DNA from: an uncultured virus (IMG/VR IMGVR_UViG_3300042878_002054)
Taxonomy: Duplodnaviria; Heunggongvirae; Uroviricota; Caudoviricetes
Direction: 5' to 3' (one strand)
Length of the DNA stretch: 64,000 bases
IMG/VR virus record: IMGVR_UViG_3300042878_002054
Of the stretch, positions 1 through 64,000 are shown in pieces (positions within the stretch are counted from its first letter, which is position 1; each line of letters begins with the position of its first letter). The notes beneath the pieces are model-generated. The model was not told the DNA's origin, made no database searches, and worked only from the letters and a program-made list of their open reading frames with translations. A program made the position numbers and the translations under genes.

Positions 1-150
1 ACGTTATTGAACAATGATGAAGGAACCAATTTTTTAGGAGTCTTTTCAGATGACGGTAACGATGGGTTAGAATTTTCAATGTATGCAAATCTTGTAGAGA
101 GATTCAACACATTTGGAACTTTGAATTTTTTTGTTGCATATAGCATATAA
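1..150 (+). CDS. 3' end of a hypothetical protein (truncated by window edge)
   Basis: Frame 1 is open from base 1 to TAA at 148-150. Confidence 0.5.
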   Translation, partial: TLLNNDEGTNFLGVFSDDGNDGLEFSMYANLVERFNTFGTLNFFVAYSI

Positions 151-176
151 ATCAGAATAAAAAAAATATTATTAAG

Positions 177-416
177 ATGATAAAATTGATACAAAGAACA
201 ACAGACGGAAAATACCTAAAATCGGTAGAAAATGATTTATGGGTTGATAGTCAAAAAGAAGCGTTTGAGATGACTCATAGAGAATGTGAGACTGCTAAGG
301 CTGCACTTAGTGTGTATGGTAATGATATAAAGGAAATATTTAACTTTTCTAAATCCAAGTCAATGACAATTGAGGAAGTAAAGGAACTAAGAAACCTATT
401 AAAAAATAAACAATAA
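177..416 (+). CDS. hypothetical protein, 79 aa
   Basis: ATG start after an AT-rich leader; tightly packed with the next ORF. Confidence 0.7.
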   Translation: MIKLIQRTTDGKYLKSVENDLWVDSQKEAFEMTHRECETAKAALSVYGNDIKEIFNFSKSKSMTIEEVKELRNLLKNKQ

Positions 417-419
417 TAT

Positions 420-665
420 ATGAGAGTATGTATTTTGTGTGAAGAAGAAAAAGTTTCACAAATAAGAGAAGAAAAGAAAAACGAAAAACTATTGACTATA
501 CCTTGTTCCGAAACGGGAGAACTGCCGGCGACGCACAGATTTTGCTGCATTGCGATGTCCGAAGAGAGAGCAACCGAAATGGTCGCAAAGGCAAAACTTA
601 CTACGATAGAAATAAGTGGACCAAAAGAATTCTTAGAAAAATGGAACCTAAAAATCATAAAGTAA
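420..665 (+). CDS. hypothetical protein, 81 aa
   Basis: ORF in operon-like packing. Confidence 0.65.
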   Translation: MRVCILCEEEKVSQIREEKKNEKLLTIPCSETGELPATHRFCCIAMSEERATEMVAKAKLTTIEISGPKEFLEKWNLKIIK

Positions 666-1267
666 TAAAAAGCTTTATTTCGGACAACGAGGCAGGCCAG
701 ATCGTCGAATGGATCGATGGCTTGTCTCCTGAGTCTGCAAATCCTAACCATCACCTATCGGAATTGTCCAAAGTGGTTAAGGGTAAGGCCGCGATATTTG
801 ATATATCGAATACCGAGCTTACCAACTATATAACAAACTTTCAGGCAGTGACCAAAATAGAAAGAAATGTTCCCATTTTCATAAAGGAAATAATCAATAG
901 AGTCTCAAACGCATTGGATCTACCAAACAATAACATATTTATGCAGGCCGTAGATATGAGGCAAGGTGGAAAAATAAATCCACACTATGATGCCGCAATA
1001 AACGGATATATCAACTACAAATGTAACATAAGCGTTCTGTCAGAAGACTACAAAATCTTCATAGGTGATAGCTCTACAAATATACAAGAAAAAGACCTAT
1101 ATTGTTTCGAAGCATCATTATACAAGCACTGGACAAACGAATTCAACTCTAGAAGAATATTCTTAAGCATAGGATTTATAGTTCCATATTCAACAATGAA
1201 TAGAGACGAAAACGATCCTCGAGTAAGACTTTCAAAAAGAATAGAAAAATACTTTCAAAATTCATAA
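641..1267 (+). CDS. 2OG-Fe(II) oxygenase family protein
   Basis: HxD (INPHYDAA), distal His (YKHWT) and Arg (RRIFLSIGF). Start placed at ATG 641 rather than 503. Confidence 0.75.
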   Translation: MEPKNHKVIKSFISDNEAGQIVEWIDGLSPESANPNHHLSELSKVVKGKAAIFDISNTELTNYITNFQAVTKIERNVPIFIKEIINRVSNALDLPNNNIFMQAVDMRQGGKINPHYDAAINGYINYKCNISVLSEDYKIFIGDSSTNIQEKDLYCFEASLYKHWTNEFNSRRIFLSIGFIVPYSTMNRDENDPRVRLSKRIEKYFQNS

Positions 1268-1338
1268 ACCTTTAGGTTTGTTCAAATATTTATTATTTGA
1301 TTTTTATATATAGAGTATATAAAAATTATAATTATAAC

Positions 1339-3642
1339 ATGGGCATTATACATTCAGGAATAACTCAAAGTTCATTAGTACTAAGAAGTGAAACAGGACA
1401 AAGACTTTCTATTTTACAGTTTGATGGTAACTTCGTATATTTAGAAGACTTAGTATTGGGAGTATCTCAATCTTTAGCAAGTTTACCACTTGTTCCTGCA
1501 GGTGGAACTGGAGGTCAAGTATTGGCAAAAGTTAGTGGAACTGACTACGACTTAGAATGGATAGATCAGACTGGCGGTACTAGTGGTACTGGAACCGGAA
1601 CTGCAGGAACAAGCGGAACATCAGGAACTTCTGGAACATCAGGAACATCAGGAACTTCTGGAACATCAGGAACTTCTGGAACATCAGGAACTTCTGGAGT
1701 TGACGGAACATCAGGAACTTCTGGAGTTGACGGAACATCAGGAACTTCTGGAGTTGACGGAACATCAGGAACTTCTGGAACATCAGGAACATCAGGAACT
1801 TCTGGAACATCAGGAACTTCTGGAACATCAGGAACTTCTGGAGTTGACGGAACATCAGGAACTTCTGGAGTTGACGGAACATCAGGAACTTCTGGAACAT
1901 CCGGTGAAAGAGGTGCAGTAGGTTCTACATTTACAATATTAGGAATATTCCCAGATTATGCAGGACTTACACTAGTTGTAGGTACTATGAGTTCTATAAC
2001 ACCACCAAATAACTTTGATTCTTATATCCTACAAGATACATCACATGTTTGGGTCTATGGACCTACAGCATCTTTAGGTCTTTCACAAAGTGTTGCAAAC
2101 TCTGATGGGTGGATTGATATGGGTGCAATAGAAGGTGCTCAAGGACTTCCAGGTGAAAATGGAACTTCTGGAACTTCTGGAACTTCTGGAGTTGACGGAA
2201 CATCAGGAACTTCTGGAGTTGACGGAACATCAGGAACATCAGGAACTTCTGGAGTTGACGGAACATCAGGAACTTCTGGAGTTGACGGAACATCAGGAAC
2301 ATCAGGAACTTCTGGAGTTGACGGAACATCAGGAACTTCTGGAGTTGACGGAACATCAGGAACTTCTGGAGTTGACGGAACATCAGGAACTTCTGGAACA
2401 TCAGGAACAACCGGAACTTCTGGAACAACCGGAACTTCAGGAACTTCAGGTGTTAGTGGGAGTTTAGATATAATAAATAATATATTTTCTTTATCATCGT
2501 ATGATTTTAACCTTTTAGATCCAAATATATTATTACCAGGAGACTATTTTGTAGACGTAAATAATGATTCTTATGAGATACTACTACCATGGGATATAAA
2601 CTTCTTAGGTACGACATATAGCTCTGTTTGGCTAAACACCAATAGCTATTTGACTTTTGGTGCGAGTAGTTCTGCATCACAATCTATTGCACCTGGTCTT
2701 GTTGTACCGCCTGCGATATTTGTTGGTGCTGGTGATAATAGTCTTCAGGGATATTACTTTGGATTCGACGACGTGGCAGAAGAGATATTCAGAATAAGAT
2801 ACGAAGGTAGTCACGATGAATCTGGTGATTTTCTTTTCAACCCAACTATAGTATGGGAGATGATTTTTAACTTCAACTCACCAAATGATATAAAATTGGT
2901 TCTTGGTTATGGCGAAAAAACAGCTGCACCATTTGGAGTTTGGTCAAATCTTAGAAATCCTGGTGGTGTGTATGGTGTATCTGATGGTACAAACTGGGTA
3001 GAGAGATTTACAGCAGTACCTACATACGACGAAAAGACAAATACAGTGCTAAATACGGTTGATATTTTATCAATAACTTCAGGTGCTAGCTATTCTCAGT
3101 CTACAAATGAAATAAAATTTGTCGGACCAGGTGTTTATAAAGTATCTGAAGGAACTAAAACAACAATAAATATTGATCCATTGAATCAATATGGTTTATC
3201 TTTAAACTATGATATAGGAGATTTTTCAGGACTACCATCTTCTATAATATCTGCGAACAAATATGATTTGAGGCTTACTACAGGTAAAGATGGTAGTGCA
3301 GTTAGATTAAGACCAAGGGGTGATGTTTATTTGCAACCATATAATAGAAATGACAATCAGTATGGACCTGGATATAATGTTAGATTGATTGGATCAAATG
3401 CCTCTCAAGATGCACTTGGTGATGGAGATTACAATGGCGGTTCTATATTTATAACTCCTGGTTTAGGAATAGGTACTGGTGTAAAAGGAAACGTAATAAT
3501 AGGAACAGCAAGCTCTTTTGTAAATATATTTGGAACGATGTCAATCAACTCTGTTTCTGGTTGGTCTGGAACATACTCTATTGGTACTGCATCAGTTGTT
3601 ACGGTGATTTCGGGAATAATAACAGGAGTTACGACTATCTAA
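1339..3642 (+). CDS. Gly-X-Y (GTS/GVD) collagen-like fibre protein with a NIDO-like C-terminal region
   Basis: Two long GTS/GVD triplet tracts; fibre motif [20 protein letters not shown]; segment [22 protein letters not shown] resembles NIDO domains; TTTATATATAG upstream. Confidence 0.7.
1576..1905 (+). repeat. coding tandem repeat of 9-bp units (GGAACATCA / GGAACTTCT / GGAGTTGAC)
   Basis: Directly visible near-perfect repeats. Confidence 0.95.
2161..2460 (+). repeat. second coding 9-bp-unit tandem repeat tract
   Basis: Same units as 1576-1905. Confidence 0.95.
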
Positions 3643-3657
3643 AAGAATATATAGACT

Positions 3658-4620
3658 ATGATAAAAAGATATTTAGAGTTCATAAAAGAAAACCAAGCCG
3701 ATGGATTTGATTCTATCGGTGAATGGGTTGAATCATTGTATCAAGATGAATATGTTAAAAACATAGTAAATAGATATATTGGTGAGATTGGTTCTGATAT
3801 AAGACTTGCAAATGCTATAAATCTTCTCGATGAAAGAACTCAAAAAGAAATAACGCAGCAGATTGAACAATATCAAGAAGTTGGGATTGAAGAAAAAGAA
3901 CCTATCATTGCAGCATCTACTGATATAGAAGCTTTAACCGAATCAGAAATAACAAAAGCAGGTAGAGGAATATTTCATTCTTTCTTAAAAACTTTGACGG
4001 CATTAGGACAAAAAGAAAAGGCTTCTGAAATAGAAAGATGTCCTGAAAACTTCCTTTTATTTTACTTCTATGGTAACTTAGACGCAGGTGTCGTAAAACA
4101 AGTCTTCAGTCGATTCCAATCTTTAGTTCCATACTTGGAGCACATAGACTATGGAAAGAACGAGGTAAGTCTTTATTTTGGTGTTAAATGTGATGGTGAA
4201 CTTGAATACGGAGTATCGTATGATGGAAACTTCACCGCGTTTGGTACCTTCAAACTTAATCAATCGGTCATAAAATGGTTGAACAACATAGAGTCTAAAT
4301 CAGCATTTGCTCTTAAAAAGGAACTTGTAAATCTTTCTTATAATGATATTATTGTATTAGGAAAAGTAAAGTCTGAAATGGCTCAGTACAATCCAGGATA
4401 CCACGAAAGAAAACTTAAACCAGAACTAAAAGATAGAGTGATGAGTTTTGGATATCAAGGAATAGGAAAATGGGACAACGGTAAGTTGGATGAATCAGAA
4501 TTGATGAATCTTAAAAACAACTTTGTAACGTGGCTTCTTTCTAAAAACTGGGGTAGTAAAGTACTTATCAGTGTTAAACCAAACTCTTATTGGTTATATA
4601 TTCACATAAAACTAAAATAG
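3658..4620 (+). CDS. hypothetical late protein, possible internal head protein
   Basis: N-terminus MIKRYLEFIKE; GAATATATAG at 3645-3654. Confidence 0.75.
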   Translation: MIKRYLEFIKENQADGFDSIGEWVESLYQDEYVKNIVNRYIGEIGSDIRLANAINLLDERTQKEITQQIEQYQEVGIEEKEPIIAASTDIEALTESEITKAGRGIFHSFLKTLTALGQKEKASEIERCPENFLLFYFYGNLDAGVVKQVFSRFQSLVPYLEHIDYGKNEVSLYFGVKCDGELEYGVSYDGNFTAFGTFKLNQSVIKWLNNIESKSAFALKKELVNLSYNDIIVLGKVKSEMAQYNPGYHERKLKPELKDRVMSFGYQGIGKWDNGKLDESELMNLKNNFVTWLLSKNWGSKVLISVKPNSYWLYIHIKLK

Positions 4621-4623
4621 AAA

Positions 4624-4917
4624 ATGAAACATCTTAGAAAATATAACGAAAACGCAGGTCTTGATATAGATTTCGCTATAGTAAAAATAAGAGAACATTT
4701 CTCAGAAGAAGAAGTTTCTTCAATGGTTACTAAAGAAATCTCTGAGTGGTCTGATGATGATGAATTCTACTCTAGTAATGGAAACGGAGAAGCTGAAGAA
4801 GTTGTTATTCAAGAAATGATAAACTGGTTCAAAAGAGAGTTTTCTAAACAAATAGAAGAAAGTGATTTCGCTGCGTTAGAAGACGAAATCAAAGCTACTT
4901 ACCAATCATTAAACTAA
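4624..4917 (+). CDS. small acidic hypothetical protein, possible internal head protein
   Basis: N-terminus MKHLRKYNE; 3 bp after the previous stop. Confidence 0.7.
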   Translation: MKHLRKYNENAGLDIDFAIVKIREHFSEEEVSSMVTKEISEWSDDDEFYSSNGNGEAEEVVIQEMINWFKREFSKQIEESDFAALEDEIKATYQSLN

Positions 4918-4954
4918 ACTATACGCTTTTCATATAAAAAGAAAAGCAAAAATC

Positions 4955-5437
4955 ATGAATATACCTTCAAAAGAAGATACTATTAAGAAGTGGGCTCCAA
5001 TTCTTGAAAGGATGGGTATGACCGGATCCAAAGCTGATTGGATGTCGGAATATGCAGAGATGCATTCTACGAATAATCATTGGGGTACGGTTGGAGATTT
5101 GAAAGACTTATCAAATACCGAATCAAATACCACAAACAAAGATTTTCCAACTCTTCTACCAATGGCCAAACAAATATTCGCAAAAACGGTAGGTCTTGAC
5201 ATAGTTCCTGTTATGCCAATCGGTGGTGGAAACTCAGGCCCAGAGATGGAATCGATCCGACAAGACGTGAAGATAGAAAATAGGGACCGAAAGATTGAAT
5301 CAATCGTCGAAGACAAAGAATTTGAAGAGATGAAAGTAGAAGACCACCCAGACTACAAAAAGTCAGTAGGACCCAGAGGAGAACTTTTCTATTTGGATTT
5401 CCAATACGGCGGAACAGAATCAAATACTATATTATGA
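4955..5437 (+). CDS. truncated major-capsid (gp23-like) N-terminal paralog carrying the RxxKI motif
   Basis: KKWAPILE, GLDIVPVMP and GPRGELFYLDFQYG resemble T4 gp23 NKWKPLLE ... FDICGVQPM.SPTGQVFALRAVYG (recalled); only 160 aa. Confidence 0.65.
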   Translation: MNIPSKEDTIKKWAPILERMGMTGSKADWMSEYAEMHSTNNHWGTVGDLKDLSNTESNTTNKDFPTLLPMAKQIFAKTVGLDIVPVMPIGGGNSGPEMESIRQDVKIENRDRKIESIVEDKEFEEMKVEDHPDYKKSVGPRGELFYLDFQYGGTESNTIL

Positions 5438-5664
5438 CAACTATATTCAAAAGTCCAGGTGTCTATACGACCGAGAGAAACTCCGACTATTGGCTTCCAC
5501 CAGAAGTGATGAAAGGTATAAGGCAAAGTGGATTGTCTATGTCCAGAAGAATGAAAATCTCAAAGATATTCAAAGATGAAAGTCTTTATCCAGTAATGAA
5601 GGATGGTCCTATAGGTTCTAATGGCACTCTTGGTACTCCAGGTATTTGTGGAAATCATTCTTAA
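5434..5664 (+). CDS. small protein with a tail-sheath-like N-terminal peptide and the RxxKI motif
   Basis: FKSPGVYTTE resembles the SPGVYxxE sheath N-terminus; RRMKISKIF. Confidence 0.55.
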   Translation: MTTIFKSPGVYTTERNSDYWLPPEVMKGIRQSGLSMSRRMKISKIFKDESLYPVMKDGPIGSNGTLGTPGICGNHS

Positions 5665-5704
5665 AAATATCGGATGGGAGTCATGAAGCGAGAATATATA
5701 CTTC

Positions 5705-6040
5705 ATGATAAACATTTATTTGATTTCTTCAGATGCAAACGGTAAAAAACTATACAAGATAGGAATAACCAAAAGATCCATTCCAGAAAGAATAAAAGAG
5801 TTTAAAACAGGAAACGCAGCAGAGCTGATAATAGTGGATTCTTTTGTTTCGAAATGGGCAAGAAAGATAGAAGCGACTTTTCATAGGTCTTTGAAACCTA
5901 AGAAAATATCAGGAGAATGGTTTGACTTAGATGAAGAAGACATAGCAACTTTTAAAAGTAAATGTCAGGCGATGCACGAGAACTTTGATATAATAGAATC
6001 TAGCAATACCTACTACATAGATAGAGGTGGAAGATTTTAA
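5705..6040 (+). CDS. GIY-YIG-like (T5orf172/MUG113-type) nuclease domain protein
   Basis: IYLI...YKIGIT..RIKEFKTGN...IEATFH...GEWF pattern. Confidence 0.75.
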   Translation: MINIYLISSDANGKKLYKIGITKRSIPERIKEFKTGNAAELIIVDSFVSKWARKIEATFHRSLKPKKISGEWFDLDEEDIATFKSKCQAMHENFDIIESSNTYYIDRGGRF

Positions 6041-6070
6041 ACAAATATACTAAAAAACAATATAAAAGAC

Positions 6071-6346
6071 ATGATTGGTTCAATGAAAGAAATGGCGATA
6101 AAAGAATATATCGCAAAGATAAACTTCAAAACAGATGACTGGAAGTTATCTCAAATAAAAGAAGATATGAGAAGATTCTTAGGTGAAGAACCAGGAATAG
6201 ATATCGTATATAAAAAAGACGTGATGGTTAATGAGTTCACAGGTGAGGCCAAAGAATTCAAAGACATCGACAAGGTGGAAATCATCTTCACCGATACTGA
6301 TGATAAATTCAAAAAATTGCAGTTTATCGTTGGCGACAAAATCTAA
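6071..6346 (+). CDS. hypothetical protein, 91 aa
   Basis: ORF with AAACAA-N16-TATAAA upstream. Confidence 0.7.
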   Translation: MIGSMKEMAIKEYIAKINFKTDDWKLSQIKEDMRRFLGEEPGIDIVYKKDVMVNEFTGEAKEFKDIDKVEIIFTDTDDKFKKLQFIVGDKI

Positions 6347-6354
6347 TCTTTTTA

Positions 6355-6573
6355 ATGAAAATTGAAAACTATTATTTAGACCTTAATAAAGTACATAAAC
6401 TAGAAGACCAGCAAGAAAGAGATCAGATACACTCTTATTATAAAGACATGCTTTATTCTATTCAGGATGGTAGAAAAGAGATGGGTATATCTATAATGAA
6501 TACACTTATCAAAAGTGGTTATCTTGTAGATTTTAGAGATGAAAAACTTACCGAGCTTTTAGATGGAAATTAA
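6355..6573 (+). CDS. hypothetical protein with C-terminal RDEKLTELL motif
   Basis: ORF; shared motif. Confidence 0.7.
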   Translation: MKIENYYLDLNKVHKLEDQQERDQIHSYYKDMLYSIQDGRKEMGISIMNTLIKSGYLVDFRDEKLTELLDGN

Positions 6574-6913
6574 AATAGACATAGTAGACTATATGGGTAA
6601 GATGGATGGTGGTATTTTGGTACTACTTTCTGTCAATTGTGATGGTTCCTTCTCTGAGGGAACCATTTTTTATACACCTGATAATCTTGCTCTGACCGTT
6701 TCTGAAGAGATTGAAAAAAAGATAGGAACAAAGATAGAACTTTGGTCAGGTTATAAAGATTTGGTAGAATCTGTTCTCAAAAAACTTATACCATGTGAAG
6801 AACTTCTTACTAGAATGGACGATGTTGACTTTTCAAAGTATTTAGATTATGATGGTGAAACTACTTTCATAACAGATGAAATAGACCCAGAAGATATAGA
6901 GACAAAAGAATAA
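6563..6913 (+). CDS. hypothetical acidic protein
   Basis: ORF overlapping the previous stop. Confidence 0.7.
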   Translation: MEIKIDIVDYMGKMDGGILVLLSVNCDGSFSEGTIFYTPDNLALTVSEEIEKKIGTKIELWSGYKDLVESVLKKLIPCEELLTRMDDVDFSKYLDYDGETTFITDEIDPEDIETKE

Positions 6914-6959
6914 ACTTATTTCAATAAATCGGTATAAATTAAAAAATATTTTATATATT

Positions 6960-8702
6960 ATGCTGATAAGCGAAATAGGAATAAGAGGCTTTAAGTCATT
7001 TGGAAACAACGAACAGACGGTAAAGTTAAATACAGAAAAAGGAGAGCTAATACTTTTAGTTGGAAACAACGGAAATGGTAAATCAAGTTTTCTTTCAAGT
7101 TTTGAATACACACTTTACGGTAAAGTAAGAGGTGGTAGACAAAAGAAGTGGAGTACACTATCTACATTACCAAACCGAATCAACGGAGAACTTTTAAACA
7201 GAATATCATTCAAATCTGGTGGTGTTGACGTAGAAATCAAAAGAGGAATATCACCGTCCAAACTTGAGCTTTGGGAAAATGGAATGCTTAATGAGAGAGC
7301 AGGAAAATCAAACATCGACGACGCAATCGAAAAGTATGTTGGTATGGATATTGAGACTTTCAAGTCTTTCATATCAATGTCAATAAATGACTTCAAAAAC
7401 TTTATATCACTATCAAATGAAGAAAAACAGCTTTTATTAGACAAACTTTTCAACCTTGAAGTGATCAACATTTTAAACGGAATTCTTAAAGACCTTAATA
7501 AATCTAATAAGACAAGAATCGCTTCTTTGGATTCAGAAATAAAAACTTTAGAAGACTCTATTGGTTCTATTCAAAAATCTATAGAAAGAACTGTTCAAAA
7601 AGAAAAGTTGAATATTCAAGCAGACATAGACGAACTTATGGAACAGATGACTGCTAAGAAAGACGACTATAAGGCTTTAAAAGAAAAGGTCGATAAAATC
7701 AAAGAAAAAGAAGAACAACTAATAACAGAAATCGATGCAGAGAAAAAACAATATATCACGGTTCAGAACGACATTAAGAACGTTCAAAGAGAGATTGATT
7801 TATATGATTCCGGGAAGTGCCCCACTTGTGGAACAGATTTTGATTCTGATCACTTTAATTCTTTAAGAGAAGCACTTGTAGAAAAGAAGACCAAATTCGA
7901 AGACGTAAAATCTACAATAGAAGCAAATATACAAACTATTAAGGATAGACAAACAAAGCTGAAAGAGATTGCAGGAACTACTACAACCACTTTTAATGAT
8001 ATGAGTTATTTCTTAAAAAATTGTAAATCTAAGATTGAAGAACTTACCAGAAAGAAAGACCAAGAATCTAAAGTAGTATCTCCAAATATCGAAGAGTTTG
8101 AAAAGTCTATTAGTGAGTTGGAAGATAAAAAGTCTTTAAGTAAAGACAATGTTGCAGTTAGTAAAGACAAAGAACTTTTCTACAAAGAACTAAACAGAAT
8201 CTTTGGTGAAGATGGTGTAAAGAAATCTATCATAGCAGGTATTATCAAACCTTTAAATCACTTTATTGGAGAAAACATTAGTAAGATGGGAATACCATTT
8301 GGTGTTAAGTTAGATGAAACATTTACTGCAGAAATAAGACAATTTGGATCTTTGATTGAAAGTGATTCTTTATCTACCGGTGAAAACAAAAGAGTGAACA
8401 TCGCAATCCTTATTGCTTACCTAAAACTTATACGTACTAAGAGACACATCAATATTCTCTTCTTAGACGAAGTCTTTTCTTCTATTGATATAGAGGGAAT
8501 AGATTCTATACTAACGCTCTTAAAATCGTTCGCAAACGAGTATAACATCAATATATTTGTAGTTCACCACGCGATTCTGAACCAAGAGATGTTCGATAGG
8601 ATTCTTAAAATAAACAAAGAAGTTTTTTCTTCTATAGAAGAAGTAAGTTATTTAGAAAACGACATATTCGGAAATGGACAAATTGGAGAAGAAACTTATT
8701 GA
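6960..8702 (+). CDS. sbcC: SbcC/Rad50/T4 gp46-like recombination ATPase
   Basis: Walker A GNNGNGKS, coiled coils, Zn-hook CPTC, signature LSTGE, Walker B FLDE, H-loop VVHH. Confidence 0.92.
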   Translation: MLISEIGIRGFKSFGNNEQTVKLNTEKGELILLVGNNGNGKSSFLSSFEYTLYGKVRGGRQKKWSTLSTLPNRINGELLNRISFKSGGVDVEIKRGISPSKLELWENGMLNERAGKSNIDDAIEKYVGMDIETFKSFISMSINDFKNFISLSNEEKQLLLDKLFNLEVINILNGILKDLNKSNKTRIASLDSEIKTLEDSIGSIQKSIERTVQKEKLNIQADIDELMEQMTAKKDDYKALKEKVDKIKEKEEQLITEIDAEKKQYITVQNDIKNVQREIDLYDSGKCPTCGTDFDSDHFNSLREALVEKKTKFEDVKSTIEANIQTIKDRQTKLKEIAGTTTTTFNDMSYFLKNCKSKIEELTRKKDQESKVVSPNIEEFEKSISELEDKKSLSKDNVAVSKDKELFYKELNRIFGEDGVKKSIIAGIIKPLNHFIGENISKMGIPFGVKLDETFTAEIRQFGSLIESDSLSTGENKRVNIAILIAYLKLIRTKRHINILFLDEVFSSIDIEGIDSILTLLKSFANEYNINIFVVHHAILNQEMFDRILKINKEVFSSIEEVSYLENDIFGNGQIGEETY

Positions 8703-8964
8703 GTGTCTAAATCTTAGGTCGCTTAAGCAAGATTTTGCAATGATGCAGAAATGGGATGACGCGGCCAGAACTCGTGAAGATGAGAGAATTTCTGTAAGAG
8801 ATATTCACAATATGCTAAATGACACGTCAGATGATGGATATGACTGGGAAGTCTACGAGAAGTCTTTCAAAGACTATTGTGAACAGAGGTTTGGTACTAC
8901 CAATGCCAAAGGCATACTAAAGATGTTAGATAGAGAAGAAAAACTAAAACAATTAGGTATTTAA
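8674..8964 (+). CDS. UVR (UvrB/C-motif)-like protein with C-terminal REEKLKQLGI
   Basis: LKQDFAMMQKWDDAARTREDE resembles the UVR motif (..FEKAAxLRD). Confidence 0.6.
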   Translation: MDKLEKKLIECLNLRSLKQDFAMMQKWDDAARTREDERISVRDIHNMLNDTSDDGYDWEVYEKSFKDYCEQRFGTTNAKGILKMLDREEKLKQLGI

Positions 8965-8976
8965 AAATAGAAGAGT

Positions 8977-9231
8977 ATGGCAACACAATGCAATAGTACA
9001 TTAGGAACACTTACATCGGGAGCACCTGGATCATATCTTATGACCGATTCGAGTGGAACTCTTTCATGGTCGTCTAAAAATGACACGATGGTAGAGTTTG
9101 TTGAATTTGCATTAGAGATAATGGGTATCGATTTGAAGTATTCGGAGTTTGAGAAGATGTCTAGTTCTGATAGAAAAGCCATGCTTAGAGATTTGAAGAT
9201 AGATAGTGTATTAAAAGGAAAGGAGATGTAA
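8977..9231 (+). CDS. hypothetical protein with a fibre-like peptide and RDLKIDSVL motif
   Basis: GAPGSYLMTDSSGTLSWS; shared motif. Confidence 0.6.
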   Translation: MATQCNSTLGTLTSGAPGSYLMTDSSGTLSWSSKNDTMVEFVEFALEIMGIDLKYSEFEKMSSSDRKAMLRDLKIDSVLKGKEM

Positions 9232-9234
9232 ATT

Positions 9235-9423
9235 ATGTTAGAAGTAGAAGTAGGTAAAGGTGGTATTGAAGCCGCGTTGAAAAAACTCAAAAGAAAGTGG
9301 GACAAAACCAAAATGATTAAAGAACTTAGGTCAAGAAAAGAGTTCATCAAAACAACTGATAAAAAAAGAGCGGCCAAAGGAAGAGCCGTATATATAAACA
9401 AAAAATACAGACTAGAAGACTAA
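9235..9423 (+). CDS. rpsU: ribosomal protein bS21 homolog
   Basis: 62 aa, basic; IEAALKKLKRK...IKELRSRKEF.K pattern. Confidence 0.85.
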   Translation: MLEVEVGKGGIEAALKKLKRKWDKTKMIKELRSRKEFIKTTDKKRAAKGRAVYINKKYRLED

Positions 9424-9434
9424 AAACTAAAAAC

Positions 9435-9635
9435 ATGGGATTTAACAAAAGGTACATCAACAAAGAAAATGTAATAATGAAATACAAAGAAGGCTTGGAA
9501 TCCCTTGTCCGATACATATCGATGTCGGACTGTCTTATAATAGAAGACGAATTCTCGGAGCAGGTCGTGGATATAGTAATGAATGACGACGGATATATCG
9601 CTGGTGAGAAGATAGAAAAAATGATAGCAGAATGA
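9435..9635 (+). CDS. hypothetical protein, 66 aa
   Basis: ORF between rpsU and dnaJ with ATGA overlap. Confidence 0.65.
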   Translation: MGFNKRYINKENVIMKYKEGLESLVRYISMSDCLIIEDEFSEQVVDIVMNDDGYIAGEKIEKMIAE

Positions 9636-10339
9636 ACTTAGGAAAGAACTACTACGCCTTGCTGGGTGTCGCAAGAGATGCGGAAGAAAAGCAGATAAAG
9701 AAAGCTTACTACAAGCTTTCTTTTACACATCATCCTGATAAGGGTGGTAATGCGGTGTTCTTCGCAGAGCTTACAGAAGCGTATGACGTTCTTTGTTCAA
9801 AGGAAAGATCTGACTATGACTTAAAGTCTAAGTTTGGAAATAACTATAATGAATATTTTGAGTTATTCAACATAAACTCTGAGCTTGAGTACGATGATGT
9901 TAAAAGTAAGAGAGAAAAGTTTAAAGACTCTGAAGTTCTTAATATTCAAATAAAGGTTGGTGAAGACTTCAACGGATCTGTCGAATATGAAAGATATGTC
10001 AAATGTAAAACATGTGATGGTTCTGGAAAAGACCTTTCTTCTAAAATAGTCATAAGAGATGTTGATGGAAACATTCTAAGAACATTTGATGCGGATGATG
10101 GTTGTGACTTCTGTGAAGGAAGTGGTAAAGACTATGCCGGAAATCCGTGTTCTTTTTGTTCTGGTCAGGGTAAGATTGGAATGACACATTGTAAAAAGTG
10201 TGATGGTGAAAAAAGAATACTGGGTAAACAAAAGCTTTCTGGTATAAAGCTTGATGGAGATGAGACAAAAGTAGACTCTATGGGGCATCATTCAAAGAAT
10301 GAGCCCGGAAAGTCTGGATATCTTTTGATTGTTAGATAG
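9632..10339 (+). CDS. dnaJ: DnaJ-like chaperone (J-domain plus Zn fingers, short C-terminus)
   Basis: YYALLGV...HHPDKGG; four CxxCxG motifs. Confidence 0.9.
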   Translation: MNLGKNYYALLGVARDAEEKQIKKAYYKLSFTHHPDKGGNAVFFAELTEAYDVLCSKERSDYDLKSKFGNNYNEYFELFNINSELEYDDVKSKREKFKDSEVLNIQIKVGEDFNGSVEYERYVKCKTCDGSGKDLSSKIVIRDVDGNILRTFDADDGCDFCEGSGKDYAGNPCSFCSGQGKIGMTHCKKCDGEKRILGKQKLSGIKLDGDETKVDSMGHHSKNEPGKSGYLLIVR

Positions 10340-10340
10340 T

Positions 10341-13300
10341 CTAATTTGTATTTGTCTGATTATTGGCCGCAACCGTATTATTAAAAGTTGCAGGTTGTGC
10401 AGGTAATCCAGGTAATCCAGTAACTGCAGCAACTGCAGGATCTGCAACAGAAGCCGCTTCCGCAGCAGCAGCGGCAGATTCTGCTTGTATAGATACCTCA
10501 CCACTTGGCTGGTAGATATAGAAACTATCTAATCCGTATATACTATTATCCAACAAAGAGAAATCATTTTCAACATACTCTATATTAGGAGCGATTGCCT
10601 GATAAGGAACAGATACACTTTTATTTATATTCTTTGTATTGAAATATTGAAAGAAAGGTATCATATCTACTTCATAAAGCTTAAGATTATCTATTGTGAT
10701 ATTAGATACGTTAGATCCATTTAAACCATTTCCTCTAAAGAACATTGATAAGTTTGTTTTGTTATAGAAGAATTCTATTTTAGTTTTATTAGGAGTCGAA
10801 ACGTGATTAATATTTTTATACACTGGGAAATAAGTTGTGTCTAATTTTCTTTCTTTGTATCCAATTCCAGGAACATATACTTTTCTAAGTGCGTAGTTTA
10901 AGTTGTTAAAATGTATAAGTGGTTGATATTTAGAACTATCATCATAAAGACTTGTGTTACCATCTTCAAATATAAAGTCAGGAACAAGTGCTTGTATTAA
11001 ATCAAATTTTACAATAGTGTATCTTTGTTTGGCTATAGGAGAGTTTGTTCTGTTTGCAACATCATAAGAAGGTTGTATGTTTAAAACACCACCTTTTCCT
11101 ACGGCACTGACCTTCATTTCTTTACCAGCCGCTGGATCTTCATCATCAAGTGCCTCTGTTGTTCTTTCAAATGAAATAGCAGACCCTGGATTTCCATCTT
11201 TGGCAAATACCCATCCTTGATTGGCAAAATCTGTAGATGTTGGTAACTGTTGTCCTACAGGTTTAGTTTGAAAATAAGGAAATGTGTTTGTTCTGTATAA
11301 ACCTGCTTTGGTAGTCCATCCAGTTATATCAAAATGATCACCAAAGTCTCCCGCGTCACCTATATAGTCTTCATATATTTTGTATTTAGATCCTAATCTA
11401 TATTTTCTTATGTTAGTAGAAAAACTATCTCTGAAAGTAACACTACTCGACAATACATCATAAGTAGGATATCCGTATAGGTTATTGTCTGAATATGCAT
11501 AAGTTGAAACAGAATTATCTATTGTAGATTGTGGTTTACCAATGTTTACAGCACTAGTATTATCAAAGTTAACATCCATCCAAGAATCGTACATGAAAAC
11601 TCTTGTATTATCCATAGATTGTAAGGAAGTAACTTTAGATGCATTGTTAGCATTGAAGTCTACGTTCTGTACAAGTCCGGTTGATATGTTGGTTGTTATA
11701 GTTCCTTTGATGGCAGTACCATACGTATTTGGATCTTTATCAGTAGCCCATGCCAAATCCACTATTACTCTATAGTCATCAGGAATAGAAAGTATTTTGG
11801 TTGTTCCAAACGTACTGAAAGTAGATGATATTGTTATTGAATCTCCTACCGTAAGACTATGTATTTTATCAAAAATTATTCCTACTTTTATCATATCTAA
11901 CGTAGCTAAATATGTATTTGAAAATTCTAAAATTCTTTTTCTAGATTGGAAATGTCCACCGTCAAATTTACCATCAAGCCAATGTGTATCGAACATTTCG
12001 GTTATATAAGGAAATCCTCTAAATAGTCCGTTGTTCCAAACTCCAGTAAAGTATCCGTTAAAGAACCCACCAGTAAGCCAAACGTTTTTAGTTATGTAGA
12101 TTCTATGTATGTCAGAGTCTATCTTTATTCTTCTTATTGGGAAGTCACTTTCAAACTCAACTGCTATAGACTTAGTTGTTTTTGTCATTATAGTGAAATA
12201 GCTCTTTATAAGCTTTCTTTCTTCATTTACATCTATTGCTACAATGTTTCCTATAGAGACTTTATCACCAACTTCAAATCTAGAAACTGCATCCATTGAT
12301 CCGGATATAGAGAACCTCCATCTTTTGTCTCTGTTGTAAGAAAAGAAATCCGATATGTTATGGAATTCATGTAAGTTTTCGTCTTTTCTCCAACCACTAT
12401 TCCAAGCACCATTTTCCCATACACCTGCCATGAATTTTCCATTTCCTATTTTGGCAGTCACTGAGCTAAGAGAAAGAGTGTTTGGATCGTTTAAGTTTCC
12501 AGTTCCTACATAAGTAGAGTAAGATACATTTTCAATCGTGTCCATAAGAGAAAAAGTGTTATCTCCACCAGCACCGGCTGCTGCAGTAGCAAATAATAAA
12601 TCTGTTGCACCCGGAGTGGTTGATCCTATTGTTGAACCCAATGCAACTCTTGGTAATCCTGTTGCAGAATCTAAAGGATTCTCAGTAGGGGAATTGTTTA
12701 CTCCAAAAACATCGTCGTTTACTCTATACAACCTGTTGTTCGCGTCATGGTATCCACCATCTATCTTCAGATTTTTCAGAGAAGATCTAAGATTTAGCAA
12801 CGGTGTGTAACCGGGTGCTTTCTTAACACCTCTAAAATCGACTGCAGGATCTTCAACCTTACTAACTTGATCACCTACTATGAATAAATATTGATTTCCT
12901 TCTAATCCAAACAGATACTGAAGTTTTGCAGCACCGGGATTGGTCGTATTTTCTACATCACTTTGTGTAAGTGTCAATATAGGAGTATATACTTTTTTGT
13001 ATAAGAATTCTATATTCCAATCTTCAAAGATACCACTATCTCCACCCCAATCATCTTTTATGTAAAGTGAGTAAGTACCATTAAAAGTTCCATCTACATT
13101 AGAAAGATATTTTAAGTCATTAACACTTGATCTAAAGTCAACGGTTTCATCTCCGGTTGTCGATATGTTGTTGAACCCGTTTAACATTGTTGTTGTTCCT
13201 TGTCCGTTGTTTTTATCCATTTGAAAAGTAAGACCAGGTAATATCATAAGTTGAGACCAGTCAAAGTTGTATGACGAAGAAGAATAAGGTGTTTGTAACC

Positions 13301-15683
13301 AAGGTGACTTTACAGGATATGAAGGTCCAGTTGCTGGAGCACCAGTTGTTGTATTTGCAGGAAGACCAATAGGGTCATAAACATATCCTTTACTTTTACT
13401 ATTTGGCCAAAAGTCAAGTCCTTGCATTTTAGGAAAATTAGTATTTGTAGTAAATGTTATGTTTCTAAGATCATTGAAAAAACCACCTGAATACTTTGCC
13501 TTTAGATTTATGACGTTTCCGTTAGGAACTCTAAGGTTTATTATCATATCTGCAATGTAAGTATGTCTTAATGTTATGTTTACTCTTATCTCTTTCAGAT
13601 TCGTACTATCATCATCTACTATTATGTTGTTTACAAGTGCTTTGTTTGAATCTGCACTATTGTAATCTTTTATGATAGTACTTCTACTTGCATCCGAAGG
13701 AACTCTTATCGTTATACTTGCACTTATTCTACCATATTTTTGGAAAAATCCATTCCAATTGGTTCCTTTTTCGGTTCCTTTTACAGAAAAATTTGTAGTT
13801 GTACAAATAGGAGCATCATATACTCTATCAGGATGTGACTGAGATACAAAAGGTCCTTGTTTTACTTTTATCTCATTAGTAAAGGCATCAAGGAAATTAG
13901 ACCAGTCGGCACCATTATTACCCAATATCGTATACGATTTATTGAACGTGTATTGTGTATAGTTACTTGAATACTGACTCGTAAACGAAAGAGTAACTAT
14001 ACTACCTACTTTAATTGGTCCTGTAAGAGCTGAGATATTAATATTTGCAGTAGGAAAAGTGGAGTCACTTGAGGCATTTGCAGAACCCGAAAACGCACCG
14101 GCAGCCACCGTTGGTGCATATACGTTATTTGTTCCAACATATGTGAATTTTCCCTGTGATCCTGATATTGCAATTCCATTTCCCTGTCCAGGATTTGGAT
14201 CACCTTTAATAAGACCATCTGTTGTATATGGTGCAGTTCCTAATGGTAAAAGAATCTTTTGTAAAGCTGGTAGAGATAAAGGATCTAAAGTATATGGAAC
14301 CTGATATCTACTCATGACTAAACTCAATCCTCTTGAATTTGGACCAGAATTTGCAGCATTGAATGCTTGTATCTCTGTAGTTGTAGCGGGATTTGATGAT
14401 AAGTAGTAAGTATCTGGAAATCTAAGAATTCCTTTGTACAAACTACTGCCTAATGATTTTGATGTAGGTAGAGTAGGTGAAAGATATATCTTTATTCCCG
14501 AATCAGATCTAAGACTTTCATATAAAAAAGAAAGGTTAAATTTTTGAAAAGGTATATATTTTGCTATATAGTTGTTCTCTCTATATCCATAGTGAGACTC
14601 TTGAAGTCCAGCATCCCCACCAACAGGATTATTGTTATCATTCAAATCAGAAGATACTGAATCAAATTGTTGATCATACCATGTATATTCGTTATTATCG
14701 GCATCGTAGTACCAACCTTTTCCAAAAAGACATCTTTTTAGAGGTAGTTTATTAGCAAGAGTTAAACCATTGGAAGTGTTTGTGAATTTTCCTGTGTATG
14801 AGTTTGTTAATCCTGCGGCTGGTGCCGTCGGATCGGACGGGTAGTCTCCAATCCACGGATCATTGTCATATGATACAAATGAGTAACCTTGTATCTTCCA
14901 TCCAATCTCATTTATCTCAACACCACCTAATCCATAACCAGCAGCATATACAGATTGTGTGGAAGATACTGCAGTACTAAAATTATACGATGTGGGATTT
15001 CCTGATGCATTGAGAACTTCTGTTTTGGAGGAACTCAATTTGTTTGTAAGTGCGATATATCCAGAATCGGTATCAACTTTAGGATTTGAATAATAGTATA
15101 ATATATACATCGTCGGTTGTAGTGTTGATGCACGAATAAAATTTTTATAATAAGGAACATCAAAATAATATGAATCTTCCCATGTTGGATTTATTCCAAG
15201 TGCTCCTTTAAATATATTTAAAAAAGAGTTGTATAAACCTCCGTTTGGTTGTTTGTTTGCTGGTGTATTAAGATATGATTCAACTACGGTTCTATTATTT
15301 GCGTATGCAAAGTTGTAGACGTGTGTTTTGAACTGGTAGTTTTTGGTTGCAACGAATTTTTTGGTACTATTTATGGAAGGACCAAAATAGTAATCTAATA
15401 TGTATGAATATACTCCAGTACCAAGCAAAGAGTTACTACCAATGTCACTTATCATGAAACCAGAAATTTGAGGACTATTTAAAGGGAAAAAAGTAGTATT
15501 GGTAGAAGGAATATACGAATAAACTGTTCCCGTATTGGAGTCTATCTTAGTATGTTTTAAACTTATTGCGGTTGCTTGTTTCGAAGTATCGCCGGCACCA
15601 CCTCTTACGTTTATTATTTTAAAAGCAGCAGTACCTGAGCATTTTAACCAGCTCTCATCTATTCTTTGTTTCCAGATTCCCAT
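10341..15683 (-). CDS. large probable virion protein (1780 aa) with a proprotein-convertase P-domain-like region and WxxGxF repeats
   Basis: VNITLRHTYIADMIINLRVPNG...NGTYSLYIKDDWGGDSGIFEDWNIEF; GVWENGAWNSG; TTAATATATAG upstream. Confidence 0.7.
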   Translation of the reverse strand: MGIWKQRIDESWLKCSGTAAFKIINVRGGAGDTSKQATAISLKHTKIDSNTGTVYSYIPSTNTTFFPLNSPQISGFMISDIGSNSLLGTGVYSYILDYYFGPSINSTKKFVATKNYQFKTHVYNFAYANNRTVVESYLNTPANKQPNGGLYNSFLNIFKGALGINPTWEDSYYFDVPYYKNFIRASTLQPTMYILYYYSNPKVDTDSGYIALTNKLSSSKTEVLNASGNPTSYNFSTAVSSTQSVYAAGYGLGGVEINEIGWKIQGYSFVSYDNDPWIGDYPSDPTAPAAGLTNSYTGKFTNTSNGLTLANKLPLKRCLFGKGWYYDADNNEYTWYDQQFDSVSSDLNDNNNPVGGDAGLQESHYGYRENNYIAKYIPFQKFNLSFLYESLRSDSGIKIYLSPTLPTSKSLGSSLYKGILRFPDTYYLSSNPATTTEIQAFNAANSGPNSRGLSLVMSRYQVPYTLDPLSLPALQKILLPLGTAPYTTDGLIKGDPNPGQGNGIAISGSQGKFTYVGTNNVYAPTVAAGAFSGSANASSDSTFPTANINISALTGPIKVGSIVTLSFTSQYSSNYTQYTFNKSYTILGNNGADWSNFLDAFTNEIKVKQGPFVSQSHPDRVYDAPICTTTNFSVKGTEKGTNWNGFFQKYGRISASITIRVPSDASRSTIIKDYNSADSNKALVNNIIVDDDSTNLKEIRVNITLRHTYIADMIINLRVPNGNVINLKAKYSGGFFNDLRNITFTTNTNFPKMQGLDFWPNSKSKGYVYDPIGLPANTTTGAPATGPSYPVKSPWLQTPYSSSSYNFDWSQLMILPGLTFQMDKNNGQGTTTMLNGFNNISTTGDETVDFRSSVNDLKYLSNVDGTFNGTYSLYIKDDWGGDSGIFEDWNIEFLYKKVYTPILTLTQSDVENTTNPGAAKLQYLFGLEGNQYLFIVGDQVSKVEDPAVDFRGVKKAPGYTPLLNLRSSLKNLKIDGGYHDANNRLYRVNDDVFGVNNSPTENPLDSATGLPRVALGSTIGSTTPGATDLLFATAAAGAGGDNTFSLMDTIENVSYSTYVGTGNLNDPNTLSLSSVTAKIGNGKFMAGVWENGAWNSGWRKDENLHEFHNISDFFSYNRDKRWRFSISGSMDAVSRFEVGDKVSIGNIVAIDVNEERKLIKSYFTIMTKTTKSIAVEFESDFPIRRIKIDSDIHRIYITKNVWLTGGFFNGYFTGVWNNGLFRGFPYITEMFDTHWLDGKFDGGHFQSRKRILEFSNTYLATLDMIKVGIIFDKIHSLTVGDSITISSTFSTFGTTKILSIPDDYRVIVDLAWATDKDPNTYGTAIKGTITTNISTGLVQNVDFNANNASKVTSLQSMDNTRVFMYDSWMDVNFDNTSAVNIGKPQSTIDNSVSTYAYSDNNLYGYPTYDVLSSSVTFRDSFSTNIRKYRLGSKYKIYEDYIGDAGDFGDHFDITGWTTKAGLYRTNTFPYFQTKPVGQQLPTSTDFANQGWVFAKDGNPGSAISFERTTEALDDEDPAAGKEMKVSAVGKGGVLNIQPSYDVANRTNSPIAKQRYTIVKFDLIQALVPDFIFEDGNTSLYDDSSKYQPLIHFNNLNYALRKVYVPGIGYKERKLDTTYFPVYKNINHVSTPNKTKIEFFYNKTNLSMFFRGNGLNGSNVSNITIDNLKLYEVDMIPFFQYFNTKNINKSVSVPYQAIAPNIEYVENDFSLLDNSIYGLDSFYIYQPSGEVSIQAESAAAAAEAASVADPAVAAVTGLPGLPAQPATFNNTVAANNQTNTN

Positions 15684-15712
15684 TAACTATATATTAAAAT
15701 TTAATTTGTCCA

Positions 15713-18700
15713 TTAGGTAGTAAAAGAAGGTCCAGAAGTAATATTATTTGATGCATTTATAGTAAATGTTATCATCCTACTATAAGCAGTACCTCCATCA
15801 TTAGTAACGTATGCTCTTACTTTATAAGTAGTAGTTTGTCCGGATGCAGGTGTGACAACCGATATACTATCGAAGAAGCTCGTAGCATTAGCAGTTGTTC
15901 CGGTTGCTGGCAAACTAGGGTTTTGATCTGTTGGATTACTACCATCTGTTGTGAAGCATAGTCCGTATGATAATATTGTCGACGAACCGTTGTTGGTTAT
16001 AGTAATAGGGTTTCCTGTAGTACCAATAATCATTTTCTTATTAGACGAATCATATGTTACATCATTACCTTCTGGTGTTGGTAAGGTTACTTTTACTAAA
16101 GTCGTGAACTCTAAATCTGTAGTACCAAGATATCCTGTGCCTGCAGCATTTTTGGCATAAGGCCTATAGTAGTATTTCTGCCCTATTATCAACGAGTTTA
16201 TATTAGTGGTGTAGTTTAATTTGTTTATAGCTGTGGCGGAGGCTATGGTTGTTGGTGTGGCAGAATTCGGTAAAGTAGAGTAAGCGATTCCTTTTTCGGT
16301 CAACAATGCCGCAGTTCCTAATAATACATTTCCAATACCTCCCACTCCCGCAGCATTAGTATTAATAATAACAGATTCTGCTGATTCGGTTACCTCCGTT
16401 ATCGTGGTTGGTTCAAATGCCGGTAGTGTTATTTTTTCGACCACTTCTTCATAATAAGTTCCACTTATATTTGTTACGTATCCTCGTAAAAAATATTTTG
16501 TGTTTGGTGTAAGACCTGTCGCCGAAGTAGGTGGTGCTGCAGTGTCCGCGGTTCTTGTCGTAAGAAGAGTAGCTGCTGTTGCAGGTGTGAAATATGATGT
16601 ATTCCAAATAATACCTCTAGCTGTAGGGGCTGCAGCACCAGAATTTATTGCACTTGTTATTGCAATAGTCGGCGTTATGGTAGTCGCAGTAGATATTAAT
16701 GTGGTTGTAATTTTTGCCAAAGTCGTTATACTATACTCTAAACCGTATCCAGTACCGATGCCGTTTGTCGCATATGCTTTAAAGAAGTATTTCTGTCCTG
16801 AATCGAACGTAGTCACGGTATAACTGAAATTGCCAATAGTATCTGTGAATGCGAAATATCCTAATGTATTTGTATTTGGTTGTGGCATGGTAGTTGGTGC
16901 GGTCGTGCCCGTAGGATATCCTGTTCCTGTGGTTGTATAAACAAATCCAGTTCCATTGGCCACTATAGGACTTCCATTTATATTGACTATGTCTCCTTTT
17001 AGTGTGGCACCGTTCTCTGTTATGTTACTACTGATTAGTAAAGGTAAGGTTGTCGTAACGTCAACTGCACCAGGTGCCGAAAAGAATGGTTTTTCAGAAC
17101 TATAAGCATAAACAGATGGCTGTGTCGTACTATATGCGTATGCACGAACTCTGTATGATGTATTTGATGCAATACCAACTATATTGGCGATTGTTTGTGT
17201 AAAATCACCGGTTGTACCATCGGTTGCGACAACGACTCTAATTTGATTTGAAGTATATGTTGTTGCATACGTAGTAGGAGTTACATTTGTCGCAGCAGCG
17301 TCGATTGATATGATGAATCCTTTTTCTAATGTCGTAGAGCCACCAGTACTTGTTAGACTTCCTTTCAGTATAGTTGTTGTCGGAGTAACTTGAGTCACTA
17401 CCGGAACGTCAACTCCCGAAGTTACAGTTATAATCGGACCGTATCCGTAACCACCTGTGTTGGATGTGTATGGTCTTATATAGTAAGTCGTATTTGCAAC
17501 AATTGCGTTAAAACCAGTTGTTAAAAGTGTAGTGGTGAAAGTATTTCCAGTTGATGCGTTTGTTTTATTAAACACATTGCCACCACCAACACTAGAATAT
17601 TCTAATACAGCAGATGAACTCGTAGTGTATAAAAGTCCTTTTTCTGTTGGTGCTGGTTGTGAACCTGCAACAAAGGTATAGTTAGCTGTAATAGTTATAC
17701 TACTTTTAATTGTCTGTGTATAACTCGACGCTACTGCTGGCCCTTGGAAAGCCCCTGTATACACCTCTGTTGTAGCACTAGGAACAGGAAGTGCGTTCAC
17801 TGTTATTGGTTCATTCTTCTGAACAGTTTGGAAAACAACCGTATTTGTAGTTATTGCAGGTCCATCAACACTGGATGCACTGTTTATTGCGTATCCTCTT
17901 AAAGAATACCACTTACTTGCAATTAGACCCGTTACGGTTATCTCAAAGGTGATCAAAAATCCAGTGTTGGCATCTCCTGTTGTAAAAATAGGTGTAGTCG
18001 TCGCAGACAACACTGTGGATTGTTTTGGCTTAGTTCCTGCTGCAGGAGTTGCTATTCCGCCTGTTACGGACAACGAAGGAAATGCATTGTTTGCATCTGA
18101 CTCACTTGCAGATTCGACAAATATAACACCGGCCTCTCCTATAGGAGCACCATTATTGTTTATTATATTAAAGGTTGCCTTTACTTTTGTAGGACTTCCT
18201 ATTTTCTCAACATACACGATGTCTATAGCAGGAGGAAAAATTCCGGCATCGTCTTGATTTGTCGTCGTGAATGAATCTATATTAGGTTTTAAAATCCTAG
18301 TTTCTACCATAGATACTGTTGTATCAACATCACTTTCAAATATATTCCATATATGACAAGAAGATGTTCCACTCCATTCAATTCCTCTATTAAGTATTTC
18401 TTTTGAGAATCCGTCATCTACTCTACCTCTGTATTCGAAGTTAGATCCATACCAGTTTCCGTTTCTCCATACTCCATTTTCCCAGAATATGTTGTAAGCA
18501 TTCATATAGTTAGAAATACCATTCTGCCATATCATTCCAACTGCTGTTCCTGATATGAATTGTCCATATTTCCATTTAGACATATGGAATTCACTATCTA
18601 TAAGTTTTCCATTTTCCCAAATACATGAATCGTCTTTGATAAACTCTGGTCTATCTGACTTTCTAGTAACATATGGATTGAATGCACTTGATTTGAAACT

Positions 18701-21700
18701 TCCCATCTTAAAGAGTCCGTTCAACCAAACAGAGTTGTTTATTTCACCACTTGGATGGTCAAACGTTCCTGATAACCAAAGCATATTACTAAACTTTGCA
18801 CTTTTCCCTAATTTAACAGGAGCCATTGCTCTTACTGGTGTAGTAAATAGTTTTTTATCCGTTACAAAGTTATCTTTTTTATCAGATACAACTCCACTTC
18901 TCCAAACTCCATAATATTCAGTTTTGAAAGAATCGATGAATAATTGTGCGTTTACAGACTTTATTCCATTTCCTGCAGCAGGAACAGAAGAACCACCTTT
19001 GAACTCTCCATATGTAAATACTCCGTTGTTCCAAAGTTTTCCTTTAAATACACCATCATTGAATACACCATTAAACCATGTAGAGTTAGATAGAAGACTT
19101 TCGTTTCCAAACTCTCCACCATTGAACTCACCTGCATGCCATGAATAGTCTAATATATTTTCGTTTGGAACTAAATAACTTCCACTTTTCTTGTAGCCAT
19201 AAGTAGATATAAACTTACCACCGTTGAACTTACCGTTCTTCCACACACCTAAGTCTATGAACTGACCACCATTAAATATACCATCGTGCCATACTGCATC
19301 GTTTTTAAAAGACTTTATTATATAACTTGTTTTGTAGTTAAAAGTAAGATTAAATTTTTCAACAAAACCACTATCTACCGCCGCACAATCCATAACCATA
19401 AGAGTCCATATTCCTTTGACCGATTTATCTGTGTTCAAAAGTTCCGATATTTTAGTTGCGTTTGAATGATATGACTTAGTCCATCCTGTGAATGATGACG
19501 AAACTATGTATTTAAGGTATTCTGATTTATTTTTAACAAATAACTTATCGTTGTTTTTAACAAAATATAGTTCCCAAGCGTATAGTGGATCACTACTTGT
19601 TGATCTCTCTACTATCTTACCAACAAAGCTGACAGGCCATACCTCTGCAGTACCTGCAGCAGGTGCAACCCAGTTTGGATCACTAGCAGTTGCTATTACC
19701 AAATATCGATCACTTTCATACACATTTGCAGGTGGTTGACTTCTATAGTCTATTACCGTAGGAATGATATTTTCTGTCGCGTTGTAAGCTATATTAGGAA
19801 GAAGTCTGTTGTTCAAATCGTAATACACACCTTGGTTTATTAATGCGTCGAATTTGAACTCTCCGGTATAAGGAGGAGTTCCTATTTCTAAGTTTGGTTT
19901 AGTAGAATCGCTAGTGAAGTTTGTTGAAAGAAGATTGTCGTTTCCTCCACAAGAATATCTTTTCTTTATGTTTATTATTCTACCATTTGGTGACATAAGG
20001 TTTATTATAAGGTCACCAAGATATGTGTGTTTTATCGTAAGATTCAAATCTATCTCAAAATCTCCTAATATAGGATTTATATCATTAATACTTTGAGTTG
20101 CTATTGTTATCTTATAGTCTGCTATAGCAAGTGATTGTAAATCTAAATTGTATGAAATGTTGGAAAAAGTAGTTCCCAAAACATCATCATTATTTGATCC
20201 GAATATACCATTATTGAACACTCCATTCATCCACTCAATACTTGAGCTTGAAAGTCCAGTGTAGCTTGTATCTTCCGAATAAACGTTGGCATTATCTACT
20301 GTAGTGTAGTTGATTAAACCATTATAGATTTTTGTATCAGCTGCAGCAACTTGTTTAGTTCCTATCTTTCCACCGTTTATAGTTCCTGCATAGAATTTAG
20401 AGTAGAAGAAAAGTCCGTTGTCCATAACTCCATTTTCCCAGTCACTTTTGTAGAACTGACCTCCACTAAATTTTCCGTTTCTCCAAGAATATCTATTATT
20501 TGATAATGTTGCACCAATATTTCCAATCATATAGTAAGATCTTACTCTATCATTTAGATAGTTTGGTCTATCTAAAGTAGGTTTTGCATCAAAACTTTTT
20601 GAGTTGTAAAACATTCCACCCGTAAAGTTTCCAGTGATCCATGTTGCTTGCTTAATAGTTCCTTTTGAGAATGTAAGTCCGTTTATAATAGATTTGTTTA
20701 TTATACCATCGTTCCATATGTCTGTTCCTCCCACTAAGTTAGAGTAAAGATAAGTAGCAGAAGACAATATGTTTGAATTGTTTGAAAAAAGAGTATCTGA
20801 TATAATAAGATTTTTTACCTTATCGATGTTGTTAAAGTCTTTGTCTGTAGAATCATAGTCGATGTCTCTTATAAGAGAGTTTACTATGTATGGTCTTTTG
20901 AATATACCAGACTTTATCTTAGTTTTGTCTATCTTAGTCTTACTTATATAACCCCATCTGTTTTTTGCATCTGTTGTGTAGAATAATCCATTTGCGGTTA
21001 ATCCTGCAACTATATTGGTAGTACCCAAATCTCTAAGAGTCAATCTTCCTTTATCGTTTTCTATTACTTTGTATGTGTCGTTCAATCTTGTTACAGATCC
21101 AGTAACAGAATCTATTCTAACAAGTGCATCTAAATTAGAATCTACATCACTTATAGTGAAGATTTCTCCTTCATTGTAATAAAGTCCCGCACCGTTTATT
21201 GTGATATCTTCTATTTTACCCTCTGTCGCACCTATTCCTGTGAAAAGGTTTAAAGAAAGACCTCTTGTATCTTTGTTGGATGCGGTTATAGATGTAACCG
21301 TAATAGATGCAGTCAATCCACCAACAAATTGTGAGTTTGGATCAAACGGATTTATTATATTTAGAACATCTCCAATAAGATAATCCTCACCTGGTGTATT
21401 TATGTTGAAGCTTGTTATCTCTCCATTACCAACCGTTTTTATAGAAAAGGTTGCATTACCACCTTCTATTTTAAAAACTTGGTTTACATCATATCTAAGA
21501 CCACTATTGTTTATCTCAAGATATGTTATAGTTCCGTTTGCAGAAGTTCTATAGTTTACTGTCAATCCTGAACCTAAAGTGTTTGGAGACGCAGTTGATC
21601 CATTAGGTAGTGTTACTATTGGTCCGGTAAAGAAGATAGCACCAACGCCTGTTGCACCACTAGGAACAGAAACCAATGGAGGTCCAAAATTTGAATATGT

Positions 21701-24379
21701 TGCACCGGGTACACCAGTTATTGATCCGTTGGTATCAACTAAAATTCCGGTACTTACGTATGATGCAGGAAGAATTGCAGATGGACTAGCACCTGCAGAA
21801 AAAGATGTTCCTATAGGTCCTGCCGCATCAGGTATTAGATTGACAAAAGTCATTGAATAACTACCACCACCACTCAAAGGTCCGGAGTATGTGATTCCAG
21901 TAACAGAACCTATATTCTTAGCTGTTATATCAACTGTCAAACCAGTACCAACACCATTAGTATTGTATGTAGCTAATCCAGATTCAGTTTTATAATAAGT
22001 ACCTACATTACTCATTGTTAAAGAGCTAACTTTAGTATTAGTTAAAAATATAGGATCTGAAGTAGTGCTATAACTTGATCCTTGTGTTAGTAGTGTTACT
22101 TTTGTAACCATACCTCTTGTGTCGTAGTCAACAGAGTTTAAGAAAATTATATCATCTTTCTCAATAACACTTTTACCTATTTTTTCAGGATAAAGAAAAT
22201 TTAAGTTAGTATGTGCTATCAAATAATCTTTGTTGTCATCAATTTCTAGATTGTATATACCACTTGAAGTAACTGATGTTATTACAACATCGTTATTATA
22301 GTTTATGTGGTATCCACTATTCCAATCAGATGTCTCTATTATTCCACTATTGAAATCAGAATCTAATATGTAAGCATTACTAATATCTATGTTACTTCCT
22401 AAAAATTGAGGAAGAGATGTTGTTCCGACTATGACATCACTACTATAGTTGTAGTTAATAGGATTTGGTGCATCCCATTCAGAAGTTGTGTCTATTGATT
22501 GATTTTTGTTAAAAATATCATGTCTGGATACTATGATGTCTATAGAGTATGCTGCATTTTTATTAACACCTGAAAGTAGTGTTGTGTATCTACTTGCCGT
22601 TGCACCAGCAACATTATATAGAGTTTCCGAAGAGTTTATTATATAAGCATTTTCTTCAGGTGTGGATAAGAATGCAGAACATTCATAACCTCTCTTATAG
22701 AATGAATATATGTCTACACCTGATATTGATTTTGGTATTGTGTAATTAAGATCATTGTAGAACTCTGTCCAAGATGTAAGTCTGAATTTTGAATCAAAGA
22801 AGTCTGTAAGTGTAGGACTATTTTTAATCTTTAATCCTTTTATATAAAAAACATCTTCTGTCTTTAGTCTTTTGTAGCTTTCTTTACTTATGTAAAACTT
22901 GTATATCTTACTATTAACATCTCTTATAGAACTAAATTTACCTGATTGTGCAGTTCGGTATTCAGACATATTCCATTCGTCATATCCAAGTATTTTTACT
23001 ATTTTATCACTTATATAAGTAGAGTCTTTTAATACAGATTTATCAAAATAAGAGTTTATTGATTTAACATTTGAAAACTTACTATTTATAGATCTAGTGT
23101 TCTTTATTTCACCACCATCTATCTGTATATTTTTGAAAATACAAAGATCAAAATATCCTTTTGATATTCTGTTTTCAAAACTTTGTGTTATTGAAAGAAC
23201 ATGGTTTTCCACAACTGATCCAGTTGCAATTTGATTAAAAGAGGTATTATAAAAGTTTCCGTTGTTTACTAAAGACTTTTCTACTTCTGAATCAAAAATA
23301 TAGTTATAACCAAACCCACCATTGTTATTTGTATATGACTTTTGAAAAGGAATTCCATATTCATCAAATATAGCCTTGTAAGTATTATTGAAAATTATTT
23401 TTGAATCAATAGTTCCTGACTTCCATAAAGTATTTACCATAGATCCACCATTCCAAGTTCCTTTACCACTCCAACTAAGCTTGTTTTGTTGTGTTCCGTA
23501 TAGTCCATTATTGAACTTTCCATTGAACGTTCCGTTTCTAAAGTTTGATTTTGTTATAATCGCAGGTGAATATGAAGGATCTACTTGCCAAGACGAAGAT
23601 GTTGGACCAACATTCCACGTATAAACGAATCCTTCTTTAAATTGGATTCCGTTATAAGTGAATGAACCATCCATTATAAGTATTCTTCCATTGTTTTTGT
23701 ACGTAGGTGAAAGTGCTACTGAAAAAGATCCTAAATATACAAGCTCATCCGATATTTTAGACCAACCTTGTTCTTCTTCTCTCACAAAGAATCCAGGTGT
23801 TCCGGAAACTCCGGCATTAAATCCCCAATCTTTAATAGGTCCTTGATTTTTGTCGATAAAAGCAATGTTGTTTTGATAATAGTTAAATTTATAACTGAAT
23901 GTACCACCACGAGTAGTTACTTGTCTGTTTGCATTTACAAAACTTTCAGGGTTGTCTATGTAGTAGACTTTGATATAATCATCTAAAGAATCATCTTTAT
24001 ATGGAAGAGCACCTGTATAATCAATATCAAGAACAACTTTACATTGTTCAACTTTTAATATTTTATATCCGTCTCTACCCTTTTTATATTTATCCTTCTT
24101 AATCAAAGAATCATTATCGTAATTCCCATTTACGATATAAACTCTGTCTCCAACTTGAAAATTAGTGTTTACTTCGGTATAAAAAAGTGTCTTTCTTACT
24201 CCTGAAATCTCATATGGCTCTACCCAGTTCAATAGTCTTGGACTAGCATGTTGCTTTGTGTTTTCTGCGACTTGGCTAAAAGAATCGTAGCCTACAAGAT
24301 TGATGTTCAGACCTAAGTCTTTGTATTCGGTGTCCGAAACAAGAAATGGCTTTGTAATGATTGCTTTAGGAAATGGCAT
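15713..24379 (-). CDS. giant probable virion protein (2888 aa): WxxGxF beta-repeats, P-domain-like region, DUF2793-like insert, about seven C-terminal FN3-like repeats
   Basis: Repeated W.NG.F.GG.F; HTYLGDLIINLMSPNG; repeated Y(Y/F).R.Y..N..G..YG; late-type motif upstream. Confidence 0.7.
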   Translation of the reverse strand: MPFPKAIITKPFLVSDTEYKDLGLNINLVGYDSFSQVAENTKQHASPRLLNWVEPYEISGVRKTLFYTEVNTNFQVGDRVYIVNGNYDNDSLIKKDKYKKGRDGYKILKVEQCKVVLDIDYTGALPYKDDSLDDYIKVYYIDNPESFVNANRQVTTRGGTFSYKFNYYQNNIAFIDKNQGPIKDWGFNAGVSGTPGFFVREEEQGWSKISDELVYLGSFSVALSPTYKNNGRILIMDGSFTYNGIQFKEGFVYTWNVGPTSSSWQVDPSYSPAIITKSNFRNGTFNGKFNNGLYGTQQNKLSWSGKGTWNGGSMVNTLWKSGTIDSKIIFNNTYKAIFDEYGIPFQKSYTNNNGGFGYNYIFDSEVEKSLVNNGNFYNTSFNQIATGSVVENHVLSITQSFENRISKGYFDLCIFKNIQIDGGEIKNTRSINSKFSNVKSINSYFDKSVLKDSTYISDKIVKILGYDEWNMSEYRTAQSGKFSSIRDVNSKIYKFYISKESYKRLKTEDVFYIKGLKIKNSPTLTDFFDSKFRLTSWTEFYNDLNYTIPKSISGVDIYSFYKRGYECSAFLSTPEENAYIINSSETLYNVAGATASRYTTLLSGVNKNAAYSIDIIVSRHDIFNKNQSIDTTSEWDAPNPINYNYSSDVIVGTTSLPQFLGSNIDISNAYILDSDFNSGIIETSDWNSGYHINYNNDVVITSVTSSGIYNLEIDDNKDYLIAHTNLNFLYPEKIGKSVIEKDDIIFLNSVDYDTRGMVTKVTLLTQGSSYSTTSDPIFLTNTKVSSLTMSNVGTYYKTESGLATYNTNGVGTGLTVDITAKNIGSVTGITYSGPLSGGGSYSMTFVNLIPDAAGPIGTSFSAGASPSAILPASYVSTGILVDTNGSITGVPGATYSNFGPPLVSVPSGATGVGAIFFTGPIVTLPNGSTASPNTLGSGLTVNYRTSANGTITYLEINNSGLRYDVNQVFKIEGGNATFSIKTVGNGEITSFNINTPGEDYLIGDVLNIINPFDPNSQFVGGLTASITVTSITASNKDTRGLSLNLFTGIGATEGKIEDITINGAGLYYNEGEIFTISDVDSNLDALVRIDSVTGSVTRLNDTYKVIENDKGRLTLRDLGTTNIVAGLTANGLFYTTDAKNRWGYISKTKIDKTKIKSGIFKRPYIVNSLIRDIDYDSTDKDFNNIDKVKNLIISDTLFSNNSNILSSATYLYSNLVGGTDIWNDGIINKSIINGLTFSKGTIKQATWITGNFTGGMFYNSKSFDAKPTLDRPNYLNDRVRSYYMIGNIGATLSNNRYSWRNGKFSGGQFYKSDWENGVMDNGLFFYSKFYAGTINGGKIGTKQVAAADTKIYNGLINYTTVDNANVYSEDTSYTGLSSSSIEWMNGVFNNGIFGSNNDDVLGTTFSNISYNLDLQSLAIADYKITIATQSINDINPILGDFEIDLNLTIKHTYLGDLIINLMSPNGRIINIKKRYSCGGNDNLLSTNFTSDSTKPNLEIGTPPYTGEFKFDALINQGVYYDLNNRLLPNIAYNATENIIPTVIDYRSQPPANVYESDRYLVIATASDPNWVAPAAGTAEVWPVSFVGKIVERSTSSDPLYAWELYFVKNNDKLFVKNKSEYLKYIVSSSFTGWTKSYHSNATKISELLNTDKSVKGIWTLMVMDCAAVDSGFVEKFNLTFNYKTSYIIKSFKNDAVWHDGIFNGGQFIDLGVWKNGKFNGGKFISTYGYKKSGSYLVPNENILDYSWHAGEFNGGEFGNESLLSNSTWFNGVFNDGVFKGKLWNNGVFTYGEFKGGSSVPAAGNGIKSVNAQLFIDSFKTEYYGVWRSGVVSDKKDNFVTDKKLFTTPVRAMAPVKLGKSAKFSNMLWLSGTFDHPSGEINNSVWLNGLFKMGSFKSSAFNPYVTRKSDRPEFIKDDSCIWENGKLIDSEFHMSKWKYGQFISGTAVGMIWQNGISNYMNAYNIFWENGVWRNGNWYGSNFEYRGRVDDGFSKEILNRGIEWSGTSSCHIWNIFESDVDTTVSMVETRILKPNIDSFTTTNQDDAGIFPPAIDIVYVEKIGSPTKVKATFNIINNNGAPIGEAGVIFVESASESDANNAFPSLSVTGGIATPAAGTKPKQSTVLSATTTPIFTTGDANTGFLITFEITVTGLIASKWYSLRGYAINSASSVDGPAITTNTVVFQTVQKNEPITVNALPVPSATTEVYTGAFQGPAVASSYTQTIKSSITITANYTFVAGSQPAPTEKGLLYTTSSSAVLEYSSVGGGNVFNKTNASTGNTFTTTLLTTGFNAIVANTTYYIRPYTSNTGGYGYGPIITVTSGVDVPVVTQVTPTTTILKGSLTSTGGSTTLEKGFIISIDAAATNVTPTTYATTYTSNQIRVVVATDGTTGDFTQTIANIVGIASNTSYRVRAYAYSTTQPSVYAYSSEKPFFSAPGAVDVTTTLPLLISSNITENGATLKGDIVNINGSPIVANGTGFVYTTTGTGYPTGTTAPTTMPQPNTNTLGYFAFTDTIGNFSYTVTTFDSGQKYFFKAYATNGIGTGYGLEYSITTLAKITTTLISTATTITPTIAITSAINSGAAAPTARGIIWNTSYFTPATAATLLTTRTADTAAPPTSATGLTPNTKYFLRGYVTNISGTYYEEVVEKITLPAFEPTTITEVTESAESVIINTNAAGVGGIGNVLLGTAALLTEKGIAYSTLPNSATPTTIASATAINKLNYTTNINSLIIGQKYYYRPYAKNAAGTGYLGTTDLEFTTLVKVTLPTPEGNDVTYDSSNKKMIIGTTGNPITITNNGSSTILSYGLCFTTDGSNPTDQNPSLPATGTTANATSFFDSISVVTPASGQTTTYKVRAYVTNDGGTAYSRMITFTINASNNITSGPSFTT

Positions 24380-24452
24380 TAAATATTACTTATCTTTTGA
24401 GTATATATTAAATCTTCTACGGTTTGTATTATCTTATCAAACATATTTTGAC

Positions 24453-24460
24453 TATATTTG
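24453..24460 (+). promoter_or_regulatory. Bacteroidota sigmaA-type -7 element TATATTTG
   Basis: Matches TAnnTTTG; 9 nt before the sirtuin ATG. Confidence 0.6.
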
Positions 24461-24469
24461 TATAATATT

Positions 24470-25183
24470 ATGGAAAAGAAGAAAATATTAGTTTTTAGCG
24501 GTGCCGGTGTCTCTAAAGAGAGCGGAATCGAGACGTTCCGAGATTCGAAAGATTCACTTTGGAACAACTATAAGATTGAGGATGTTGCAACAACAGACGC
24601 TTGGCGAAGAAATAGACCATTGGTATTAGATTTTTATAATCAAAGACGTGCTCAATTGAAAGATGTTCATCCTAATTTGGCACATCAGATAATCGCAGAT
24701 TTAGAAAAAGACTATGATGTTACATTAGTAACACAAAACGTAGACAACCTACACGAACGTGCTGGTTCTAATAATGTTATTCACTTACATGGTGAACTTA
24801 ACAAATCTCGTTCTACTTTCCCGGGCTCAACAGATTCTTATGATTGTACGGAAGATATAAAGATTGGTGACAAATGTCCACGAGGTTCACAACTTCGTCC
24901 TCATATTGTTTGGTTTGGTGAGAACTTAGATCCTATGAATATAACCACTGCAGAAGTTGCTGCAGGTAAATGTGATATCTGTATAATCGTTGGTACTTCT
25001 ATGCAAGTTTTTCCGGCAAATCAAATTCCATTCTTAACCAAAAAAGATTGTATAATATTTTATGTAGACCCAAGTGAAATGGATTTCTATGTTCCAGAAT
25101 TCAGAAATGATTTCTTTCATCACATAAAAGAACCAGCAACGACAGGAATGCAAACACTTTTAAATATTTTGAAAGATGCTTAG
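24470..25183 (+). CDS. cobB: Sir2/CobB NAD-dependent protein deacylase
   Basis: GAGVSKESGIETFR, TQNVDNLHERAG, HG, RPHIVWFGE, VGTS. Confidence 0.93.
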   Translation: MEKKKILVFSGAGVSKESGIETFRDSKDSLWNNYKIEDVATTDAWRRNRPLVLDFYNQRRAQLKDVHPNLAHQIIADLEKDYDVTLVTQNVDNLHERAGSNNVIHLHGELNKSRSTFPGSTDSYDCTEDIKIGDKCPRGSQLRPHIVWFGENLDPMNITTAEVAAGKCDICIIVGTSMQVFPANQIPFLTKKDCIIFYVDPSEMDFYVPEFRNDFFHHIKEPATTGMQTLLNILKDA

Positions 25184-25511
25184 AATATCTGAATTTCAAA
25201 GCTATAGAGATGGTGGAACCATTTCTATGCACTGTATGATGGCGGTTAGTTGGATGGAAGTACCCTATCTGGAGATGCGAAGAAATAAAGAGATTGAGAT
25301 TTGTTTAGACTTCAGATTAGGAAAAGAACCAAAGTTTTGGTTTGGATATCCAGGAAAAGAAGACTCGGAACTGATTGAAGAACAAAGTATAATAGACTAC
25401 ATAGTAAAAAAGGTAGAAGAATACAAAAAGTATCAAAACCACAAGTTGGATAGTTTTATAAACTACAGAGAGAACCTAAGAGATTGGAAAATTAAAAACA
25501 TTTTGGAATGA
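25176..25511 (+). CDS. hypothetical protein with C-terminal RDWKIKNIL motif
   Basis: ORF; shared motif. Confidence 0.7.
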   Translation: MLRISEFQSYRDGGTISMHCMMAVSWMEVPYLEMRRNKEIEICLDFRLGKEPKFWFGYPGKEDSELIEEQSIIDYIVKKVEEYKKYQNHKLDSFINYRENLRDWKIKNILE

Positions 25512-25744
25512 AAGAGATAACAACATACGAAGACCAATATGGAAAATACTACGAAGTCAAAGACTATAATGGATCGTACAAAAAGTTCGGAAACTACGAA
25601 GAAGCCAAAAACTGGTATACTTACGCTTCGAAATACTATATGAGTATAGATCCTTGTGAAGAGTCCGAAGAAGACAGGATTGCCAGAGAAGCCAGAGAGA
25701 AAGCCATAAGAAGAAACGAAAGAATTGACTCAATCTTAGACTGA
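25508..25744 (+). CDS. hypothetical protein with C-terminal RNERIDSIL motif
   Basis: ORF; shared motif. Confidence 0.7.
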   Translation: MKEITTYEDQYGKYYEVKDYNGSYKKFGNYEEAKNWYTYASKYYMSIDPCEESEEDRIAREAREKAIRRNERIDSILD

Positions 25745-25962
25745 TGTTTTATTTATACGACAAAGGAAAAGCTCAGTCGATAACTGATGCAGGAACCGAA
25801 ATACATTTACGTATGGAGAAAATGTTTCGTGCATATGGTAGAAAGACAAAAATAGAACGAATCTATGAAGAAAGACATAATAGTGTTGGATCATCTACCT
25901 CTTTTGAAGACATCCAATATAGTAGATGGAGAGAGAATACAGAAGCTGTCACAAAGCGTTGA
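25744..25962 (+). CDS. hypothetical protein with RKTKIERIY motif
   Basis: TGATG-coupled to the previous gene. Confidence 0.55.
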   Translation: MFYLYDKGKAQSITDAGTEIHLRMEKMFRAYGRKTKIERIYEERHNSVGSSTSFEDIQYSRWRENTEAVTKR

Positions 25963-26041
25963 TAGAATGTTTCGTGTCATGCACAGAAGACGATACGCTT
26001 TAGAACGAATCGTAAAAGTGAAGAAGATTTTTAATATATAG
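25865..26041 (+). CDS. 58-aa protein not in the ORF track (MKKDIIVLDH...ERIVKVKKIFNI)
   Basis: Manual translation; ends in the shared RxxK[ILV]xxIF motif. Confidence 0.55.
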   Translation: MKKDIIVLDHLPLLKTSNIVDGERIQKLSQSVDRMFRVMHRRRYALERIVKVKKIFNI

Positions 26042-26044
26042 TCT

Positions 26045-26410
26045 ATGATAATAAAGAAATTCAACGAAGATTTCGACAACTCTTTTCGAATAGAACCAAT
26101 GTCTTTCAAAAACTCCAGAGGTGAGGACAAGATTGTACATCCTTGTGTTATGATCGATTTCATGAAGACTAGCTGGCAACTTAGAGATGCTGTTAGAAAA
26201 GATATGGATAATCTTATGTGGAATCAAGGATTCCAAACATTTCCTCAGTTTGTTGATGTAAACGGAAACAGAATCACAGACAACGCTGGTGTTATAGAGT
26301 TGAGAGATAAATATCCTGGATTCAAATTCGTATTTTTTGTTGAAGAAAAGAATCTATCAAAAGCAAAAGAAATCGCCGAAAAACACGGTGTTGATTTCTA
26401 CCAAAAATAA
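26045..26410 (+). CDS. hypothetical late protein, possible internal head protein
   Basis: N-terminus MIIKKFNE; TTAATATATAG at 26031-26041. Confidence 0.7.
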   Translation: MIIKKFNEDFDNSFRIEPMSFKNSRGEDKIVHPCVMIDFMKTSWQLRDAVRKDMDNLMWNQGFQTFPQFVDVNGNRITDNAGVIELRDKYPGFKFVFFVEEKNLSKAKEIAEKHGVDFYQK

Positions 26411-26419
26411 AATAAAACA

Positions 26420-26977
26420 ATGGACTTACAACAACTATTAGAAAAGTGGAATATCAAATGTGATATCAACACCGTTTTATCAATGTGGAACGAATCACAT
26501 AGATCGTATCACAATCTTAATCACTTAAATGATTTAATCTCTCAGATAAACGAAAACAAATCAAAATTCTCTGAAAGTGAATATGAAAAGCTTATGCTTT
26601 CTGCAATCTTTCACGACATTGTTTATGATCCATCAAGCTCTACAAACGAAGAAGATTCTGCAAATTTTTTAATGGAGTGTGTAGTTGATAAATCTAATAA
26701 AGACATTTTAGAGGTTAAACAAATGATTTTAGATACTAAGACTCATAACTCTACAACTAACTTATCAGAATCGTTCAACTACTATGATATGAATATCGTA
26801 GAAAGAGATTTTGACCAACTTTTAGATTGGGAGAAAGGAATCTCAGAAGAGTTCTCTGTTTATCCAAAAGAAAAATACAAAGAAGGAAGATTGAAATTCT
26901 TAGAATCTTTGTTAGATAAATATCCAAACAACACTGAAAATCTTTTACAACTGATTGACCACGTAAAATCAAACTAA
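26420..26977 (+). CDS. HD-superfamily metal-dependent phosphohydrolase
   Basis: RSYHNLNHL ... AIFHDIVYDP ... NEEDSA. Confidence 0.8.
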   Translation: MDLQQLLEKWNIKCDINTVLSMWNESHRSYHNLNHLNDLISQINENKSKFSESEYEKLMLSAIFHDIVYDPSSSTNEEDSANFLMECVVDKSNKDILEVKQMILDTKTHNSTTNLSESFNYYDMNIVERDFDQLLDWEKGISEEFSVYPKEKYKEGRLKFLESLLDKYPNNTENLLQLIDHVKSN

Positions 26978-26979
26978 AT

Positions 26980-27012
26980 AAAAAACCCACTCATTTGAGT
27001 GGGTTTCTTTTT
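26980..27012. terminator. bidirectional intrinsic terminator
   Basis: AAACCCACTCA/TGAGTGGGTTT hairpin with A and T tracts between convergent genes. Confidence 0.85.
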
Positions 27013-28117
27013 ATTTAAACTCTTTCTTGTCGTTAGAAACATAAAAGTTGTCAAACTGAAAGTATTTATCATAGACTTCTTTTACTTTTTTAAGATTCAC
27101 ATCTTCTATGATATCATACACGGACCAACCCTCTGGGTTTATCCATTGATTCACGTTTTTGTATCTCAAAATCTCGTCTTTCTGCATTCTTACTTTATAG
27201 TAGTCTTTAACAAGTTCGAATCTATCCTTAGTAAGATGTTTCTTAGGATTGTCAAGTACTAATTTAACAGAGTCCACACAAGCGTTGAAGTTTTTATTTG
27301 ATGTTTGGGTAGCAATCATGTTCAAACCTTGATTGTTCACTCTTGATTGATAGCAATGTACATAATACACTAATCCTCTTTTTTCTCTTATCTCTTGATA
27401 CAAAGGAGATTTCAATCCTAAAGAAAGCATTGAGTTTATGAAGTGTACATAAGCAAAGTCTTCATCAATGATAGGTGAAAGCATTACTAAAGAAGATTTG
27501 TCTTTGAAATCGTTATTTAGTTCAAAAGGAACTTTATGATCTCCAAAAGAAAGATTTTTGACAATAGTTCTTTCTGCGAAATCAATAGAGTTGTTTTTAT
27601 ATGGCTTGTTTTTAGAAACGTTGATTATCTTACTAGGTTTCGCATATTGAAGTTCGAAGTAGTTAAGACAATCCATAAACTTCATCTTTTGTAAGTCTTC
27701 TCTCAATCCGATTGGATCGTAGTCGTTGAATATCTTTCTAGAAAGGTTCAACATATGAGACTGTGTTTGGTCATTGAACGAATCCATATATTCTTCCAAT
27801 ACGATGTTTCTCTCGTTTTCGAACTGTTCTTTAGTTACATTAAATTGTCCAAGTAAGTCCATGAACTGACCTTTCCATTTGTTTACCTTCTCATCCAATC
27901 CTGTTAGATAGAAAACAATCTCGTTTCCTGAAGTATATGCGTTCCAATCAATTCCATCTTTATCAAAGTCTTCTTGTAGATGGTCAAAGTTTTTACACAT
28001 TAAGTGTTCCATCAAATGGCTGATTCCATACCAACCTGCTTTTTCTAAGTTTGTTGATCCTTCATAGACAACATAGAAACCTGATAAGTCTGTTTGGCTT
28101 TTTAAGTTTATTATCAT
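27011..28117 (-). CDS. M16 family zinc peptidase
   Basis: Inverted HxxEH (SHLMEH), NAYTS, ERNIVLEE, LYQEIREKRGLVY. Confidence 0.92.
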   Translation of the reverse strand: MIINLKSQTDLSGFYVVYEGSTNLEKAGWYGISHLMEHLMCKNFDHLQEDFDKDGIDWNAYTSGNEIVFYLTGLDEKVNKWKGQFMDLLGQFNVTKEQFENERNIVLEEYMDSFNDQTQSHMLNLSRKIFNDYDPIGLREDLQKMKFMDCLNYFELQYAKPSKIINVSKNKPYKNNSIDFAERTIVKNLSFGDHKVPFELNNDFKDKSSLVMLSPIIDEDFAYVHFINSMLSLGLKSPLYQEIREKRGLVYYVHCYQSRVNNQGLNMIATQTSNKNFNACVDSVKLVLDNPKKHLTKDRFELVKDYYKVRMQKDEILRYKNVNQWINPEGWSVYDIIEDVNLKKVKEVYDKYFQFDNFYVSNDKKEFK

Positions 28118-28156
28118 TTTAGATTTTTATTTTTATATTATATTCTCTTATTACAC

Positions 28157-28663
28157 TTAGTTCAAATCCCAAGGGTTGAAAGTATCAAATCCTACTTCTG
28201 GGTACATATCACTTATTCTTTGATAAACATTTCCGGTATCGTCATTTACGGCGGTTACATGACCATCTTCACCTGCTACTATACAGAATGTTATATTAAG
28301 GTATAGCTTTCCTGATTTGAAACCTTCTACAATTTCTTCAATAGGTGCCGTTATGTCGCTAGACCAATAAAGATTTTCTTCAATATCTATATTATCAAAA
28401 CTATATTCTCCACCAAAAAGATTTCCAAGATATTCGATTTCTTTATCATGTAAGTCTACGATGAATACAATCTTTTTGTCAACAAGCTCTTCTTCGTCAT
28501 CGTCGTTTAGATGAGTGTGTCTAACATCCAGGTATTCTAGAGATACTTCTTTCAAATCATATAGAATATCAATAACATTACTTGCCTCTAAAACCTGACC
28601 TTGCCATTCTAATTTATTGAATGATTCTTTAGAAAATTCTTCAAATAGTTTCAGTTTCTTCAT
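28157..28663 (-). CDS. acidic hypothetical late protein, possible internal head protein
   Basis: Likely start MKKLKLFEEF at 28663; late-type motifs at 28733-28742 and 28769-28778. Confidence 0.7.
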   Translation of the reverse strand: MKKLKLFEEFSKESFNKLEWQGQVLEASNVIDILYDLKEVSLEYLDVRHTHLNDDDEEELVDKKIVFIVDLHDKEIEYLGNLFGGEYSFDNIDIEENLYWSSDITAPIEEIVEGFKSGKLYLNITFCIVAGEDGHVTAVNDDTGNVYQRISDMYPEVGFDTFNPWDLN

Positions 28664-28751
28664 AAGCTTCTTTTTTTTCTTCTTCATAGAAATCGTAGTC
28701 GCAATATCCTACGTCGCTATCGTTGAACAATGGTATATATTCTTCTTCCAT
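28641..28751 (-). CDS. possible 36-aa acidic peptide (MEEEYIPLFNDSDVGYCDYDFYEEEKKEAYEETETI)
   Basis: Manual translation; ATG 17 nt downstream of TTAATATATA. Confidence 0.35.
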   Translation of the reverse strand: MEEEYIPLFNDSDVGYCDYDFYEEEKKEAYEETETI

Positions 28752-28803
28752 AATATTTTGATTTTTTTTATATATTAAATTATAGATTTCGAATTTGTTT
28801 GCG

Positions 28804-28811
28804 TATATTTG
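28804..28811 (+). promoter_or_regulatory. Bacteroidota sigmaA-type -7 element TATATTTG
   Basis: TAnnTTTG upstream of the coaE operon. Confidence 0.6.
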
Positions 28812-28829
28812 TAGAATAAAACACAGACA

Positions 28830-29450
28830 ATGATTAAAATAGGACTAACAGGAAATAGATACTCAGGAAAGGATACGGTAGCCAAATTGTTTGAGCAGAT
28901 TGGTGTACCTGTATTCAATGCAGATATTATATTGAAGTTCATACTCAACTTTGACATAAACGTCAATAAAGACATTTTAGACAACTATGGAGAGTATATC
29001 TTCACAGGACCAGACTCTATGATAGATCCTAAGAAGATACGTTCTAAGAAAGACTTTGATAAGCTTGTAAACTTTGCAGAGTTTGAGCTTAAGAGAGCAT
29101 ACGAAAGATTCAGATTGGAAAACAAGCAATCGGTCTACACCATATTTCATTCATCCATCCTCTTTGAAAGAGGATGGGACAAAGACATGGACTTTACCAT
29201 AAACGTGTTTGCACCAAAAGATGTGAGAAGTCTTAGATGTGAGAAAATAACAAAACAATCCTCTTATAACATATCAGAACTTATGAAAGGTGAAATGAAT
29301 GATTTAGTCAAAAATAAATTGTCAGACTATGTTATACACAACTATTCAAGTGCTACCATCGCGTTTGGAGATTCGTGTGATCAAGTAAACAAAATCGATC
29401 AAAAGATAATCGACAAATACCTAATCAAAGAACAATCATTTGCACTATGA
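28830..29450 (+). CDS. coaE: dephospho-CoA kinase-like protein
   Basis: IKIGLTGNRYSGKDTVAKLF, VFNAD, ILFE, DYVIHN. Confidence 0.8.
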   Translation: MIKIGLTGNRYSGKDTVAKLFEQIGVPVFNADIILKFILNFDINVNKDILDNYGEYIFTGPDSMIDPKKIRSKKDFDKLVNFAEFELKRAYERFRLENKQSVYTIFHSSILFERGWDKDMDFTINVFAPKDVRSLRCEKITKQSSYNISELMKGEMNDLVKNKLSDYVIHNYSSATIAFGDSCDQVNKIDQKIIDKYLIKEQSFAL

Positions 29451-29866
29451 AAGTAAAATTACAAATCAAAACAAATTGTCTAAACAAATTGATGTTTGTA
29501 AAGATATTGAAAAATCATACAGGACTTGGTCTAAAAGATTCTAAAGAAATTTGTGATAGATTACATGAATTACCTTATCAACCAGTCGAATTTTTACTTG
29601 ACCCGCCGGTTGACATCAATCCAAATGAATACGCAAAATTATTTAGAGAAGAACTATCAGAAATAGGTTTAGAGTTCAATATGTCTGGTGGTACAGATTT
29701 TGAAAGAAACAGAAAACTACTCGTTCTTGGACTTGGAGAAAAAGAAGATTATGTTTCTTTTTTAGAAGAAGCTATGATAAATCAAAAAGAATTACTTAAC
29801 TTAGCTTTAAATAAATTGTCTAAGGATGATTTGAAAGAAGTATTCGATAATATAAAAACAATATAA
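29447..29866 (+). CDS. ribosomal protein L7/L12 C-terminal-domain-like protein with RNRKLLVLGL motif
   Basis: KLMFVKILKNHTGLGLKDSKEICD matches the bL12 CTD signature TGLGLKEAKxxV. Confidence 0.7.
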   Translation: MKVKLQIKTNCLNKLMFVKILKNHTGLGLKDSKEICDRLHELPYQPVEFLLDPPVDINPNEYAKLFREELSEIGLEFNMSGGTDFERNRKLLVLGLGEKEDYVSFLEEAMINQKELLNLALNKLSKDDLKEVFDNIKTI

Positions 29867-29867
29867 T

Positions 29868-30263
29868 ATGGCAAACGCTCACATACATTCAAAATCATCT
29901 GCTAGAAAGTTCGGTGGAACTCCAGAAGACTATTTGGCGATTCACATAAAAATGGATTGTTCTAAAGCTTATGTAGCAGACAATCGCCATAGAGCTTTAA
30001 CTCATAACAACTTTTGGATTCATGAAGTTATGATTCCGATTTTTGGATATACATTTAAAAATTCTGTTGGTAAAGACATCTGTGTAAAAGATATTTGTGA
30101 ACAACATATCTTAGAAGATTTTGGTATGAGATTCATTCCTACAGCACAAGATTATTTAGAAAATATGGATTTCAAAGACTGGATGCAGAATGGTATTAAA
30201 GACATTCCAAGTTCTTTCACAAAACTCAAAGAAAAAGGTAATATTAAAGTAATGGCTGATTAG
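29868..30263 (+). CDS. His-rich conserved hypothetical protein (DUF6915-like)
   Basis: H..SSARKFGG..EDY..IH..D.SK...D.RHRAL.H ... EQHILED pattern (family recalled). Confidence 0.6.
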   Translation: MANAHIHSKSSARKFGGTPEDYLAIHIKMDCSKAYVADNRHRALTHNNFWIHEVMIPIFGYTFKNSVGKDICVKDICEQHILEDFGMRFIPTAQDYLENMDFKDWMQNGIKDIPSSFTKLKEKGNIKVMAD

Positions 30264-30264
30264 T

Positions 30265-30996
30265 ATGATAGTAGTTTGTAAAAGACCCACAAAAAGACTT
30301 ATTAAAGGAGTTCGATACGAAGTAGAGAACCTATGGAATGACGGAACTAGCCAAAGATGGGTCGAAGGTAGAGTTAGTATAAAAGATGTCGGTAGGTTTT
30401 GTGTAGGAAACTTTGTTGACACAAATGGAAACGAACTTCCTAAAGTAAAGATTGTAAAACCTTTAGCACCGATTCAAAGAATGGTTTTCTCTGATTTGAA
30501 AGAAGGAGACATATTAGTTTGTACTTCAGATAACTATAAGACCCTTTTAAAGGGTGGTATGTATCGAATAGAAAAGTTGCATTCCGTCTCTACTCAAAAA
30601 ACCGGTTGGAACAATATGCCTCACACTTATACAGAACAACATATCAAGTTCGAAGGAGTAACGAGGAAGTTGAAATTCAACACATGGACTTTCAGACAAT
30701 TGAACTCAGAAGAGTCGAGAGAGATAAGTTTAAACACGTTGCTAAATGATGAAGAAGCACCGGTCATAAAATCTCAGAACATCAAAAAAATAGATTTGAT
30801 GTCAAACAAAGACACAGTTCTTATGGAGATATTATCAAAGTCTATCATAGATCCAAATAGACATCACCTTACAATCCCGGAATGGGCTTGCGAGAAAATA
30901 GCATCAAAACTTTCATTGGTAGTATCTGACTTTGAATACCTTATGGATCTACCACTTAGAGAAGTACTTGAATTATTAGAAACCAATAACAAATAA
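30265..30996 (+). CDS. hypothetical protein with two short beta-rich repeats
   Basis: VVC...LIKGVRYEVE and LVC...LLKGGMYRIE; degenerate motif REISLNTLL. Confidence 0.7.
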   Translation: MIVVCKRPTKRLIKGVRYEVENLWNDGTSQRWVEGRVSIKDVGRFCVGNFVDTNGNELPKVKIVKPLAPIQRMVFSDLKEGDILVCTSDNYKTLLKGGMYRIEKLHSVSTQKTGWNNMPHTYTEQHIKFEGVTRKLKFNTWTFRQLNSEESREISLNTLLNDEEAPVIKSQNIKKIDLMSNKDTVLMEILSKSIIDPNRHHLTIPEWACEKIASKLSLVVSDFEYLMDLPLREVLELLETNNK

Positions 30997-31000
30997 ATAT

Positions 31001-31492
31001 ATGGAATTAGAAGAAAAAATTAAATTGCTTAGAACTAAAAACTCAGAGGTATACAATCTGAAAGACGAAATTTTCAATCTATCAAAAGATGTTTTTGAAG
31101 ATTGGTGTAAGAACGTTTTTGAAAAGTATTCTAAGATAGAATCTTTTGGATGGAACCAATACACTCCTTACTTCAATGATGGAGATACATGTACATTCTC
31201 TGCGAATACAGACTATTTGAGTGTAAATGGTGAATATGTAGATGATGCAGAATGGATGGGAGAAACTGTAGTAACAAACTGGGGAACTTACAACAGAGAA
31301 ACTAAAGTCTATGATGGTAGAGTAGAAATACCAAACGAAAAGTATGATAAAGAGCTTGAAGATGCAACCGATGAAATCAGAAACTTTTTACAGACGTTCG
31401 ATGATGACTTTTATATCAGAAAGTTCGGAGACCATAGTGAGATTACGGTAACAAAAGAAGGAGTTGAAGTAGATGATTATGATCACGACTAA
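31001..31492 (+). CDS. acidic hypothetical phage protein
   Basis: ORF containing WNQYTPYFNDGDTC. Confidence 0.75.
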   Translation: MELEEKIKLLRTKNSEVYNLKDEIFNLSKDVFEDWCKNVFEKYSKIESFGWNQYTPYFNDGDTCTFSANTDYLSVNGEYVDDAEWMGETVVTNWGTYNRETKVYDGRVEIPNEKYDKELEDATDEIRNFLQTFDDDFYIRKFGDHSEITVTKEGVEVDDYDHD

Positions 31493-31545
31493 ACCTTTTG
31501 ATTTAAAAAAGTAAAACAAACAAATAAATAAACAAAACAAAAATT

Positions 31546-33435
31546 ATGATTAGTATTTTAACAAGTTATTGGTGGATTGGAGCTTTAGCATTATGTTTAG
31601 TAATGTATAAGTTCGTCCTTAGAGTGTTCTTCGGTTTGGCAATCGTACCAGAAGACAAAATTGGTTTAGTGACCAAAAAGTTCGTTCTTTTCGGTGAGAA
31701 CAAAGAGTTAGGTGGTGATAGAATCATCGCAGTAAACGGAGAAGCAGGTTTACAAGCAAAAACTCTTTCACCGGGTTTACATTGGTGGATGTGGCCTTGG
31801 CAGTATAATGTAGACATGCAGGGATTCGTAATCATTCCTGAAGGACATGTTGGTTTAGTAAACGCTAAAGATGGTAAAGTTCCACAAACAGGACGTATCT
31901 TAGGACGTAGAGTTGAATGTGAAAACTTTCAAGACGCAGTAGGATTCCTTAATAACAATGGACAAAAAGGTCGTCAGTCTGCTTACATTCCTAACGGATC
32001 TTATAAAATCAACACACACTTATTCGAAGTATCTACAGTCGCACAGGTTCATATTCAAGAGAACATGGTGGGAATCGTTACTACATTAGATGGTGATCCA
32101 TTAGAGGCTGGACAGATTGCTGGAAAGCTTATTACAGGAAACAACAACAACTACCAAGATTTTGATGCTTTCTTAGAAGCAGGTGGTAATCGTGGTTTAC
32201 AACAACAAGTAATCTTAGCCGGTTCTTATAACTTAAATCCTTGGGCTATCAATATTGAAGAAACTCAAATGACTGAGATTGCGATTGGACACGTTGGTGT
32301 TGTTATCTCTTATGTTGGTGATGAAGGAGTAGACGTATCTGGAGATACTTTCAAACACGGTAACTTAGTTGCTAGAGGTGAAAAAGGTGTATGGGCAGAG
32401 CCACTTGGACCTGGTAAATATCCAATCAACAAATACACTAACAAGATTGAAATCGTTCCTACGACAAACTTAGTTTTAAACTGGGCGAACGCACGTTCTG
32501 AGTCTCATAACTTAGATAAAGGATTGAGTACAATCACCGTACGTTCTAAAGATGGTTTCCCATTCAACTTAGACGTATCTCAAATCATTCACATTCCTAT
32601 GAATGAAGCACCAAAAGTAATCGCTCGATTTGGAAATATGAACAACCTTGTATCTCAAGTATTAGAGCCTACGATTGGTAACTACTTCCGTAACTCTGCA
32701 CAAGATCAAGACGTTATTGCATTCTTATCTACTCGTAAAGAAAGACAAGACTCTGCAAAACACCATATCTCTAAAGTATTAGATGAATACAATGTTCACG
32801 CAGTAGATACGTTGATTGGAGATATTACTCCACCAGAATCTTTGATGAAGACTTTGACAGATCGTAAGATTGCAGAAGAGCAAGAAGTAACATTCGAAAC
32901 TCAGAAGAAAGCTCAAGTTCAACGTCAAACATTGGAAAAAGAAACAGCGATTGCTGATATGCAAGCTGAAGTTGTGAAAGCAGACCAAGGTGTTCAGATT
33001 GCCGAAAGACACGCCGATGCTTCTGTTAAGAAAGCAAAAGGTGATGCCGAATCTGTTAAAATCTCTGCATCTGCAAATGCTGAGGCTACCAAAATGAAAG
33101 CACAAGCTGACGCGACTAAAACAACATTGATTGGTAAAGCTGAGGCTGATGCTACACTTGCAAAAGGACAAGCTGACGCAGAATCTTATAGATTGGCAGT
33201 TGATGCGATGGGTAAAGAGAACTTTACAACATTCAAAGTAACTGAAGAGATTGGTAGAAACAACATCAAAATCATGCCTGATATGTTGATTGGTGGCGGA
33301 CAAAATGGTGGTGGTGGTCCAATGGAAGGCCTATTAGGATTACAAATCTTAGATATGATGGGTAAGAAAATCAATAAAGAAGATGATGTGAAAGATGTCA
33401 CTTCTGAAGAAGTAAAACCTACTAACAAAAAGTAA
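31546..33435 (+). CDS. SPFH/band-7 (flotillin-like) membrane protein
   Basis: N-terminal TM helix, repeated ..GPG.Y.IN units, TVRSKDGF, Ala/Glu-rich coiled coil. Confidence 0.88.
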   Translation: MISILTSYWWIGALALCLVMYKFVLRVFFGLAIVPEDKIGLVTKKFVLFGENKELGGDRIIAVNGEAGLQAKTLSPGLHWWMWPWQYNVDMQGFVIIPEGHVGLVNAKDGKVPQTGRILGRRVECENFQDAVGFLNNNGQKGRQSAYIPNGSYKINTHLFEVSTVAQVHIQENMVGIVTTLDGDPLEAGQIAGKLITGNNNNYQDFDAFLEAGGNRGLQQQVILAGSYNLNPWAINIEETQMTEIAIGHVGVVISYVGDEGVDVSGDTFKHGNLVARGEKGVWAEPLGPGKYPINKYTNKIEIVPTTNLVLNWANARSESHNLDKGLSTITVRSKDGFPFNLDVSQIIHIPMNEAPKVIARFGNMNNLVSQVLEPTIGNYFRNSAQDQDVIAFLSTRKERQDSAKHHISKVLDEYNVHAVDTLIGDITPPESLMKTLTDRKIAEEQEVTFETQKKAQVQRQTLEKETAIADMQAEVVKADQGVQIAERHADASVKKAKGDAESVKISASANAEATKMKAQADATKTTLIGKAEADATLAKGQADAESYRLAVDAMGKENFTTFKVTEEIGRNNIKIMPDMLIGGGQNGGGGPMEGLLGLQILDMMGKKINKEDDVKDVTSEEVKPTNKK

Positions 33436-33450
33436 TAAATACTTTATAAT

Positions 33451-33483
33451 AAAAAAGCCCTCTGAAATCAGAGGGCTTTTTTT
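33451..33483. terminator. bidirectional intrinsic terminator
   Basis: AAAAAAGCCCTCTGA-AA-TCAGAGGGCTTTTTTT. Confidence 0.9.
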
Positions 33484-33949
33484 ATGATTCAACTTCTAGA
33501 ACGTATTGTCCTGGATTTGTTTTAAAATCTTCTTTTGTCATTATAGTTATTACGGTCAGTTTAAACTCATAATCACCTGGCTGAAGTATACAAACAACGT
33601 TCAAATCGTTTGTTTTGTTTCTTATTACGAATCTGTTTGGCTCTCCTGCCTTCACTCCTCTTGTTGGGTAGTTGTCCTCGTTTTGATAGATGTCGAACTG
33701 ATCCTGCATAAGTGCGATAGTCAACTCTTCAATCGCTAATTCTACGGTTTCAATGATATCATCGTCCGTTATCATTTCACTCACACCGTGTCTCCATTGT
33801 CTATCGGCAGCATGTGGTGGCTTTTCAATCTCGATCCTTATCTCAACTGGTTGTTTTAAATAACCAATCTCTACCGGCTTTCTGGAAGCCATAGCTCTTC
33901 TGTCTATGTAAGGTCTATTGAATGCTTCAAATAATACTAAATGTTTCAT
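33482..33949 (-). CDS. hypothetical late protein, possible internal head protein
   Basis: Likely start MKHLVLFEAF at 33949; TTAATATATAG 4 nt upstream. Confidence 0.7.
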   Translation of the reverse strand: MKHLVLFEAFNRPYIDRRAMASRKPVEIGYLKQPVEIRIEIEKPPHAADRQWRHGVSEMITDDDIIETVELAIEELTIALMQDQFDIYQNEDNYPTRGVKAGEPNRFVIRNKTNDLNVVCILQPGDYEFKLTVITIMTKEDFKTNPGQYVLEVES

Positions 33950-33996
33950 ATCTCTATATATTAATAAACTTATTTCATTTTTTGGATACAATATTT

Positions 33997-34389
33997 ATGG
34001 AAAATGAGGATTTATACAGAAACTTAGTAATCTTACTAAAGATGTTCAAAAACAGGCCTTATCACCTGGCTAAATATCTTATAGAAAATTCTGCGTTCAG
34101 TCCAGAATTCATCAAAAAAGTTTCAGAAAATGGAAAGCTCACAAATCTTTCTTCGGAAGATGATGATAAAGCCAAACAACCTATATACTTTTTGGACATA
34201 GGAAAAATGAACGATTATTATAGTTCATTTACAGATGACATCAAACTTCTCGAAAAGGGAAAGACTCCGGAAGAAATAGAAGCAGACTTAAACGAAAGGT
34301 TGGATAAACTTCTATTTGAAGAGAAATATGAAGATGCTGCAAGAGTCAGAGATTATATGGCAAAGAATAAAATAAAAAGAATAAAATAG
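33997..34389 (+). CDS. protein with a C-terminal UVR (UvrB/C) motif
   Basis: LNERLDKLLFEEKYEDAARVRDY; start ATG 33997. Confidence 0.7.
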   Translation: MENEDLYRNLVILLKMFKNRPYHLAKYLIENSAFSPEFIKKVSENGKLTNLSSEDDDKAKQPIYFLDIGKMNDYYSSFTDDIKLLEKGKTPEEIEADLNERLDKLLFEEKYEDAARVRDYMAKNKIKRIK

Positions 34390-34436
34390 AAAACTTTAAC
34401 AAATAACAAACTATAAATATCATCACTCTAAAAAAT

Positions 34437-35543
34437 ATGAATATGAATAACACAATCGGAAACGAAGAATTGGCTTACTTATTTGAAGACACTTCTTTCA
34501 CTACCAGAAATGGTAAAAAAAACAAAAACGTTAAAAAGACACCTGAGTATTTGGCGTTAGAAAAACTCTACGGAGATTTTGAAGTTCAGGTTCCGGAAAA
34601 AGGAGCGGTTTCTCCTTCTGTATATGTTGGTCACAAAGGAGATCAATATCTTTTTGAAGTTGCTGGTTACAAAGACTACGTTAGAGTAGACGACAGACCA
34701 AATGAAGCAAAATATCTTAAAAACATCGAAGTTGGTGATGTTGTAGATGTTATCATCGTTGACATCAACGAAAAAAACTACCTTATCAAAGGAAGTATTG
34801 CGACTCTTTATGAATCAAGAGCTCACGCAAATCTTAAATCTTTAGAAGAAGGTGAATCAGTAACTGTATTAGTTAAAGCTCTTAACCCAGCTGGATACGA
34901 AGTAGAGATTTACAATGGTGGTGTTACACTTCCAGGATTCATGCCAAACACTTTAGCAGGAATCAACAAGTTAGTTGATCCAACTTCTATCGTTGGTGTT
35001 ACTTTTGAAGTAATGATTGAGTCTTTTTCTGAGCATGAGGGAACTTACATCGTGAGTAGAAGAAAATACCTTCACACTCTTAGTGGTGCTGCAATCAAAG
35101 AACTTAACCAAGAAACGGTCTACAACGGACACGTTACAGGAACTGCACCATTTGGTGTATTCGTAGAGTTCAACGAATGCTTGACTGGTATGATCCACAA
35201 AGCAAACGTACACCCTGAATGGCAAGACAAACTTGGCGACATCAAGCCTGGATTTGAAATCGAATTCTACGTGAAAGAGATTATCAAAGACAAAATCATC
35301 CTTACTCAGATTTTGAGAGAGACCCTTTGGGACAACATCAAAAACGGACAAGTATTGGATGGAGTTGTTAAAGACACCAAACAATTTGGTACTCTAATCA
35401 ATCTTGACGCAGAGACTGTTGGATTGATCCACACATCTGAAATGGAGAAACTTGGTAAAAAGTTTATTCCTGGACAAGAACTTAAAGTGAAAGTTCTATC
35501 TGTCGACAGAATGAGTAGAAAAATATTCTTAACTATTGGTTAA
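34437..35543 (+). CDS. rpsA: ribosomal protein bS1-like protein (about four S1 domains)
   Basis: S1 repeats: GFMP...IVSRR, G.VTG.APFGVFVE...GMIH, GVVK..KQFG.......GLIHTSE...KVKVLSVD...KIFL. Confidence 0.85.
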   Translation: MNMNNTIGNEELAYLFEDTSFTTRNGKKNKNVKKTPEYLALEKLYGDFEVQVPEKGAVSPSVYVGHKGDQYLFEVAGYKDYVRVDDRPNEAKYLKNIEVGDVVDVIIVDINEKNYLIKGSIATLYESRAHANLKSLEEGESVTVLVKALNPAGYEVEIYNGGVTLPGFMPNTLAGINKLVDPTSIVGVTFEVMIESFSEHEGTYIVSRRKYLHTLSGAAIKELNQETVYNGHVTGTAPFGVFVEFNECLTGMIHKANVHPEWQDKLGDIKPGFEIEFYVKEIIKDKIILTQILRETLWDNIKNGQVLDGVVKDTKQFGTLINLDAETVGLIHTSEMEKLGKKFIPGQELKVKVLSVDRMSRKIFLTIG

Positions 35544-35559
35544 GAATTGGTAGGCAAGT

Positions 35560-35592
35560 AAAAAAGTCTCAGAGAAATCTGAGACTTTTTTT
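35560..35592. terminator. bidirectional intrinsic terminator
   Basis: AAAAAAGTCTCAGA-GAAA-TCTGAGACTTTTTTT. Confidence 0.9.
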
Positions 35593-35596
35593 ATTT

Positions 35597-36286
35597 TTAT
35601 AACTTTTCAAAATTAAGATTAAAGAAATATTCAAAAGTATATAAAGAACTTGGTTGTTGCTGGTTGAAAGTTACTTTGGCATATCCACCATCTACTGACA
35701 TTTCAGATTGAAACTTTGTGAACTTAGTTGTGGGACTTACTATTTCAGAATTCCATGCATTCTTATATCTAAGAAGATTTTGACTTCTCAAATCTTTATA
35801 TCTTAAATACAAATCTATACTTGATAGTTTGTATCTATCTATTACATTGAAATTTATGTAGTTGTTTATTGCGGCATTTACATCATTGTAATAGTTCATA
35901 TTGGTTCTTATTCCTTCAAATGTTCTCCAACTTTTCAGTTCTGCGAAAAGATAGTTTGCAAGTATTCCTTTTAGGTTCAAATCAAGTGTCCAATTAGTAA
36001 GATTTTCTTTTGTATATTCTGTTTGTGTTGGATCAATAGTTAATATATGATTCTTTTCTTTGTCTACGGAAGCAGAATAAACATACGACTGAAGTGTGTT
36101 CTCAACCGATAAATCTAACTGTTCACCGTTTGGCATCTGGTAATAGATTATGTTTTGATTGTTTATTAATATACTATCTTCTATTTCAAGCATTTTTGCA
36201 CCAAAGAAATTACTTTCTTCGACCATATTGTAGGTTCCATATACTTCTTTATGTTCAAATTCTGGTGATATATAGTTTCTTCTCAT
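35597..36286 (-). CDS. hypothetical probable structural protein
   Basis: 229 aa ORF in the minus-strand late block. Confidence 0.7.
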   Translation of the reverse strand: MRRNYISPEFEHKEVYGTYNMVEESNFFGAKMLEIEDSILINNQNIIYYQMPNGEQLDLSVENTLQSYVYSASVDKEKNHILTIDPTQTEYTKENLTNWTLDLNLKGILANYLFAELKSWRTFEGIRTNMNYYNDVNAAINNYINFNVIDRYKLSSIDLYLRYKDLRSQNLLRYKNAWNSEIVSPTTKFTKFQSEMSVDGGYAKVTFNQQQPSSLYTFEYFFNLNFEKL

Positions 36287-36702
36287 TATCTATCTAAGTT
36301 GTTTTGGTTTCTAGTTTGAACATAGGATCTTCCAATCACAAAGTTTTCTTTTTCAAATCTCTTTATTACTCTGTCTACATTGTCAACTTCTTGAGATTTA
36401 AAACTTCTTGTATCTTTGAAAGTTCTTTCTTCCGGAACTATTGTTTCAAAATGATATCCTTGATCCCACGTAGATCTGAATATGAAGAAGTCCATGAAAG
36501 TGTAACCAAACTCATCAAGCATAGGGTATATAGAATTTGTTTGAAGTTTTAAAACACTACCTTTTCTATTGACCTTTCTTACTCTTCTTTCAAGCATTAG
36601 TCCAAAGTCTGTAAGATCCGTATCGAACTTGTAATTTCCATACAAAGGTTTGTAGAAAGAAGATTCTGATTTTGTGTATGAAGTCTGACTATAAAAGGAC
36701 AT
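36286..36702 (-). CDS. hypothetical probable structural protein
   Basis: 138 aa ORF with TTAATATATA at 36721-36730. Confidence 0.65.
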   Translation of the reverse strand: MSFYSQTSYTKSESSFYKPLYGNYKFDTDLTDFGLMLERRVRKVNRKGSVLKLQTNSIYPMLDEFGYTFMDFFIFRSTWDQGYHFETIVPEERTFKDTRSFKSQEVDNVDRVIKRFEKENFVIGRSYVQTRNQNNLDR

Positions 36703-36732
36703 ATCAAAGATTATTTTTATTATATATTAAAA

Positions 36733-39700
36733 TTAAAGTGTTATATAGCTAAATGTTCCATTAGTAGGGATTGGATCTGTTTGGTTAATAGAATAGTATC
36801 CTACACTTGAAGTCAATCCTGTGGCATCCATTACTTTTACATCAAAGATCATTGGAGTATCAGGACTATCTAAGATACTATACGTGTTAGATGTAGTAAA
36901 CGACTGAGTTGCGAACATATCTGAATCATAACTTATTTCAGGAGAATATCCAAAAGCCCATTGGAAAGGTGGATTCATTCCGGTCGCACCAAGAGTTACA
37001 AGTAAACTAGATCCAAAAGATGTGAAGTCTGTTATATCAATAGAAAAAGTTGGTTTTATTCTAGATATATCAACTTTTAAATCACCATAAGTAGATTTAT
37101 ATTTTACAGACAAAATATTGTAGTTTCTCATTAGACCATTTTCTTTTTGTGTCTTATCATAGTCTAAAAAACCTTTACGAACATCATCTACGACATATGT
37201 AGAATCTACCGGATGTGTCTCAAATATGAAGTCTATTCCGGAAAAGATACTTTCGTTTAGAATTATGGATTTTATCTGATTGTAGAAACCTGCACCAACA
37301 AAGTTAGAAACGTTTCTAAAAACACCTGTAGTACTTATTATATGAGTTATCCAGTTTTTACCATCATATCTTAGGTTTGTGTCCAAATCTTTTATATACA
37401 CGACATCATTTATTTCTGGAGGTGTATAAGACCAAGTTCCTGAAAGACTTGCATATGTTGATGTCCATCCTACAATAGATGCGGTACTTGATGCAGGTAT
37501 AAAAGTTCCAGTAGGATCAACCAATCCTCTAACTACACTAGCAATACTATTCTTTCTTAAAAATACAGAAGATGTTCCCGGAACCGAATAAGTTCCTGAC
37601 CAATCAAGTGTTGGTGATGTTCCTACCAAATACTTATCTCCTTCTAATGCACCAGCAGTCCATACCAAACTAGGATTTGGACTATTAGTTTGTGTTGCAA
37701 TAACTATAGGTGTGTTTGATCTTGAAATTGCAGAACCAAGTTCTCTTATTGAAGACGCACTTGGTGATGTTGGTTTTACCACAGGATTATTTTGAACGGT
37801 AAATATAGTGTTTGATACATAAGAGTAAGAAGCTCCTGAATATATTGTATACCTTTTCTCAACTGCAGTACCATTTCTTTTAAATGAGAATATCAGTTCT
37901 TGTGTATTTTCGACATTAAGAGCGATTTGCATCTCGTTATATTCAGTAGCATTATCTTTTTTGAAAAGCTCGATATCATAGAATAAAGGAACATAGTTTC
38001 CACCAAATCGGAATACGGTGTCGTTTATTATGTTTTCACCACCATGATAGTTTTTTCGAACAACTGGATTGTTTTGATTTGTTTCTATCGTAGTTGCAAT
38101 ATGTGTGTTGTTGAAGTAGTTCAACTCAGTAATATCATCGATCTTACCATCTGGCAATGTTTTGCTTGCTTTAAGACCAGATACCTTCACTTGACTAATA
38201 TTCAAAGAGTTTACTTTTATATCTACTCTTTCTGGTTTTTCTGCAAAAATTATATAAGGAAGACTTTCTATGTTATCAAAATTATAGTTCTTCAATACAC
38301 CATTAGAGTCTATTACTTTGTAGTTAATGTAGTCTGTAAAATCGTGTTTATTTGAAAGATTATTTATTGCTGCGATAAAATTCATTGCAGTAAGTTTTTT
38401 GTTCAAAGAAACATAAAGTTCATCTCTGTTTTTATTACTTAAACCCGTCAGTGTATTATCATTTATTGCTATGTTAACAAAGACATGCTTCCACTTTTCA
38501 TTTATATAAATGTTTATACCATTTTCTAAAGTCATTTCCCAAGGATTTGATATTATCTGATAATACTCATTGTTTGTTTTAATCAAAGGATTCTTATTAG
38601 GTTGGTATTTAAAAGTCGTATCTTCAACAAAGCTATATAGTCTATTCCATAGATTTGAAATACCTGGTTCATCACCACTACTTATAGTAGTAGCTAAATT
38701 GTTAGCTATATAAAGTATCTCATGATGAACTATATAATCCTTAGGTTTATAAGTAGAACTTGGATTCCATATCTGTATTTCGATCCATCTTGTAGAGTTA
38801 GCGTCTACCGGAGATATTTTCTCCCAATATTTCTGCCATGAGTTTACTGAGTTTAAAAACTCCTGAGTATAGTTAGGTGGATATATGTTGTTATCTAAAG
38901 TAGATTTATAGTAGTCTCCTCTATAAAGTACAATAGATCCCATTGAATATCCCATATGACTTATTCTACCATTAGAGTCTCTAAATAACCTAGAGTTTGT
39001 TTTGTATGCAATAATAGGATTCCAAAAGTCGATAGGTTTTTCATATCCGTTAAACATGTAAAAGTCACCGCTATTGTAAACGACTGCTTTTGAAAGTGTA
39101 TCAGAACCTTTTGAATAGTAGTTATTCTGACTATTTAAAGGATTGAACATTATCATGTCTGGATCGACATAGTATTCCCAGTCTGCACTTAGATTATATG
39201 GTAATGCCTTTATCTGAATAGAGTTTTTATTAACCGTTGGCATTGTTGTCTTACTATTTCTTAGTGCTCTATATAGTATGTCGTTATAAACTACTATATC
39301 TGACTTTTTATAGTCTTTATCCATCTTCCATTCGTCTATTACATCCCAATACATACCATTACTCTTGTGAGATAAAAGTATACTGAACTTATAATCTTCA
39401 AACTTGTTAGATGTTTTCGTATTTATCGTTTCTATTTGACCATTTGAGTTCTTTTTAATACCATCAACTTCATGTATCAAAAACTTTATTCCTCTAAATA
39501 AAGTAATGTTTGGAATAGTTTGGTCACCACCAGAGAATAAAGAATATTTTCTGGTGTTTTTTTGTATTTGATTAGATAAAAATGTAGTCTTTCTATCAAA
39601 GAACCAAGAGAAATAGTCAAAATTATATTTTTTAGTAGTTGTTCCGTCTGCATATGTATCAGTACCTAAATATTTATCAATATCAAAGTAAAATCTACTA

Positions 39701-41760
39701 ATACCTTTTTCGGAATTATTTTCAACATGTAGTGTATGATGTAGATAAGAAAACGTAGAAGAGTTTATTGTATAAAAGTAATCTAAGTTTCTTTCCATTC
39801 TCTGAGGGTCCGGGTCAAACGGATTAACACTTCTGTTATAATCTTCAAATCTTATTGAATTGTTTAAAACATAAGGATAATCGTTTGCACCTAAAGAGTT
39901 TTCGAATGCCCATCTACAATGAACAGAGTTCTTTCTCCATATAGGTGAAATTTCGTCTCCTACAATTTTGAAGGTTTCATGATTTACTGTGTATTCAGAA
40001 GATGCTGGTATGTGAACAACTTTGTTTTTGTAGTTGAAATCATCTAATTCTTTAGGATGTGTAAAACTATTCAGATTGTTCATGTATAGCTTTGTCTCTT
40101 CTGTATCGGTAAGGTCGTCATCCATCTCATATTCAAATTTAGAATATTCGGTATCAACAATCTTATCATCAAAGTCTTTTATATCACTCAACCTAAGCCT
40201 ATATATTTTAAACTTTTTAGGAATAGTCTGTGCATCTACAATAAAACTTACTTTTTTAGTATAAGTAGAGTCTGTTTTGTTTATCCAATATTCGTATTCG
40301 TTTTGATAAAATTTGAAGGCATAGTCACTGTATATCTTTATAACACCATCTTCTTTTATAAGATTATGGTATACACCGTCTATTTCTATTACCCAAAGGT
40401 CCGCAAGTTCGAAATCTACTATATCAAAGTGTGTGTTGTCATAGTTCATCAACGCTTTAGTTGTTGATTCTATATATCCTATGTTTTTGTTCAAAAGTGC
40501 TTGTTTTCCAGTTAGATCAATATTTGATATTATTCTCCATTTATCTACATAAGTAGCAGTAATCTCTTGTGTTATAACCGTTCCACTGGTAAGTGGTTTT
40601 ATATCATAATATTCTTCCATTTCTGCACGAACCGCCATTGGCATTTCTTTACTTCTGGTCTTCATAGTGGTAACTCTTGCACCCTGACCTGGATTCTGAT
40701 TTTTATTAACAACTGGTTTAAGAGATGGTTTTGCTAGTTTTTCTACAAACTTTTCTACCTTATAGTATTCACCTAAATACTCTACATAGAAAGGTCTATC
40801 ATCTGACCAACCTTCTGAGAACGGATCACCAGTAGGTGATTCTAATATGTTTCCGGTCTTTATAACAGCATCTGCTTTTATGAATGGAGTTCTGTATGGT
40901 GACAAAGTTTTTACCTGATCCATCTCTTCAAGATAGAATCCGTAATATCTGTTTATAGACCACTTTTTCAACGAGTTTTCTGTTGCTGGAGTGTCATCAA
41001 AAAGAAAAGAAAAGTTTAATATGTTCGGATATATGACTTTGTTGTTTTTAAATCCGTCAAGTACGAACTTTTCAAATTCAAATATCTCTTTTTCTTTTTC
41101 AAAGTAATCTTCTAAGAACAAAGACTTTGTAGTATAGCCACCGGAATCGTAGTCTATTCCATTCCATTGTGAAAACTCCATTTTATCAAAGTTTATTTCG
41201 ACTGCAGTAGTAGGAAAATATTCGTTGTTCACAAAATTGTTATCTAACCATTCTCCAAGATTTGTGCTTTTGGTCATGTCAAAAAGCTTTACCGTTTTGA
41301 AGTTATTGAATATTTCATCTTTTATGTTATGTCTATCCAACTTTATCATACCTGGTCCATCAACTCTAAAGATGATGAAGTACTTTGGAAGTTTTCCTTT
41401 AGAGAAATGAAGAGGTGCAAAATACTCAAACTCTTCTTTATAATCTTTGTTACTTACTATATTTCGTGCACCATATTGGTATATCTCATCATATTGATTG
41501 GCAAAATTATCAGTCATCGACTCAGAATCATCTTCATACTTTATAGCAAACGCAGTATCAACAGGAAATCCCTTAAAGAAGTAAGGAATCAACTCATCGA
41601 AGTAGTTCTTCTTATTGAAACTCATTTTCTTAAGCTTTGTAACAGAAAGTTCAGGAGTAGAATCTATGCTATCTAAGCTAAGACTATAATCACTTTCCAC
41701 CACAACTTTAATGTTTGTAGTAAGACCAGCATTGGTTCTAAGTATCGCAAAACTTTTCAT
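36733..41760 (-). CDS. large probable virion protein (1675 aa) with CBM5/12-like aromatic repeats and a DUF2793-like region
   Basis: W....Y...D.V.Y....Y repeats (WKMDKDYKKSDIVVYNDILY, WNPSSTYKPKDYIVHHEILY); GDKYLVG...LRYDGKNW. Confidence 0.7.
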   Translation of the reverse strand: MKSFAILRTNAGLTTNIKVVVESDYSLSLDSIDSTPELSVTKLKKMSFNKKNYFDELIPYFFKGFPVDTAFAIKYEDDSESMTDNFANQYDEIYQYGARNIVSNKDYKEEFEYFAPLHFSKGKLPKYFIIFRVDGPGMIKLDRHNIKDEIFNNFKTVKLFDMTKSTNLGEWLDNNFVNNEYFPTTAVEINFDKMEFSQWNGIDYDSGGYTTKSLFLEDYFEKEKEIFEFEKFVLDGFKNNKVIYPNILNFSFLFDDTPATENSLKKWSINRYYGFYLEEMDQVKTLSPYRTPFIKADAVIKTGNILESPTGDPFSEGWSDDRPFYVEYLGEYYKVEKFVEKLAKPSLKPVVNKNQNPGQGARVTTMKTRSKEMPMAVRAEMEEYYDIKPLTSGTVITQEITATYVDKWRIISNIDLTGKQALLNKNIGYIESTTKALMNYDNTHFDIVDFELADLWVIEIDGVYHNLIKEDGVIKIYSDYAFKFYQNEYEYWINKTDSTYTKKVSFIVDAQTIPKKFKIYRLRLSDIKDFDDKIVDTEYSKFEYEMDDDLTDTEETKLYMNNLNSFTHPKELDDFNYKNKVVHIPASSEYTVNHETFKIVGDEISPIWRKNSVHCRWAFENSLGANDYPYVLNNSIRFEDYNRSVNPFDPDPQRMERNLDYFYTINSSTFSYLHHTLHVENNSEKGISRFYFDIDKYLGTDTYADGTTTKKYNFDYFSWFFDRKTTFLSNQIQKNTRKYSLFSGGDQTIPNITLFRGIKFLIHEVDGIKKNSNGQIETINTKTSNKFEDYKFSILLSHKSNGMYWDVIDEWKMDKDYKKSDIVVYNDILYRALRNSKTTMPTVNKNSIQIKALPYNLSADWEYYVDPDMIMFNPLNSQNNYYSKGSDTLSKAVVYNSGDFYMFNGYEKPIDFWNPIIAYKTNSRLFRDSNGRISHMGYSMGSIVLYRGDYYKSTLDNNIYPPNYTQEFLNSVNSWQKYWEKISPVDANSTRWIEIQIWNPSSTYKPKDYIVHHEILYIANNLATTISSGDEPGISNLWNRLYSFVEDTTFKYQPNKNPLIKTNNEYYQIISNPWEMTLENGINIYINEKWKHVFVNIAINDNTLTGLSNKNRDELYVSLNKKLTAMNFIAAINNLSNKHDFTDYINYKVIDSNGVLKNYNFDNIESLPYIIFAEKPERVDIKVNSLNISQVKVSGLKASKTLPDGKIDDITELNYFNNTHIATTIETNQNNPVVRKNYHGGENIINDTVFRFGGNYVPLFYDIELFKKDNATEYNEMQIALNVENTQELIFSFKRNGTAVEKRYTIYSGASYSYVSNTIFTVQNNPVVKPTSPSASSIRELGSAISRSNTPIVIATQTNSPNPSLVWTAGALEGDKYLVGTSPTLDWSGTYSVPGTSSVFLRKNSIASVVRGLVDPTGTFIPASSTASIVGWTSTYASLSGTWSYTPPEINDVVYIKDLDTNLRYDGKNWITHIISTTGVFRNVSNFVGAGFYNQIKSIILNESIFSGIDFIFETHPVDSTYVVDDVRKGFLDYDKTQKENGLMRNYNILSVKYKSTYGDLKVDISRIKPTFSIDITDFTSFGSSLLVTLGATGMNPPFQWAFGYSPEISYDSDMFATQSFTTSNTYSILDSPDTPMIFDVKVMDATGLTSSVGYYSINQTDPIPTNGTFSYITL

Positions 41761-41784
41761 TTATAGTATTTCCTTTAAAATTTT

Positions 41785-44700
41785 TTAGTCAAATATGTTT
41801 CTGTTGAAAGTAGATACCTGTGCCTCTCTTAGTGCGAACTGAGAAGGTCTGAAGTTATCTCTTATTGCTCTGGTTGTATAAGGAGTTGTAAACGAATCCG
41901 GTCTTTTGAATATAACTTTGTTTCTGTTTATGTTGAACTTGATAGTAAATGTAAACGGTTTGTTTTCTGCCTCATTTTCAAGTGAAAATTTCACCTTTTT
42001 AATATGTTTGACTGTTTCTCTAGCATTATTAAAGTTTACATATTTGTAGTTCAAGCCGTTTTGGTTTGTATCTAAAGCGTTAAGTTTAAAGTAAATGTTC
42101 AAAGGAACTATAGTAGAATTTGTATCACCAGTTTTCATAGTGTATACTTTATCTGAATTAGTTTCTACAATATCATCAAGGTCTTTTACTACAGGATGTA
42201 TAGTAGTAAGAAGTTTAGTTGTAGAACTTACCGTTACGTTAGTATCCAACCACTTAGAGTTATCTAAAACAGACTTGTTGTTTCCTACAAAAGAAAGTAT
42301 AGTAGTTTCGTTATATCCTAAGTTGTATTCGGTAGAAGAAAGAACATTCGTTATAGAGTTACTTGCCTTTGTTTTAAAAGAGTTTCCTATGTTCTCGCCT
42401 AGTTTGTTTACACTATTAGAAGTGATTGAACTATAGTTCACCGCCCAAATAAACTGGTTGTTCATTTGAGTTCTAGTTTGTCCAGAAGTATCTGTTGTTA
42501 TTAACTCATCATGGTCATTTACCCAAAAAACCTGTGGAGAGTTTGAGTTGTAAGCAGTCGCATTTGAAGTATAACTTTTATCTGAAAGTAATCCTAATGG
42601 GGAGTCAACAGATTTGTTTTTAACTTTTACAACAAAATCTTTTATTACATAAATATTGTTTGCATAAACTCTACCTGTAGGGATTCCAGTTGCTTTGTAA
42701 GGATCTAAGTAGTCTTCACATTCAATAGTGAATGTAGTTTCAGAACCATTAGAGATAATAAACTCTTGGTTGTTTCTAAGAATAACAATCTCAAGTTCAC
42801 CTTTAGCTCTTTTGATTTTTTCTTCTAAGCCTTTAATTCTGTCTTCCATCTTTTTAAGATATTCATAAAGGTCTAATGCAACACCATTTTCATCTTTAAA
42901 TCCAGATAGTATTTTATCAGAATCGTGATGGTACGTTTTACTATTTAAAGTAACCGTATCAGAAAGGTGATCATCCAATCCTTTGGCAGACAATTCTGCA
43001 TCCATTCTAACCTTTAAGTCTTCTTTAGTTGCTTCCTTCAATATAAAGTCATTGTCGTTAAGAACATTATTAAGATCCGTTGGAAAAGCGACAGTCAATA
43101 TTTCAGACCAATCAGATTCTACTGCAGACTCAGGCCACCCAACTTCTGAAATAGATTTGATTCTTATTTCGATGTTTTCATTTGCTTGTATAGCTAAATC
43201 CAACTGGTTTATGTTTGGAGTATCTGCCGCCGTAACATCTTCTATTTGCCAAGAATACTGACCAGTTCCTTTATCAAAAGTTCTTTTTCTAGCATCAGTT
43301 TTAAACTCATTCCAGTTTGAAAAACTAGCAGTTTTTTGAGTATCATCTACTTTAAAAGTTTCGATAGGAGTTTCTTTTCCATCTTTACTGATGTATCTGT
43401 ATTGAACTCTGAACTGAACTATTTCCTGTGGTTTAGTTCCTCTGGTTATTATCGCATCAGGTATTGTCCAGAATCCTCTAACTCTAAACTTAGGCTCTAC
43501 CTTAGACATAGGATTTCTCGATATGTCTATAATCTCTTGTGTAAGAGTTGCAGCCAATCTTGACTTACTTTCTTTCTTTTTAGTAAGATCTTGTATTTCA
43601 AGTAATGCTTGTTTTTTACCAGAATCCGATTGATATTTTTCTACCTTTGCTTTCTTGTTTTTATCCAAAATGGCTTGTTGCAATTGGGTAAGCTCAGATT
43701 TTAACGTTTGTTGTTGGTTGTGCTTTTGCTTTATTGCATTTGAATCAGCGGTATCCGTAAGGTGTTTGTTTATCTGAACAACTTTGAAGTTTGTCAAATT
43801 AAGAGTAGGTGCCACAGGAGTTCCTGCAAGTTTGTTAGGAGTTTTCTTTGCTACTAAATCTTGAATAACTGTTCCATAATCATAAACAAAATCAGTATAG
43901 AATTGTTCCATAGTAGTTCCATTGTCAGAAGAGTTTGCACTCAATCTAAGGTCATTAGACCAATATCCTGTTCCTGGACTCCAAGTTCTACAAAGTAAGT
44001 TATTATCAGTATTCAACGCCTTTGCAAAAACTACGTTTCTTTCGTTGTATCCAATACTGATTTTTATCATTTTGTTATATATAATAGGAGAGTATATTTT
44101 CAATACTCCAATACCTACAGGTATTGCTTCCATTCCTTCTACTTTTTCAAATCTTACTCTTGGATTTGTTTCTGCAGTAGAAACTTCGATTACTTTATAT
44201 CTTGTTGATGTTTGGTTTCTGTTTATTATTACTTCACTACCAACTGAAAGTTTTTGAATACCATTTGTAGAAATATTCAAATAGTCTAATGTATCAAGTA
44301 CGTACCAAAGTTTTCTATTAAGTCTGTCTTCTTGTATTCTTAATATAGAAAAGTTTCCTTCATAAAGAAGTTCGTTTGGATCTAAATCAAATACTTGTTC
44401 ATCCATTCTAGGATTCAAAGGTGCTACAACACCAGGAGTAGTTCTGTGCCAGTTTTCGAAATCTGTGATTACAATATTTGATGTGTTTCTAAAAAGCTGA
44501 TTGAATGAGTTAAGAGCTGCTTGCCCTGTATTTGTTATTGTTCCATTTGCATCTTTGTTAAAATCAACAATATATCTCCTAACTTGTACTTTTCTAACAT
44601 TGTCTTCTACTTGACCAGATAAATCTATTTCAACAGATAACATTGGGTTAAGCATAGAATCAAAAAACCAGTTATTAGTTGCTTTGAAAGAGTTTACCGT

Positions 44701-45033
44701 ACCAAGATTAGCAATAGGTGAAGGCTCTCTGTTTAAGTCAACCGTTATAAGCTTTTTAAAGTTGTTTGGAGATGTCTGTATAAGAGATCCGGTAGTATCG
44801 ATACTATATAAAGAGTTGATATTGTTATTAAGCCTATCTATCTCAGATTTCAAAGAGTTAACAGATGGTATAGCGAAGTTTCTTAAAACTCCGTTGTCGT
44901 CGAATATCTGCACATTTACAGACGGCTCGGTTGTTGTAGTAACACTATTTATTTTTGTAAGTATGTCAACGATGTTTTTGTTGAAGCTTATTACTTGATC
45001 CGCCACTTTAGGAAATGAACTTTGAATTGCCAT
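41785..45033 (-). CDS. large probable virion protein (1082 aa) with coiled coils
   Basis: Long ORF heading the late block; TTAATATATAC upstream. Confidence 0.7.
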   Translation of the reverse strand: MAIQSSFPKVADQVISFNKNIVDILTKINSVTTTTEPSVNVQIFDDNGVLRNFAIPSVNSLKSEIDRLNNNINSLYSIDTTGSLIQTSPNNFKKLITVDLNREPSPIANLGTVNSFKATNNWFFDSMLNPMLSVEIDLSGQVEDNVRKVQVRRYIVDFNKDANGTITNTGQAALNSFNQLFRNTSNIVITDFENWHRTTPGVVAPLNPRMDEQVFDLDPNELLYEGNFSILRIQEDRLNRKLWYVLDTLDYLNISTNGIQKLSVGSEVIINRNQTSTRYKVIEVSTAETNPRVRFEKVEGMEAIPVGIGVLKIYSPIIYNKMIKISIGYNERNVVFAKALNTDNNLLCRTWSPGTGYWSNDLRLSANSSDNGTTMEQFYTDFVYDYGTVIQDLVAKKTPNKLAGTPVAPTLNLTNFKVVQINKHLTDTADSNAIKQKHNQQQTLKSELTQLQQAILDKNKKAKVEKYQSDSGKKQALLEIQDLTKKKESKSRLAATLTQEIIDISRNPMSKVEPKFRVRGFWTIPDAIITRGTKPQEIVQFRVQYRYISKDGKETPIETFKVDDTQKTASFSNWNEFKTDARKRTFDKGTGQYSWQIEDVTAADTPNINQLDLAIQANENIEIRIKSISEVGWPESAVESDWSEILTVAFPTDLNNVLNDNDFILKEATKEDLKVRMDAELSAKGLDDHLSDTVTLNSKTYHHDSDKILSGFKDENGVALDLYEYLKKMEDRIKGLEEKIKRAKGELEIVILRNNQEFIISNGSETTFTIECEDYLDPYKATGIPTGRVYANNIYVIKDFVVKVKNKSVDSPLGLLSDKSYTSNATAYNSNSPQVFWVNDHDELITTDTSGQTRTQMNNQFIWAVNYSSITSNSVNKLGENIGNSFKTKASNSITNVLSSTEYNLGYNETTILSFVGNNKSVLDNSKWLDTNVTVSSTTKLLTTIHPVVKDLDDIVETNSDKVYTMKTGDTNSTIVPLNIYFKLNALDTNQNGLNYKYVNFNNARETVKHIKKVKFSLENEAENKPFTFTIKFNINRNKVIFKRPDSFTTPYTTRAIRDNFRPSQFALREAQVSTFNRNIFD

Positions 45034-45079
45034 TTTAATCTATTGATTTTTTAGTATATATTAAATGTTGCCTTTTTCT

Positions 45080-45110
45080 TTTGGTATTAGAGAATATTTT
45101 TGTATATTTG
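45080..45110 (+). promoter_or_regulatory. Bacteroidota sigmaA-type promoter TTTG-N19-TATATTTG
   Basis: Full -33/-7 consensus 4 nt before the ligA ATG. Confidence 0.7.
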
Positions 45111-45114
45111 TAGT

Positions 45115-46944
45115 ATGATAGATCAATTGAAAAATAGAATTAAAGAAGCTAATGAAGCTTACAGAATTGGAAAGCCTGTTATGTCGGATTCGGAATACGA
45201 CATTCTTATTGAAGAATTGGCTGAAATGTCTCCAGAAGACGAATTGTTGTCTGTTGTAGGCCACGAGATATTAGACGAAACAAGAAAAGCTCGTCTACCT
45301 ATTCCTATGGCATCAATGAACAAAATCAAAACACTTGATGAAATCAAAGACTGGCAACGTCTTAAACTTATTCCAAATGCAGTAGAAATCATATGTACTC
45401 CTAAGTACGATGGACTTTCTTTATGTGTAGACGAGGTTATCGGAGAAGCAATAACTCGTGGAGATGGTTTATATGGTCAGCGTTCGACAGAACACTATAG
45501 ACTTATTGGTAACCATTTAGATATAAACAACATCTTCTCATATAGTTATGGAGAAGTTATCATGCCTAAGCAAGTTTTCTTAGACAAATACTCAAACGAC
45601 TTTGCAAATCCAAGAAACTTAGTTGCGGGTTTAATAAACTCAAAAACAGTTTCTGAGTCACTTAGAGATTGTAACTTCATCAAATATGGTGCTGTTACAG
45701 CAAAGAACACATTCACGACAAAAAAAGAATTATTAGATTCTTTAAACGAAAGACAAGAAACAAAAGTGGCTTACCATGTTTGTGGAATATTAGACTTATC
45801 AGAAGATTTACTTATCTCTTTATTCAAAGAGTGGTCTGAAGATTATGAAATCGACGGAATCATCTTAGAAGTAAACAACTTAGCAACACAAGAGTCTTTA
45901 GGTCGTGAGACATCATCTGGAAATCCAGTATGGGCTCGTGCATTCAAACACGAAAGTTTCGAACAAAAAGCAGAATCAGAGGTTATTGGTATTTCTTGGA
46001 ACATATCTAAAAATGGTTTACTTAAGCCAATCATTCATATCAATCCTATTAGATTAGACGGAGTTACCGTATCTAACGTAACAGGAAACAATGCTCGTTT
46101 TGTAAAAGATATGGGAATCGGTGTTGGTGCCAAAGTAATCGTTAAGAGATCTGGTATGGTTATCCCTAAAATAGTTGACGTTGTTCAGACAGTTGATTTT
46201 ATTGAACCAACGATTGAAGGTATTGATGTTATATGGAATGAGGCAGGTATCGAACTTATAACATTAACAGAAACAGAGGATCAAAAACTTAAAAAGATTG
46301 TTGCTTTCTTTGAAATATTAGAAGCTGACAATGTTGGTGAAGGTGTAGTTACACAACTATGGGATGCTGGATACAAAACAATCAAAGACGTACTAAACAT
46401 CACAGTTGACCAGTTAGAAAGTATTGACCGTTTTGGTAAAAGAAAAGCTAAGATTGTATTTGACTCAATCAAAAAATCAATCACTGGAGTTCAGTTGTCT
46501 AAAATACAACATGCATCTGGAGTGTTTCCAGGCTTAGGATCTAAAAAACTTGCTTTGTTGGAACACTTTGATGGTAAGCCAACTATAGATCAAGTTATGG
46601 AAATAGAAGGATTTGCTGAGATTTCTGCGAGAACTTTCGTTGATAACTACGACATTTTTCGTACATTTGTTGAAGGATTACCAGTGACTATTGAACAAAA
46701 AGTAGAAGTTGTCTTAGCAGGTACAGATTTAGTTGGTAAGACATTCGTTTTCACAGGTGTTCGTAGAAAAGACTTAGAAGAAGTTATTGTTAGTAGAGGT
46801 GGTGTGATTGGTGGATCTGTATCAAAAAACACAACTTACTTAGTAATGAAAGAGAAAGGTTCTGGTTCTAGTAAAGAAACAAAAGCAATCTCTCTTGGAG
46901 TTGTAATCTTGACAGTTGAAGAGTTAGAAGACTTATTAAAATAA
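45115..46944 (+). CDS. ligA: NAD-dependent DNA ligase
   Basis: YRIGKPVMSDSEYD, motif I PKYDG, TRGDG, NPRN, IDG, OB fold, HhH repeats, BRCT (FVFTG...GSVSKNT.YLV). Confidence 0.95.
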   Translation: MIDQLKNRIKEANEAYRIGKPVMSDSEYDILIEELAEMSPEDELLSVVGHEILDETRKARLPIPMASMNKIKTLDEIKDWQRLKLIPNAVEIICTPKYDGLSLCVDEVIGEAITRGDGLYGQRSTEHYRLIGNHLDINNIFSYSYGEVIMPKQVFLDKYSNDFANPRNLVAGLINSKTVSESLRDCNFIKYGAVTAKNTFTTKKELLDSLNERQETKVAYHVCGILDLSEDLLISLFKEWSEDYEIDGIILEVNNLATQESLGRETSSGNPVWARAFKHESFEQKAESEVIGISWNISKNGLLKPIIHINPIRLDGVTVSNVTGNNARFVKDMGIGVGAKVIVKRSGMVIPKIVDVVQTVDFIEPTIEGIDVIWNEAGIELITLTETEDQKLKKIVAFFEILEADNVGEGVVTQLWDAGYKTIKDVLNITVDQLESIDRFGKRKAKIVFDSIKKSITGVQLSKIQHASGVFPGLGSKKLALLEHFDGKPTIDQVMEIEGFAEISARTFVDNYDIFRTFVEGLPVTIEQKVEVVLAGTDLVGKTFVFTGVRRKDLEEVIVSRGGVIGGSVSKNTTYLVMKEKGSGSSKETKAISLGVVILTVEELEDLLK

Positions 46945-46947
46945 TAT

Positions 46948-47262
46948 ATGAGCGATTTTGAAAACGTTGCATTTCCACACGTAAGATACATAGGTGGATC
47001 TAAATCAAAGAAGGACAAGACCGGATACTATATGGGTGGCGAGTCCGAAGAATCGGATAGTGTTCTCATATTAGGTAAAGAATACAAGCTATCCTATCTA
47101 TGGTTCTCTCCGAACAGTGAAGAGAAAAGAAGATACGTTTGGGCGTGCAAATCAGAAGATTTGACAGAGTACGGGTCAAAGAAATACGCAAACGTCAATC
47201 CAAAGAACTTTGGAACGATTGCTGATTTAAGAGAAAGAAGAATAAACCAAATATTAATATGA
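46948..47262 (+). CDS. hypothetical protein with C-terminal RERRINQIL motif
   Basis: ORF; shared motif. Confidence 0.7.
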   Translation: MSDFENVAFPHVRYIGGSKSKKDKTGYYMGGESEESDSVLILGKEYKLSYLWFSPNSEEKRRYVWACKSEDLTEYGSKKYANVNPKNFGTIADLRERRINQILI

Positions 47263-47885
47263 CAGACTTTTATAAACCAGAAGACGGAGATGTCGTGAAG
47301 ATTCTTCCTATCTTGAAGAAAGACGGAACTTTCTGTTCCTTCATAAAGACAGGATTTGTTTACTTGGCCCCAGATGGAAAACTGATATACGACCAAGCCA
47401 ACTATCTGAGAAGAATCCGTCAAAATGAATATGTTAAGAAATCTAACAAAATTCCGAACATCGGAGAAAGGTTTTGGTTCTTCGTATTGATAAACGAAGA
47501 GTTCAAATTCATGCAGACTGGTAAGAAACTTACCGATATAATAAAAAAAGGACTATATCAAGGTCAGTCGATGGGTAGTCTATTGACCGGGAATGGACAT
47601 CTGAAGATATCCAAGAAGCATGTACAGACTGGTGTGAATTCAGCTCAGTTTCCGTGCTTTGACGAATCAAAGATTGTCGAAAAGAAATGGAATTCTCCAA
47701 ATATATCAACTCAAACAGATGCAGTTGAGTGGACAATGAAAAATCAACCTATTTTTATTGAGGATTACTTAGAAAGTAATGGTATATTTGCTAATCTGAA
47801 ATTACTAAATGAATATTTCGATAATGCTTTTTCTGACCTTATAGCAGAGGATAGAAATAAAAAACTAGAGACTATAGGAATATGA
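47259..47885 (+). CDS. divergent gp32-like ssDNA-binding-fold protein with C-terminal RNKKLETIGI
   Basis: VVKILP, FKFMQTGKKLTDII, FPCFDESKI recall gp32-family IRFLP / FGKKI.D.I / NYD.S.F. Confidence 0.45.
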   Translation: MTDFYKPEDGDVVKILPILKKDGTFCSFIKTGFVYLAPDGKLIYDQANYLRRIRQNEYVKKSNKIPNIGERFWFFVLINEEFKFMQTGKKLTDIIKKGLYQGQSMGSLLTGNGHLKISKKHVQTGVNSAQFPCFDESKIVEKKWNSPNISTQTDAVEWTMKNQPIFIEDYLESNGIFANLKLLNEYFDNAFSDLIAEDRNKKLETIGI

Positions 47886-47938
47886 TAGATACGCTACATA
47901 AATGCCACGTTTTTGATAAAATTTGCTTACACAAGACT

Positions 47939-47966
47939 AAACTTTTAATATATATTTTGATATAAT
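47939..47966 (+). promoter_or_regulatory. putative ECF-type promoter AAACTT-N16-TATAAT with TTAATATATA nested in the spacer
   Basis: Upstream of the sigma gene; the same geometry recurs at eight other gene starts. Confidence 0.55.
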
Positions 47967-48059
47967 AAAGGATAGTTATATCATAGGAAGCAAATAAATT
48001 TTAATAAATAAAAATCAAAAGCAATCAACAGAAGTTGACTAAAAATAAAAAGCAATAAA

Positions 48060-48659
48060 ATGGAATCAAAAGCAATCTTATTCAGTGATCAAGAAAAAAT
48101 CTTCGTAGAAAGAACAGGTAAAGACTTCTCAACATTATACAAGAAGTATTACCCAAAGTTAATCTACTACACATCAAAAATGTGCAACGATCCTCAAAAA
48201 GCAGAGGACATCTCAACGGACTCTTTCCTGACTGCGTTTGAGAAAATAGACAAATACGATGTCGAAAAAGCACAATTCTCAACTTGGCTATTTACTATAG
48301 CAAAAAATCTCGCATTACAAAGCATTAAAAATGACAAAAGAAGTATTTCTTTGGACGTTGAATATGACGACGAAGGAACTACTATGAAAGACTTTATCAC
48401 ACAAGAAGAAAGTGATGTAGTTCTACATGATGTTCAAGACAAAAAAGCCGAAATAATGAAAAAACATATCGACAGTCTAAAAGAACCTTATAGAAGTGTT
48501 ATTGAAATGAGAGAAATCAAAAGAATGTCTTATAAAGACATATCTGACACATTAGGCAAAAACTTAAGCACAATCAAATCTCAGATAAGAAATGGAAGAG
48601 CCATTCTTGTTAAAGAAACTGAAAGCGAGTTCAAGCAGATTGACGAAATGTACCTTTAA
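48060..48659 (+). CDS. ECF-type sigma-70 factor
   Basis: Region 2 (AEDISTDSF...FSTWLFTIAKN) and region 4 (SYKDISDTLGKNLSTIKSQIRNGR). Confidence 0.92.
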   Translation: MESKAILFSDQEKIFVERTGKDFSTLYKKYYPKLIYYTSKMCNDPQKAEDISTDSFLTAFEKIDKYDVEKAQFSTWLFTIAKNLALQSIKNDKRSISLDVEYDDEGTTMKDFITQEESDVVLHDVQDKKAEIMKKHIDSLKEPYRSVIEMREIKRMSYKDISDTLGKNLSTIKSQIRNGRAILVKETESEFKQIDEMYL

Positions 48660-48684
48660 TTTACTAACCTTAAAACTTTAAAAA

Positions 48685-49251
48685 ATGGCTACAAACTTGC
48701 AGCTACCAAAGGAGAGAAACATCTACTTTTCAAAGCAGGTGGATCAATCCTCTATTGGTGATTTGACCAAAAATATCATCGAAATAAACGAAGATGACAA
48801 ACATATTAAAAAGATGTACGCTGTATACGGCATCGAATACAAGCCAAAGCCAATCAAGATATACATCGACTCTTATGGAGGTGCGGTATACCAATGTTTT
48901 GGACTTTTATCTGTAATGGAGAGAAGTAAGACTCCAATCCATACAATCGTAACAGGATGTGCGATGAGCTGTGGATTCTTAATCTTAATATCAGGACATA
49001 AAAGATTCGCTCACAAAATGTCTACACCATTGTATCACCAAGTCTCTTCTGGGGCGTTTGGAAAAGTACAGGATATGGAAGAGAAAGTTGAAGAAGCAAA
49101 AAGGCTACAGAAACAGATTGAAGAATATACTATGGAAAGAACCAATATTGAAAAGAAGAAACTTAAAAAAGTTTTAGAAAACAAAATAGACTGGTTTATG
49201 ACAGCACAAGAAGCAAAAGATTTAGGAGTTATTGACGTAATACTAGACTAA
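48685..49251 (+). CDS. clpP: ClpP-like serine protease subunit
   Basis: IYIDSYGG, GCAMSCG (Ser), LYHQ (His), DWFMTAQEAKDLGVID. Confidence 0.92.
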   Translation: MATNLQLPKERNIYFSKQVDQSSIGDLTKNIIEINEDDKHIKKMYAVYGIEYKPKPIKIYIDSYGGAVYQCFGLLSVMERSKTPIHTIVTGCAMSCGFLILISGHKRFAHKMSTPLYHQVSSGAFGKVQDMEEKVEEAKRLQKQIEEYTMERTNIEKKKLKKVLENKIDWFMTAQEAKDLGVIDVILD

Positions 49252-49253
49252 AA

Positions 49254-50519
49254 ATGGAAACTGAGATCCTGGCCAGAAAGGCCTTAGAAATATTGAAATC
49301 GAAATGGGGTCTGCCTCAAAAGGGATTTTTGGCAGGAGGCTCTTTAGCCAACACAATATGGGAATTACACTCTGGAAACCCAGCAGTTGTGAATGATCTT
49401 GATATATTCCTTTTTGAAGGAAAGATTGATAATCAAGAAGAGATAAGTAGAGAAGATTCTTTGTTTAGATTCAAAGAAGAAGATGTTAGATACTACGAAG
49501 ACTACACAGGAATGTGCTGGAATAGTTATACAAAAGACTTTTATACTATAACTTCTTCTGAAAAGAAAGGAATATTCAATGAGATTGGATATAAAGCATC
49601 TACGGATGAACAAGGTATAATCCTTAACTCTTTTGATATAAATGCAACCAGAGTAGGATATTCGATTGAAGAAGATAAGTTCTACATCACAAAGGACTTT
49701 GAAGATTTCTTAAATACTGGTGAGTTGAAGATTTGTAATATACAGACTCCTTCACACACAGCCATAAGGATTGCCAAGAAAAGTAAAGAGCTTAATGCCA
49801 AGCTTGACGAAATGGAGTTTAAACTTATCTCATATTGTTTGTCTCGATGCTTTTCCGATGTGAACAAATTTAGATTCAAAGAAAGATATTTTGAGATGTT
49901 TCAACAAAATAAAAATTTGTTAGAACCTTACTTTAAAATAGAAAGAGATAAAGAGATTGAGGAATTTCTAAAACTACATAAAAATGTTGATACTGAGTTG
50001 TATGGTCTTACGAACACTGACTACTTCTTACCGATAAAGGAACAAGAAAGTAAAGACTATGATATTCTTTCATTATTAGAAACAAACAATATCTTCAATG
50101 ATGACAACCTGGGAAAACTACATACTTCAAAAGATTTTCTTTTCTATATCAGAAACGTGTTCGGAACAGAAATGGAGCAAATCTGGGAAAAGATATACTA
50201 CTTCTACACAGATTGTGGATATGTAGATATGGAAGTTTCTAAAGAAGATCTTGACTTATTAAAAAGACTTGGTGATTATGCACCAAAGTCGATTGAGAGT
50301 CTTAAAGGAATGAAGATGTCTCAACAGCTTTCTTTGGTAAAAAAGCTGTTGGATATATACAAAGAAGATCCTATAATAGCAATCTCTATTTTAGAGAAAG
50401 GTAATGTCGGTCTTTATGATGATTTAGATGATGAATGTAATCAACTTCTTTTAGAACTAAGCGTTCGTAAAGAGATTGTGAACGACACAAAAAACAAAGT
50501 CGGAAATATATTAGGATAA
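49254..50519 (+). CDS. nucleotidyltransferase (Pol-beta superfamily)-like protein
   Basis: FLAGGSL...NDLDIF and FDIN motifs. Confidence 0.6.
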   Translation: METEILARKALEILKSKWGLPQKGFLAGGSLANTIWELHSGNPAVVNDLDIFLFEGKIDNQEEISREDSLFRFKEEDVRYYEDYTGMCWNSYTKDFYTITSSEKKGIFNEIGYKASTDEQGIILNSFDINATRVGYSIEEDKFYITKDFEDFLNTGELKICNIQTPSHTAIRIAKKSKELNAKLDEMEFKLISYCLSRCFSDVNKFRFKERYFEMFQQNKNLLEPYFKIERDKEIEEFLKLHKNVDTELYGLTNTDYFLPIKEQESKDYDILSLLETNNIFNDDNLGKLHTSKDFLFYIRNVFGTEMEQIWEKIYYFYTDCGYVDMEVSKEDLDLLKRLGDYAPKSIESLKGMKMSQQLSLVKKLLDIYKEDPIIAISILEKGNVGLYDDLDDECNQLLLELSVRKEIVNDTKNKVGNILG

Positions 50520-50576
50520 AGCCAGAACTTTATAACAATAGGTTTATATAAATAAAACAAAAAACAATATAATAAT

Positions 50577-50921
50577 ATGATTGCATATATTACTGAATTA
50601 AATACAGAAAACTTTGAAAGTTTTACAAAAAATGAACTAACTTTAGTAGATGTTTGGGCTCCTTGGTGTGGACCGTGCAAAATGATTTCTCCTTTAGTAG
50701 ATGAAATCTCAAATACGTATCACGGAAGATTGTCTGTTGGTAAACTTAACGCAGATGAGAACAGAGACATCGTTGCTGATCTTGGTGTTAGAAACATCCC
50801 TACTATTCTTCTTTACAAAAACGGAGAGTTGGTAAAAGACGAAAACGGAGTTATTGAAAAACTTGTAGGTTCTGTTGATAGACAAAAATTGACAGACTTT
50901 GTAGAAAAACAATTAAACTAA
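50577..50921 (+). CDS. trxA: thioredoxin
   Basis: WAPWCGPCKMI, cis-Pro motif NIPT. Confidence 0.95.
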   Translation: MIAYITELNTENFESFTKNELTLVDVWAPWCGPCKMISPLVDEISNTYHGRLSVGKLNADENRDIVADLGVRNIPTILLYKNGELVKDENGVIEKLVGSVDRQKLTDFVEKQLN

Positions 50922-50927
50922 TCCTTT

Positions 50928-51506
50928 ATGAAACCAATCAATAAAATATTCGAATATCTTAAAGAATCGAATCTTACTATGATTGGCTATAAGTACCAGG
51001 ATGAACGGATAAAAGACGAACTCATTTCAAAATTACCTCACATAGAGATTTTTGAATTTGATTCGTCTTTTTCTGTTATGTCTGCCTTAAAGCGAACAAT
51101 AAGAGATAAAAAGATTGGCTCTGTGTTGGATGGTGAAGAATTTTCAAATACAAACTTTTTAGTAGTCGATTTGGGAAATTTCAGCATGTCAAAATCAGAA
51201 TCTGCATTTGAAAGGAGTAGACACATATCTGAATTTGTCGGACAAATGAGAAAAGAGGTGTTGGAAACCAAATATAGTTTGATTATACTCTCACCAGTAA
51301 ACTCAACAATGGGATCTGCCTTAGGTAATGATATACCATCTTTCAGTGGAGGAAATAGAAGCATTTACATGGCAGACATGGCTTATGTGATAGAAGGAAG
51401 AAAAATAAAGATAATAAAGAACAGATTCGATGGTGATAATATAACAATATCGCTTGATAATCTAAAAGATTATAAGTACATTTGTAGCTATGAAAATAAC
51501 AAGTAA
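50928..51506 (+). CDS. degenerate RecA/DnaB-fold fragment without Walker A, carrying RDKKIGSVL
   Basis: FLVVD, IILSPVN, SGG.RSIYMAD, IIKNRFDG; no GxxxxGK[ST]. Confidence 0.55.
   Translation: MKPINKIFEYLKESNLTMIGYKYQDERIKDELISKLPHIEIFEFDSSFSVMSALKRTIRDKKIGSVLDGEEFSNTNFLVVDLGNFSMSKSESAFERSRHISEFVGQMRKEVLETKYSLIILSPVNSTMGSALGNDIPSFSGGNRSIYMADMAYVIEGRKIKIIKNRFDGDNITISLDNLKDYKYICSYENNK
51453..51484 (+). promoter_or_regulatory. Bacteroidota sigmaA-type promoter CTTG-N20-TACATTTG
   Basis: 5 nt before the smpB ATG. Confidence 0.55.
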
Positions 51507-51933
51507 CAGAAAAGCATATTTTGAATATTCGGTACTCGAGTCTTTTGACGCTGGTATAAAACTTATTGGTAATGAAGTGAAGTCAATTCGAAGAAGTGAT
51601 GTTACTATTGCAGATTCTTTCGTCTATATAAAGAACGGTGAGTTGTTTATCAAAAACATGAAAGTCGCCAAATACAAACAATCTCATATGCTTGACAAAC
51701 ACGACGAAAATAGAGAAAAGAAACTTCTTTTGAATAGACGTGAAATAAATAAGATTGAGAAACTTATTCAAGCTGTGGGTACTACTATCATACCATTAGA
51801 AGTATTCATATCTAAGAACTTGATAAAAGTCAAAATTGGTGTATGTAAAGGTAAAAAACTTTGGAACAAAAAAGAGGATATCAAAAGCAGAGACATTGAT
51901 AGAGACTCAAAAAGAGAATTGAGTGATAGATAA
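51490..51933 (+). CDS. smpB: SsrA-binding protein SmpB
   Basis: NRKAYFEY...AGIKLIGNEVKSIR...KLLLNRREI...GKKLWNK.EDIK.RD. Confidence 0.95.
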   Translation: MKITSNRKAYFEYSVLESFDAGIKLIGNEVKSIRRSDVTIADSFVYIKNGELFIKNMKVAKYKQSHMLDKHDENREKKLLLNRREINKIEKLIQAVGTTIIPLEVFISKNLIKVKIGVCKGKKLWNKKEDIKSRDIDRDSKRELSDR

Positions 51934-52283
51934 TGGCTAAGAGTAAAGAAGAATTTGATATTGCGATAGAAGAATTAAAATCCGCAAATACTGAAGAGAG
52001 TATTATAAAACAACTAACTCTTATAGTAAAAAGGTTTAGTGTTCCTATGTACAAAGAAATGGTATTATCAAATCCTTATTACAAAGATCTTTTCATAGAA
52101 ATCAAAGAAGATGTTCTTTTTGATTTAGAAAGACTAAAGGAAACAATAAACGAAGAGATAAAATCAATCGACACAGAACTTAGAAAAGATTTGGCACCAT
52201 TAAAACTAAAAGAGCTTAAAGGTGACTGTATATCACTTCTATATGAAGTAGAAAGAAAAATATCAGAAATAGAATCTATATAA
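51933..52283 (+). CDS. hypothetical helical protein
   Basis: TAATG-coupled to smpB. Confidence 0.7.
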   Translation: MAKSKEEFDIAIEELKSANTEESIIKQLTLIVKRFSVPMYKEMVLSNPYYKDLFIEIKEDVLFDLERLKETINEEIKSIDTELRKDLAPLKLKELKGDCISLLYEVERKISEIESI

Positions 52284-52311
52284 AAAAAGAGAGCAAATGC
52301 TCTCTTTTTTT
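52282..52311. terminator. bidirectional intrinsic terminator
   Basis: AAAAAAAGAGAGCA-AA-TGCTCTCTTTTTTT. Confidence 0.85.
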
Positions 52312-52352
52312 ATTTCAGTATTTTTTAAGTAATTTATTTTTACTTTCATCCA

Positions 52353-53246
52353 TTACATATCCTTCTTTTGTGGCAACATATACTTTATTTTTGATATTAT
52401 CTGTTTTGAATCAAACAATACATTTGGTGGTGTTGCTAACTGAATTGGATCTCCTAATATATCGTATGGTTCGTATACACTATTCTTTAAGCTTCCTTTT
52501 TCAAACTCACATTCTATGTTGTTGTGTATAGAATATCCAAGTGTGTTTGGAGAGTTTGCAATCCAAAGAACATTAGATGGTAATGATAAAGATGCTGCAA
52601 CATGTTGCATATAAGAATCTATAAAGAATCTTTTATCAGACTCTAATAAAGAAAGTGCCAATTGTCTAGCGTTAAGAGAAAGATATTCTACATTATTCAA
52701 CGAAAGCTGGTCTTGTCTTTTTACCTGAATAACTCTATAATCTTTAGACATATAATCTATGACATCCTGTGCCAAAGATGGTGGCATATCTCTAGCCCAA
52801 GAGTATTTGTGAGCCTGACCTTCCGATCCACCGAATGGGTGTATCATAAAGATAGGTCTGTCTTTGTTTATTAGAGTAGATACAAAATCGGACTCTAATT
52901 TTGTGAAGTACAGTTCTGGTTTCTCTCCATCCCATTCAACACCACAAAGTTCACACCATAACTGAGTGATGTGTTTTGTTTTAAAGATGTAGTCTTGGTG
53001 TCTGTATGGTTCATGTAGAAAAAGAATAGTATCTTTTCCGTCGATGAAATCATTGTAAAAATAAGATATTTGTCCGAATTGATAAATTCGATAAATTCGA
53101 GGATTGCATTCCCAAATATCAGGGTATGCGGTTACTATTATTATTTTCCTATCTGGAAAACTTTTAGATATTGCTCTTACGACCGCTGTAGATACAACGT
53201 TCTTTCCAATACCTCCTTCTATTTGAAAAACTACATATTTATCCAT
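52353..53246 (-). CDS. GT-B fold glycosyltransferase (GT9/heptosyltransferase-like)
   Basis: EGGIGKNV.ST.VVRAI.K.FPDRKIIIV, IHPFGG, FIDSYMQHVAASL.LP..VLW. Confidence 0.75.
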   Translation of the reverse strand: MDKYVVFQIEGGIGKNVVSTAVVRAISKSFPDRKIIIVTAYPDIWECNPRIYRIYQFGQISYFYNDFIDGKDTILFLHEPYRHQDYIFKTKHITQLWCELCGVEWDGEKPELYFTKLESDFVSTLINKDRPIFMIHPFGGSEGQAHKYSWARDMPPSLAQDVIDYMSKDYRVIQVKRQDQLSLNNVEYLSLNARQLALSLLESDKRFFIDSYMQHVAASLSLPSNVLWIANSPNTLGYSIHNNIECEFEKGSLKNSVYEPYDILGDPIQLATPPNVLFDSKQIISKIKYMLPQKKDM

Positions 53247-53272
53247 ATCATGTTATATATGATATGGATAAA
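53238..53272 (-). promoter_or_regulatory. 14-bp perfect inverted repeat covering the glycosyltransferase start codon
   Basis: TTTATCCATATCAT-gttatat-ATGATATGGATAAA. Confidence 0.7.
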
Positions 53273-53285
53273 ATGTTTATTTTTT

Positions 53286-53672
53286 TTATAAACCACTAGC
53301 ATCCGAAGCAGTACCTGATGTTGCTTCTGGAGTTGCTTCTGGAGTTACCTCTGGAGTTGCTTCTGGAGTTGCCTCTGGAGTTGCCTCTGGAGTTGCCTCA
53401 GGAACTACTTCAACAACCGGTTCTGGTTCTATTACTTTAACCATTTCTAACCTAGAAAGAATCAAGTCTTCAATATAATCATCAGAATTCCAAGCATCAT
53501 ACTCATTACCTTGTATTTCCACGTTTGTCATTGAGAAAAAATTGCCATTTTGATCATACAATCTTACTGGGAAACTTGCATATCTATCTTTCATAGAAAT
53601 ATTACCATCTAATATTTCTATAGATGTTATAGTATGAACATTTATTAGTTCTTTGTTTTCTATTTTTATCAT
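53286..53672 (-). CDS. small fibre-associated protein with a PEAT-repeat tail
   Basis: Follows the fibre gene; seven PE(A/V)T units. Confidence 0.7.
   Translation of the reverse strand: MIKIENKELINVHTITSIEILDGNISMKDRYASFPVRLYDQNGNFFSMTNVEIQGNEYDAWNSDDYIEDLILSRLEMVKVIEPEPVVEVVPEATPEATPEATPEATPEVTPEATPEATSGTASDASGL
53320..53403 (-). repeat. 12-bp coding tandem repeat (PEAT)n
   Basis: GTTGCYTCTGGA units on the plus strand. Confidence 0.9.
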
Positions 53673-53689
53673 ATTTAAAATTTTATTTT

Positions 53690-55570
53690 TTAGTAATATA
53701 TTGGTATTTTAACATCTACACCATTTATTTTGGCATTAAGGAAGTGAGAAAAAACTCCACTACTTGCAGTAGCTATAGTAACCGTAGTTGATGCAATAAC
53801 CAGCTGGTTATTTGCGGTAGGTGTCGCACAAGCACCTATTGCAATGGTGTCGCTAAAATTAGATGTAACCGCAACACAAGCACCTAAGAAAGTATTATTC
53901 TGTCCAGTCGTATTTCCTCTACCGGTTAGAGTACCTATAAATATGTTGTTATTACCACTTAATTTAAGCGAACCTGTTTCTTTTCCAATAAAAACGTTTC
54001 TTTGACCGGTATTTCTAAGATTGGCAGCAGCTCCTTGTCCTTTACCACTATCATATCCAATATAAATATTTTCACGTACACCTGGACCCGTTCCACCACC
54101 ACTACCAGCGTATTGACCAGAATAAAGTCCAATATATACATTTGCTAATGGGTTGTTGTCTGTAAAACCGGATTGATATCCTATAAAAGTATTGAAACAT
54201 CCACAATAATTACCTTTACCGGCTTCGTGTCCTATAAAAGTATTAAGCTCTGAAATTCTAGTGACGTTGACCGGAGGAACTCCTGTAGGGGTTACGGTGG
54301 TACTAGTATTAAGTCCTGCCTGCCAACCAAGAAAGAAATTTCCATTACCTCCTAGATTATTATTACCAGCACCAGCACCAAGAAAGAAGTTGTTTGTACC
54401 AGTAGTATTCGCCTGACCTGCACCGACACCCATAAAAACGTTTCCGTTCGCGATATTGCTGGCTCCTGCGTTATTTCCTATGATTATGTTACAAGATGCT
54501 GTTATACCAAGTCTACCCGCATTCGAGCCTATATATATGTTTCTTTCACCAGTAGAGTTTGATGCACCTGTATTAGTACCAATAAATGTATTATCAAGTC
54601 CTGTAGTATTTAAAAGTCCTGAATAAGCACCAATGAATGTATTTGAATCTACCATATTGTTTAGACCTGCGTTGTATCCAATAAATGTATTGAAACTTGC
54701 AGTATATCCTGCCGTAGGTCCGAATCCGGAACCCGCACCAACATAGGTGTTAGAAGATCCGTTATAGTTATTTACACCGGTATCATGTCCAAAATAAACG
54801 TTATCTGTTCCTGTTAAATTTGAGTTACCTGCAAAGGCTCCAACAAATGTATTTGAACCAGTAAGTGAAGAAGCACCTGCATATGCACCTACTGCAGTCA
54901 TGTGTTCTAGGTTATTGGCAAAACCACCTGCAGAATATCCTACAAGAGTACTTTCACATGATGCTGTTGTAAAAGCACCTGCTGCATATCCAACAAAAAC
55001 GTTTCTACCTGAAAAAGTATTTAGATTTGTCGAGAATCCTGCACCAGATCCAATATAGGTATTTCGAGAACCACACTGATTGTTGTTACCTGAAGAATCT
55101 CCTAAGAATACATTATCATTACCAATCGTGTTTCTTCTACCTGAACCAAATCCAATAAAAGTATTACTATTTCCTGTTGTATTCACACCACCTGCAGACG
55201 CACCCATAAAAGTGTTCGATCTACCAGTTGTCATAGAACGACCTGCATTAAATCCAACCAATGTGTTGTTTACAGAAATAGTTCCCGAAAGTAATCCACT
55301 TTGATTATTGAAATGTAGCGAGTTAGAACTAAATTGTGCAACACCAAAAGATGTAAGACCGGGAGTTGGCTTTCCATCGTTTATCTGAAAAGAAAACGCA
55401 GGACTCGCCGCCAAAACACCTGCAGAACCTGCAGAACTAGCACTTGCCCATCTTACGATGTTATCATCTCCGACTACTAAGTATTTACTAGATTGTGTTA
55501 TACCAGATGCGGTTGCAACTGATGAAGTTGCGATTGCCAGACCTTTTCTGACGTAAAATTCATTTGCCAT
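53690..55570 (-). CDS. beta-roll/beta-helix fibre or spike protein (YadA-head-like N.F.G..AG repeats)
   Basis: More than 25 repeats of about 14 aa, NTFIG..AG..NTTG. Confidence 0.75.
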   Translation of the reverse strand: MANEFYVRKGLAIATSSVATASGITQSSKYLVVGDDNIVRWASASSAGSAGVLAASPAFSFQINDGKPTPGLTSFGVAQFSSNSLHFNNQSGLLSGTISVNNTLVGFNAGRSMTTGRSNTFMGASAGGVNTTGNSNTFIGFGSGRRNTIGNDNVFLGDSSGNNNQCGSRNTYIGSGAGFSTNLNTFSGRNVFVGYAAGAFTTASCESTLVGYSAGGFANNLEHMTAVGAYAGASSLTGSNTFVGAFAGNSNLTGTDNVYFGHDTGVNNYNGSSNTYVGAGSGFGPTAGYTASFNTFIGYNAGLNNMVDSNTFIGAYSGLLNTTGLDNTFIGTNTGASNSTGERNIYIGSNAGRLGITASCNIIIGNNAGASNIANGNVFMGVGAGQANTTGTNNFFLGAGAGNNNLGGNGNFFLGWQAGLNTSTTVTPTGVPPVNVTRISELNTFIGHEAGKGNYCGCFNTFIGYQSGFTDNNPLANVYIGLYSGQYAGSGGGTGPGVRENIYIGYDSGKGQGAAANLRNTGQRNVFIGKETGSLKLSGNNNIFIGTLTGRGNTTGQNNTFLGACVAVTSNFSDTIAIGACATPTANNQLVIASTTVTIATASSGVFSHFLNAKINGVDVKIPIYY

Positions 55571-55644
55571 TTAAAAAAACTTTATTTTTTCACTTTCCAA
55601 AACAAGTTATGTTGTATATATTAAATATTTTTATACATAAAAAG

Positions 55645-55673
55645 AAAAAATCCAAGATAACTTGGATTTTTTT
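55645..55673 (-). terminator. intrinsic terminator hairpin
   Basis: AAAAAATCCAAG-ATAA-CTTGGATTTTTTT just downstream of the 2155-aa gene. Confidence 0.8.
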
Positions 55674-55679
55674 ACTTTT

Positions 55680-58600
55680 TTATATTGTTCTTATTATAGA
55701 TTTTATCGTCCATCCACTACTTATTGTTGTTGCTCTAAGCTGTACATAAACCACGCCTAATATTGTCGTAAGAACCACATTGAAGTTTATACCTGATGTG
55801 TTTCCAATATCCATAGTAGAAGTCTCTGTAAACTCTATAGTAGTATTGTTCCAAACTGCCATAATAGTTCCTGCTCTTAGATTTGTCGAGTTTTGAACGT
55901 TGTATTCAAAGAATACAGAAGTGTAAAGAGAAGCCACAAATTGATACACTACGTTGTTTGTAACTACTCCGACTACAGATTTTGTAGTAGAGTATAGAGA
56001 TGGTGCTTGATAATCTCCCATCAAGATAGTATTGTTGTCAAATACTTCTAAGATAGGAAGACCAGATATATCATTCACAGACATAAGTGATCCTGTTAAG
56101 TTATCAGTCACAGTGAAAAGCTCACCAACGTTTCCGTCTACTTTAAATACCGTAGTTCCAGTAGTTGCAGGAGTAGCTCTGACCTGAAGCTTAGCATTAG
56201 GTCCTGTTAAACCAATACCGACATTGCCATCTTTCAAGATTGTCATTCTTTGGATGGCGTTAGTCTTGAAGTTTAGGTTGTAGTTATCATTACTTCCAAT
56301 GTTTATGTGGTTTGTAAGCTTGTTACCGTTTTGTAATATAGCAACACCTTTATAAGTAACCCAGGCAGTTCCGTTATATCTTAAAGTAGTAAGAGTATCT
56401 GTTATGAAAATAACATTATCTGCAACCGGAACGGTGTAAACCCATGTAGTTCCGTCCCATTCGGCAACTTGGTTTTCTTTTGCAGTCCATGCACCGGTTG
56501 CGGCAGGTGTTGTTGGTATTAGATACCTATCACCAACAATAGGTGCTGGAACCGTTGGTGGTGTATTTAGCGTAAGAGTTATGGCAGGATCTAAATCCGT
56601 AGTATTAACACTAGCATTACTAGAGTTACTATCTCCAAAAGACTCCGTATGATAAGTAGAACCATCAAACCACATTCTAATAACAGTTACAGAACTTGGT
56701 AGTTGATCAATTTGATAGTTTGTTGGATCTAATACCACAGCACCAATAGAAGTTATATTTGCATCATGATTCAACGCACCGGTATAGTTAGTTCCAAAAG
56801 TTATTGTTCTTGGTGTTGTTCCTTGATTAACTTTAAGAATGTAGTGAGCACCTGCCTTAGGATTGATAAAGTTCATTATAACATTGCCGGTAGCTGAAGC
56901 AAGTGATACTCTTTGATTATTACCAATTTCCCAGTTTACATATATCGTATTTGAAGAAAATGCAGGAATAGAATAACCACTATTATTTATATCAACACTC
57001 TGTGTTCCGGTTAATACCGAATAAAACTGACCATATATTTTAGCCGAGCTATAGTTTGGATTAGAAATGTTCTTTCTAGAGGTCCATATAGCGATACTAT
57101 GTTCTAAATCGATTGTTGGTTGGTCTTCCAATACCGCACCTGATGAAACTTCTGCTTTGATTTCTCTTTGAGCACCTGCATCATTAACAGAATCTATTAC
57201 TACTTCTAAAAGATATTGTTCATATGTTCTAAATCTTCTGGTCGCATCTAATGCAGCAGCATCGATCGCAGGCCAAGTTGCAGTGGTTATAGTATTTGGA
57301 ATCAATGTTCCCCAAGCATTTACTACTTTAGGTATACATTTTACACCCCATCTTTCAGAATCATCATTAAGTCCATAAGTACCCGCATACAATCCTGCGT
57401 TAGTGTTAAGGTGACCAATAAGTGATTCAAATGCACCATGATTTCCAGTTCTCACGTTAAAAACAAATCCTTTAAATGTTACACCCGTACTTCTAATTGA
57501 AGTTATGCGTGATTTCATAGTAGTTATGTTACTTTGAAAAGTTGCAGTCATATAAGAACTTGCGATTGGTGAACTATCACTTGGTGTATATGAACTACTA
57601 CACTCATCTATGAAGAACATTGATATAATATTAGTCGCATCTGCAGGGAAGTTAGTATTTGGAGCGTCTCCAAGTGCGGAAACTATAGCAAGGAATGGTT
57701 GTTCACTTCCGTCATCCTGAACAAATACGTGTGTATCGTATCTATTAGAACCATTTGTTGCAGGATCTAAGTTTCCTTCAGACACTCTCTTTCCTGTGGC
57801 ATATAAATCTTGAAGTGTGGATTTCATGATGGTGTTCTTCATGTTATAGAACTGAGATCTAGTCGCAGCGCCTAATGAAGTAGTATCTAATTTGATATAG
57901 ATATACGTATCAGGTCCAATAAGTAAGTCTTTACTAATGAGTATTTCATCTACGCCCTGAGTAACTTTAAATCCTTCACCACCTTTTATAGTTCTAAAGT
58001 TTAATACTGAACCAATTTTGTCTTTAAAGAACTGAGCACCTGTTCCCAAATTCGAAGCGTTGAGTGAAGCAATAGTAACTCCAGATCCGTTGGTTACTAC
58101 GGTCGAAGCGTCTGACCATACCGCAGAACCTACACCATCTGATGAAGTAAGTACTTTGTTTGTGCCTGGAGTTCCACCTGTTATTTTTACCGTTCCTGTA
58201 ACAACTAATTGTGATCCATCAAAAGTAAGATTAGTTTGTGCTATTGCACTATTTGTTGAAGTACCATTTGCAATCAATACTCTGCTTGTCGCAGGGGTTG
58301 ATATAGTATTAAATCCTGTTCCTGAAGTACCGCTTGTTCCGTTAACACCTGATGTTCCTGATGTTCCATTGACACCCGATGTTCCTGATGTTCCGTTTCT
58401 ACCTGAAGTACCTGATGTTCCATTGACACCCGAAGTTCCTGATGTGCCATTAATACCAGAAGTTCCTGATGTTCCATTGACACCCGATGTTCCTGATGTT
58501 CCGTTGATACCAGACGTTCCTGATGTTCCGTTGATACCAGAAGTTCCTGATGTTCCGTTTCTGCCAGAAGTTCCTGATGTTCCATTGACACCCGATGTTC

Positions 58601-61600
58601 CTGATGTTCCATTAATACCAGAAGTTCCTGATGTTCCATTAATACCAGAAGTTCCTGATGTTCCGTTGATGCCAGAAGTTCCTGATGTTCCGTTGATGCC
58701 AGAAGTTCCTGATGTTCCGTTGATGCCAGAAGTTCCTGATGTTCCATTGACACCCGATGTTCCTGATGTACCATCACCACCAGACGCACCATCAAGGTTG
58801 ACTATAGCGACTCCAGATCCAGATGCACCATATTTATTTATAACGGTTGCTGTCATTGCTCCAGTTCCAGAATTATATCCGGTAACTATGGCCTCCATAT
58901 AGACACCAGCCGAAATACTGATTATTATAGACTGGTTTATAGTATATGCAAATCCTGTAGCAATCGTGAATGATAAAGATGTTCCTGGGTTAGATAAAGT
59001 AACCGAAGCGTTAGTGCTTGTAAGATACTTATCACCATTCACACCTGATGTTCCATTCACACCTGATGTTCCATTCACACCTGATGTTCCATTCACACCT
59101 GATGTTCCTGATGTTCCATTAGCACCACTTATACCCGATGTTCCTGACGTTCCATTGATACCTGATGTTCCTGATGTACCATTGATTCCAGAAGTTCCTG
59201 ATGTTCCATTGATACCACTAGTTCCATTTACACCAGAAGTTCCTGATGTTCCGTTGATACCAGACGTTCCTGATGTTCCGTTGATACCAGACGTTCCTGA
59301 TGTTCCGTTTCTACCTGATGTACCTGATGTTCCATTGATACCTGATGTTCCTGATGTACCGTTGATTCCAGAAGTACCCGAAGTTCCATTGATACCTGAT
59401 GTTCCATTGACACCACTTGTTCCTGATGTTCCGTTAATACCTGATGTTCCAGAAGTTCCTGATGTTCCATTAATACCACTTGTCCCTGATGTTCCATTAA
59501 TACCACTTGTCCCTGATGTTCCATTAATACCAGAAGTACCTGATGTTCCATTGACACCAGAAGTTCCGTTTATTCCTGATGTTCCGTTTATTCCTGATGT
59601 TCCTGATGTTCCGTTTATTCCTGATGTTCCTGATGTTCCGTTTCTACCAGAAGTTCCAGAAGTTCCGTTGATTCCACTTGTACCTGATGTTCCCGTAGTT
59701 CCTGATGTTCCGTTGATTCCAGAAGTTCCTGATGTTCCCGTAGTTCCTGATGTTCCATTGACACCCGAAGTTCCTGTACTTCCTGATGTACCATTGTTTA
59801 CATATGATATTGCAACATCATGTGTAGGGAATGCACCATTTCCTACGACATATGTCACCGTGAATTGATAGTATGTGGCCTGTGCACTTATTACGGATAC
59901 TCTAAAGATAGAAAACAATGACGCGTCGTCACTATTCCAAATCTGTATGAATCCATTGACTGCTATATAAGAAAGCCAAGTTGTTGCATTGTTTGTAGTA
60001 GCAACACCACCATCATGACCAAGCATAGAAGTCTTACTTATATAGATTGTATTAACAAGTGTTGGATCTGCATTATTATTAGTGTCCCAAGTTCCTACTT
60101 CTCCCAATGGAGAACCACCTAATTCATAGAATAAAGTATTTGGTCCAGGTACTCCATCAATTCCTGAAGATCCACTTGTTCCTGAAGTTCCCGTTGTTCC
60201 TGAAGTTCCTGTTGTTCCTGAAGTTCCTGTTGTTCCAGATGTTCCGTTGATTCCACTTGTACCAGAAGTTCCTGACGTTCCATTTACACCAGAAGTACCC
60301 GATGTTCCTGTTGTTCCAGATGTTCCTGTTGTTCCTGAAGTTCCAGATGTTCCTGTTGTTCCTGAAGTTCCATTTATTCCCGAAGTTCCTGATGTTCCTG
60401 ATGTTCCGTTTATTCCTGATGTTCCTGATGTTCCGTTTATTCCAGAAGTTCCAGAAGTTCCGTTTATTCCTGATGTTCCTGATGTTCCGTTTATTCCAGA
60501 AGTTCCGGAAGTTCCATTGATTCCAGAAGTACCTGAAGTTCCATTGATTCCAGAAGTTCCTGAAGTACCCGTAGTACCTGAAGTTCCATTGATTCCAGAA
60601 GTTCCTGAAGTTCCATTTACACCTGAAGTACCCGAAGTACCCGTAGTACCTGAAGTACCCGTAGTTCCAGAAGTTCCTGTTGTTCCAGAAGTTCCTGATG
60701 TTCCATTAGCACCAGTAAATCCTGATGTTCCTGATGTTCCGTTTACGCCACTTGTTCCAGAAGTTCCTGTTGTTCCTGACGTACCGTTATTACCTGCAAC
60801 ACCAGAAACCCCGTTTATACCATTAATACCTGAAGTTCCTGAAGTTCCCGTAGTACCCGAAGTTCCAGTTGTTCCAGAAGTTCCATTTACACCGGAAGTT
60901 CCAGATGTTCCTGATGTTCCATCAACACCTGAAGTTCCAGATGTTCCATCAACACCATTTACCCCTGAAGTTCCTGAAGTTCCATCAACACCATTTACTC
61001 CTGATGTTCCTGAAGATCCATCACCACCAGATGCACCTGCAAGATTCACTGTCCAATCACCAGTGTGTGAACCAGCACCCACCGTAGTACTTATCGTATA
61101 GGTTATAACACCTGTTCCAGGATTGTATGATGTAACAATAGCCTCGACATATTTAGTACCATCAAAACCTATTATAATAGATTGTGCAGGACTATAAGCA
61201 AGTCCGAGTCCAATAGTAAGAGTAGTAGGAAAAGATGATAAATTGAGAGTAGTTGAAAATTGATATCTATATTTATCACCATTCTCACCAGATGTTCCAG
61301 AAGTTCCATTGATTCCTGAAGTTCCATTAATACCTGAAGTTCCTGAAGTACCATGTGTACCTTGAATACCATCATTTCCTGTAGCACCAGTAGCACCTTT
61401 AAGAGATTCCAAAAAGTCTATTTCAGTTCCTACACCACCATTATAAATCCAAACATCATATGCAGATGAACCAGTAGCACCAGTAGCACCTCCACTAAAA
61501 TTATAGTTAGAAAGTCTTTGTCCTATGTATTGATATGCAGTGGCTCTTGGTCCACAAGTAGCATTATTTCTAATATATGCCAACTTATCACCGGCACCCT

Positions 61601-62147
61601 CAAGACCAGTTTTACTGAGTGTAAAACCCAATCCATTTCCTAAATCTATAGGAGTTTTTCCAATATCAAATCTTACGAATCCTGAAAAATAGTCAACATC
61701 ATAAGAAGTACTTGTGTAACTAATAGAATTTAGTCCGTTTCTACCAAGCATTTTAAACTCATAACCATTAGATGGAAGACCGGTCGCATCAGTAACGTCA
61801 GTAGGATTTATAAGAGGTTTTGCCCATTGATTAGAAGGATTAAATCCAGATCCTGCCCATGTAGGATCTCCAAAATCTAAAAACCAAGTTTGATAATTTG
61901 AAAATTGTAAAGGATACAAATACCCAGCGTTAATCTTCCTTAGTATTGTTGGATTGGCAGCCACTATAGCATCTGCAGCACCTGTTGTTGCAAAAGGTAT
62001 GATATCCATCCAAACCTCTGTCGATCTAACATTATGTGCACTTTTATAAAGCTCCGCACCAGGTATTTGGGCATCTTCTGAAAAGAACTTTCCAAGTGAG
62101 TGGAAAAATCCGGCTTTTAATTGGCTATTTGAAATCTTATTAGGCAT
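55680..62147 (-). CDS. giant collagen-like (GTS/GIN/GVN) tail-fibre protein, 2155 aa
   Basis: Four Gly-X-Y tracts separated by globular domains; DUF2793-like domain; late-type motif at 62180-62190. Confidence 0.8.
58315..61400 (-). repeat. coding 9/27-bp Gly-X-Y repeat tracts (approx. 58315-58775, 59030-59795, 60155-61020, 61280-61400)
   Basis: CCTGATGTT / CCAGAAGTT / CCATTAATA units on the plus strand. Confidence 0.95.
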
Positions 62148-62227
62148 ATTATTAAAATTTTTATTTTAAATTAACTATGGTATATATTAAATTTTCAACT
62201 CAGAAAATAAAGAATATTGTTATATGC

Positions 62228-62263
62228 AAAAAAATAAGGCCATTTAAAATGGCCTTATTTTTT
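62228..62263 (-). terminator. intrinsic terminator hairpin
   Basis: AAAAAATAAGGCCATTT-A-AAATGGCCTTATTTTTT. Confidence 0.8.
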
Positions 62264-62276
62264 GATTTTAATTTTT

Positions 62277-62447
62277 TTACTTCAATGAGTTGTTGAATAT
62301 TGATCTAATACCATAGAACAAGCTTTCAAACTGTTCTTTTGTACAAGCAATATTGTGATAGGAATCTCCCATTTTAATAGAAAGAACATATATGTCTTTT
62401 CCGGTATTGTTGTCTATGAATGTTTTAGTTAGTTTTACTTCTACCAT
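62277..62447 (-). CDS. 56-aa protein not in the ORF track (MVEVKLTKTFIDNNTGKDIYVLSIK...)
   Basis: Manual translation; TAATATATA upstream (62470-62478) and a terminator downstream. Confidence 0.6.
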   Translation of the reverse strand: MVEVKLTKTFIDNNTGKDIYVLSIKMGDSYHNIACTKEQFESLFYGIRSIFNNSLK

Positions 62448-62483
62448 TTTAAATATTATTATTTTTTATTATATATTATTTTT

Positions 62484-64000
62484 CTAAACCGGAAATGATA
62501 GGTTTATATCAGTAATCCAAATTTGTTTACCTCTTGCAGTGTTTCTATATCCAACAAAAAGCCATACTTTTTTAGTGGCTATTGTAGATCCCCATTGTCC
62601 AATCTGCCATCTTAACTGCTTAGTAGCATTTGTTCCGTTGAAGTTGTATGTAGGTTCGTCCATTCTAGCACCCCAAGTGTCAGCGTCTCCAGAAATATAA
62701 GCAAACTTGTCTGGTTTTAGATTGTCACCAGTACTATCTAAACCTAATAGTACCACTAAATCTGGTGTTCCATTTAGAGTAAAACTTCCATCAGTGTTGT
62801 AAGCTTTTTCCATATCAAGCTCTCTGAAGTTTGCATTAAATGTGAAGAGTGCGTTATTGAATGTTGTACCTGCAACAGAATCTTTTGAATATGATGTAAC
62901 GTGCCATTTAAAATCTACAAATGAAGTTGTTGTATAGTCACCACCACCAGCACCAGAGTCTGTAGTACTCAATCCAAGAGCAGTATAGATATCAAAAGAC
63001 TTAGTTACTCCACTTAAACTAGAGTAGTCTACCGTGGCAGTTGTGTTAGCAACTGGAAAATATTCAGTAAAGTTTGTCTGAGGATAAATAACTCTTCCAA
63101 AGATGTACTGAAGCTCATCAGTTGCAGTATTCAATGATATTATGGAACTAAAAGTTGCTGTTCCTAGCTGAGTAGTAGAAGAAGGATGAACTCCTTTATT
63201 TGAAGCACTAGATAGACCAGAAAAAGAAAGTCTTTCACTCTCACTATCCAATGGATTACTGTTATAAGTTACTGGATCTGTTGTATCAGTATCAAAAAGC
63301 ATCTTTTTTACGGATGTTGTAAATGTTGCCGCTAATCCGAAATCGTATATGTTAGATTTTGCATAAGAAAAGTTATTTGTATTCAATGTGTTTACACCTG
63401 ATGCAAAATCAGGAATGTATTGACCAGCCACATTAACGGTGGCAGTTCTTGAGAAAGTAAGTCCTGATTTATTCCAGCTTGCAGTCCACCCTGTTATGAT
63501 AGTACCTACTGAAGTTTTTGTTCCATCGGCGTATCCTTCAAGAGTTCCTGAAATCGCCATATAATAAGCGTCTATATCGATTTGTTTAGTAACAGGAATT
63601 GTTGTATCATTTAGTAAATCTATTCCAGAAACGGTAAATCCAAATGTAGAGCCGGTATCATAATAAGCAACACCTGAATAATATACCAACGCCGAAGTTT
63701 TTTCATCAAATGTGACATTACCAATAGTAGAACTAGAATCTTGTGAATCCGAACCTAAATCTATATCATAGAAAACTGCTGCAGATGAATAAGAGTAGAT
63801 ACCTACAACTGTTGCTGCAACATTGTTGTAACCAGGTCCGACACCATTGTTATCATGTTCTATCTTCCAACTAAATCTTCCACCATAAGGGAATATAGTA
63901 GCAACATCTATAGTTCCAGATACTTTTGCTTTCCATCTATCATTATCTACTGCCCAATCAGTTATTGTAAGTGTCAATCCAGGAGTTGTACTTGTATAAG
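62484..64000 (-). CDS. C-terminal part of a large Thr/Ser-rich probable virion protein (starts beyond the window)
   Basis: The frame stays open from 63977 to the window edge. Confidence 0.75.
   Translation of the reverse strand, partial: YTSTTPGLTLTITDWAVDNDRWKAKVSGTIDVATIFPYGGRFSWKIEHDNNGVGPGYNNVAATVVGIYSYSSAAVFYDIDLGSDSQDSSSTIGNVTFDEKTSALVYYSGVAYYDTGSTFGFTVSGIDLLNDTTIPVTKQIDIDAYYMAISGTLEGYADGTKTSVGTIITGWTASWNKSGLTFSRTATVNVAGQYIPDFASGVNTLNTNNFSYAKSNIYDFGLAATFTTSVKKMLFDTDTTDPVTYNSNPLDSESERLSFSGLSSASNKGVHPSSTTQLGTATFSSIISLNTATDELQYIFGRVIYPQTNFTEYFPVANTTATVDYSSLSGVTKSFDIYTALGLSTTDSGAGGGDYTTTSFVDFKWHVTSYSKDSVAGTTFNNALFTFNANFRELDMEKAYNTDGSFTLNGTPDLVVLLGLDSTGDNLKPDKFAYISGDADTWGARMDEPTYNFNGTNATKQLRWQIGQWGSTIATKKVWLFVGYRNTARGKQIWITDINLSFPV

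Follow-up and report, generated by a model that had tools for sequence, protein, structure and literature searches.

Within a 64,000-nucleotide stretch of an uncultured tailed virus (hereafter the window), the original prediction listed some 14 small proteins that share a short peptide and little else, and it proposed that this peptide docks many cargo proteins onto a single partner. The question raised by this locus is whether such a tag exists as a unit of its own and, if so, what might read it. The analysis of the encoded proteins and of related huge phages suggests that the tag is a short C-terminal helix, its arginine invariant, and that it behaves as a portable label for docking or addressing.

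Occurrence of the tag in the window

All 14 listed motifs translate as given (Table 1), although three of them depart from the expression proposed for them: RDRKIESIV ends in V, RKTKIERIY ends in Y, and REISLNTLL has S at position 4. Using the pattern R..[KR][ILV]..[ILV][LFG], we found 11 matches among the 58 curated proteins of the window (20,828 aa in total; gene calls from a crude in-house caller), eight of them at most five residues from the C-terminus, as originally counted. In 300 within-protein shuffles the mean number of matches was 0.49 (maximum 3) in total and 0.013 (maximum 1) at the C-terminus, and neither observed value was attained in any shuffle; both frequency and terminal bias are thus far above the null expectation. 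Reversed or respaced control patterns gave one or two matches each in the same proteins. All 11 matches lie in plus-strand genes (8,564 aa) and none in the minus-strand genes of the window (12,264 aa), in line with the strand restriction first reported. An independent profile, for which 126 tags of LR745206.1, a relative, were used and window sequences excluded, recovers 10 of the 58 window proteins at a threshold of at least 5 bits, against 0-1 matches in each of 20 shuffled window proteomes (six in total).

Table 1. Tag copies, doubtful and rejected candidates, and a context gene in the window (bits refer to the LR745206.1-derived profile)
Feature	Position	Strand	Carrier	Place in carrier	Bits	Status
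RDWKIKNIL	25479..25505	+	25176-25511, ORFan, 111 aa	1 residue before stop	12.9	tag
RNERIDSIL	25712..25738	+	25508-25744, ORFan, 78 aa	1 residue before stop	8.2	tag
RDLKIDSVL	9187..9213	+	8977-9231, 84 aa	5 residues before stop	10.8	tag
REEKLKQLGI	8932..8961	+	8674-8964, 96 aa	extreme end	8.8	tag, 'LGI' flavour
RDEKLTELL	6535..6561	+	6355-6573, 72 aa	3 residues before stop	6.5	tag
RERRINQIL	47230..47256	+	46948-47262, 104 aa	1 residue before stop	9.5	tag
RNKKLETIGI	47853..47882	+	47259-47885, 208 aa	extreme end	6.4	tag
RDRKIESIV	5282..5308	+	4955-5437, 160 aa	internal, residues 110-118	10.3	tag
RDKKIGSVL	51102..51128	+	50928-51506, 192 aa	internal, residues 59-67	8.4	tag
RRMKISKIF	5545..5571	+	5434-5664, 76 aa	internal	5.4	borderline
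RIVKVKKIF	26006..26032	+	25865-26041	2 residues before stop	<5	doubtful, strict pattern
RNRKLLVLGL	29705..29734	+	29447-29866	internal	<5	doubtful, strict pattern
RKTKIERIY	25840..25866	+	25744-25962	internal	<5	doubtful
REISLNTLL	30718..30744	+	30265-30996		<5	rejected
TKNKVGNILG	50490..50519	+	49254-50519	end	<5	rejected
ClpP-like protease gene	48685..49251	+				context only; Pfam CLP_protease, E 1.5e-29

The top score in the window belongs to RDWKIKNIL, whose carrier has no homologue among the compared relatives W01, W02 and W04. For the carrier of RDLKIDSVL, the orthologues in LR745206.1 (42% identity) and LR756502.1 (47%) both have RDIKIKRVL, and the LR745206.1 orthologue of the REEKLKQLGI carrier retains REIKLKQLG at 30% identity. 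For 6355-6573, all 43 of 43 metagenome orthologues (51-96% identity) share R61, K64 and L69, and the tag is also retained in LR745206.1 and LR756504.1. The end of 47259-47885 conforms to R-x-K-K-L-x-x-[IL]-[GA]-[IL] in 71 of 72 metagenome homologues, the 72nd being a 118-aa fragment, and orthologues at 28-31% identity carry the 'IL' flavour of the tag. Among internal copies, both orthologues of 50928-51506 (34% identity) have the tag at the corresponding place; for 4955-5437, the LR756502.1 orthologue has RDGKIDSII and that of LR745206.1 has no pattern match. The borderline RRMKISKIF represents an 'IF' flavour typical of mini-proteins and seen in 35-75-aa proteins of LR745206.1.

Three further copies are doubtful. 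The open reading frame of RIVKVKKIF overlaps 25744-25962 by 98 nt; the carrier of RNRKLLVLGL has an LR756502.1 orthologue with RESKLLSLG and a tag-free one in LR745206.1; and no orthologue of the RKTKIERIY carrier was found in the compared relatives. Two candidates were rejected. REISLNTLL lacks K or R at position 4 and is not a tag, since neither of two orthologue pairs (58% and 40% identity) retains it and the orthologues are tag-free. TKNKVGNILG, the tail of a protein that is Gad2-like in the protein atlas, is likewise retained in neither of two pairs, the orthologues (53% and 49% identity) ending otherwise.

Sequence and shape of the tag and nature of its carriers

The consensus consists of [S/T]-K-x-E-hydrophobic followed by R-[D/E/N]-x-K-[I/L]-x-x-[I/L]-[L/G/I/F], zero to two residues and the stop. 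The tag is an amphipathic, N-capped helix of ~13 residues that forms a unit by itself. The conserved residues 1, 4, 5, 8 and 9 follow a helical periodicity and share one face, on which R1 and K4 are joined by hydrophobic side chains at 5, 8 and 9. Of 157 tags in LR745206.1, 46 have S, T or D at position -4, 59 have K at position -3, and 92 lie 0-2 residues from the stop; charged residues are common after the end of these tags, and an acidic or amide residue is frequent after L9. Approximately one-fifth of tags lie inside the protein or close to its N-terminus. The role of positions 2 and 6 is apparently limited to helix stabilisation: their polarity is acid then base in LR745206.1 (23:0) and base then acid in LR756504.1 (14:2), and this swap between clades is more in keeping with an i,i+4 salt bridge than with contact with a reader. 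In the AF2 model of 6355-6573 (44 orthologues, pLDDT 89), residues 1-59 fold into a body and residues 60-70 form a terminal helix, the latter predicted with lower confidence; together with the one-face periodicity, this model agrees with the helical nature first proposed for the motif. A search of solved-structure chains with the tag profile gave no match at E up to 10.

The carriers are small ORFans that look like host-takeover proteins. The bodies of 139 of them fall into 138 BLAST clusters, 123 of 126 carriers belong to no Pfam family, and tag-only mini-proteins exist. In the 157 tags of LR745206.1, the codons chosen for R, K, I and L match the usage of the genome (for example, AGA 0.73 vs 0.77), which together with synonymous variation under the motif in the window indicates conservation at the protein level and not a DNA repeat. 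The tag is retained in 11 of 14 best-hit pairs and in orthologues at 28-59% identity, and in one alignment the identity is 0.98 for the core tag vs 0.79 for the body. The idea of a portable element on otherwise unrelated, non-structural proteins, kept while the bodies diverge, is therefore supported.

Distribution among huge-phage relatives and promoter context

In this phage and its closest relatives the tag is found on about one protein in six, and tagged genes make up 13-17% of the complete tag-bearing relatives. At least 5 bits are reached by 160 of 964 proteins of LR745206.1, 139 of them with a C-terminal tag, as compared with one in the shuffled proteome. Pattern matches (total/C-terminal) number 162/128 in LR745206.1, 171/128 in LR756502.1 and 73/55 in LR756504.1, which has a variant tag, whereas LR756501.1 (12/1) and LR756500.1 (10/1) remain at background, though their genomes are equally large. 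In LR756504.1, 109 of 869 C-termini contain the variant, 'R...I..L'; the LR745206.1-derived profile, which under-counts it and finds three, detects no tag in either of the two Lak phages. One of the two tag-less huge relatives has a different C-terminal tag. The clades thus differ (RxxK type, DPYGEExW or none) at equal distance, the mean identity to LR745206.1 over 85 proteins being 40.9% for LR756504.1 and 40.2% for LR756501.1.

Operons with a TAnnTTTG motif hold 71 of 128 tagged genes of LR745206.1 vs 223 of 836 others. At the operon level, the corresponding ratios are 37/69 vs 51/273 in this genome and 33/59 vs 46/282 in LR756502.1; the association fails in LR756504.1 (7 of 55 tagged genes vs 287 of 896 others). 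In the window, an ATATATA-type motif is found on most minus-strand structural genes, and the tagged arrays are mostly without it. Given the meanings that we assume for the two motifs, this promoter proxy suggests that tagged genes are mostly non-late. A separate N-terminal tag, MK[HY][LI]Kx[YF]xxFE[SA], is present on other proteins: its strict form on 25, none of which bears the C-terminal tag, and its loose form on 57, with two overlaps. The head-gene promoter motif accompanies 20 of 25, 26 of 31 and 7 of 7 N-tagged genes in three genomes, whereas C-tagged genes are mostly without it in two of three genomes.

Candidate readers of the tag

The best overall explanation, which we hold with modest preference, is a portable C-terminal docking tag with a common reader, the Clp system being the preferred one. 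Its parts differ in strength: a docking tag that is portable, acts at the protein level and has a single common reader is likely, a phage-encoded reader has roughly even chances, and the assignment of this role to ClpC-ClpP is tentative. The tag would be appended to small, fast-evolving, otherwise unrelated proteins, and its constant face would plug into the clade's own Clp protease, composed of a ClpC-type unfoldase that has apparently lost its usual N-domain and of two canonical ClpP proteins. It could then act either as a degron clearing early proteins or as an adaptor tether delivering whatever the body has bound.

Clp AAA+ machines recognize C-terminal degrons and adaptor tethers, such as ssrA-type tags and SspB- or MecA-type adaptors; a degron is a terminal peptide on unrelated proteins read by one unfoldase-protease, and the adaptors normally use the N-domain of the ATPase. 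The predicted layout of a folded body with a terminal element is similar. Two canonical ClpP genes are present in each of the three tag-bearing complete genomes and in neither of the two tag-less huge relatives. The AAA_2 ATPase of tag-bearing genomes has a V-G-F loop, presumably for ClpP docking, and a UVR-type middle region; unlike usual Clp ATPases, it has no adaptor-binding Clp_N domain. In LR756501.1, the homologous ATPase does possess Clp_N but not the V-G-F loop, and the genome encodes no ClpP partner. The ClpP-like gene of the window is a weaker paralogue, present in tag-less LR756500.1 too. Several observations count against a Clp reader. Both Lak phages encode one canonical ClpP yet have no tag by the profile, and the co-occurrence may represent one evolutionary event, as only three genomes bear the tag and two of them are closely related. 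The degron option is disfavoured by internal tags and by the charged residues that often follow, a feature at odds with degrons that depend on a free non-polar end, and the N-capped helix with its invariant arginine is also unlike Clp degrons.

Clp is a candidate by co-occurrence only, and so is the PrkA (AAA+)-YeaH (DUF444)-SpoVR trio, which matches the tag distribution at least as well as Clp (three of three tag-bearing genomes vs none of seven others). This trio, or a MoxR-like ATPase with a vWA-metallopeptidase, would bind, remodel or clip tagged proteins, and we regard this as rather improbable. The trio is encoded in LR745206.1, LR756502.1 and LR756504.1 but in neither LR756501.1 nor LR756500.1; PrkA is also missing from five additional tag-less phages. 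It is unusually conserved (PrkA 84/64%, DUF444 75/49% and SpoVR 78/55% identity; capsid protein 76/53%). In LR745206.1, a gene of 46 aa that consists of the tag only is located between prkA and yeaH; in LR756502.1, yeaH is followed by a tagged homologue of this mini-gene (40 aa) and by another tagged gene, of 61 aa. However, tagged neighbours are often expected by chance when 13-17% of genes are tagged, and the phylogenetic caveat is the same as for Clp. We found no mechanistic paper on the trio in a literature search. For the MoxR AAA+/vWA-metallopeptidase pair of group 2.2 jumbo phages, a role in virion assembly was proposed in the consulted part of Iyer et al. (2021, PMC7824862), which has no mention of a shared tag. 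A DUF2201_N metallopeptidase, a point in common with that system, adjoins a 731-aa C-tagged protein that precedes it and whose LR756502.1 orthologue is tagged too. Because its homologues occur in the two tag-less huge genomes as well as in the other three, this peptidase does not discriminate.

Equally doubtful is a host hub (protease, chaperone, ribosome or polymerase) whose docking helix the tag would mimic. Different hosts would then be reflected in clade-specific tags, which agrees with the differences between equally distant clades and with the host-takeover appearance of the carriers. On the other hand, the contact face is constant across genomes only about 41% identical, and the structure search returned no matching chain.

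It is unlikely that the tag loads proteins into the capsid by docking on an acidic scaffold or shell interior, for packaging and injection like T4 internal proteins or encapsulin cargo. The phage has T4-like head genes (Gp23, Portal_T4, Terminase_6N). Upstream of the LR745206.1 capsid gene lies a 707-aa protein of net charge -73 with ~13 acidic amphipathic repeats and a poly-acidic stretch; such repeats make up one tagged protein of 66 aa, and another tagged protein, of 243 aa, is paralogous to the capsid protein. The repeat-bearing scaffold, however, also occurs in tag-less LR756501.1, and the N-terminal tag goes with the head-gene promoter motif, which makes a procapsid role of the C-terminal tag less likely; the N-terminal peptide has, from these sequence patterns, probably taken the capsid address already. 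In the available text of Rao and Black (2010, PMC3012670), the capsid targeting sequence (CTS) of T4 internal proteins is located at the N-terminus and directs them into the scaffolding core. Like the CTS as described there, the tag is a short conserved peptide that forms the sole shared part of diverse, fast-evolving phage proteins and would act as an address; unlike it, the tag is C-terminal, sits on 13-17% of genes mostly without the head-gene motif, and coexists with a separate CTS-like N-terminal tag on other proteins.

Mutual pairing of tags with no reader, for instance as antiparallel helices with the arginine facing the partner's terminal carboxylate or acidic cap, would make tagged proteins co-assemble and could draw on tags near the stop, acidic or amide residues after L9 and tag-only mini-proteins, but it is highly improbable, as promiscuous pairing among ~140 proteins seems costly and R and K amid the hydrophobic face disfavour a parallel zipper.

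The view that no described system matches the tag agrees with our literature search, which returned no description of it, the consulted part of PMC7824862 included. With close to one-tenth of the proteome tagged, the scale is comparable to that of large effector repertoires. Type IV secretion effectors and encapsulin cargo are many unrelated proteins addressed to one machine by one short C-terminal signal. The tag has no sequence likeness to these signals, the profile search of solved-structure chains being negative, and its carriers are phage ORFans with no secretion system or shell operon linked. With one shared face fitting one reader, for which we prefer the clade's own Clp protease, the tag would bring many different protein bodies to the same machine.

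The tag in the window and in related huge phages

All 14 copies of the short helical tag R-x-x-[KR]-[ILV]-x-x-[ILV]-[LFG] that the original prediction had listed translate at their coordinates as it gave them. The pattern as first written has 11 matches in the 58 window proteins compared with a mean of 0.49 in 300 shuffles, and the C-terminal bias claimed for it holds, as eight of the 11 lie near the C-terminus against 0.013 in shuffles. Respaced or reversed control patterns matched one or two times each, which together with the shuffles rules out an origin by chance or composition. A profile built solely from the tags of the relative LR745206.1 recognizes 10 of the 58 window proteins, and 0-1 per shuffled proteome. 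Every pattern match falls in a plus-strand gene, as had been stated. Two proposed copies, REISLNTLL and the tail of 49254-50519, were dropped because they are missing from orthologues, and RKTKIERIY, RIVKVKKIF and RNRKLLVLGL, which score below 5 bits with the profile, are doubtful as tags. The small ORFs 25744-25962 and 25865-26041, which share 98 nt read in different frames, both contain a tag-like motif; the gene structure at this site is uncertain, and a frameshift is possible. Three metatranscriptome runs yielded only short contigs, 90-99% similar to parts of 24400-34399, and these give next to no cover of the tagged array 25068-25735 and do not bear on its transcription or timing.

The window is a 64-kb piece, with ~34% G+C, of an uncultured huge phage, in which small-gene arrays on the plus strand are interspersed among known non-structural genes, and giant structural genes with collagen or P-domains (Pfam) occupy the minus strand. 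Other Pfam matches are to S21, DnaJ, Sir2, CoaE, an SPFH protein, an S1-domain protein, an NAD-dependent ligase, a sigma factor, a ClpP-like protease, thioredoxin, SmpB and an SbcC-like protein. For comparison we used the complete genomes of five relatives, LR745206.1 (634,780 bp), LR756502.1 (642,428 bp), LR756501.1 (735 kb), LR756504.1 and LR756500.1, where a crude gene caller of our own predicted 964, 989, 1036, 951 and 692 genes, respectively. A conserved 1082-aa window protein is 70% and 69% identical to its homologues in LR745206.1 and LR756502.1, and 25-42% identical to those in the other three genomes, the Lak phages, PTm1, MA9V-1 and PAU. The viral_contigs set contained no relative of the 208-aa tagged protein 47259-47885, and a search for exact matches to the window end gave none.

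The tag is a genome-wide trait of one clade. In LR745206.1, 160 of the 964 proteins score at least 5 bits with the profile, 139 of them at the C-terminus, against one in the shuffled proteome, and tagged genes occupy 25 of the 26 bins of 25 kb across the whole 635-kb genome. Pattern matches (total/C-terminal) number 162/128 in LR745206.1, 171/128 in LR756502.1 and 73/55 in LR756504.1, versus 12/1 and 10/1 in the tag-less relatives LR756501.1 and LR756500.1. LR756504.1 uses a variant at the extreme end, R-K-x-K-I-[E/D]-[E/D]-L-L, and 109 of 869 C-termini in this genome contain 'R...I..L'. The LR745206.1 profile, which is blind to such diverged variants, finds merely three tags in LR756504.1, none in MA9V-1, PAU, PTm1 and Lak-A2, and in Lak-B4 a single match with stop codons inside. 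The tag-bearing LR756504.1 and the tag-less LR756501.1 are equally distant from LR745206.1, with mean identities over 85 proteins of 40.9% and 40.2% and capsid protein identities of 53% and 52%.

Different C-terminal sequences were observed in the two tag-less genomes. LR756501.1, in which the RxxK tag is absent, has a very sharp tag, ..R[VI]F[S/T]x[L/E]-DPYGEExW-[D/N/E] (loci L092-L128), on ~45 proteins of 55-843 aa. In LR756500.1 (loci L129-L152), 17 proteins, mostly of ~255 aa, end in NADDFG[FL][FLI]DN; as they are mostly paralogue-like, this ending may be a family feature and not a portable tag. LR745206.1 encodes much host-like machinery: translation components (EF-G, many aminoacyl-tRNA synthetase fragments, peptide deformylase), 59 tRNA genes by ARAGORN, two of them unassigned, the chaperone and stress proteins DnaK, DnaJ, GrpE, PrkA, YeaH and SpoVR, and envelope proteins that are TonB-dependent receptor-like or have type IX secretion C-terminal domains.

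Selection on the peptide, helix anatomy and carriers

Conservation at the protein level, as originally predicted, was confirmed for 47259-47885, whose tag is kept in 71 of 72 metagenome homologues, with core tag positions 0.98 identical compared with 0.79 for the body. Across 43 orthologues of 6355-6573 (72 aa), R, K and L9 are invariant and the x positions vary. The tag occupies the same place in 11 of 14 best-hit pairs (28-59% identity) between the window and the three tag-bearing genomes, and one of the three missing pairs is no orthologous pair, the match being to a capsid protein; for six window carriers these genomes contain no detectable homologue. The 157 LR745206.1 tags encode R, K, I and L with the same codon usage as the genome at large, and a DNA repeat, promoter or ribosome-site signal is therefore rejected.

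Upstream of these 157 tags, position -4 is S, T or D in 46 and position -3 is K in 59; E is common at -1, as is I or L at position 0, followed by the consensus R-[D/E/N]-x-K-[I/L]-x-x-[I/L]-[L/G/I/F]. The tag ends directly at the stop in 12 cases, one residue before it in 51 and two in 29 (92 in total), and K, D, N or I directly follows it in 105. Positions 0, 1, 4, 5, 8 and 9 lie on a single helix face centred on the arginine, and a membrane-binding helix was set aside because R1 and K4 lie within this hydrophobic face. Positions 2 and 6 carry an acid then a base in LR745206.1 (23:0) and a base then an acid in LR756504.1 (14:2), a swap of polarity that we read as an intrahelical salt bridge and not as contacts with a reader, the putative common partner of the tag; if so, all three tag-bearing genomes share one contact face. 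The AF2 model of 6355-6573 (44 sequences, pLDDT 89) consists of a body at residues 1-59 (pLDDT 85-97) and a helix at residues 60-70 (pLDDT ~72), and for 47259-47885 AF2 gave no usable model (pLDDT 44). A Foldseek search with the 72-aa model found no PDB match at E<1, and the tag profile had no matches to PDB sequences up to E 10.

The carriers are small, with a median length in LR745206.1 of 98 aa versus 158 aa for non-carriers; 61 of the 206 proteins of 60-100 aa are tagged, compared with none of the 148 of 250-500 aa, and some carriers of 35-50 aa are scarcely more than the tag itself. Their bodies are mutually unrelated (138 BLAST clusters from 139 proteins), and 123 of 126 carriers in LR745206.1 have no Pfam family, the other three being two helicases with an internal match and a protein with a weak UVR motif. 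In the window, only two Pfam matches were obtained for carriers, both weak and unrelated (Ribosomal_L12, SerK_C). Several mini-proteins with an 'IF'-flavour tag, in LR745206.1 and at 5434-5664 in the window, have the N-terminal motif F-x-x-P-G-hydrophobic-[Y/W] (FKSPGVY in the window), which resembles the start of contractile-sheath proteins. In LR745206.1, two tagged genes of 110 and 181 aa lie between phage grpE and dnaJ (460828-463475, minus strand) and a tagged 210-aa gene adjoins a canonical clpP (122918-124221, minus strand); LR756502.1 lacks homologues of all three tagged genes.

Expression timing was approached through promoter motifs, a proxy and not expression data. Two motifs are enriched upstream of LR745206.1 genes: an ATATATA-type motif, located before the genes for terminase, portal, scaffold and capsid, and TAnnTTTG, which we liken to the housekeeping -7 element of Bacteroidota. 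C-tagged genes belong to TAnnTTTG operons in 71 of 128 cases compared with 223 of 836 other genes in LR745206.1 (operons, 37/69 vs 51/273), and in 54 of 128 compared with 265 of 861 in LR756502.1 (operons, 33/59 vs 46/282). This association fails in LR756504.1 (7/55 vs 287/896). Of the 128 C-tagged genes in each of these two larger sets, the head-gene motif alone precedes 30 in LR745206.1 and 60 in LR756502.1. In the window, the ATATATA-type motif is found on most minus-strand structural genes and is mostly absent from the tagged plus-strand arrays.

The tag is a real, protein-level, portable C-terminal helix on small ORFans that are mostly not late-looking, and most likely it labels them for docking to one putative reader. 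Literature searches at the level of titles and abstracts gave no description of this tag, nor did the passages of PMC7824862 consulted.

Candidate readers and competing explanations

We rank the candidate readers in the order Clp protease, PrkA trio, host hub and capsid. In the small comparison set of five complete huge genomes, 40 untagged LR745206.1 proteins are common to LR756502.1 and LR756504.1 and missing from LR756501.1 and LR756500.1. Of these five, only the three tag-bearing genomes have two canonical ClpP genes. Their AAA_2 ATPase combines a V-G-F loop with a UVR-type middle region and lacks a Clp_N domain; in LR756501.1 the homologue carries Clp_N without the loop, and that genome provides no ClpP partner for it. 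The window has just one weaker ClpP-like gene. Against a Clp reader, however, both Lak phages possess canonical ClpP without a detectable tag. A Clp C-terminal degron needs a cognate unfoldase and ClpP, and a ClpC-type ATPase and two canonical ClpP are encoded in all three tag-bearing complete genomes. Such a degron is located at the extreme C-terminus and has a non-polar free end; the tag lies 0-2 residues from the stop in 92 of 157 cases and more than six residues inward in 31, and is often followed by K, D, N or I. A tether of the SspB/MecA type combines a folded substrate-binding body with a terminal docking element; the one usable AF2 model, with its lower-confidence terminal helix, may have such a layout. 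The PrkA-YeaH(DUF444)-SpoVR trio is conserved above the level of the capsid protein and absent from all seven tag-less genomes, and tag-only mini-genes lie inside or beside its operon in LR745206.1 and LR756502.1. The candidacy of both Clp and the trio is drawn from co-occurrence in genome sequences, which may reflect one evolutionary event.

Two other enzymes considered as readers do not discriminate between tagged and tag-less genomes: the DUF2201 vWA-metallopeptidase is present in all five, and the M16 peptidase 27011-28117 has a 50%-identical homologue in tag-less LR756501.1. The latter is encoded on the minus strand and retains its HLMEH zinc site; four of the five huge genomes conserve it. 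No Pfam or PHROG match was obtained for the 421-aa protein 49254-50519, whose gene separates the ClpP-like gene from thioredoxin; in its nearest protein-atlas clusters (score 0.98), 35-57% of members carry Gad2, the anti-defence family that counters Gabija.

An unlikely alternative is that the tag is an address for loading proteins into the capsid. It has some links to the head: a C-terminally tagged capsid-protein paralogue (243 aa) in LR745206.1, a tagged mini-protein made of scaffold repeats, and the very acidic, repeat-rich scaffold. The last, a 707-aa protein encoded upstream of the LR745206.1 capsid gene (198546-200669), resembles a protease-scaffold fusion; its net charge is -73, and it contains ~13 tandem acidic repeats of 11-13 residues as well as a poly-acidic stretch. 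Over 61% of its length, the window protein 4955-5437 (160 aa, internal tag) shares 33% identity with the gp23-like major capsid protein of LR756504.1. The T4 capsid targeting sequence is N-terminal on its carrier, whereas the present tag is C-terminal (within six residues of the end in 126 of 157 LR745206.1 copies and near it in 8 of 11 in the window). T4 carriers are made late, with the head proteins, which by the promoter proxy most C-tagged genes of LR745206.1 and LR756502.1 do not appear to be, and the prohead protease removes the T4 sequence after loading.

A separate set of proteins, found in all five huge genomes, has the N-terminal motif MK[HY][LI]Kx[YF]xxFE[SA]; window copies are listed in the table. 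In LR745206.1 its strict form is present in 25 proteins, none of them C-tagged, and its loose form in 57, with two overlaps. The head-gene motif stands on 20 of 25 (LR745206.1), 26 of 31 (LR756502.1) and 7 of 7 of these genes. In these phages the N-terminal tag probably acts as a T4-style capsid targeting sequence, a concept outlined in PMC3012670. Because of the T4-like head genes and the head-gene promoter motif it is a likelier candidate for that role than the C-terminal tag, and it argues against a capsid address for the latter.

Window genes with the N-terminal motif
Feature	Coordinates	Strand	Remark
N-tag	33482-33991	-	motif from 15th codon
N-tag	28157-28687	-	motif after poly-K start
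N-tag	4624-4917	+	weak match

Overlap with the following gene is commoner among tagged genes (62% of 96 vs 35% of 310), and so is a TGA stop (41/121 vs 69/416). We read both excesses as a reflection of dense gene arrays, not as a cause, and consider a role of the nascent peptide in termination or re-initiation highly improbable. Encapsulin cargo genes adjoin the shell gene and their peptide binds the shell interior, whereas the carriers here are scattered genome-wide. HeH/SAP domains comprise two helices with a conserved turn, whereas the carriers stop directly after a single helix; SAP- or HeH-type Pfam models gave no match to window carriers up to E 0.01, and HeH/SAP and clamp-binding (PIP-like) readings gained no support, Pfam finding no such domain. 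Mimicry of a tmRNA tag was set aside, as ARAGORN detected a tmRNA in neither the window nor LR745206.1.

Implications for huge-phage proteomes

The docking-label reading may be extended, tentatively and with more doubt than confidence, to a proteome-wide tagging system of the huge phages' own. A clade-specific C-terminal helix would mark more than 100 early ORFans for one phage AAA+ machine, ClpC-ClpP or PrkA-YeaH-SpoVR, which would either clear the early proteome on schedule or employ the tagged proteins as an adaptor library for delivering host targets to a phage protease. The swapping of the tag in sister clades, as with DPYGEExW in the 735-kb phage, would point to co-evolution of tag and reader, and such different tags suggest a general organising principle of huge-phage proteomes.

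About a seventh of the genes in the largest known phages are 'dark matter' of no known function. The shared tag places more than 100 such genes in one functional class, and its partner offers a common handle on them. The tag could also serve as a portable biotechnology label in Bacteroidota hosts. Should the reader prove to be a protease or remodelling ATPase of the phage, the system would amount to virus-encoded, targeted turnover of proteins in bacteria, or to host takeover by way of adaptors.

Follow-up and report, generated by a model that had tools for sequence, protein, structure and literature searches.

Why would a phage join one short peptide to many small proteins, and what are those proteins? 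The question is raised by a 64,000-nucleotide stretch of DNA (the window), which comes from a huge T4-like phage, with LR756502.1 and LR745206.1 as its closest records. About ten small genes on its + strand code for proteins that share a tag peptide. A preliminary description had flagged seven such ORFs, all of which are present where it placed them, and proposed that tagged proteins often carry a truncated mimic of a core phage or host machine. The window genes considered here, named below by their first coordinate, are as follows (tag scores in bits).

4955..5437, + strand: 160-aa T4 gp23-like major capsid fragment with propeptide, N-arm and first conserved strand; tag score 9.6
5434..5664, + strand: conserved 76-aa ORF, tag doubtful; tag score -0.1
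6355..6573, + strand: 72-aa protein with C-terminal tag FRDEKLTELLDGN; tag score 6.9
8674..8964, + strand: 96-aa protein with a UVR-like motif and C-terminal tag DREEKLKQLGI; tag score 11.1
8977..9231, + strand: 84-aa protein with C-terminal tag LRDLKIDSVL; tag score 12.8
25176..25511, + strand: 111-aa ORFan with tag LRDWKIKNILE; tag score 14.3, the top C-terminal tag score of the window
25508..25744, + strand: 78-aa ORFan with the K-to-R variant end RRNERIDSILD; tag score 0.4, left out of the tagged count
29447..29866, + strand: 139-aa protein with a bL12 CTD-like N-terminal half, then a conserved internal tag-like stretch, ERNRKLLVLGLGEKEDY; tag score 0.4
46948..47262, + strand: 104-aa ORFan with the variant end LRERRINQILI; tag score 1.2, left out of the tagged count
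47259..47885, + strand: 208-aa protein with invariant C-terminal tag DRNKKLETIGI; tag score 9.7
48685..49251, + strand: phage ClpP (PF00574, E 1.5e-29), in a non-late gene block shared with tagged genes
50928..51506, + strand: 192-aa RecA/DnaB-like core without Walker A, tag an internal helix at aa 59-67; tag score 10.7

The core of the tag reads R-[DNE]-x-K-[IL]-x-x-[ILV]-[LG] and mostly lies 0-9 residues before the C-terminus. With its longer consensus, K-x-x-[IL]-R-[DNE]-x-K-[IL]-x-x-[ILV]-[LG], it takes up 9-13 residues, and the extreme C-terminus is its usual site. The tail beyond it is 0-9 residues long, with a last residue that is mostly D, N, K or I. Hydrophobic positions -1, +4, +7 and +8 flank the conserved Arg and Lys, and we read the peptide as a probable amphipathic helix. 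A loose regular expression finds 9 instances in the window's 57 genes, compared with 1.59 ± 1.11 (maximum 5) in 200 shuffles. A tag HMM was trained on a relative, W02, and ORFs scoring at least 8 bits were called tagged. By this measure, 6 of the window's 446 ORFs are tagged, whereas the reversed control yields none, even at a score of 6 or more. Tagged ORFs number 107 of 984 in W02 and 99 of 1002 in W01 (control 1 in each), 33 of 511 in G007 and 33 of 417 in G005 (control 0 in each), which amounts to 6.5-11% of the ORFs of these four related genomes. Just 4 of 956 ORFs (control 2) are tagged in W04, a sister huge phage. The tag is real, and far more widespread than the earlier reader could see. 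Five of the seven flagged ORFs carry it by HMM score; ORF 29447 has only a variant at the level of the regular expression, ERNRKLLVLGLG, and ORF 5434 falls below zero. ORFs 25176 and 6355, and the K-to-R variants 25508 and 46948, had been overlooked. A search of solved structures with the tag profile returned nothing meaningful (best E 0.78).

Tag columns are invariant within orthologue sets. The codons chosen for R, D and K in the tag do not depart from those of the genome as a whole (chi2 2.5, 0.5 and 1.6, respectively), and thus selection acts on the peptide. As judged from these sequences, the tag peptide is kept by purifying selection and is joined to unrelated small proteins of fast turnover. 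Gene layout lends some weight to another explanation, that the tag arises as a side effect of some signal in the DNA or RNA where genes end, for example a promoter, translational coupling or a recombination site, and is no protein feature. Tagged genes overlap the next gene in 61% of cases, compared with 37% of untagged genes (median gap -4 versus +5), placing the start codon of the following gene shortly after the tag codons. However, synonymous codons at the tag vary freely, in orthologues the residues stay the same even where the codons differ, the tag frame is constant, and internal tags lie far from gene ends. A nucleic acid signal is therefore largely refuted and highly improbable.

The preliminary description saw the tag as a module joined to otherwise unrelated N-terminal parts, and the relatives agree with it, at about 100 tagged proteins in each genome of about 640 kb. 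In W02, 92 of 107 tags lie within 9 aa of the C-terminus and about 14% are internal; the sites used comprise C-termini, loops and positions near N-termini. A helicase loop bears the tag in a 14-aa insertion, at a place where the W04 orthologue has a gap, and one single W02 protein has two tag matches. Among the W04 homologues of tagged families, the tag is absent in six of seven cases. A refutation by decaying pseudogenes fails. The dN/dS is 0.148 for ORF 4955, 0.226 for ORF 5434, 0.169 for ORF 8674, 0.291 for ORF 8977 and 0.236 for the unflagged ORF 6355 (range 0.15-0.29); the flagged genes tested are therefore no pseudogenes. Lengths are also conserved over 47-135 homologues. The tag is retained by 21 distinct orthologues of ORF 6355 and by 19 of ORF 8674.

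Four of the seven proposed mimics hold statistically. ORF 4955, likened to a major capsid N-terminus, matches the W02 major capsid protein with E 7e-15 over residues 6-109 (the match on the capsid protein is given as residues 8-126), and the latter in turn matches the major head protein family phrog_138 (E 3.8e-24). The ORF corresponds to the N-terminal quarter. Its capsid homology stops at the LFYLDFQYG strand, and the tag (aa 110-118) lies within an insertion of about 45 aa. A complete HK97 fold with A and P domains (about 500 aa) is ruled out by the length of 160 aa; by its sequence, ORF 4955 is a fragment and no shell-building capsid protein. Its orthologues are 145-171 aa long, and the one in W02 is 58% identical. 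ORF 4955 also matches 58 IMG/VR loci, and all 12 of those inspected are long frames of 352-758 aa. Two tagged W02 proteins are capsid-protein fragments, and the gene of one is 5 kb from the capsid gene. In the account of T4 given in section 37 of PMC3014915, the first quarter of gp23 includes about 100 residues that bind EF-Tu as well as a 29-residue part that sets off the Lit defence. ORF 4955 resembles the T4 Gol/gp23-Lit system in that it covers the N-terminal quarter of such a capsid protein. Unlike in T4, this quarter is a separate conserved gene with an inserted tag, expressed apart from the full capsid gene.

ORF 8674 was described as a UVR coiled coil. The window copy has no Pfam match at E <= 0.01; its W02 orthologue reaches Pfam UVR (PF02151) with 22.6 bits, against a gathering cut-off of 21.5, and the family resembles the UVR motif in the ClpC-like unfoldase that the phage itself encodes (71% over 21 aa). 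The bL12 CTD proposed for ORF 29447 is recovered by profile. The top 13 PDB rows for the family profile (A3) are all bL12 chains (best E 3.7e-4), and residues 5-51 align to the bL12 C-terminal domain. Precomputed PF00542 matches occur on 6 of 47 homologues, and the single sequence scores 18.7 bits against Pfam, below the cut-off of 25.9. The order differs from that of bL12: the protein begins with the CTD-like domain, and the tag-like stretch, in which the family has invariant columns, and a helical tail come after it. A whole bL12 was considered and rejected. No N-terminal dimerisation/bL10-binding domain and hinge stand ahead of the CTD-like part, and only a C-terminal stretch resembles the bL12 N-domain, at a non-significant -1.4 bits.

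ORF 50928 had been taken for a RecA/DnaB fragment lacking Walker A. The core homology and the absent P-loop are confirmed, whereas a recent truncation is not, the family being old. A shallow profile and Pfam gave no match; a deep profile of 87 sequences (A5) detects UvsX (4e-4), Twinkle (2e-3), UvsX again (0.018) and a recombinase (0.04) in the PDB. The core strands, a Walker B-like hhhhD and KNRxG align with RecA/DnaB proteins (UvsX, Twinkle/T7 gp4-like). Among the relatives, the profile also has weak matches to proteins about 410 aa long, presumably their recombinases. Unlike RecA/DnaB, the family is small and stand-alone (150-220 aa, 192 clusters at 50% identity), and GxxxxGK[ST] occurs in 0 of 87 members. 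Within the family the tag helix is conserved, with 58 of 87 members scoring at least 8, all at the same place. The AF2 model was unusable (pLDDT 38).

The remaining three likenesses are not supported. For ORF 47259, said to be a gp32 SSB, PF08804 is found in 0 of 21 family members even at E <= 5, and its profile retrieves no SSB from the PDB (best match uS4, E 0.27). True gp32 genes score above the cut-off in the relatives, and ORF 47259 shares only a 12-aa local match with them. R199, K201, K202 and L203 are invariant among its 21 homologues, and its AF2 model has a pLDDT of 44.7. ORF 8977 was described as a fibre repeat and has no match to the window's fibres; its N-terminus is hypervariable and rich in Gly, Ser and Thr, its core of about 45 aa is conserved, and the tag is at the C-terminus. 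It has 38 distinct orthologues. A tail sheath N-terminal peptide was claimed for ORF 5434, for which there is no statistical match. Pfam (including sheath PF04984) and PHROG searches gave none, and BLAST against the relatives' sheath proteins (1283-1295 aa) left the N-termini unaligned. The ORF has an N-terminal FKSPGVY, a conserved RRMKISKIF stretch and a Gly-X-Y tail; it has nine orthologues of 73-87 aa and no homologue in W01, W02 or W04. By eye alone, its FKSPGVYTTERNSD resembles the relatives' sheath N-terminus YKRPGIFIEEFDQS over about 14 residues.

"Often" is also too strong a word for mimicry. Of the tagged W02 proteins, only 2 of 105 pass a Pfam cut-off and 4 of 105 have any PHROG match; with the tag masked, 5 of 107 resemble another W02 protein. 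ORF 25176 likewise has no match in Pfam or PHROG searches. A minority of tagged proteins are cut-down versions of larger machines, namely the capsid quarter, the ClpC M-domain UVR, the bL12 CTD and the P-loop-less RecA-like core.

The setting of the tagged genes suggests when they are expressed. In W02, the word AATATATA lies upstream of the portal gene and of the gene for a 1910-aa structural protein, and close variants of it are found ahead of the capsid and head-closure genes. In the window, the big structural genes of the - strand have the word or its core upstream. The word is a putative late promoter, a label that comes from gene position alone. In W02 it accompanies 2 of 107 tagged versus 180 of 877 untagged genes (Fisher 5e-8), and in W01 3 of 99 versus 200 of 903 (Fisher 3e-7). 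The operons that hold tagged genes are tightly packed and also contain genes of DNA metabolism and translation. From this pattern, we infer that the tagged proteins may be non-late effectors or regulators.

Short peptides that lead to one AAA+ machine are known from Clp degrons and docking peptides, including the ssrA tag, the MuA C-terminus, the SspB tail and MecA-ClpC. The tag could similarly be a common docking signal of non-late effectors that one hub reads. The hub would be a phage AAA+ protease, formed by a ClpC-like unfoldase without the usual N-terminal adaptor domain together with phage or host ClpP, and the tag would act as a shared degron or adaptor-docking helix. Tagged proteins would then be cleared on schedule, or bait-held proteins pulled to the protease. 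We prefer this reading to the others, tentatively, and consider it possible. The resemblance to Clp degrons lies in a short, mostly terminal peptide on many proteins of a phage that has ClpP and a ClpC-like unfoldase. The latter comprises AAA, UVR, AAA_2 and D2-small domains and has a VGF loop, and no Clp_N was found among 25 of 38 Pfam families listed. One tagged family copies this protein's own UVR, and ClpP lies among the window's tagged genes. The ClpC-like gene is present in six of six tag-bearing genomes searched (W01, W02, G001, G005, G006 and G007), a co-occurrence that is not independent evidence because the tag-rich genomes are all related. Against this reading, tag-poor W04 has the ClpC-like gene too, and a search of tag-rich G005 (94% complete) gave no ClpP homologue. 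The tag also sits inside a replication-type helicase and the old RecA-like family, which is odd for a degron. Moreover, its sequence is unrelated to known Clp degrons, and an N-domain of the kind on which known ClpC adaptors rely is apparently missing from the phage unfoldase. ssrA-type degrons are read at a free C-terminus and end in non-polar residues. The tag does not fit this type, as its position relative to the free end is not fixed, its last residues are mostly D, N, K or I, and some copies are internal. A broader proposal is that the phage encodes proteome-wide addressing. Non-late effectors, more than 100 of them in each genome, would combine bait and tag as targeted-degradation adaptors, delivering host or rival-phage proteins to the phage ClpC/ClpP, with the EF-Tu-binding capsid quarter, the factor-binding bL12 domain and the ClpC M-domain as baits. 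In this full form, the idea is very unlikely.

The tag might instead dock to a hub that is no protease, of host or phage, gathering effectors and some enzymes at one place; examples would be a factory for replication or translation, RNA polymerase, the ribosome, or host Hsp70 working as a chaperone with the phage DnaJ-like protein. Hydrophobic residues around a conserved Arg and Lys fit helix-in-groove binding, and such a hub is consistent with the variety of tag sites, the insertion into the helicase and the integral place of the tag in the RecA-like family. The bL12 CTD and the capsid quarter, whose T4 counterpart binds EF-Tu according to the section of PMC3014915 cited above, point to translation factors. 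A DnaJ-like gene (9632-10339) follows the tagged cluster in the window. However, the structure search with the tag profile gave no lead to a partner, and a phyletic screen of 41 genes common to the tag-rich genomes was uninformative here, as it was for the ClpC-like reading, revealing no obvious peptide-binding receptor. Such a hub is somewhat unlikely.

T4 offers a further precedent, since its internal proteins are diverse and fast-evolving and have only a short portable targeting peptide in common. By analogy, the tag would be a capsid-targeting or ejection signal, and tagged proteins would travel in the large head and enter the cell together with the DNA as ready-made effectors. The phage is T4-like (W02 has a gp23-like capsid protein, portal, clamp loader and gp55-like late sigma), its tag is likewise a short portable terminal peptide on unrelated, fast-evolving small proteins, and the two tagged capsid fragments of W02, one encoded near the capsid gene, would suit this role. 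However, the T4 capsid targeting sequence is N-terminal, is cut by the prohead protease and occurs on a handful of proteins. The tag is C-terminal or internal, no conserved protease site ([LI]-x-E) was found beside it, and about 100 cargo species per genome would be unprecedented. Tagged genes are also about tenfold depleted for the putative late promoter word of head, portal and fibre genes, and their operons are shared with DNA-metabolism and translation genes. Position, missing cleavage motif and promoter depletion all speak against a T4-type signal, and we regard head targeting as quite unlikely. It is equally improbable that, as a general rule and in line with the preliminary description, the proteins form a library of immune-sensor decoys or dominant-negative machine fragments with the tag as a mere stabilising or oligomerising helix. 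The four true mimics favour such a library, as does the capsid fragment, which is conserved under selection and spans the quarter whose 29-residue part triggers Lit in T4 (PMC3014915, same section). However, 103 of 105 tagged W02 proteins fall below the Pfam cut-off and 102 of 107 lack a within-genome relative, and if the helix only stabilised, there would be no call for unrelated folds to share an invariant Arg and a near-invariant Lys.

A short peptide, R-[DNE]-x-K-[IL]-x-x-[ILV]-[LG], recurs on otherwise unrelated proteins of this virus and its relatives, on a much larger scale than the preliminary description saw. A loose tag regex matches the window 9 times, against 1.59 ± 1.11 across 200 shuffles, and the strict form occurs 85 times in W02, against 0.73 ± 0.76 across 100 shuffles. 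W02 (LR745206.1, 635 kb) and W01 (LR756502.1, 642 kb) are uncultured huge phages and the closest public records to the window, with ~69% identity across the ligase-ClpP stretch; the sister huge phage W04 (LR756504.1) and the IMG/VR relatives G005 (281 kb) and G007 (344 kb) were also compared. A tag HMM was made from the 85 strict W02 instances, which makes it circular for W02 and independent for all other sources. ORFs scoring at least 8 bits were called tagged, and reversed ORFs served as the control. The ORFs come from a simple greedy longest-ORF rule, and the tag percentages depend on this rough set.

Table. ORFs scoring at least 8 bits with the tag HMM, and reversed control
W02: 107 of 984; control 1
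W01: 99 of 1002; control 1
G007: 33 of 511; control 0
G005: 33 of 417; control 0
W04: 4 of 956; control 2
Window: 6 of 446; control 0

The tag ends no more than 9 residues from the C-terminus in 92 of the 107 W02 cases, and tagged W02 proteins are short (median 110 aa vs 143.5 aa for all ORFs). Roughly 14% of the tags lie inside the protein or close to its N-terminus, and one W02 protein contains two matches. The extended consensus reads K(-4), [IL](-1), R0, [DEN]1, K3, [IL]4, [IL]7, [LG]8, then D/N/K/I and the stop. Codons at the fixed R, D, and K agree with genome-wide usage (chi2 2.5, 0.5, and 1.6), and synonymous codons vary among the window instances, so a DNA or RNA signal is very unlikely. 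Sequence comparison thus indicates a real tag that operates at the protein level. Back-translated, the strict pattern gives 67 matches in 66 IMG/VR stretches, with an in-frame stop 0-6 codons on in 47, and the tag is therefore present in many uncultured phage contigs. This DNA pattern, by which alone the tag content of the genome W03 was judged, misses tags (1 match in G007 vs 33 at the protein level). No published description of the tag was found in the full text of open-access papers and preprints, and its profile matches solved structures at chance level only (Protein A Z-domain, kinesin KIF7; E at least 0.78).

Seven ORFs, named by start coordinate (4955, 5434, 8674, 8977, 29447, 47259, and 50928), had been described as tagged, truncated mimics of core machines. 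Five carry the tag by HMM score. ORF 29447 holds only an internal variant, ERNRKLLVLGLG, which is conserved in a family with many invariant columns across 21 homologues. The tag of 5434 is not convincing, yet its RRMKISKIF stretch is conserved. ORF 6355 is among the clear window cases, and ORFs 25508 and 46948 end in K-to-R variants. Selection was estimated by pairwise Nei-Gojobori comparison of the window against related metagenome loci (at most 72), as medians over pairs with 0.05 < dS < 2.

Table. Tag HMM scores and median dN/dS of window ORFs
25176: score 14.3
8977: score 12.8; dN/dS 0.291
8674: score 11.1; dN/dS 0.169
50928 (internal tag): score 10.7
47259: score 9.7
4955 (internal tag): score 9.6; dN/dS 0.148
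6355: score 6.9; dN/dS 0.236
5434: dN/dS 0.226
SbcC (comparison): dN/dS 0.070
S21 (comparison): dN/dS 0.083
DnaJ-like (comparison): dN/dS 0.048

Decaying pseudogenes would approach a ratio of 1; the values for 4955, 5434, 8674, and 8977 (0.148-0.291) do not. Length is conserved in the flagged families, the tag is among their best-kept segments, and the flagged ORFs are, as judged from these patterns, real genes. Four metatranscriptome runs, each of a different study, yielded contigs that partly cover 4955, 8674, and 8977 at a likeness of at least 85%; they show presence in RNA libraries and not proven transcription, because DNA carry-over is possible and the contigs come from relatives. An RNA-library contig of run X3 joins 8711 to 9212 via 28 other letters, bypassing 8674 and 8977. 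Some relative seems to lack, or to have a substitute for, this two-gene tagged cassette.

The proposed mimicry was partly confirmed, holding for four of the seven ORFs. The resemblance of 4955 to the capsid N-terminus is confirmed: a 560-aa W02 protein, a major head protein by phrog_138 (3.8e-24), aligns over its residues 8-126 with residues 6-109 of 4955 (33%, E 7e-15). The C-terminal ELFYLDFQYGG, after the tag, matches the next conserved capsid strand, which places the tag within an insertion of ~45 aa. ORF 4955 matches 58 IMG/VR loci, and all 12 inspected are long capsid-like frames. W02 encodes a second tagged capsid fragment, resembling capsid residues 344-530 (E 7e-15). The family profile of 29447 supports a bL12 C-terminal domain, since the top 13 rows against the PDB are all bL12 (E 3.7e-4). 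Assignment of 8674 to UVR is supported through its W02 orthologue, which exceeds the Pfam cut-off and shares 71% identity over 21 aa with the UVR motif of its own phage's 701-aa ClpC-like unfoldase; the window copy is more diverged. Three W02 proteins bear UVR: the unfoldase, the tagged 99-aa protein, and a bifunctional-nuclease domain protein whose C-terminal motif is strong (E 2.7e-9):
W02 525460-526068 (+), locus L031:5460-6068, bifunctional-nuclease domain protein

A RecA/DnaB-like core without Walker A was proposed for 50928, and support for it comes only from a deep profile, of 87 sequences (UvsX 4e-4, Twinkle 2e-3; P-loop in 0/87 members). The family is old and stand-alone rather than recently truncated, comprising 192 clusters at 50% identity, of 150-220 aa. 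The tag helix is integral to it, occupying the same position with a score of at least 8 in 58/87 members. An AF2 model of 50928 from a shallow alignment reached pLDDT 38.1, the ESM Atlas leads, to Rad51-domain clusters, all stayed below 0.9, and IMG/VR yielded no close relative. One source labels a homologue, P0118, as a 'SepF-like predicted cell division protein (DUF552)'; profile searches point to a RecA/DnaB-like core. W01, W02, G006, and G007 all have the family, and G001 (58% complete) yielded no more than a partial match. A role as the tag receptor was also considered and is not supported: tag-rich G005 (94% complete) gave no match to the family, which is therefore no consistent tag companion.

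The parents proposed for the remaining three ORFs did not hold up. ORF 47259, proposed as a gp32 SSB, shares only a 12-residue stretch with the true gp32 genes that exist in relatives. Its AF2 model from a shallow alignment has pLDDT 44.7, and ESM Atlas returned no match. For 5434, taken for a tail sheath peptide, ~14 residues look by eye like the N-terminus of the relatives' sheath, without statistical support. ORF 8977, read as a fibre repeat, begins with a hypervariable stretch rich in Gly, Ser, and Thr; Gly-Pro-X triplets occur in one W01 paralogue. Other features of these families are as follows:
47259-47885 (+), residues 82-196 align with the uS4 S4 domain and C-terminus (E 0.27 and 0.84, non-significant), a weak lead distinct from gp32
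5434-5664 (+), 76 aa, ending in Gly-X-Y triplets (GPIGSNGTLGTPGICG) that resemble the window's collagen-type fibres
L242:612-876, relative of 5434, with an 11-residue internal duplication immediately ahead of RRMKISKIF

Mimicry is not the rule for the tagged set by these sequence tests. Two of 105 tagged W02 proteins pass a Pfam cut-off (helicase and UVR), four match any PHROG, and, with the tag masked, 5/107 match another W02 protein. The true share could be higher, because sequence methods overlook fold-level mimicry. Homologues of tagged W02 proteins were found for 44/107 in W01 and 7/107 in W04, where six of the seven lack the tag, and the set turns over fast. In a DEAD-type helicase, the tag lies within a 14-residue insertion that is missing from the W04 orthologue.

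On the ribosome, EF-Tu, EF-G, and related factors dock at the bL12 C-terminal domain. T4 gp23 binds EF-Tu through ~100 residues in its first quarter, and 29 residues within the same quarter set off Lit defence (PMC3014915). Two of the four proven baits thus point at translation GTPases, and by this analogy the capsid-quarter and bL12 baits may be directed at them. The same phage carries S21, SmpB, and an S1-domain protein, within a translation and proteostasis gene set:
9235-9423, ribosomal protein S21
9632-10339, DnaJ-like J-protein with zinc finger
34437-35543, S1-domain protein
48060-48659, sigma-70-type factor
51490-51933, SmpB

Many proteins can be addressed to one machine by a short terminal signal; degrons, sorting signals, and cargo-loading peptides are examples, and they are central to cell biology. 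The only phage example known to us, the T4 capsid targeting sequence, is on few proteins, whereas here the tag marks about one-tenth of the ORFs in several huge phages. A capsid-loading signal would follow that precedent; however, the apparent timing of the tagged genes weighs against it. The word AATATATA (consensus TTAATATATA) is 10.8-fold enriched in the 80 nt before W02 genes, usually lying 10-40 nt ahead of the start codon. In W02 it stands in front of the portal gene and a 1910-aa structural gene, and the capsid and head-closure genes there have near variants (TTATATATA) in this place. Most large - strand structural genes of the window have TTAATATATA, or its core ATATATA, ~10-55 nt upstream:
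10341-24379 (-), large structural genes with upstream word
36286-45033 (-), large structural genes with upstream word
52353-62447 (-), large structural genes with upstream word

TTAATATATA is thus probably a late promoter; its sequence differs from that of the T4 word TATAAATA, though W02 has a gp55-like late sigma factor. The AATATATA word stands before 2/107 tagged genes in W02 and 3/99 in W01, against 180/877 and 200/903 untagged genes (Fisher 5e-8 and 3e-7), and upstream of none of the window's tagged genes. Tagged genes overlap the next gene more often (61% vs 37%) and lie in tight operons. Because of the scarce promoter word and the tight operons, they look early or middle. The T4 word TATAAATA gave no clear contrast between tagged and untagged genes (p 0.05 and 0.6).

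We tentatively favour a tag that would act as a shared degron or adaptor-docking helix for the phage ClpC-like unfoldase with ClpP, a possibility we hold with low confidence. The unfoldase combines D1 and D2 with a UVR M-domain and a VGF loop for ClpP docking, and has a short acidic N-terminus where the adaptor-binding N-domain is expected; no Clp_N is among the matches listed (25 of 38 Pfam families). The degron or docking reading draws on the presence of the unfoldase in 6/6 tag-bearing genomes searched, all of them kin, on the copying of its UVR motif by one tagged family, and on the position of ClpP amid tagged genes in the window. However, W04 has the unfoldase and almost no tags, no ClpP homologue was found in tag-bearing G005, and the tag is unlike a free-end degron in behaviour. 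The tag-rich genomes W01, W02, G005, and G007 have 82 proteins in common, the ClpC-like one among them. A phyletic screen gave 41 W02 proteins in common with W01, G005, and G007 and absent from W04; a Pfam scan of the 39 untagged ones returned enzymes and unknowns, with no evident peptide-binding module or obvious receptor. Next to ClpP lies another protein, which does not look like ClpX, since no AAA+ family is listed for it:
49254-50519 (+), 421 aa, immediately after ClpP, 53% identity in W02, no family match; weak nucleotidyltransferase match of the orthologue (E 0.0026)

Nearly all tagged proteins have unknown function. A tag reader, if found, would give hundreds of orphan genes a common pathway at once, with insight into the organisation or timing of host takeover by huge phages, and could yield a portable tag usable in Bacteroidota-type hosts, which we take to be the hosts of these phages. 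Reuse of parts of large machines by a phage has concrete examples in the capsid, bL12, ClpC, and RecA-like fragments.

The window spans 64 kb and has a G+C of 32-42%. Its - strand carries very large genes (2888, 2155, 1780, 1675, and 1082 aa) with collagen-like fibres, and its + strand blocks of small genes, including SbcC, S21, DnaJ-like, Sir2, NAD-ligase, sigma factor, ClpP, thioredoxin, and SmpB. Four further genes stand out; the M16 peptidase might process small proteins or peptides, and the T5orf172 / MUG113 protein may be a mobile endonuclease:
10341-15683 (-), 1780 aa, proprotein-convertase P-domain match, no further family
15713-24379 (-), 2888 aa, proprotein-convertase P-domain match, no further family
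27011-28117 (-), short M16 (insulinase-type) peptidase, matching both active and inactive domain
5705-6040 (+), T5orf172 / MUG113 (GIY-YIG-like) domain protein amid tagged genes, ATATATA word 11 nt upstream

Follow-up and report, generated by a model that had tools for sequence, protein, structure and literature searches.

The MCP paralogs known to us, such as T4 gp24, are all full HK97 proteins. In phage T4, the N-terminal regions of gp23, the major capsid protein (MCP), lie inside the prohead and after its expansion become N-arms that bind neighbouring subunits, as described in PMC9958956. According to PMC3014915, a 29-residue region of gp23, the Gol region, binds domains II/III of EF-Tu, the first ~100 residues of gp23 do so more stably, and conservation within gp23 is highest in the Gol region.

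Here, we analysed a window of 64,000 nt from an uncultured virus (IMG/VR IMGVR_UViG_3300042878_002054). At 4955..5437 (+), it carries an ORF of 160 aa plus stop that starts with MNIPSKED and encodes exactly the protein quoted in a preliminary description of this DNA. This protein, hereafter the mini-MCP, had been taken there for a truncated gp23-type MCP paralog with a tag inside a conserved MCP motif and with most of the HK97 fold missing, and comparisons by BLASTP, hhalign, Pfam and PHROG support that view. When searched by tblastn against 50,697 phage records, the protein matched the MCPs of four huge phages with E-values of 3e-7 to 4e-7. BLASTP against a two-sequence database aligned it to the MCPs of LR745206 and LR756501 at 33% identity (E 2e-17 and 2e-13, respectively), and both MCPs match Pfam Gp23 PF07068 (E 1.7e-26 and 1.7e-25). 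Furthermore, hhalign comparison of the mini-MCP family (64 sequences) with the MCP family (23 sequences) gave a probability of 99.8% and an E-value of 2e-28 over 97 aligned columns. With this probability and the BLASTP E-value of 2e-17, the kinship to the gp23 family that the preliminary description had proposed is confirmed.

Profile searches placed individual members of the family at varying distances from known models. The window protein itself had no Pfam match at E≤1, Pfam Gp23 was matched by 19 of the 64 family members at E≤1 (best 3.9e-4), and matches to PHROG 138, the 'major head protein' group, were obtained at E≤0.01 for 14 of the 64, the best having an E-value of 3.7e-6. PF07068 was also found on 58% of the members in one of the three nearest ESM-Atlas clusters. 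On sequence grounds, the mini-MCP is homologous to part of the Gp23 family, the family model itself being unmatched. T4 gp23 (NC_000866) starts with MTIKTKAELLNKWKPLLEGEGL and has FDICGVQPMNSPTGQVFALRAVYG at residues 109-132; both the start and the conserved segment had been correctly given in the note that preceded this work.

The hhalign alignment pairs mini-MCP residues 3-40 (4961..5074, +) with MCP 5-44, a copy of the N-terminal, propeptide-like MCP helices that includes KKWAPILE and WMSEYAEMHS. Residues 62-90 (5138..5224, +; FPTLLPMAKQIFAKTVGLDIVPVMPIG) pair with MCP 84-111 and copy the MCP N-arm helix and first strand, and residues 139-158 (5369..5428, +) pair with MCP 112-131 and copy the strand GPKIDLLYIDFRYDD, which reads GPRGELFYLDFQYGG here. 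Residues 91-138 have no MCP counterpart, and the alignment places this insertion between ...VKPSP and GPKIDLLYIDFRYDD, which are neighbours in the MCP. The protein stops 22 residues past the insert, so that the A and P domains are absent, and the alignment covers MCP 5-44 and 84-131 only, with no HK97-type body (A/P domains, E-loop with insertion domain). The mini-MCP is unable to build an HK97 shell. AF2 predicted helices at residues 6-19 and 28-38 of the mini-MCP, both at low confidence, and a model of the MCP, likewise of low confidence, shows the corresponding helices at 8-21 and 28-39. This MCP model, built from a shallow alignment, has a mean pLDDT of 43 and is unusable for placing the direction of the insert.

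No MCP was found in the window, where only 4937-5281 matched the LR756501 MCP (E 5.6e-11) and the other four hits had E≥4. All MCP comparisons given here use relatives, the phage's own MCP lying outside the window. The mini-MCP also lacks ~40 residues that are found in the MCP between the N-terminal helices and the arm. This segment holds GMGAV..AQP..LAG..GSGD, which is common to the MCP and two other LR745206 ORFs and may have a processing or targeting role. In its fuller form (GMGAV..AQP..LAG.T...GSGD), it lies at about residues 52-86 of the LR745206 MCP and in the ORFs at 93266-93520 and 555317-554787, and one of these two small ORFs also begins with the N-terminal motif described below.

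The nearest public relatives of the mini-MCP are encoded by LR745206 (634,780 bp; 59% identity over residues 1-154, with an ortholog of 157 aa) and LR756502 (642,428 bp; 50% identity), and four other records of 460-735 kb match it only via their true MCPs (~32% identity). A word-indexed search retrieved 363 clusters at 90% identity (E≤0.01); among the 120 matches listed of these, lengths range from 142 to 160 aa and all proteins are unnamed. An exhaustive search retrieved 297 representatives at 50% identity (E≤0.001), 127 of them at E≤1e-10, and only 2 exceed 190 aa among the 150 matches listed of the 297. The mini-MCP founds a large family of small proteins in uncultured phages of >600 kb. 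One full copy was found by the family HMM in the window and one in LR745206. dN/dS ranged from 0.10 to 0.23 by the Nei-Gojobori method over the 10 unsaturated pairs formed by the window and five related metagenome loci (L119-L123), a range that leaves out the pairs with LR745206, which are saturated at synonymous sites. The mini-MCP gene is a real, working gene under purifying selection, present in a single copy per genome. That it is a decaying, functionless remnant of a partial MCP duplication, as might be proposed for a fragment of a larger gene, is barely credible, being contradicted by these dN/dS values, by the conserved length and by the hundreds of diverged family members.

Comparison of the window with the phage collection revealed no near-identical DNA, and a scan of IMG/VR returned 78 loci that were essentially true MCPs or weak partial matches, with no close mini-MCP among them. 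Parts of 4955-5437 were covered at 90-99% likeness by short contigs from 3 of 4 metatranscriptome libraries; contigs of RNA libraries can derive from DNA and cannot give starts, ends or levels, hence we make no claim on the expression or timing of the gene. T-[QE]-S motifs specific to the mini-MCP family flank its core on both sides, as NTESNT before FPTLLP and GTESNT after YGG (window 5117-5131 and 5414-5428), and many of the members P0121-P0270 start with MTQS. 'MTQS' was rejected as a general N-terminal tag, as the mini-MCP alone starts so in LR745206.

The insert (residues 91-138; 5225..5368, +) is 48 aa long, with 23 of the 48 residues charged and a helix predicted at 95-119. AF2 is confident only here, with pLDDT values of 82-92 over residues 91-140 compared to 41-66 over the MCP-like parts. 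Within the insert, RDRKIESIV (residues 110-118; 5282..5308, +) matches the proteome-wide tag RD-x-K-[IL]-x-x-[IL] at an internal position and lies in a longer conserved context, ENRDRKIxSI..KEFEEMK.EDHPDY. The tag is not C-terminal in the mini-MCP, where 43 residues follow the 8-residue motif core. Among the 150 matches listed of the 297 representatives, regular-expression searches assigned 83 to an arrangement with the insert behind the DLVxVxP strand and 16 to one with the insert ahead of it, and left 51 as incomplete or unclassified; in those 16, ...V.P...LFYLDF.YG is unbroken, as in the MCP. As far as these patterns tell, the family conserves the arm together with the tag helix and no single topology. 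A search among proteins of 281-2000 aa for forms with insert and strand fused into them gave no match at E≤0.001, which is weak evidence, and P0251 (366 aa, without Pfam domain) is the only candidate for such a fused form.

Conservation within the arm and the tag also bears on the possibility that the arm is a dominant-negative cap directed at competitors, which would disrupt the capsids of relatives or satellites in the same cell, the tag being incidental. The arm is indeed close to a nearly invariant MCP sequence, with 17 of 22 positions identical in a count on two consensus lines. However, no residues of the family are more conserved than those of the tag (over 64 members, N109 and R110 never vary, and conservation of K113 and I114 is 90% or higher), hence the tag is not incidental, and the closest target of such a cap would be the phage's own MCP. 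We therefore regard a cap as very improbable.

The shared tag noticed in the preliminary description is real, as RD.K[ILV]..[ILV] also occurs in four other window ORFs. It is C-terminal in three of them, at 6355-6573 (FRDEKLTELLDGN), 8977-9231 (LRDLKIDSVLKGKEM) and 25176-25511 (LRDWKIKNILE), and internal in the fourth, at 50928-51506 (IRDKKIGSVLDGEEF). In LR745206, the motif occurs 87 times in the six-frame translation, and 83 of these matches are in ORFs of at least 50 aa, compared to 3.2 ± 1.5 after shuffling. Furthermore, 65 of these 83 matches lie within 10 residues of the stop (shuffled, 0.22), and a looser tag pattern is C-terminal in 90 of 1,207 ORFs. Synonymous codons of the tag vary freely, indicating that the constraint acts on the protein. 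Only 4 of 110 tagged LR745206 ORFs had a Pfam match at E≤1e-4; the full set is 112, from which 2 that cross a locus boundary were left out. No paper on the C-terminal tag of huge phages was found in the literature.

The full mini-MCP was found in all three tag-bearing sequences, namely the window (5 C-terminal tags), LR745206 (90) and LR756502 (44 in the first 400 kb, the part scanned), and in none of the three tag-free records, namely LR756500 (0 tags in the whole record), LR756501 (0 in the first 320 kb of 735 scanned) and LR756504 (1 at 200-600 kb of 636 scanned), the last two being part-scanned for tags. LR756504 also contains, at 415901-416098, a 65-aa ORF with a copy of the N-arm (LFPIAQRIQSKIIGIELVSVQPL) and a tag-like YDRKSKIDRIF, in a stretch without the C-terminal tag network.

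Beyond the mini-MCP, some tagged ORFs copy pieces of large proteins of the same phage. Seven of 112 tagged LR745206 ORFs resemble a same-genome ORF of at least 250 aa at E<0.01. Three have the MCP as their counterpart: the mini-MCP, a 243-aa ORF (207176-207907) that corresponds to MCP 344-530 plus a C-terminal tag, and a 137-aa ORF (598978-599391) that joins a C-terminal tag to SRIDGYPIF, a snippet of the MCP insertion domain. One with an internal tag (195382-194897) resembles the 707-aa protease/scaffold ORF located directly upstream of the MCP gene, the LR756501 counterpart of which has a sub-threshold Peptidase_S77 match (22.9 bits vs a cut-off of 27). Another with a C-terminal tag (296085-296384) resembles the UVR motif of a 701-aa ClpC/ClpB-like double AAA+ ATPase, and two resemble a 319-aa ORF of no assigned function. 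A ClpC/ClpB-like double AAA+ ATPase of ~700 aa and two or three ClpP homologs are encoded, besides a gp21-type head protease, in LR745206, LR756502 and LR756504; in LR745206, the Clp ATPase and ClpP homologs are at 423224-425329, 123568-124089 and 75197-75721. Clp as reader of the tag was demoted to a lead, since ATPase and ClpP are both encoded in the tag-free LR756504 as well, and the ATPase also in LR756501.

For the mini-MCP, we tentatively favour a mode of action, to which we give slightly less than an even chance, in which its arm docks, within the assembling head, on a partner that the MCP N-terminus also binds, and its tag helix docks on the tag reader. The protein is bipartite, consisting of a diverged copy of the first ~130 MCP residues, comprising two propeptide-like helices, the N-arm helix and two strands that in the MCP lead into the E-loop/insertion domain, and of a 48-residue charged helix with the tag, spliced between the two strands. 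The MCP-like arm would be disordered alone and fold on its partner, as suggested by the low AF2 confidence expected for such segments, and would mimic the MCP N-terminus by occupying the surface that normally receives it. That surface would most likely belong to the scaffold core or to a neighbouring MCP subunit in the assembling head. With its tag helix bound to the tag reader, the mini-MCP would connect the tag network with the building of the head, acting as a loader or adaptor or else as a removable brake. A mimic with a docking handle accounts best for a fragment that cannot fold alone, keeps the MCP contact segment and joins it to a docking helix in variable topology. Structure prediction of a complex of MCP and mini-MCP returned a score of 0.00, which is no answer and neither supports nor contradicts this arrangement. 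The 65-aa arm-and-tag-like ORF of LR756504, found without the network, suggests that an arm mimic may also act without it.

Another short sequence recurs across the proteome, at the N-terminus. In LR745206, 89 of 1,207 ORFs (loci L008-L039) start with M-[KR]-[YHF]-[LI] and continue with K-x-[FY]-x-E/F-E, and in the window this N-terminal motif occurs at 4624-4917 (+) and 33949-33482 (-). T4 IPII and IPIII start with MKTYQEFIAEA. By analogy, the motif appears to be a capsid-targeting sequence of the T4 type, employed on a very large scale. The 89 ORFs with the N-terminal motif and the 90 ORFs with the C-terminal tag have no member in common in LR745206. Pairing of the two kinds of genes as neighbours was rejected, as they lie within 1 kb of each other in 17% of cases vs 26% for random genes.

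These sequences speak to another proposal, that the MCP-type N-terminal helices of the mini-MCP are a head-targeting signal and that the protein is packaged as internal head protein and ejected into the next host. T4 internal proteins enter the scaffolding core through short N-terminal signals, as reported in PMC3012670 and PMC9958956, and ORFs of LR756501 (196 aa) and LR756500 (172 aa) match only positions 1-65 of the mini-MCP model, as a portable module would. However, the mini-MCP starts without MK[YH][LI]K.[FY], the candidate targeting signal (MK[YH]L...) of the phage itself, and thus lacks the mark of cargo bearing a T4-type capsid-targeting sequence, in which an N-terminal targeting peptide precedes a protease site, and some representatives without the N-terminal helices keep arm, tag and strand, some of which may be cut gene calls. 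Packaging as cargo is consequently quite improbable.

The mini-MCP gene belongs to a conserved gene run. The run is headed by a 320-aa ORFan (3658..4620, +) that has no Pfam or PHROG match and a 63% identical ortholog in LR745206, with synteny kept. It is followed by the conserved upstream neighbour of the mini-MCP gene, a 97-aa acidic protein gene with the N-terminal motif (4624..4917, +; start MKHLRKYNEN), which adjoins the mini-MCP gene in L120, L121, L122, L001 and L124 and the 3' end of which is also present in L119. Downstream, a 76-aa ORF (5434..5664, +) overlaps the mini-MCP stop (ATGA) and is conserved in close relatives only; its interpretation as a tail-sheath fragment was rejected, as it has no similarity to any large LR745206 ORF. 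A 111-aa T5orf172/MUG113 (GIY-YIG-like) protein is encoded next (5705-6040, +), and since this gene is syntenic in all relatives, it is not a recent mobile insertion. The order in LR745206 is 320 aa, 96 aa, mini-MCP, 84 aa, T5orf172 and 90 aa, and closer metagenome relatives keep the run. At 1297-3642 (+), the window also has a 781-aa ORF in which long collagen-like repeats (GTSGTSGVD) are combined with a C-terminal part that is globular.

A recurrent promoter-like motif, (T)AATATATA or TAATATATA, has 13 exact copies in the window vs 2.27 expected, a number reached in 0 of 100 shuffles. AATATATA ends 4-6 nt or 16-29 nt ahead of start codons, and the frequent ending of TAATATATA 4-5 nt before an ATG suggests leaderless or near-leaderless transcripts. 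Copies of TAATATATA are located at 15688-15696, 24402-24410, 26032-26040, 33955-33963 and 36721-36729, among others, with further copies at 45055-45063, 55615-55623 and 62181-62189, and the motif precedes giant window ORFs of 1780, 2888, 1082 and 2155 aa. A simple sigma-70 scan was uninformative (13 sites vs 15.5 expected).

There is no AATATATA directly upstream of the mini-MCP gene. A one-mismatch copy, GAATATATA (3645..3653, +), ends 4 nt before the 320-aa gene, with the same spacing as at the genes at 26045, 15683 and 5705, and is a possible promoter of the unit that contains the mini-MCP gene. GAATATATA recurs at 5692..5700 (+), 4 nt before the T5orf172 gene, and marks the start of the next unit. 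A TATAAA (4933..4938, +), 16 nt before the mini-MCP ATG, is a putative -10-like element conserved at 6 of 6 close loci; the surrounding TTTTCATATAAAAAGAAAAG is kept in the window and in L119-L123, even in L123, which has a different upstream context. The preliminary description had proposed an AAACTA-N16-TATAAA promoter at this place, in lieu of the late motif, and had taken it to suggest a non-structural role. The promoter could not be upheld: AAACTA-N14-18-TATAAA has 1 match in the window vs 0.31 expected, at least one match arises in 26 of 100 shuffles, and the upstream gene has its stop codon within AAACTAA. Since the mini-MCP run follows the GAATATATA copy of the recurrent motif, the inference from 'not late' to 'non-structural' has no support. 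A role outside the shell was nevertheless rightly proposed, since the HK97 fold is missing.

Distribution of the motif in LR745206 links it to structural genes. Exact copies of AATATATA stand before the gene of the portal-like protein (Pfam Portal_T4) and before that of the protease/scaffold, the one-mismatch variant TTATATATA is found at the MCP gene, and the mini-MCP run follows a 385-aa gene that carries the AATATATA motif. AATATATA is found within 30 nt upstream of 168 of the 1,207 ORFs that reach 50 aa, 31 of the 102 that reach 400 aa, 40 of 89 genes with the N-terminal motif and 1 of 90 genes with the C-terminal tag.

We favour the head as the place where the arm would dock because the tagged snippets are biased to head proteins, because the full mini-MCP co-occurs with the tag network and because its gene sits among N-terminal-motif genes behind a structural-gene motif. 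Other observations point away from the head. In LR745206, the mini-MCP gene lies ~90 kb from the head module, the MCP gene being at 200,752-202,434. The near absence of AATATATA from C-terminal-tag genes makes the tag network look like another expression class than the head genes, and this sits badly with a simple reading of the tag as a head address. Should incorporation into the head or processing require the GMGAV..GSGD segment, the mini-MCP would be treated differently from a head protein.

The arm might serve outside the head altogether. As a decoy or antagonist, the mini-MCP would mimic with its arm the MCP region bound by a host factor or by an abortive-infection sensor, as for T4 Gol, EF-Tu and Lit, and would occupy the host factor or hand it to the tag reader. 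In T4, binding of Gol to EF-Tu activates the Lit protease, which then cleaves EF-Tu. The mini-MCP HMM and T4 gp23 align collinearly but weakly (residues 4-118, 10 bits), and the MCP-arm residues 62-90 of the family, with its universal core LLPIAMKVAAQTIGxDLVSVxP..., align weakly with gp23 90-118. The Gol peptide presumably spans about gp23 residues 93-122. Conservation and EF-Tu binding of the Gol region (PMC3014915) and the suggestion in PMC9712102 that MCPs may commonly trigger defence systems lend weight to such a decoy. So do the scarcity of Pfam matches among the tagged proteins, which are ORFans typical of host-takeover genes, and the existence of a tagged snippet of another large phage machine, the Clp ATPase UVR motif. 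However, a Gol-like peptide would be expected to trigger the sensor, not to block it, the T4 alignment is far below significance in a real database, and the context of the gene, behind the AATATATA motif and beside N-terminal-motif genes, is left unexplained. We consider a decoy, the strongest of the rival readings, somewhat unlikely.

A broader version of the arm mimic with a docking handle would make the mini-MCP a physical link between a proteome-wide tag system and the capsid, as one of several 'tagged snippets' sharing one handle. Each snippet would reproduce a contact element taken from one of the phage's large machines (the MCP three times, the protease/scaffold and the Clp ATPase), and through the handle the phage could load, hold or remove all snippets together, for example by its own Clp protease, which would amount to a global assembly switch. 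We regard this extension as unlikely. Whatever probability the readings set out here do not take up falls to something that we have not thought of.

Titles and abstracts retrieved by full-text searches describe no N-terminal MCP-fragment paralog, although supplements of huge-phage papers could hold annotations of the family; nor do they describe an adaptor built from a capsid-protein fragment or, from 2022 onward, a capsid-protein decoy gene. In the mini-MCP family, which is conserved and under selection, only the N-terminal arm of the MCP is retained, fused to a portable docking helix. It offers a handle on the reader of a tag borne by up to ~90 small proteins per huge-phage genome and on the binding partners, other than adjacent shell subunits, of the most conserved part of gp23-type proteins. 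Should the arm prove an assembly mimic, it would be a natural probe of how very large T4-type heads are built, and should it prove a decoy, it would represent a new kind of counter-defence against capsid sensing.

Compared to T4 gp23 and gp24 (PF07068), the mini-MCP shows homology in the N-terminal helices, in the N-arm and in the first strands and, like gp24, is a paralog kept beside the MCP. Unlike both proteins, it represents ~110 of ~560 MCP residues, without A, P and insertion domains, and it bears a 48-aa insert seen in none of the MCPs aligned. Like the T4 Gol peptide (PMC3014915), it may be a short piece of the same N-terminal gp23-type region acting outside the capsid. Gol, in contrast, is a region of gp23 and has no separate gene, and the two regions are matched by a weak alignment and by approximate coordinates. 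Like T4 IPII and IPIII, which bear capsid-targeting sequences, and the small core proteins gp67 and gp68, the mini-MCP would be a small protein that a short portable peptide attaches to the prohead (PMC3012670 and PMC9958956); a six-sequence search detected no similarity to gp67 and gp68 (E 0.3-0.4). Unlike IPII and IPIII, it has no N-terminal targeting motif, a look-alike of which is found on 89 LR745206 ORFs. Like the C-terminal tag family of huge phages, it carries RD-x-K-[IL]-x-x-[IL], the tag being, unlike in that family, internal and fused to the MCP arm. SspB or MecA adaptors dock on Clp ATPases via a short terminal peptide, and encapsulins use cargo-loading peptides. On the Clp side, LR745206 and LR756502 encode both Clp ATPase and ClpP, yet so does the tag-free LR756504. 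By analogy, the mini-MCP would follow the logic of SspB and MecA, with a client-binding body joined to a short hub-binding helix.
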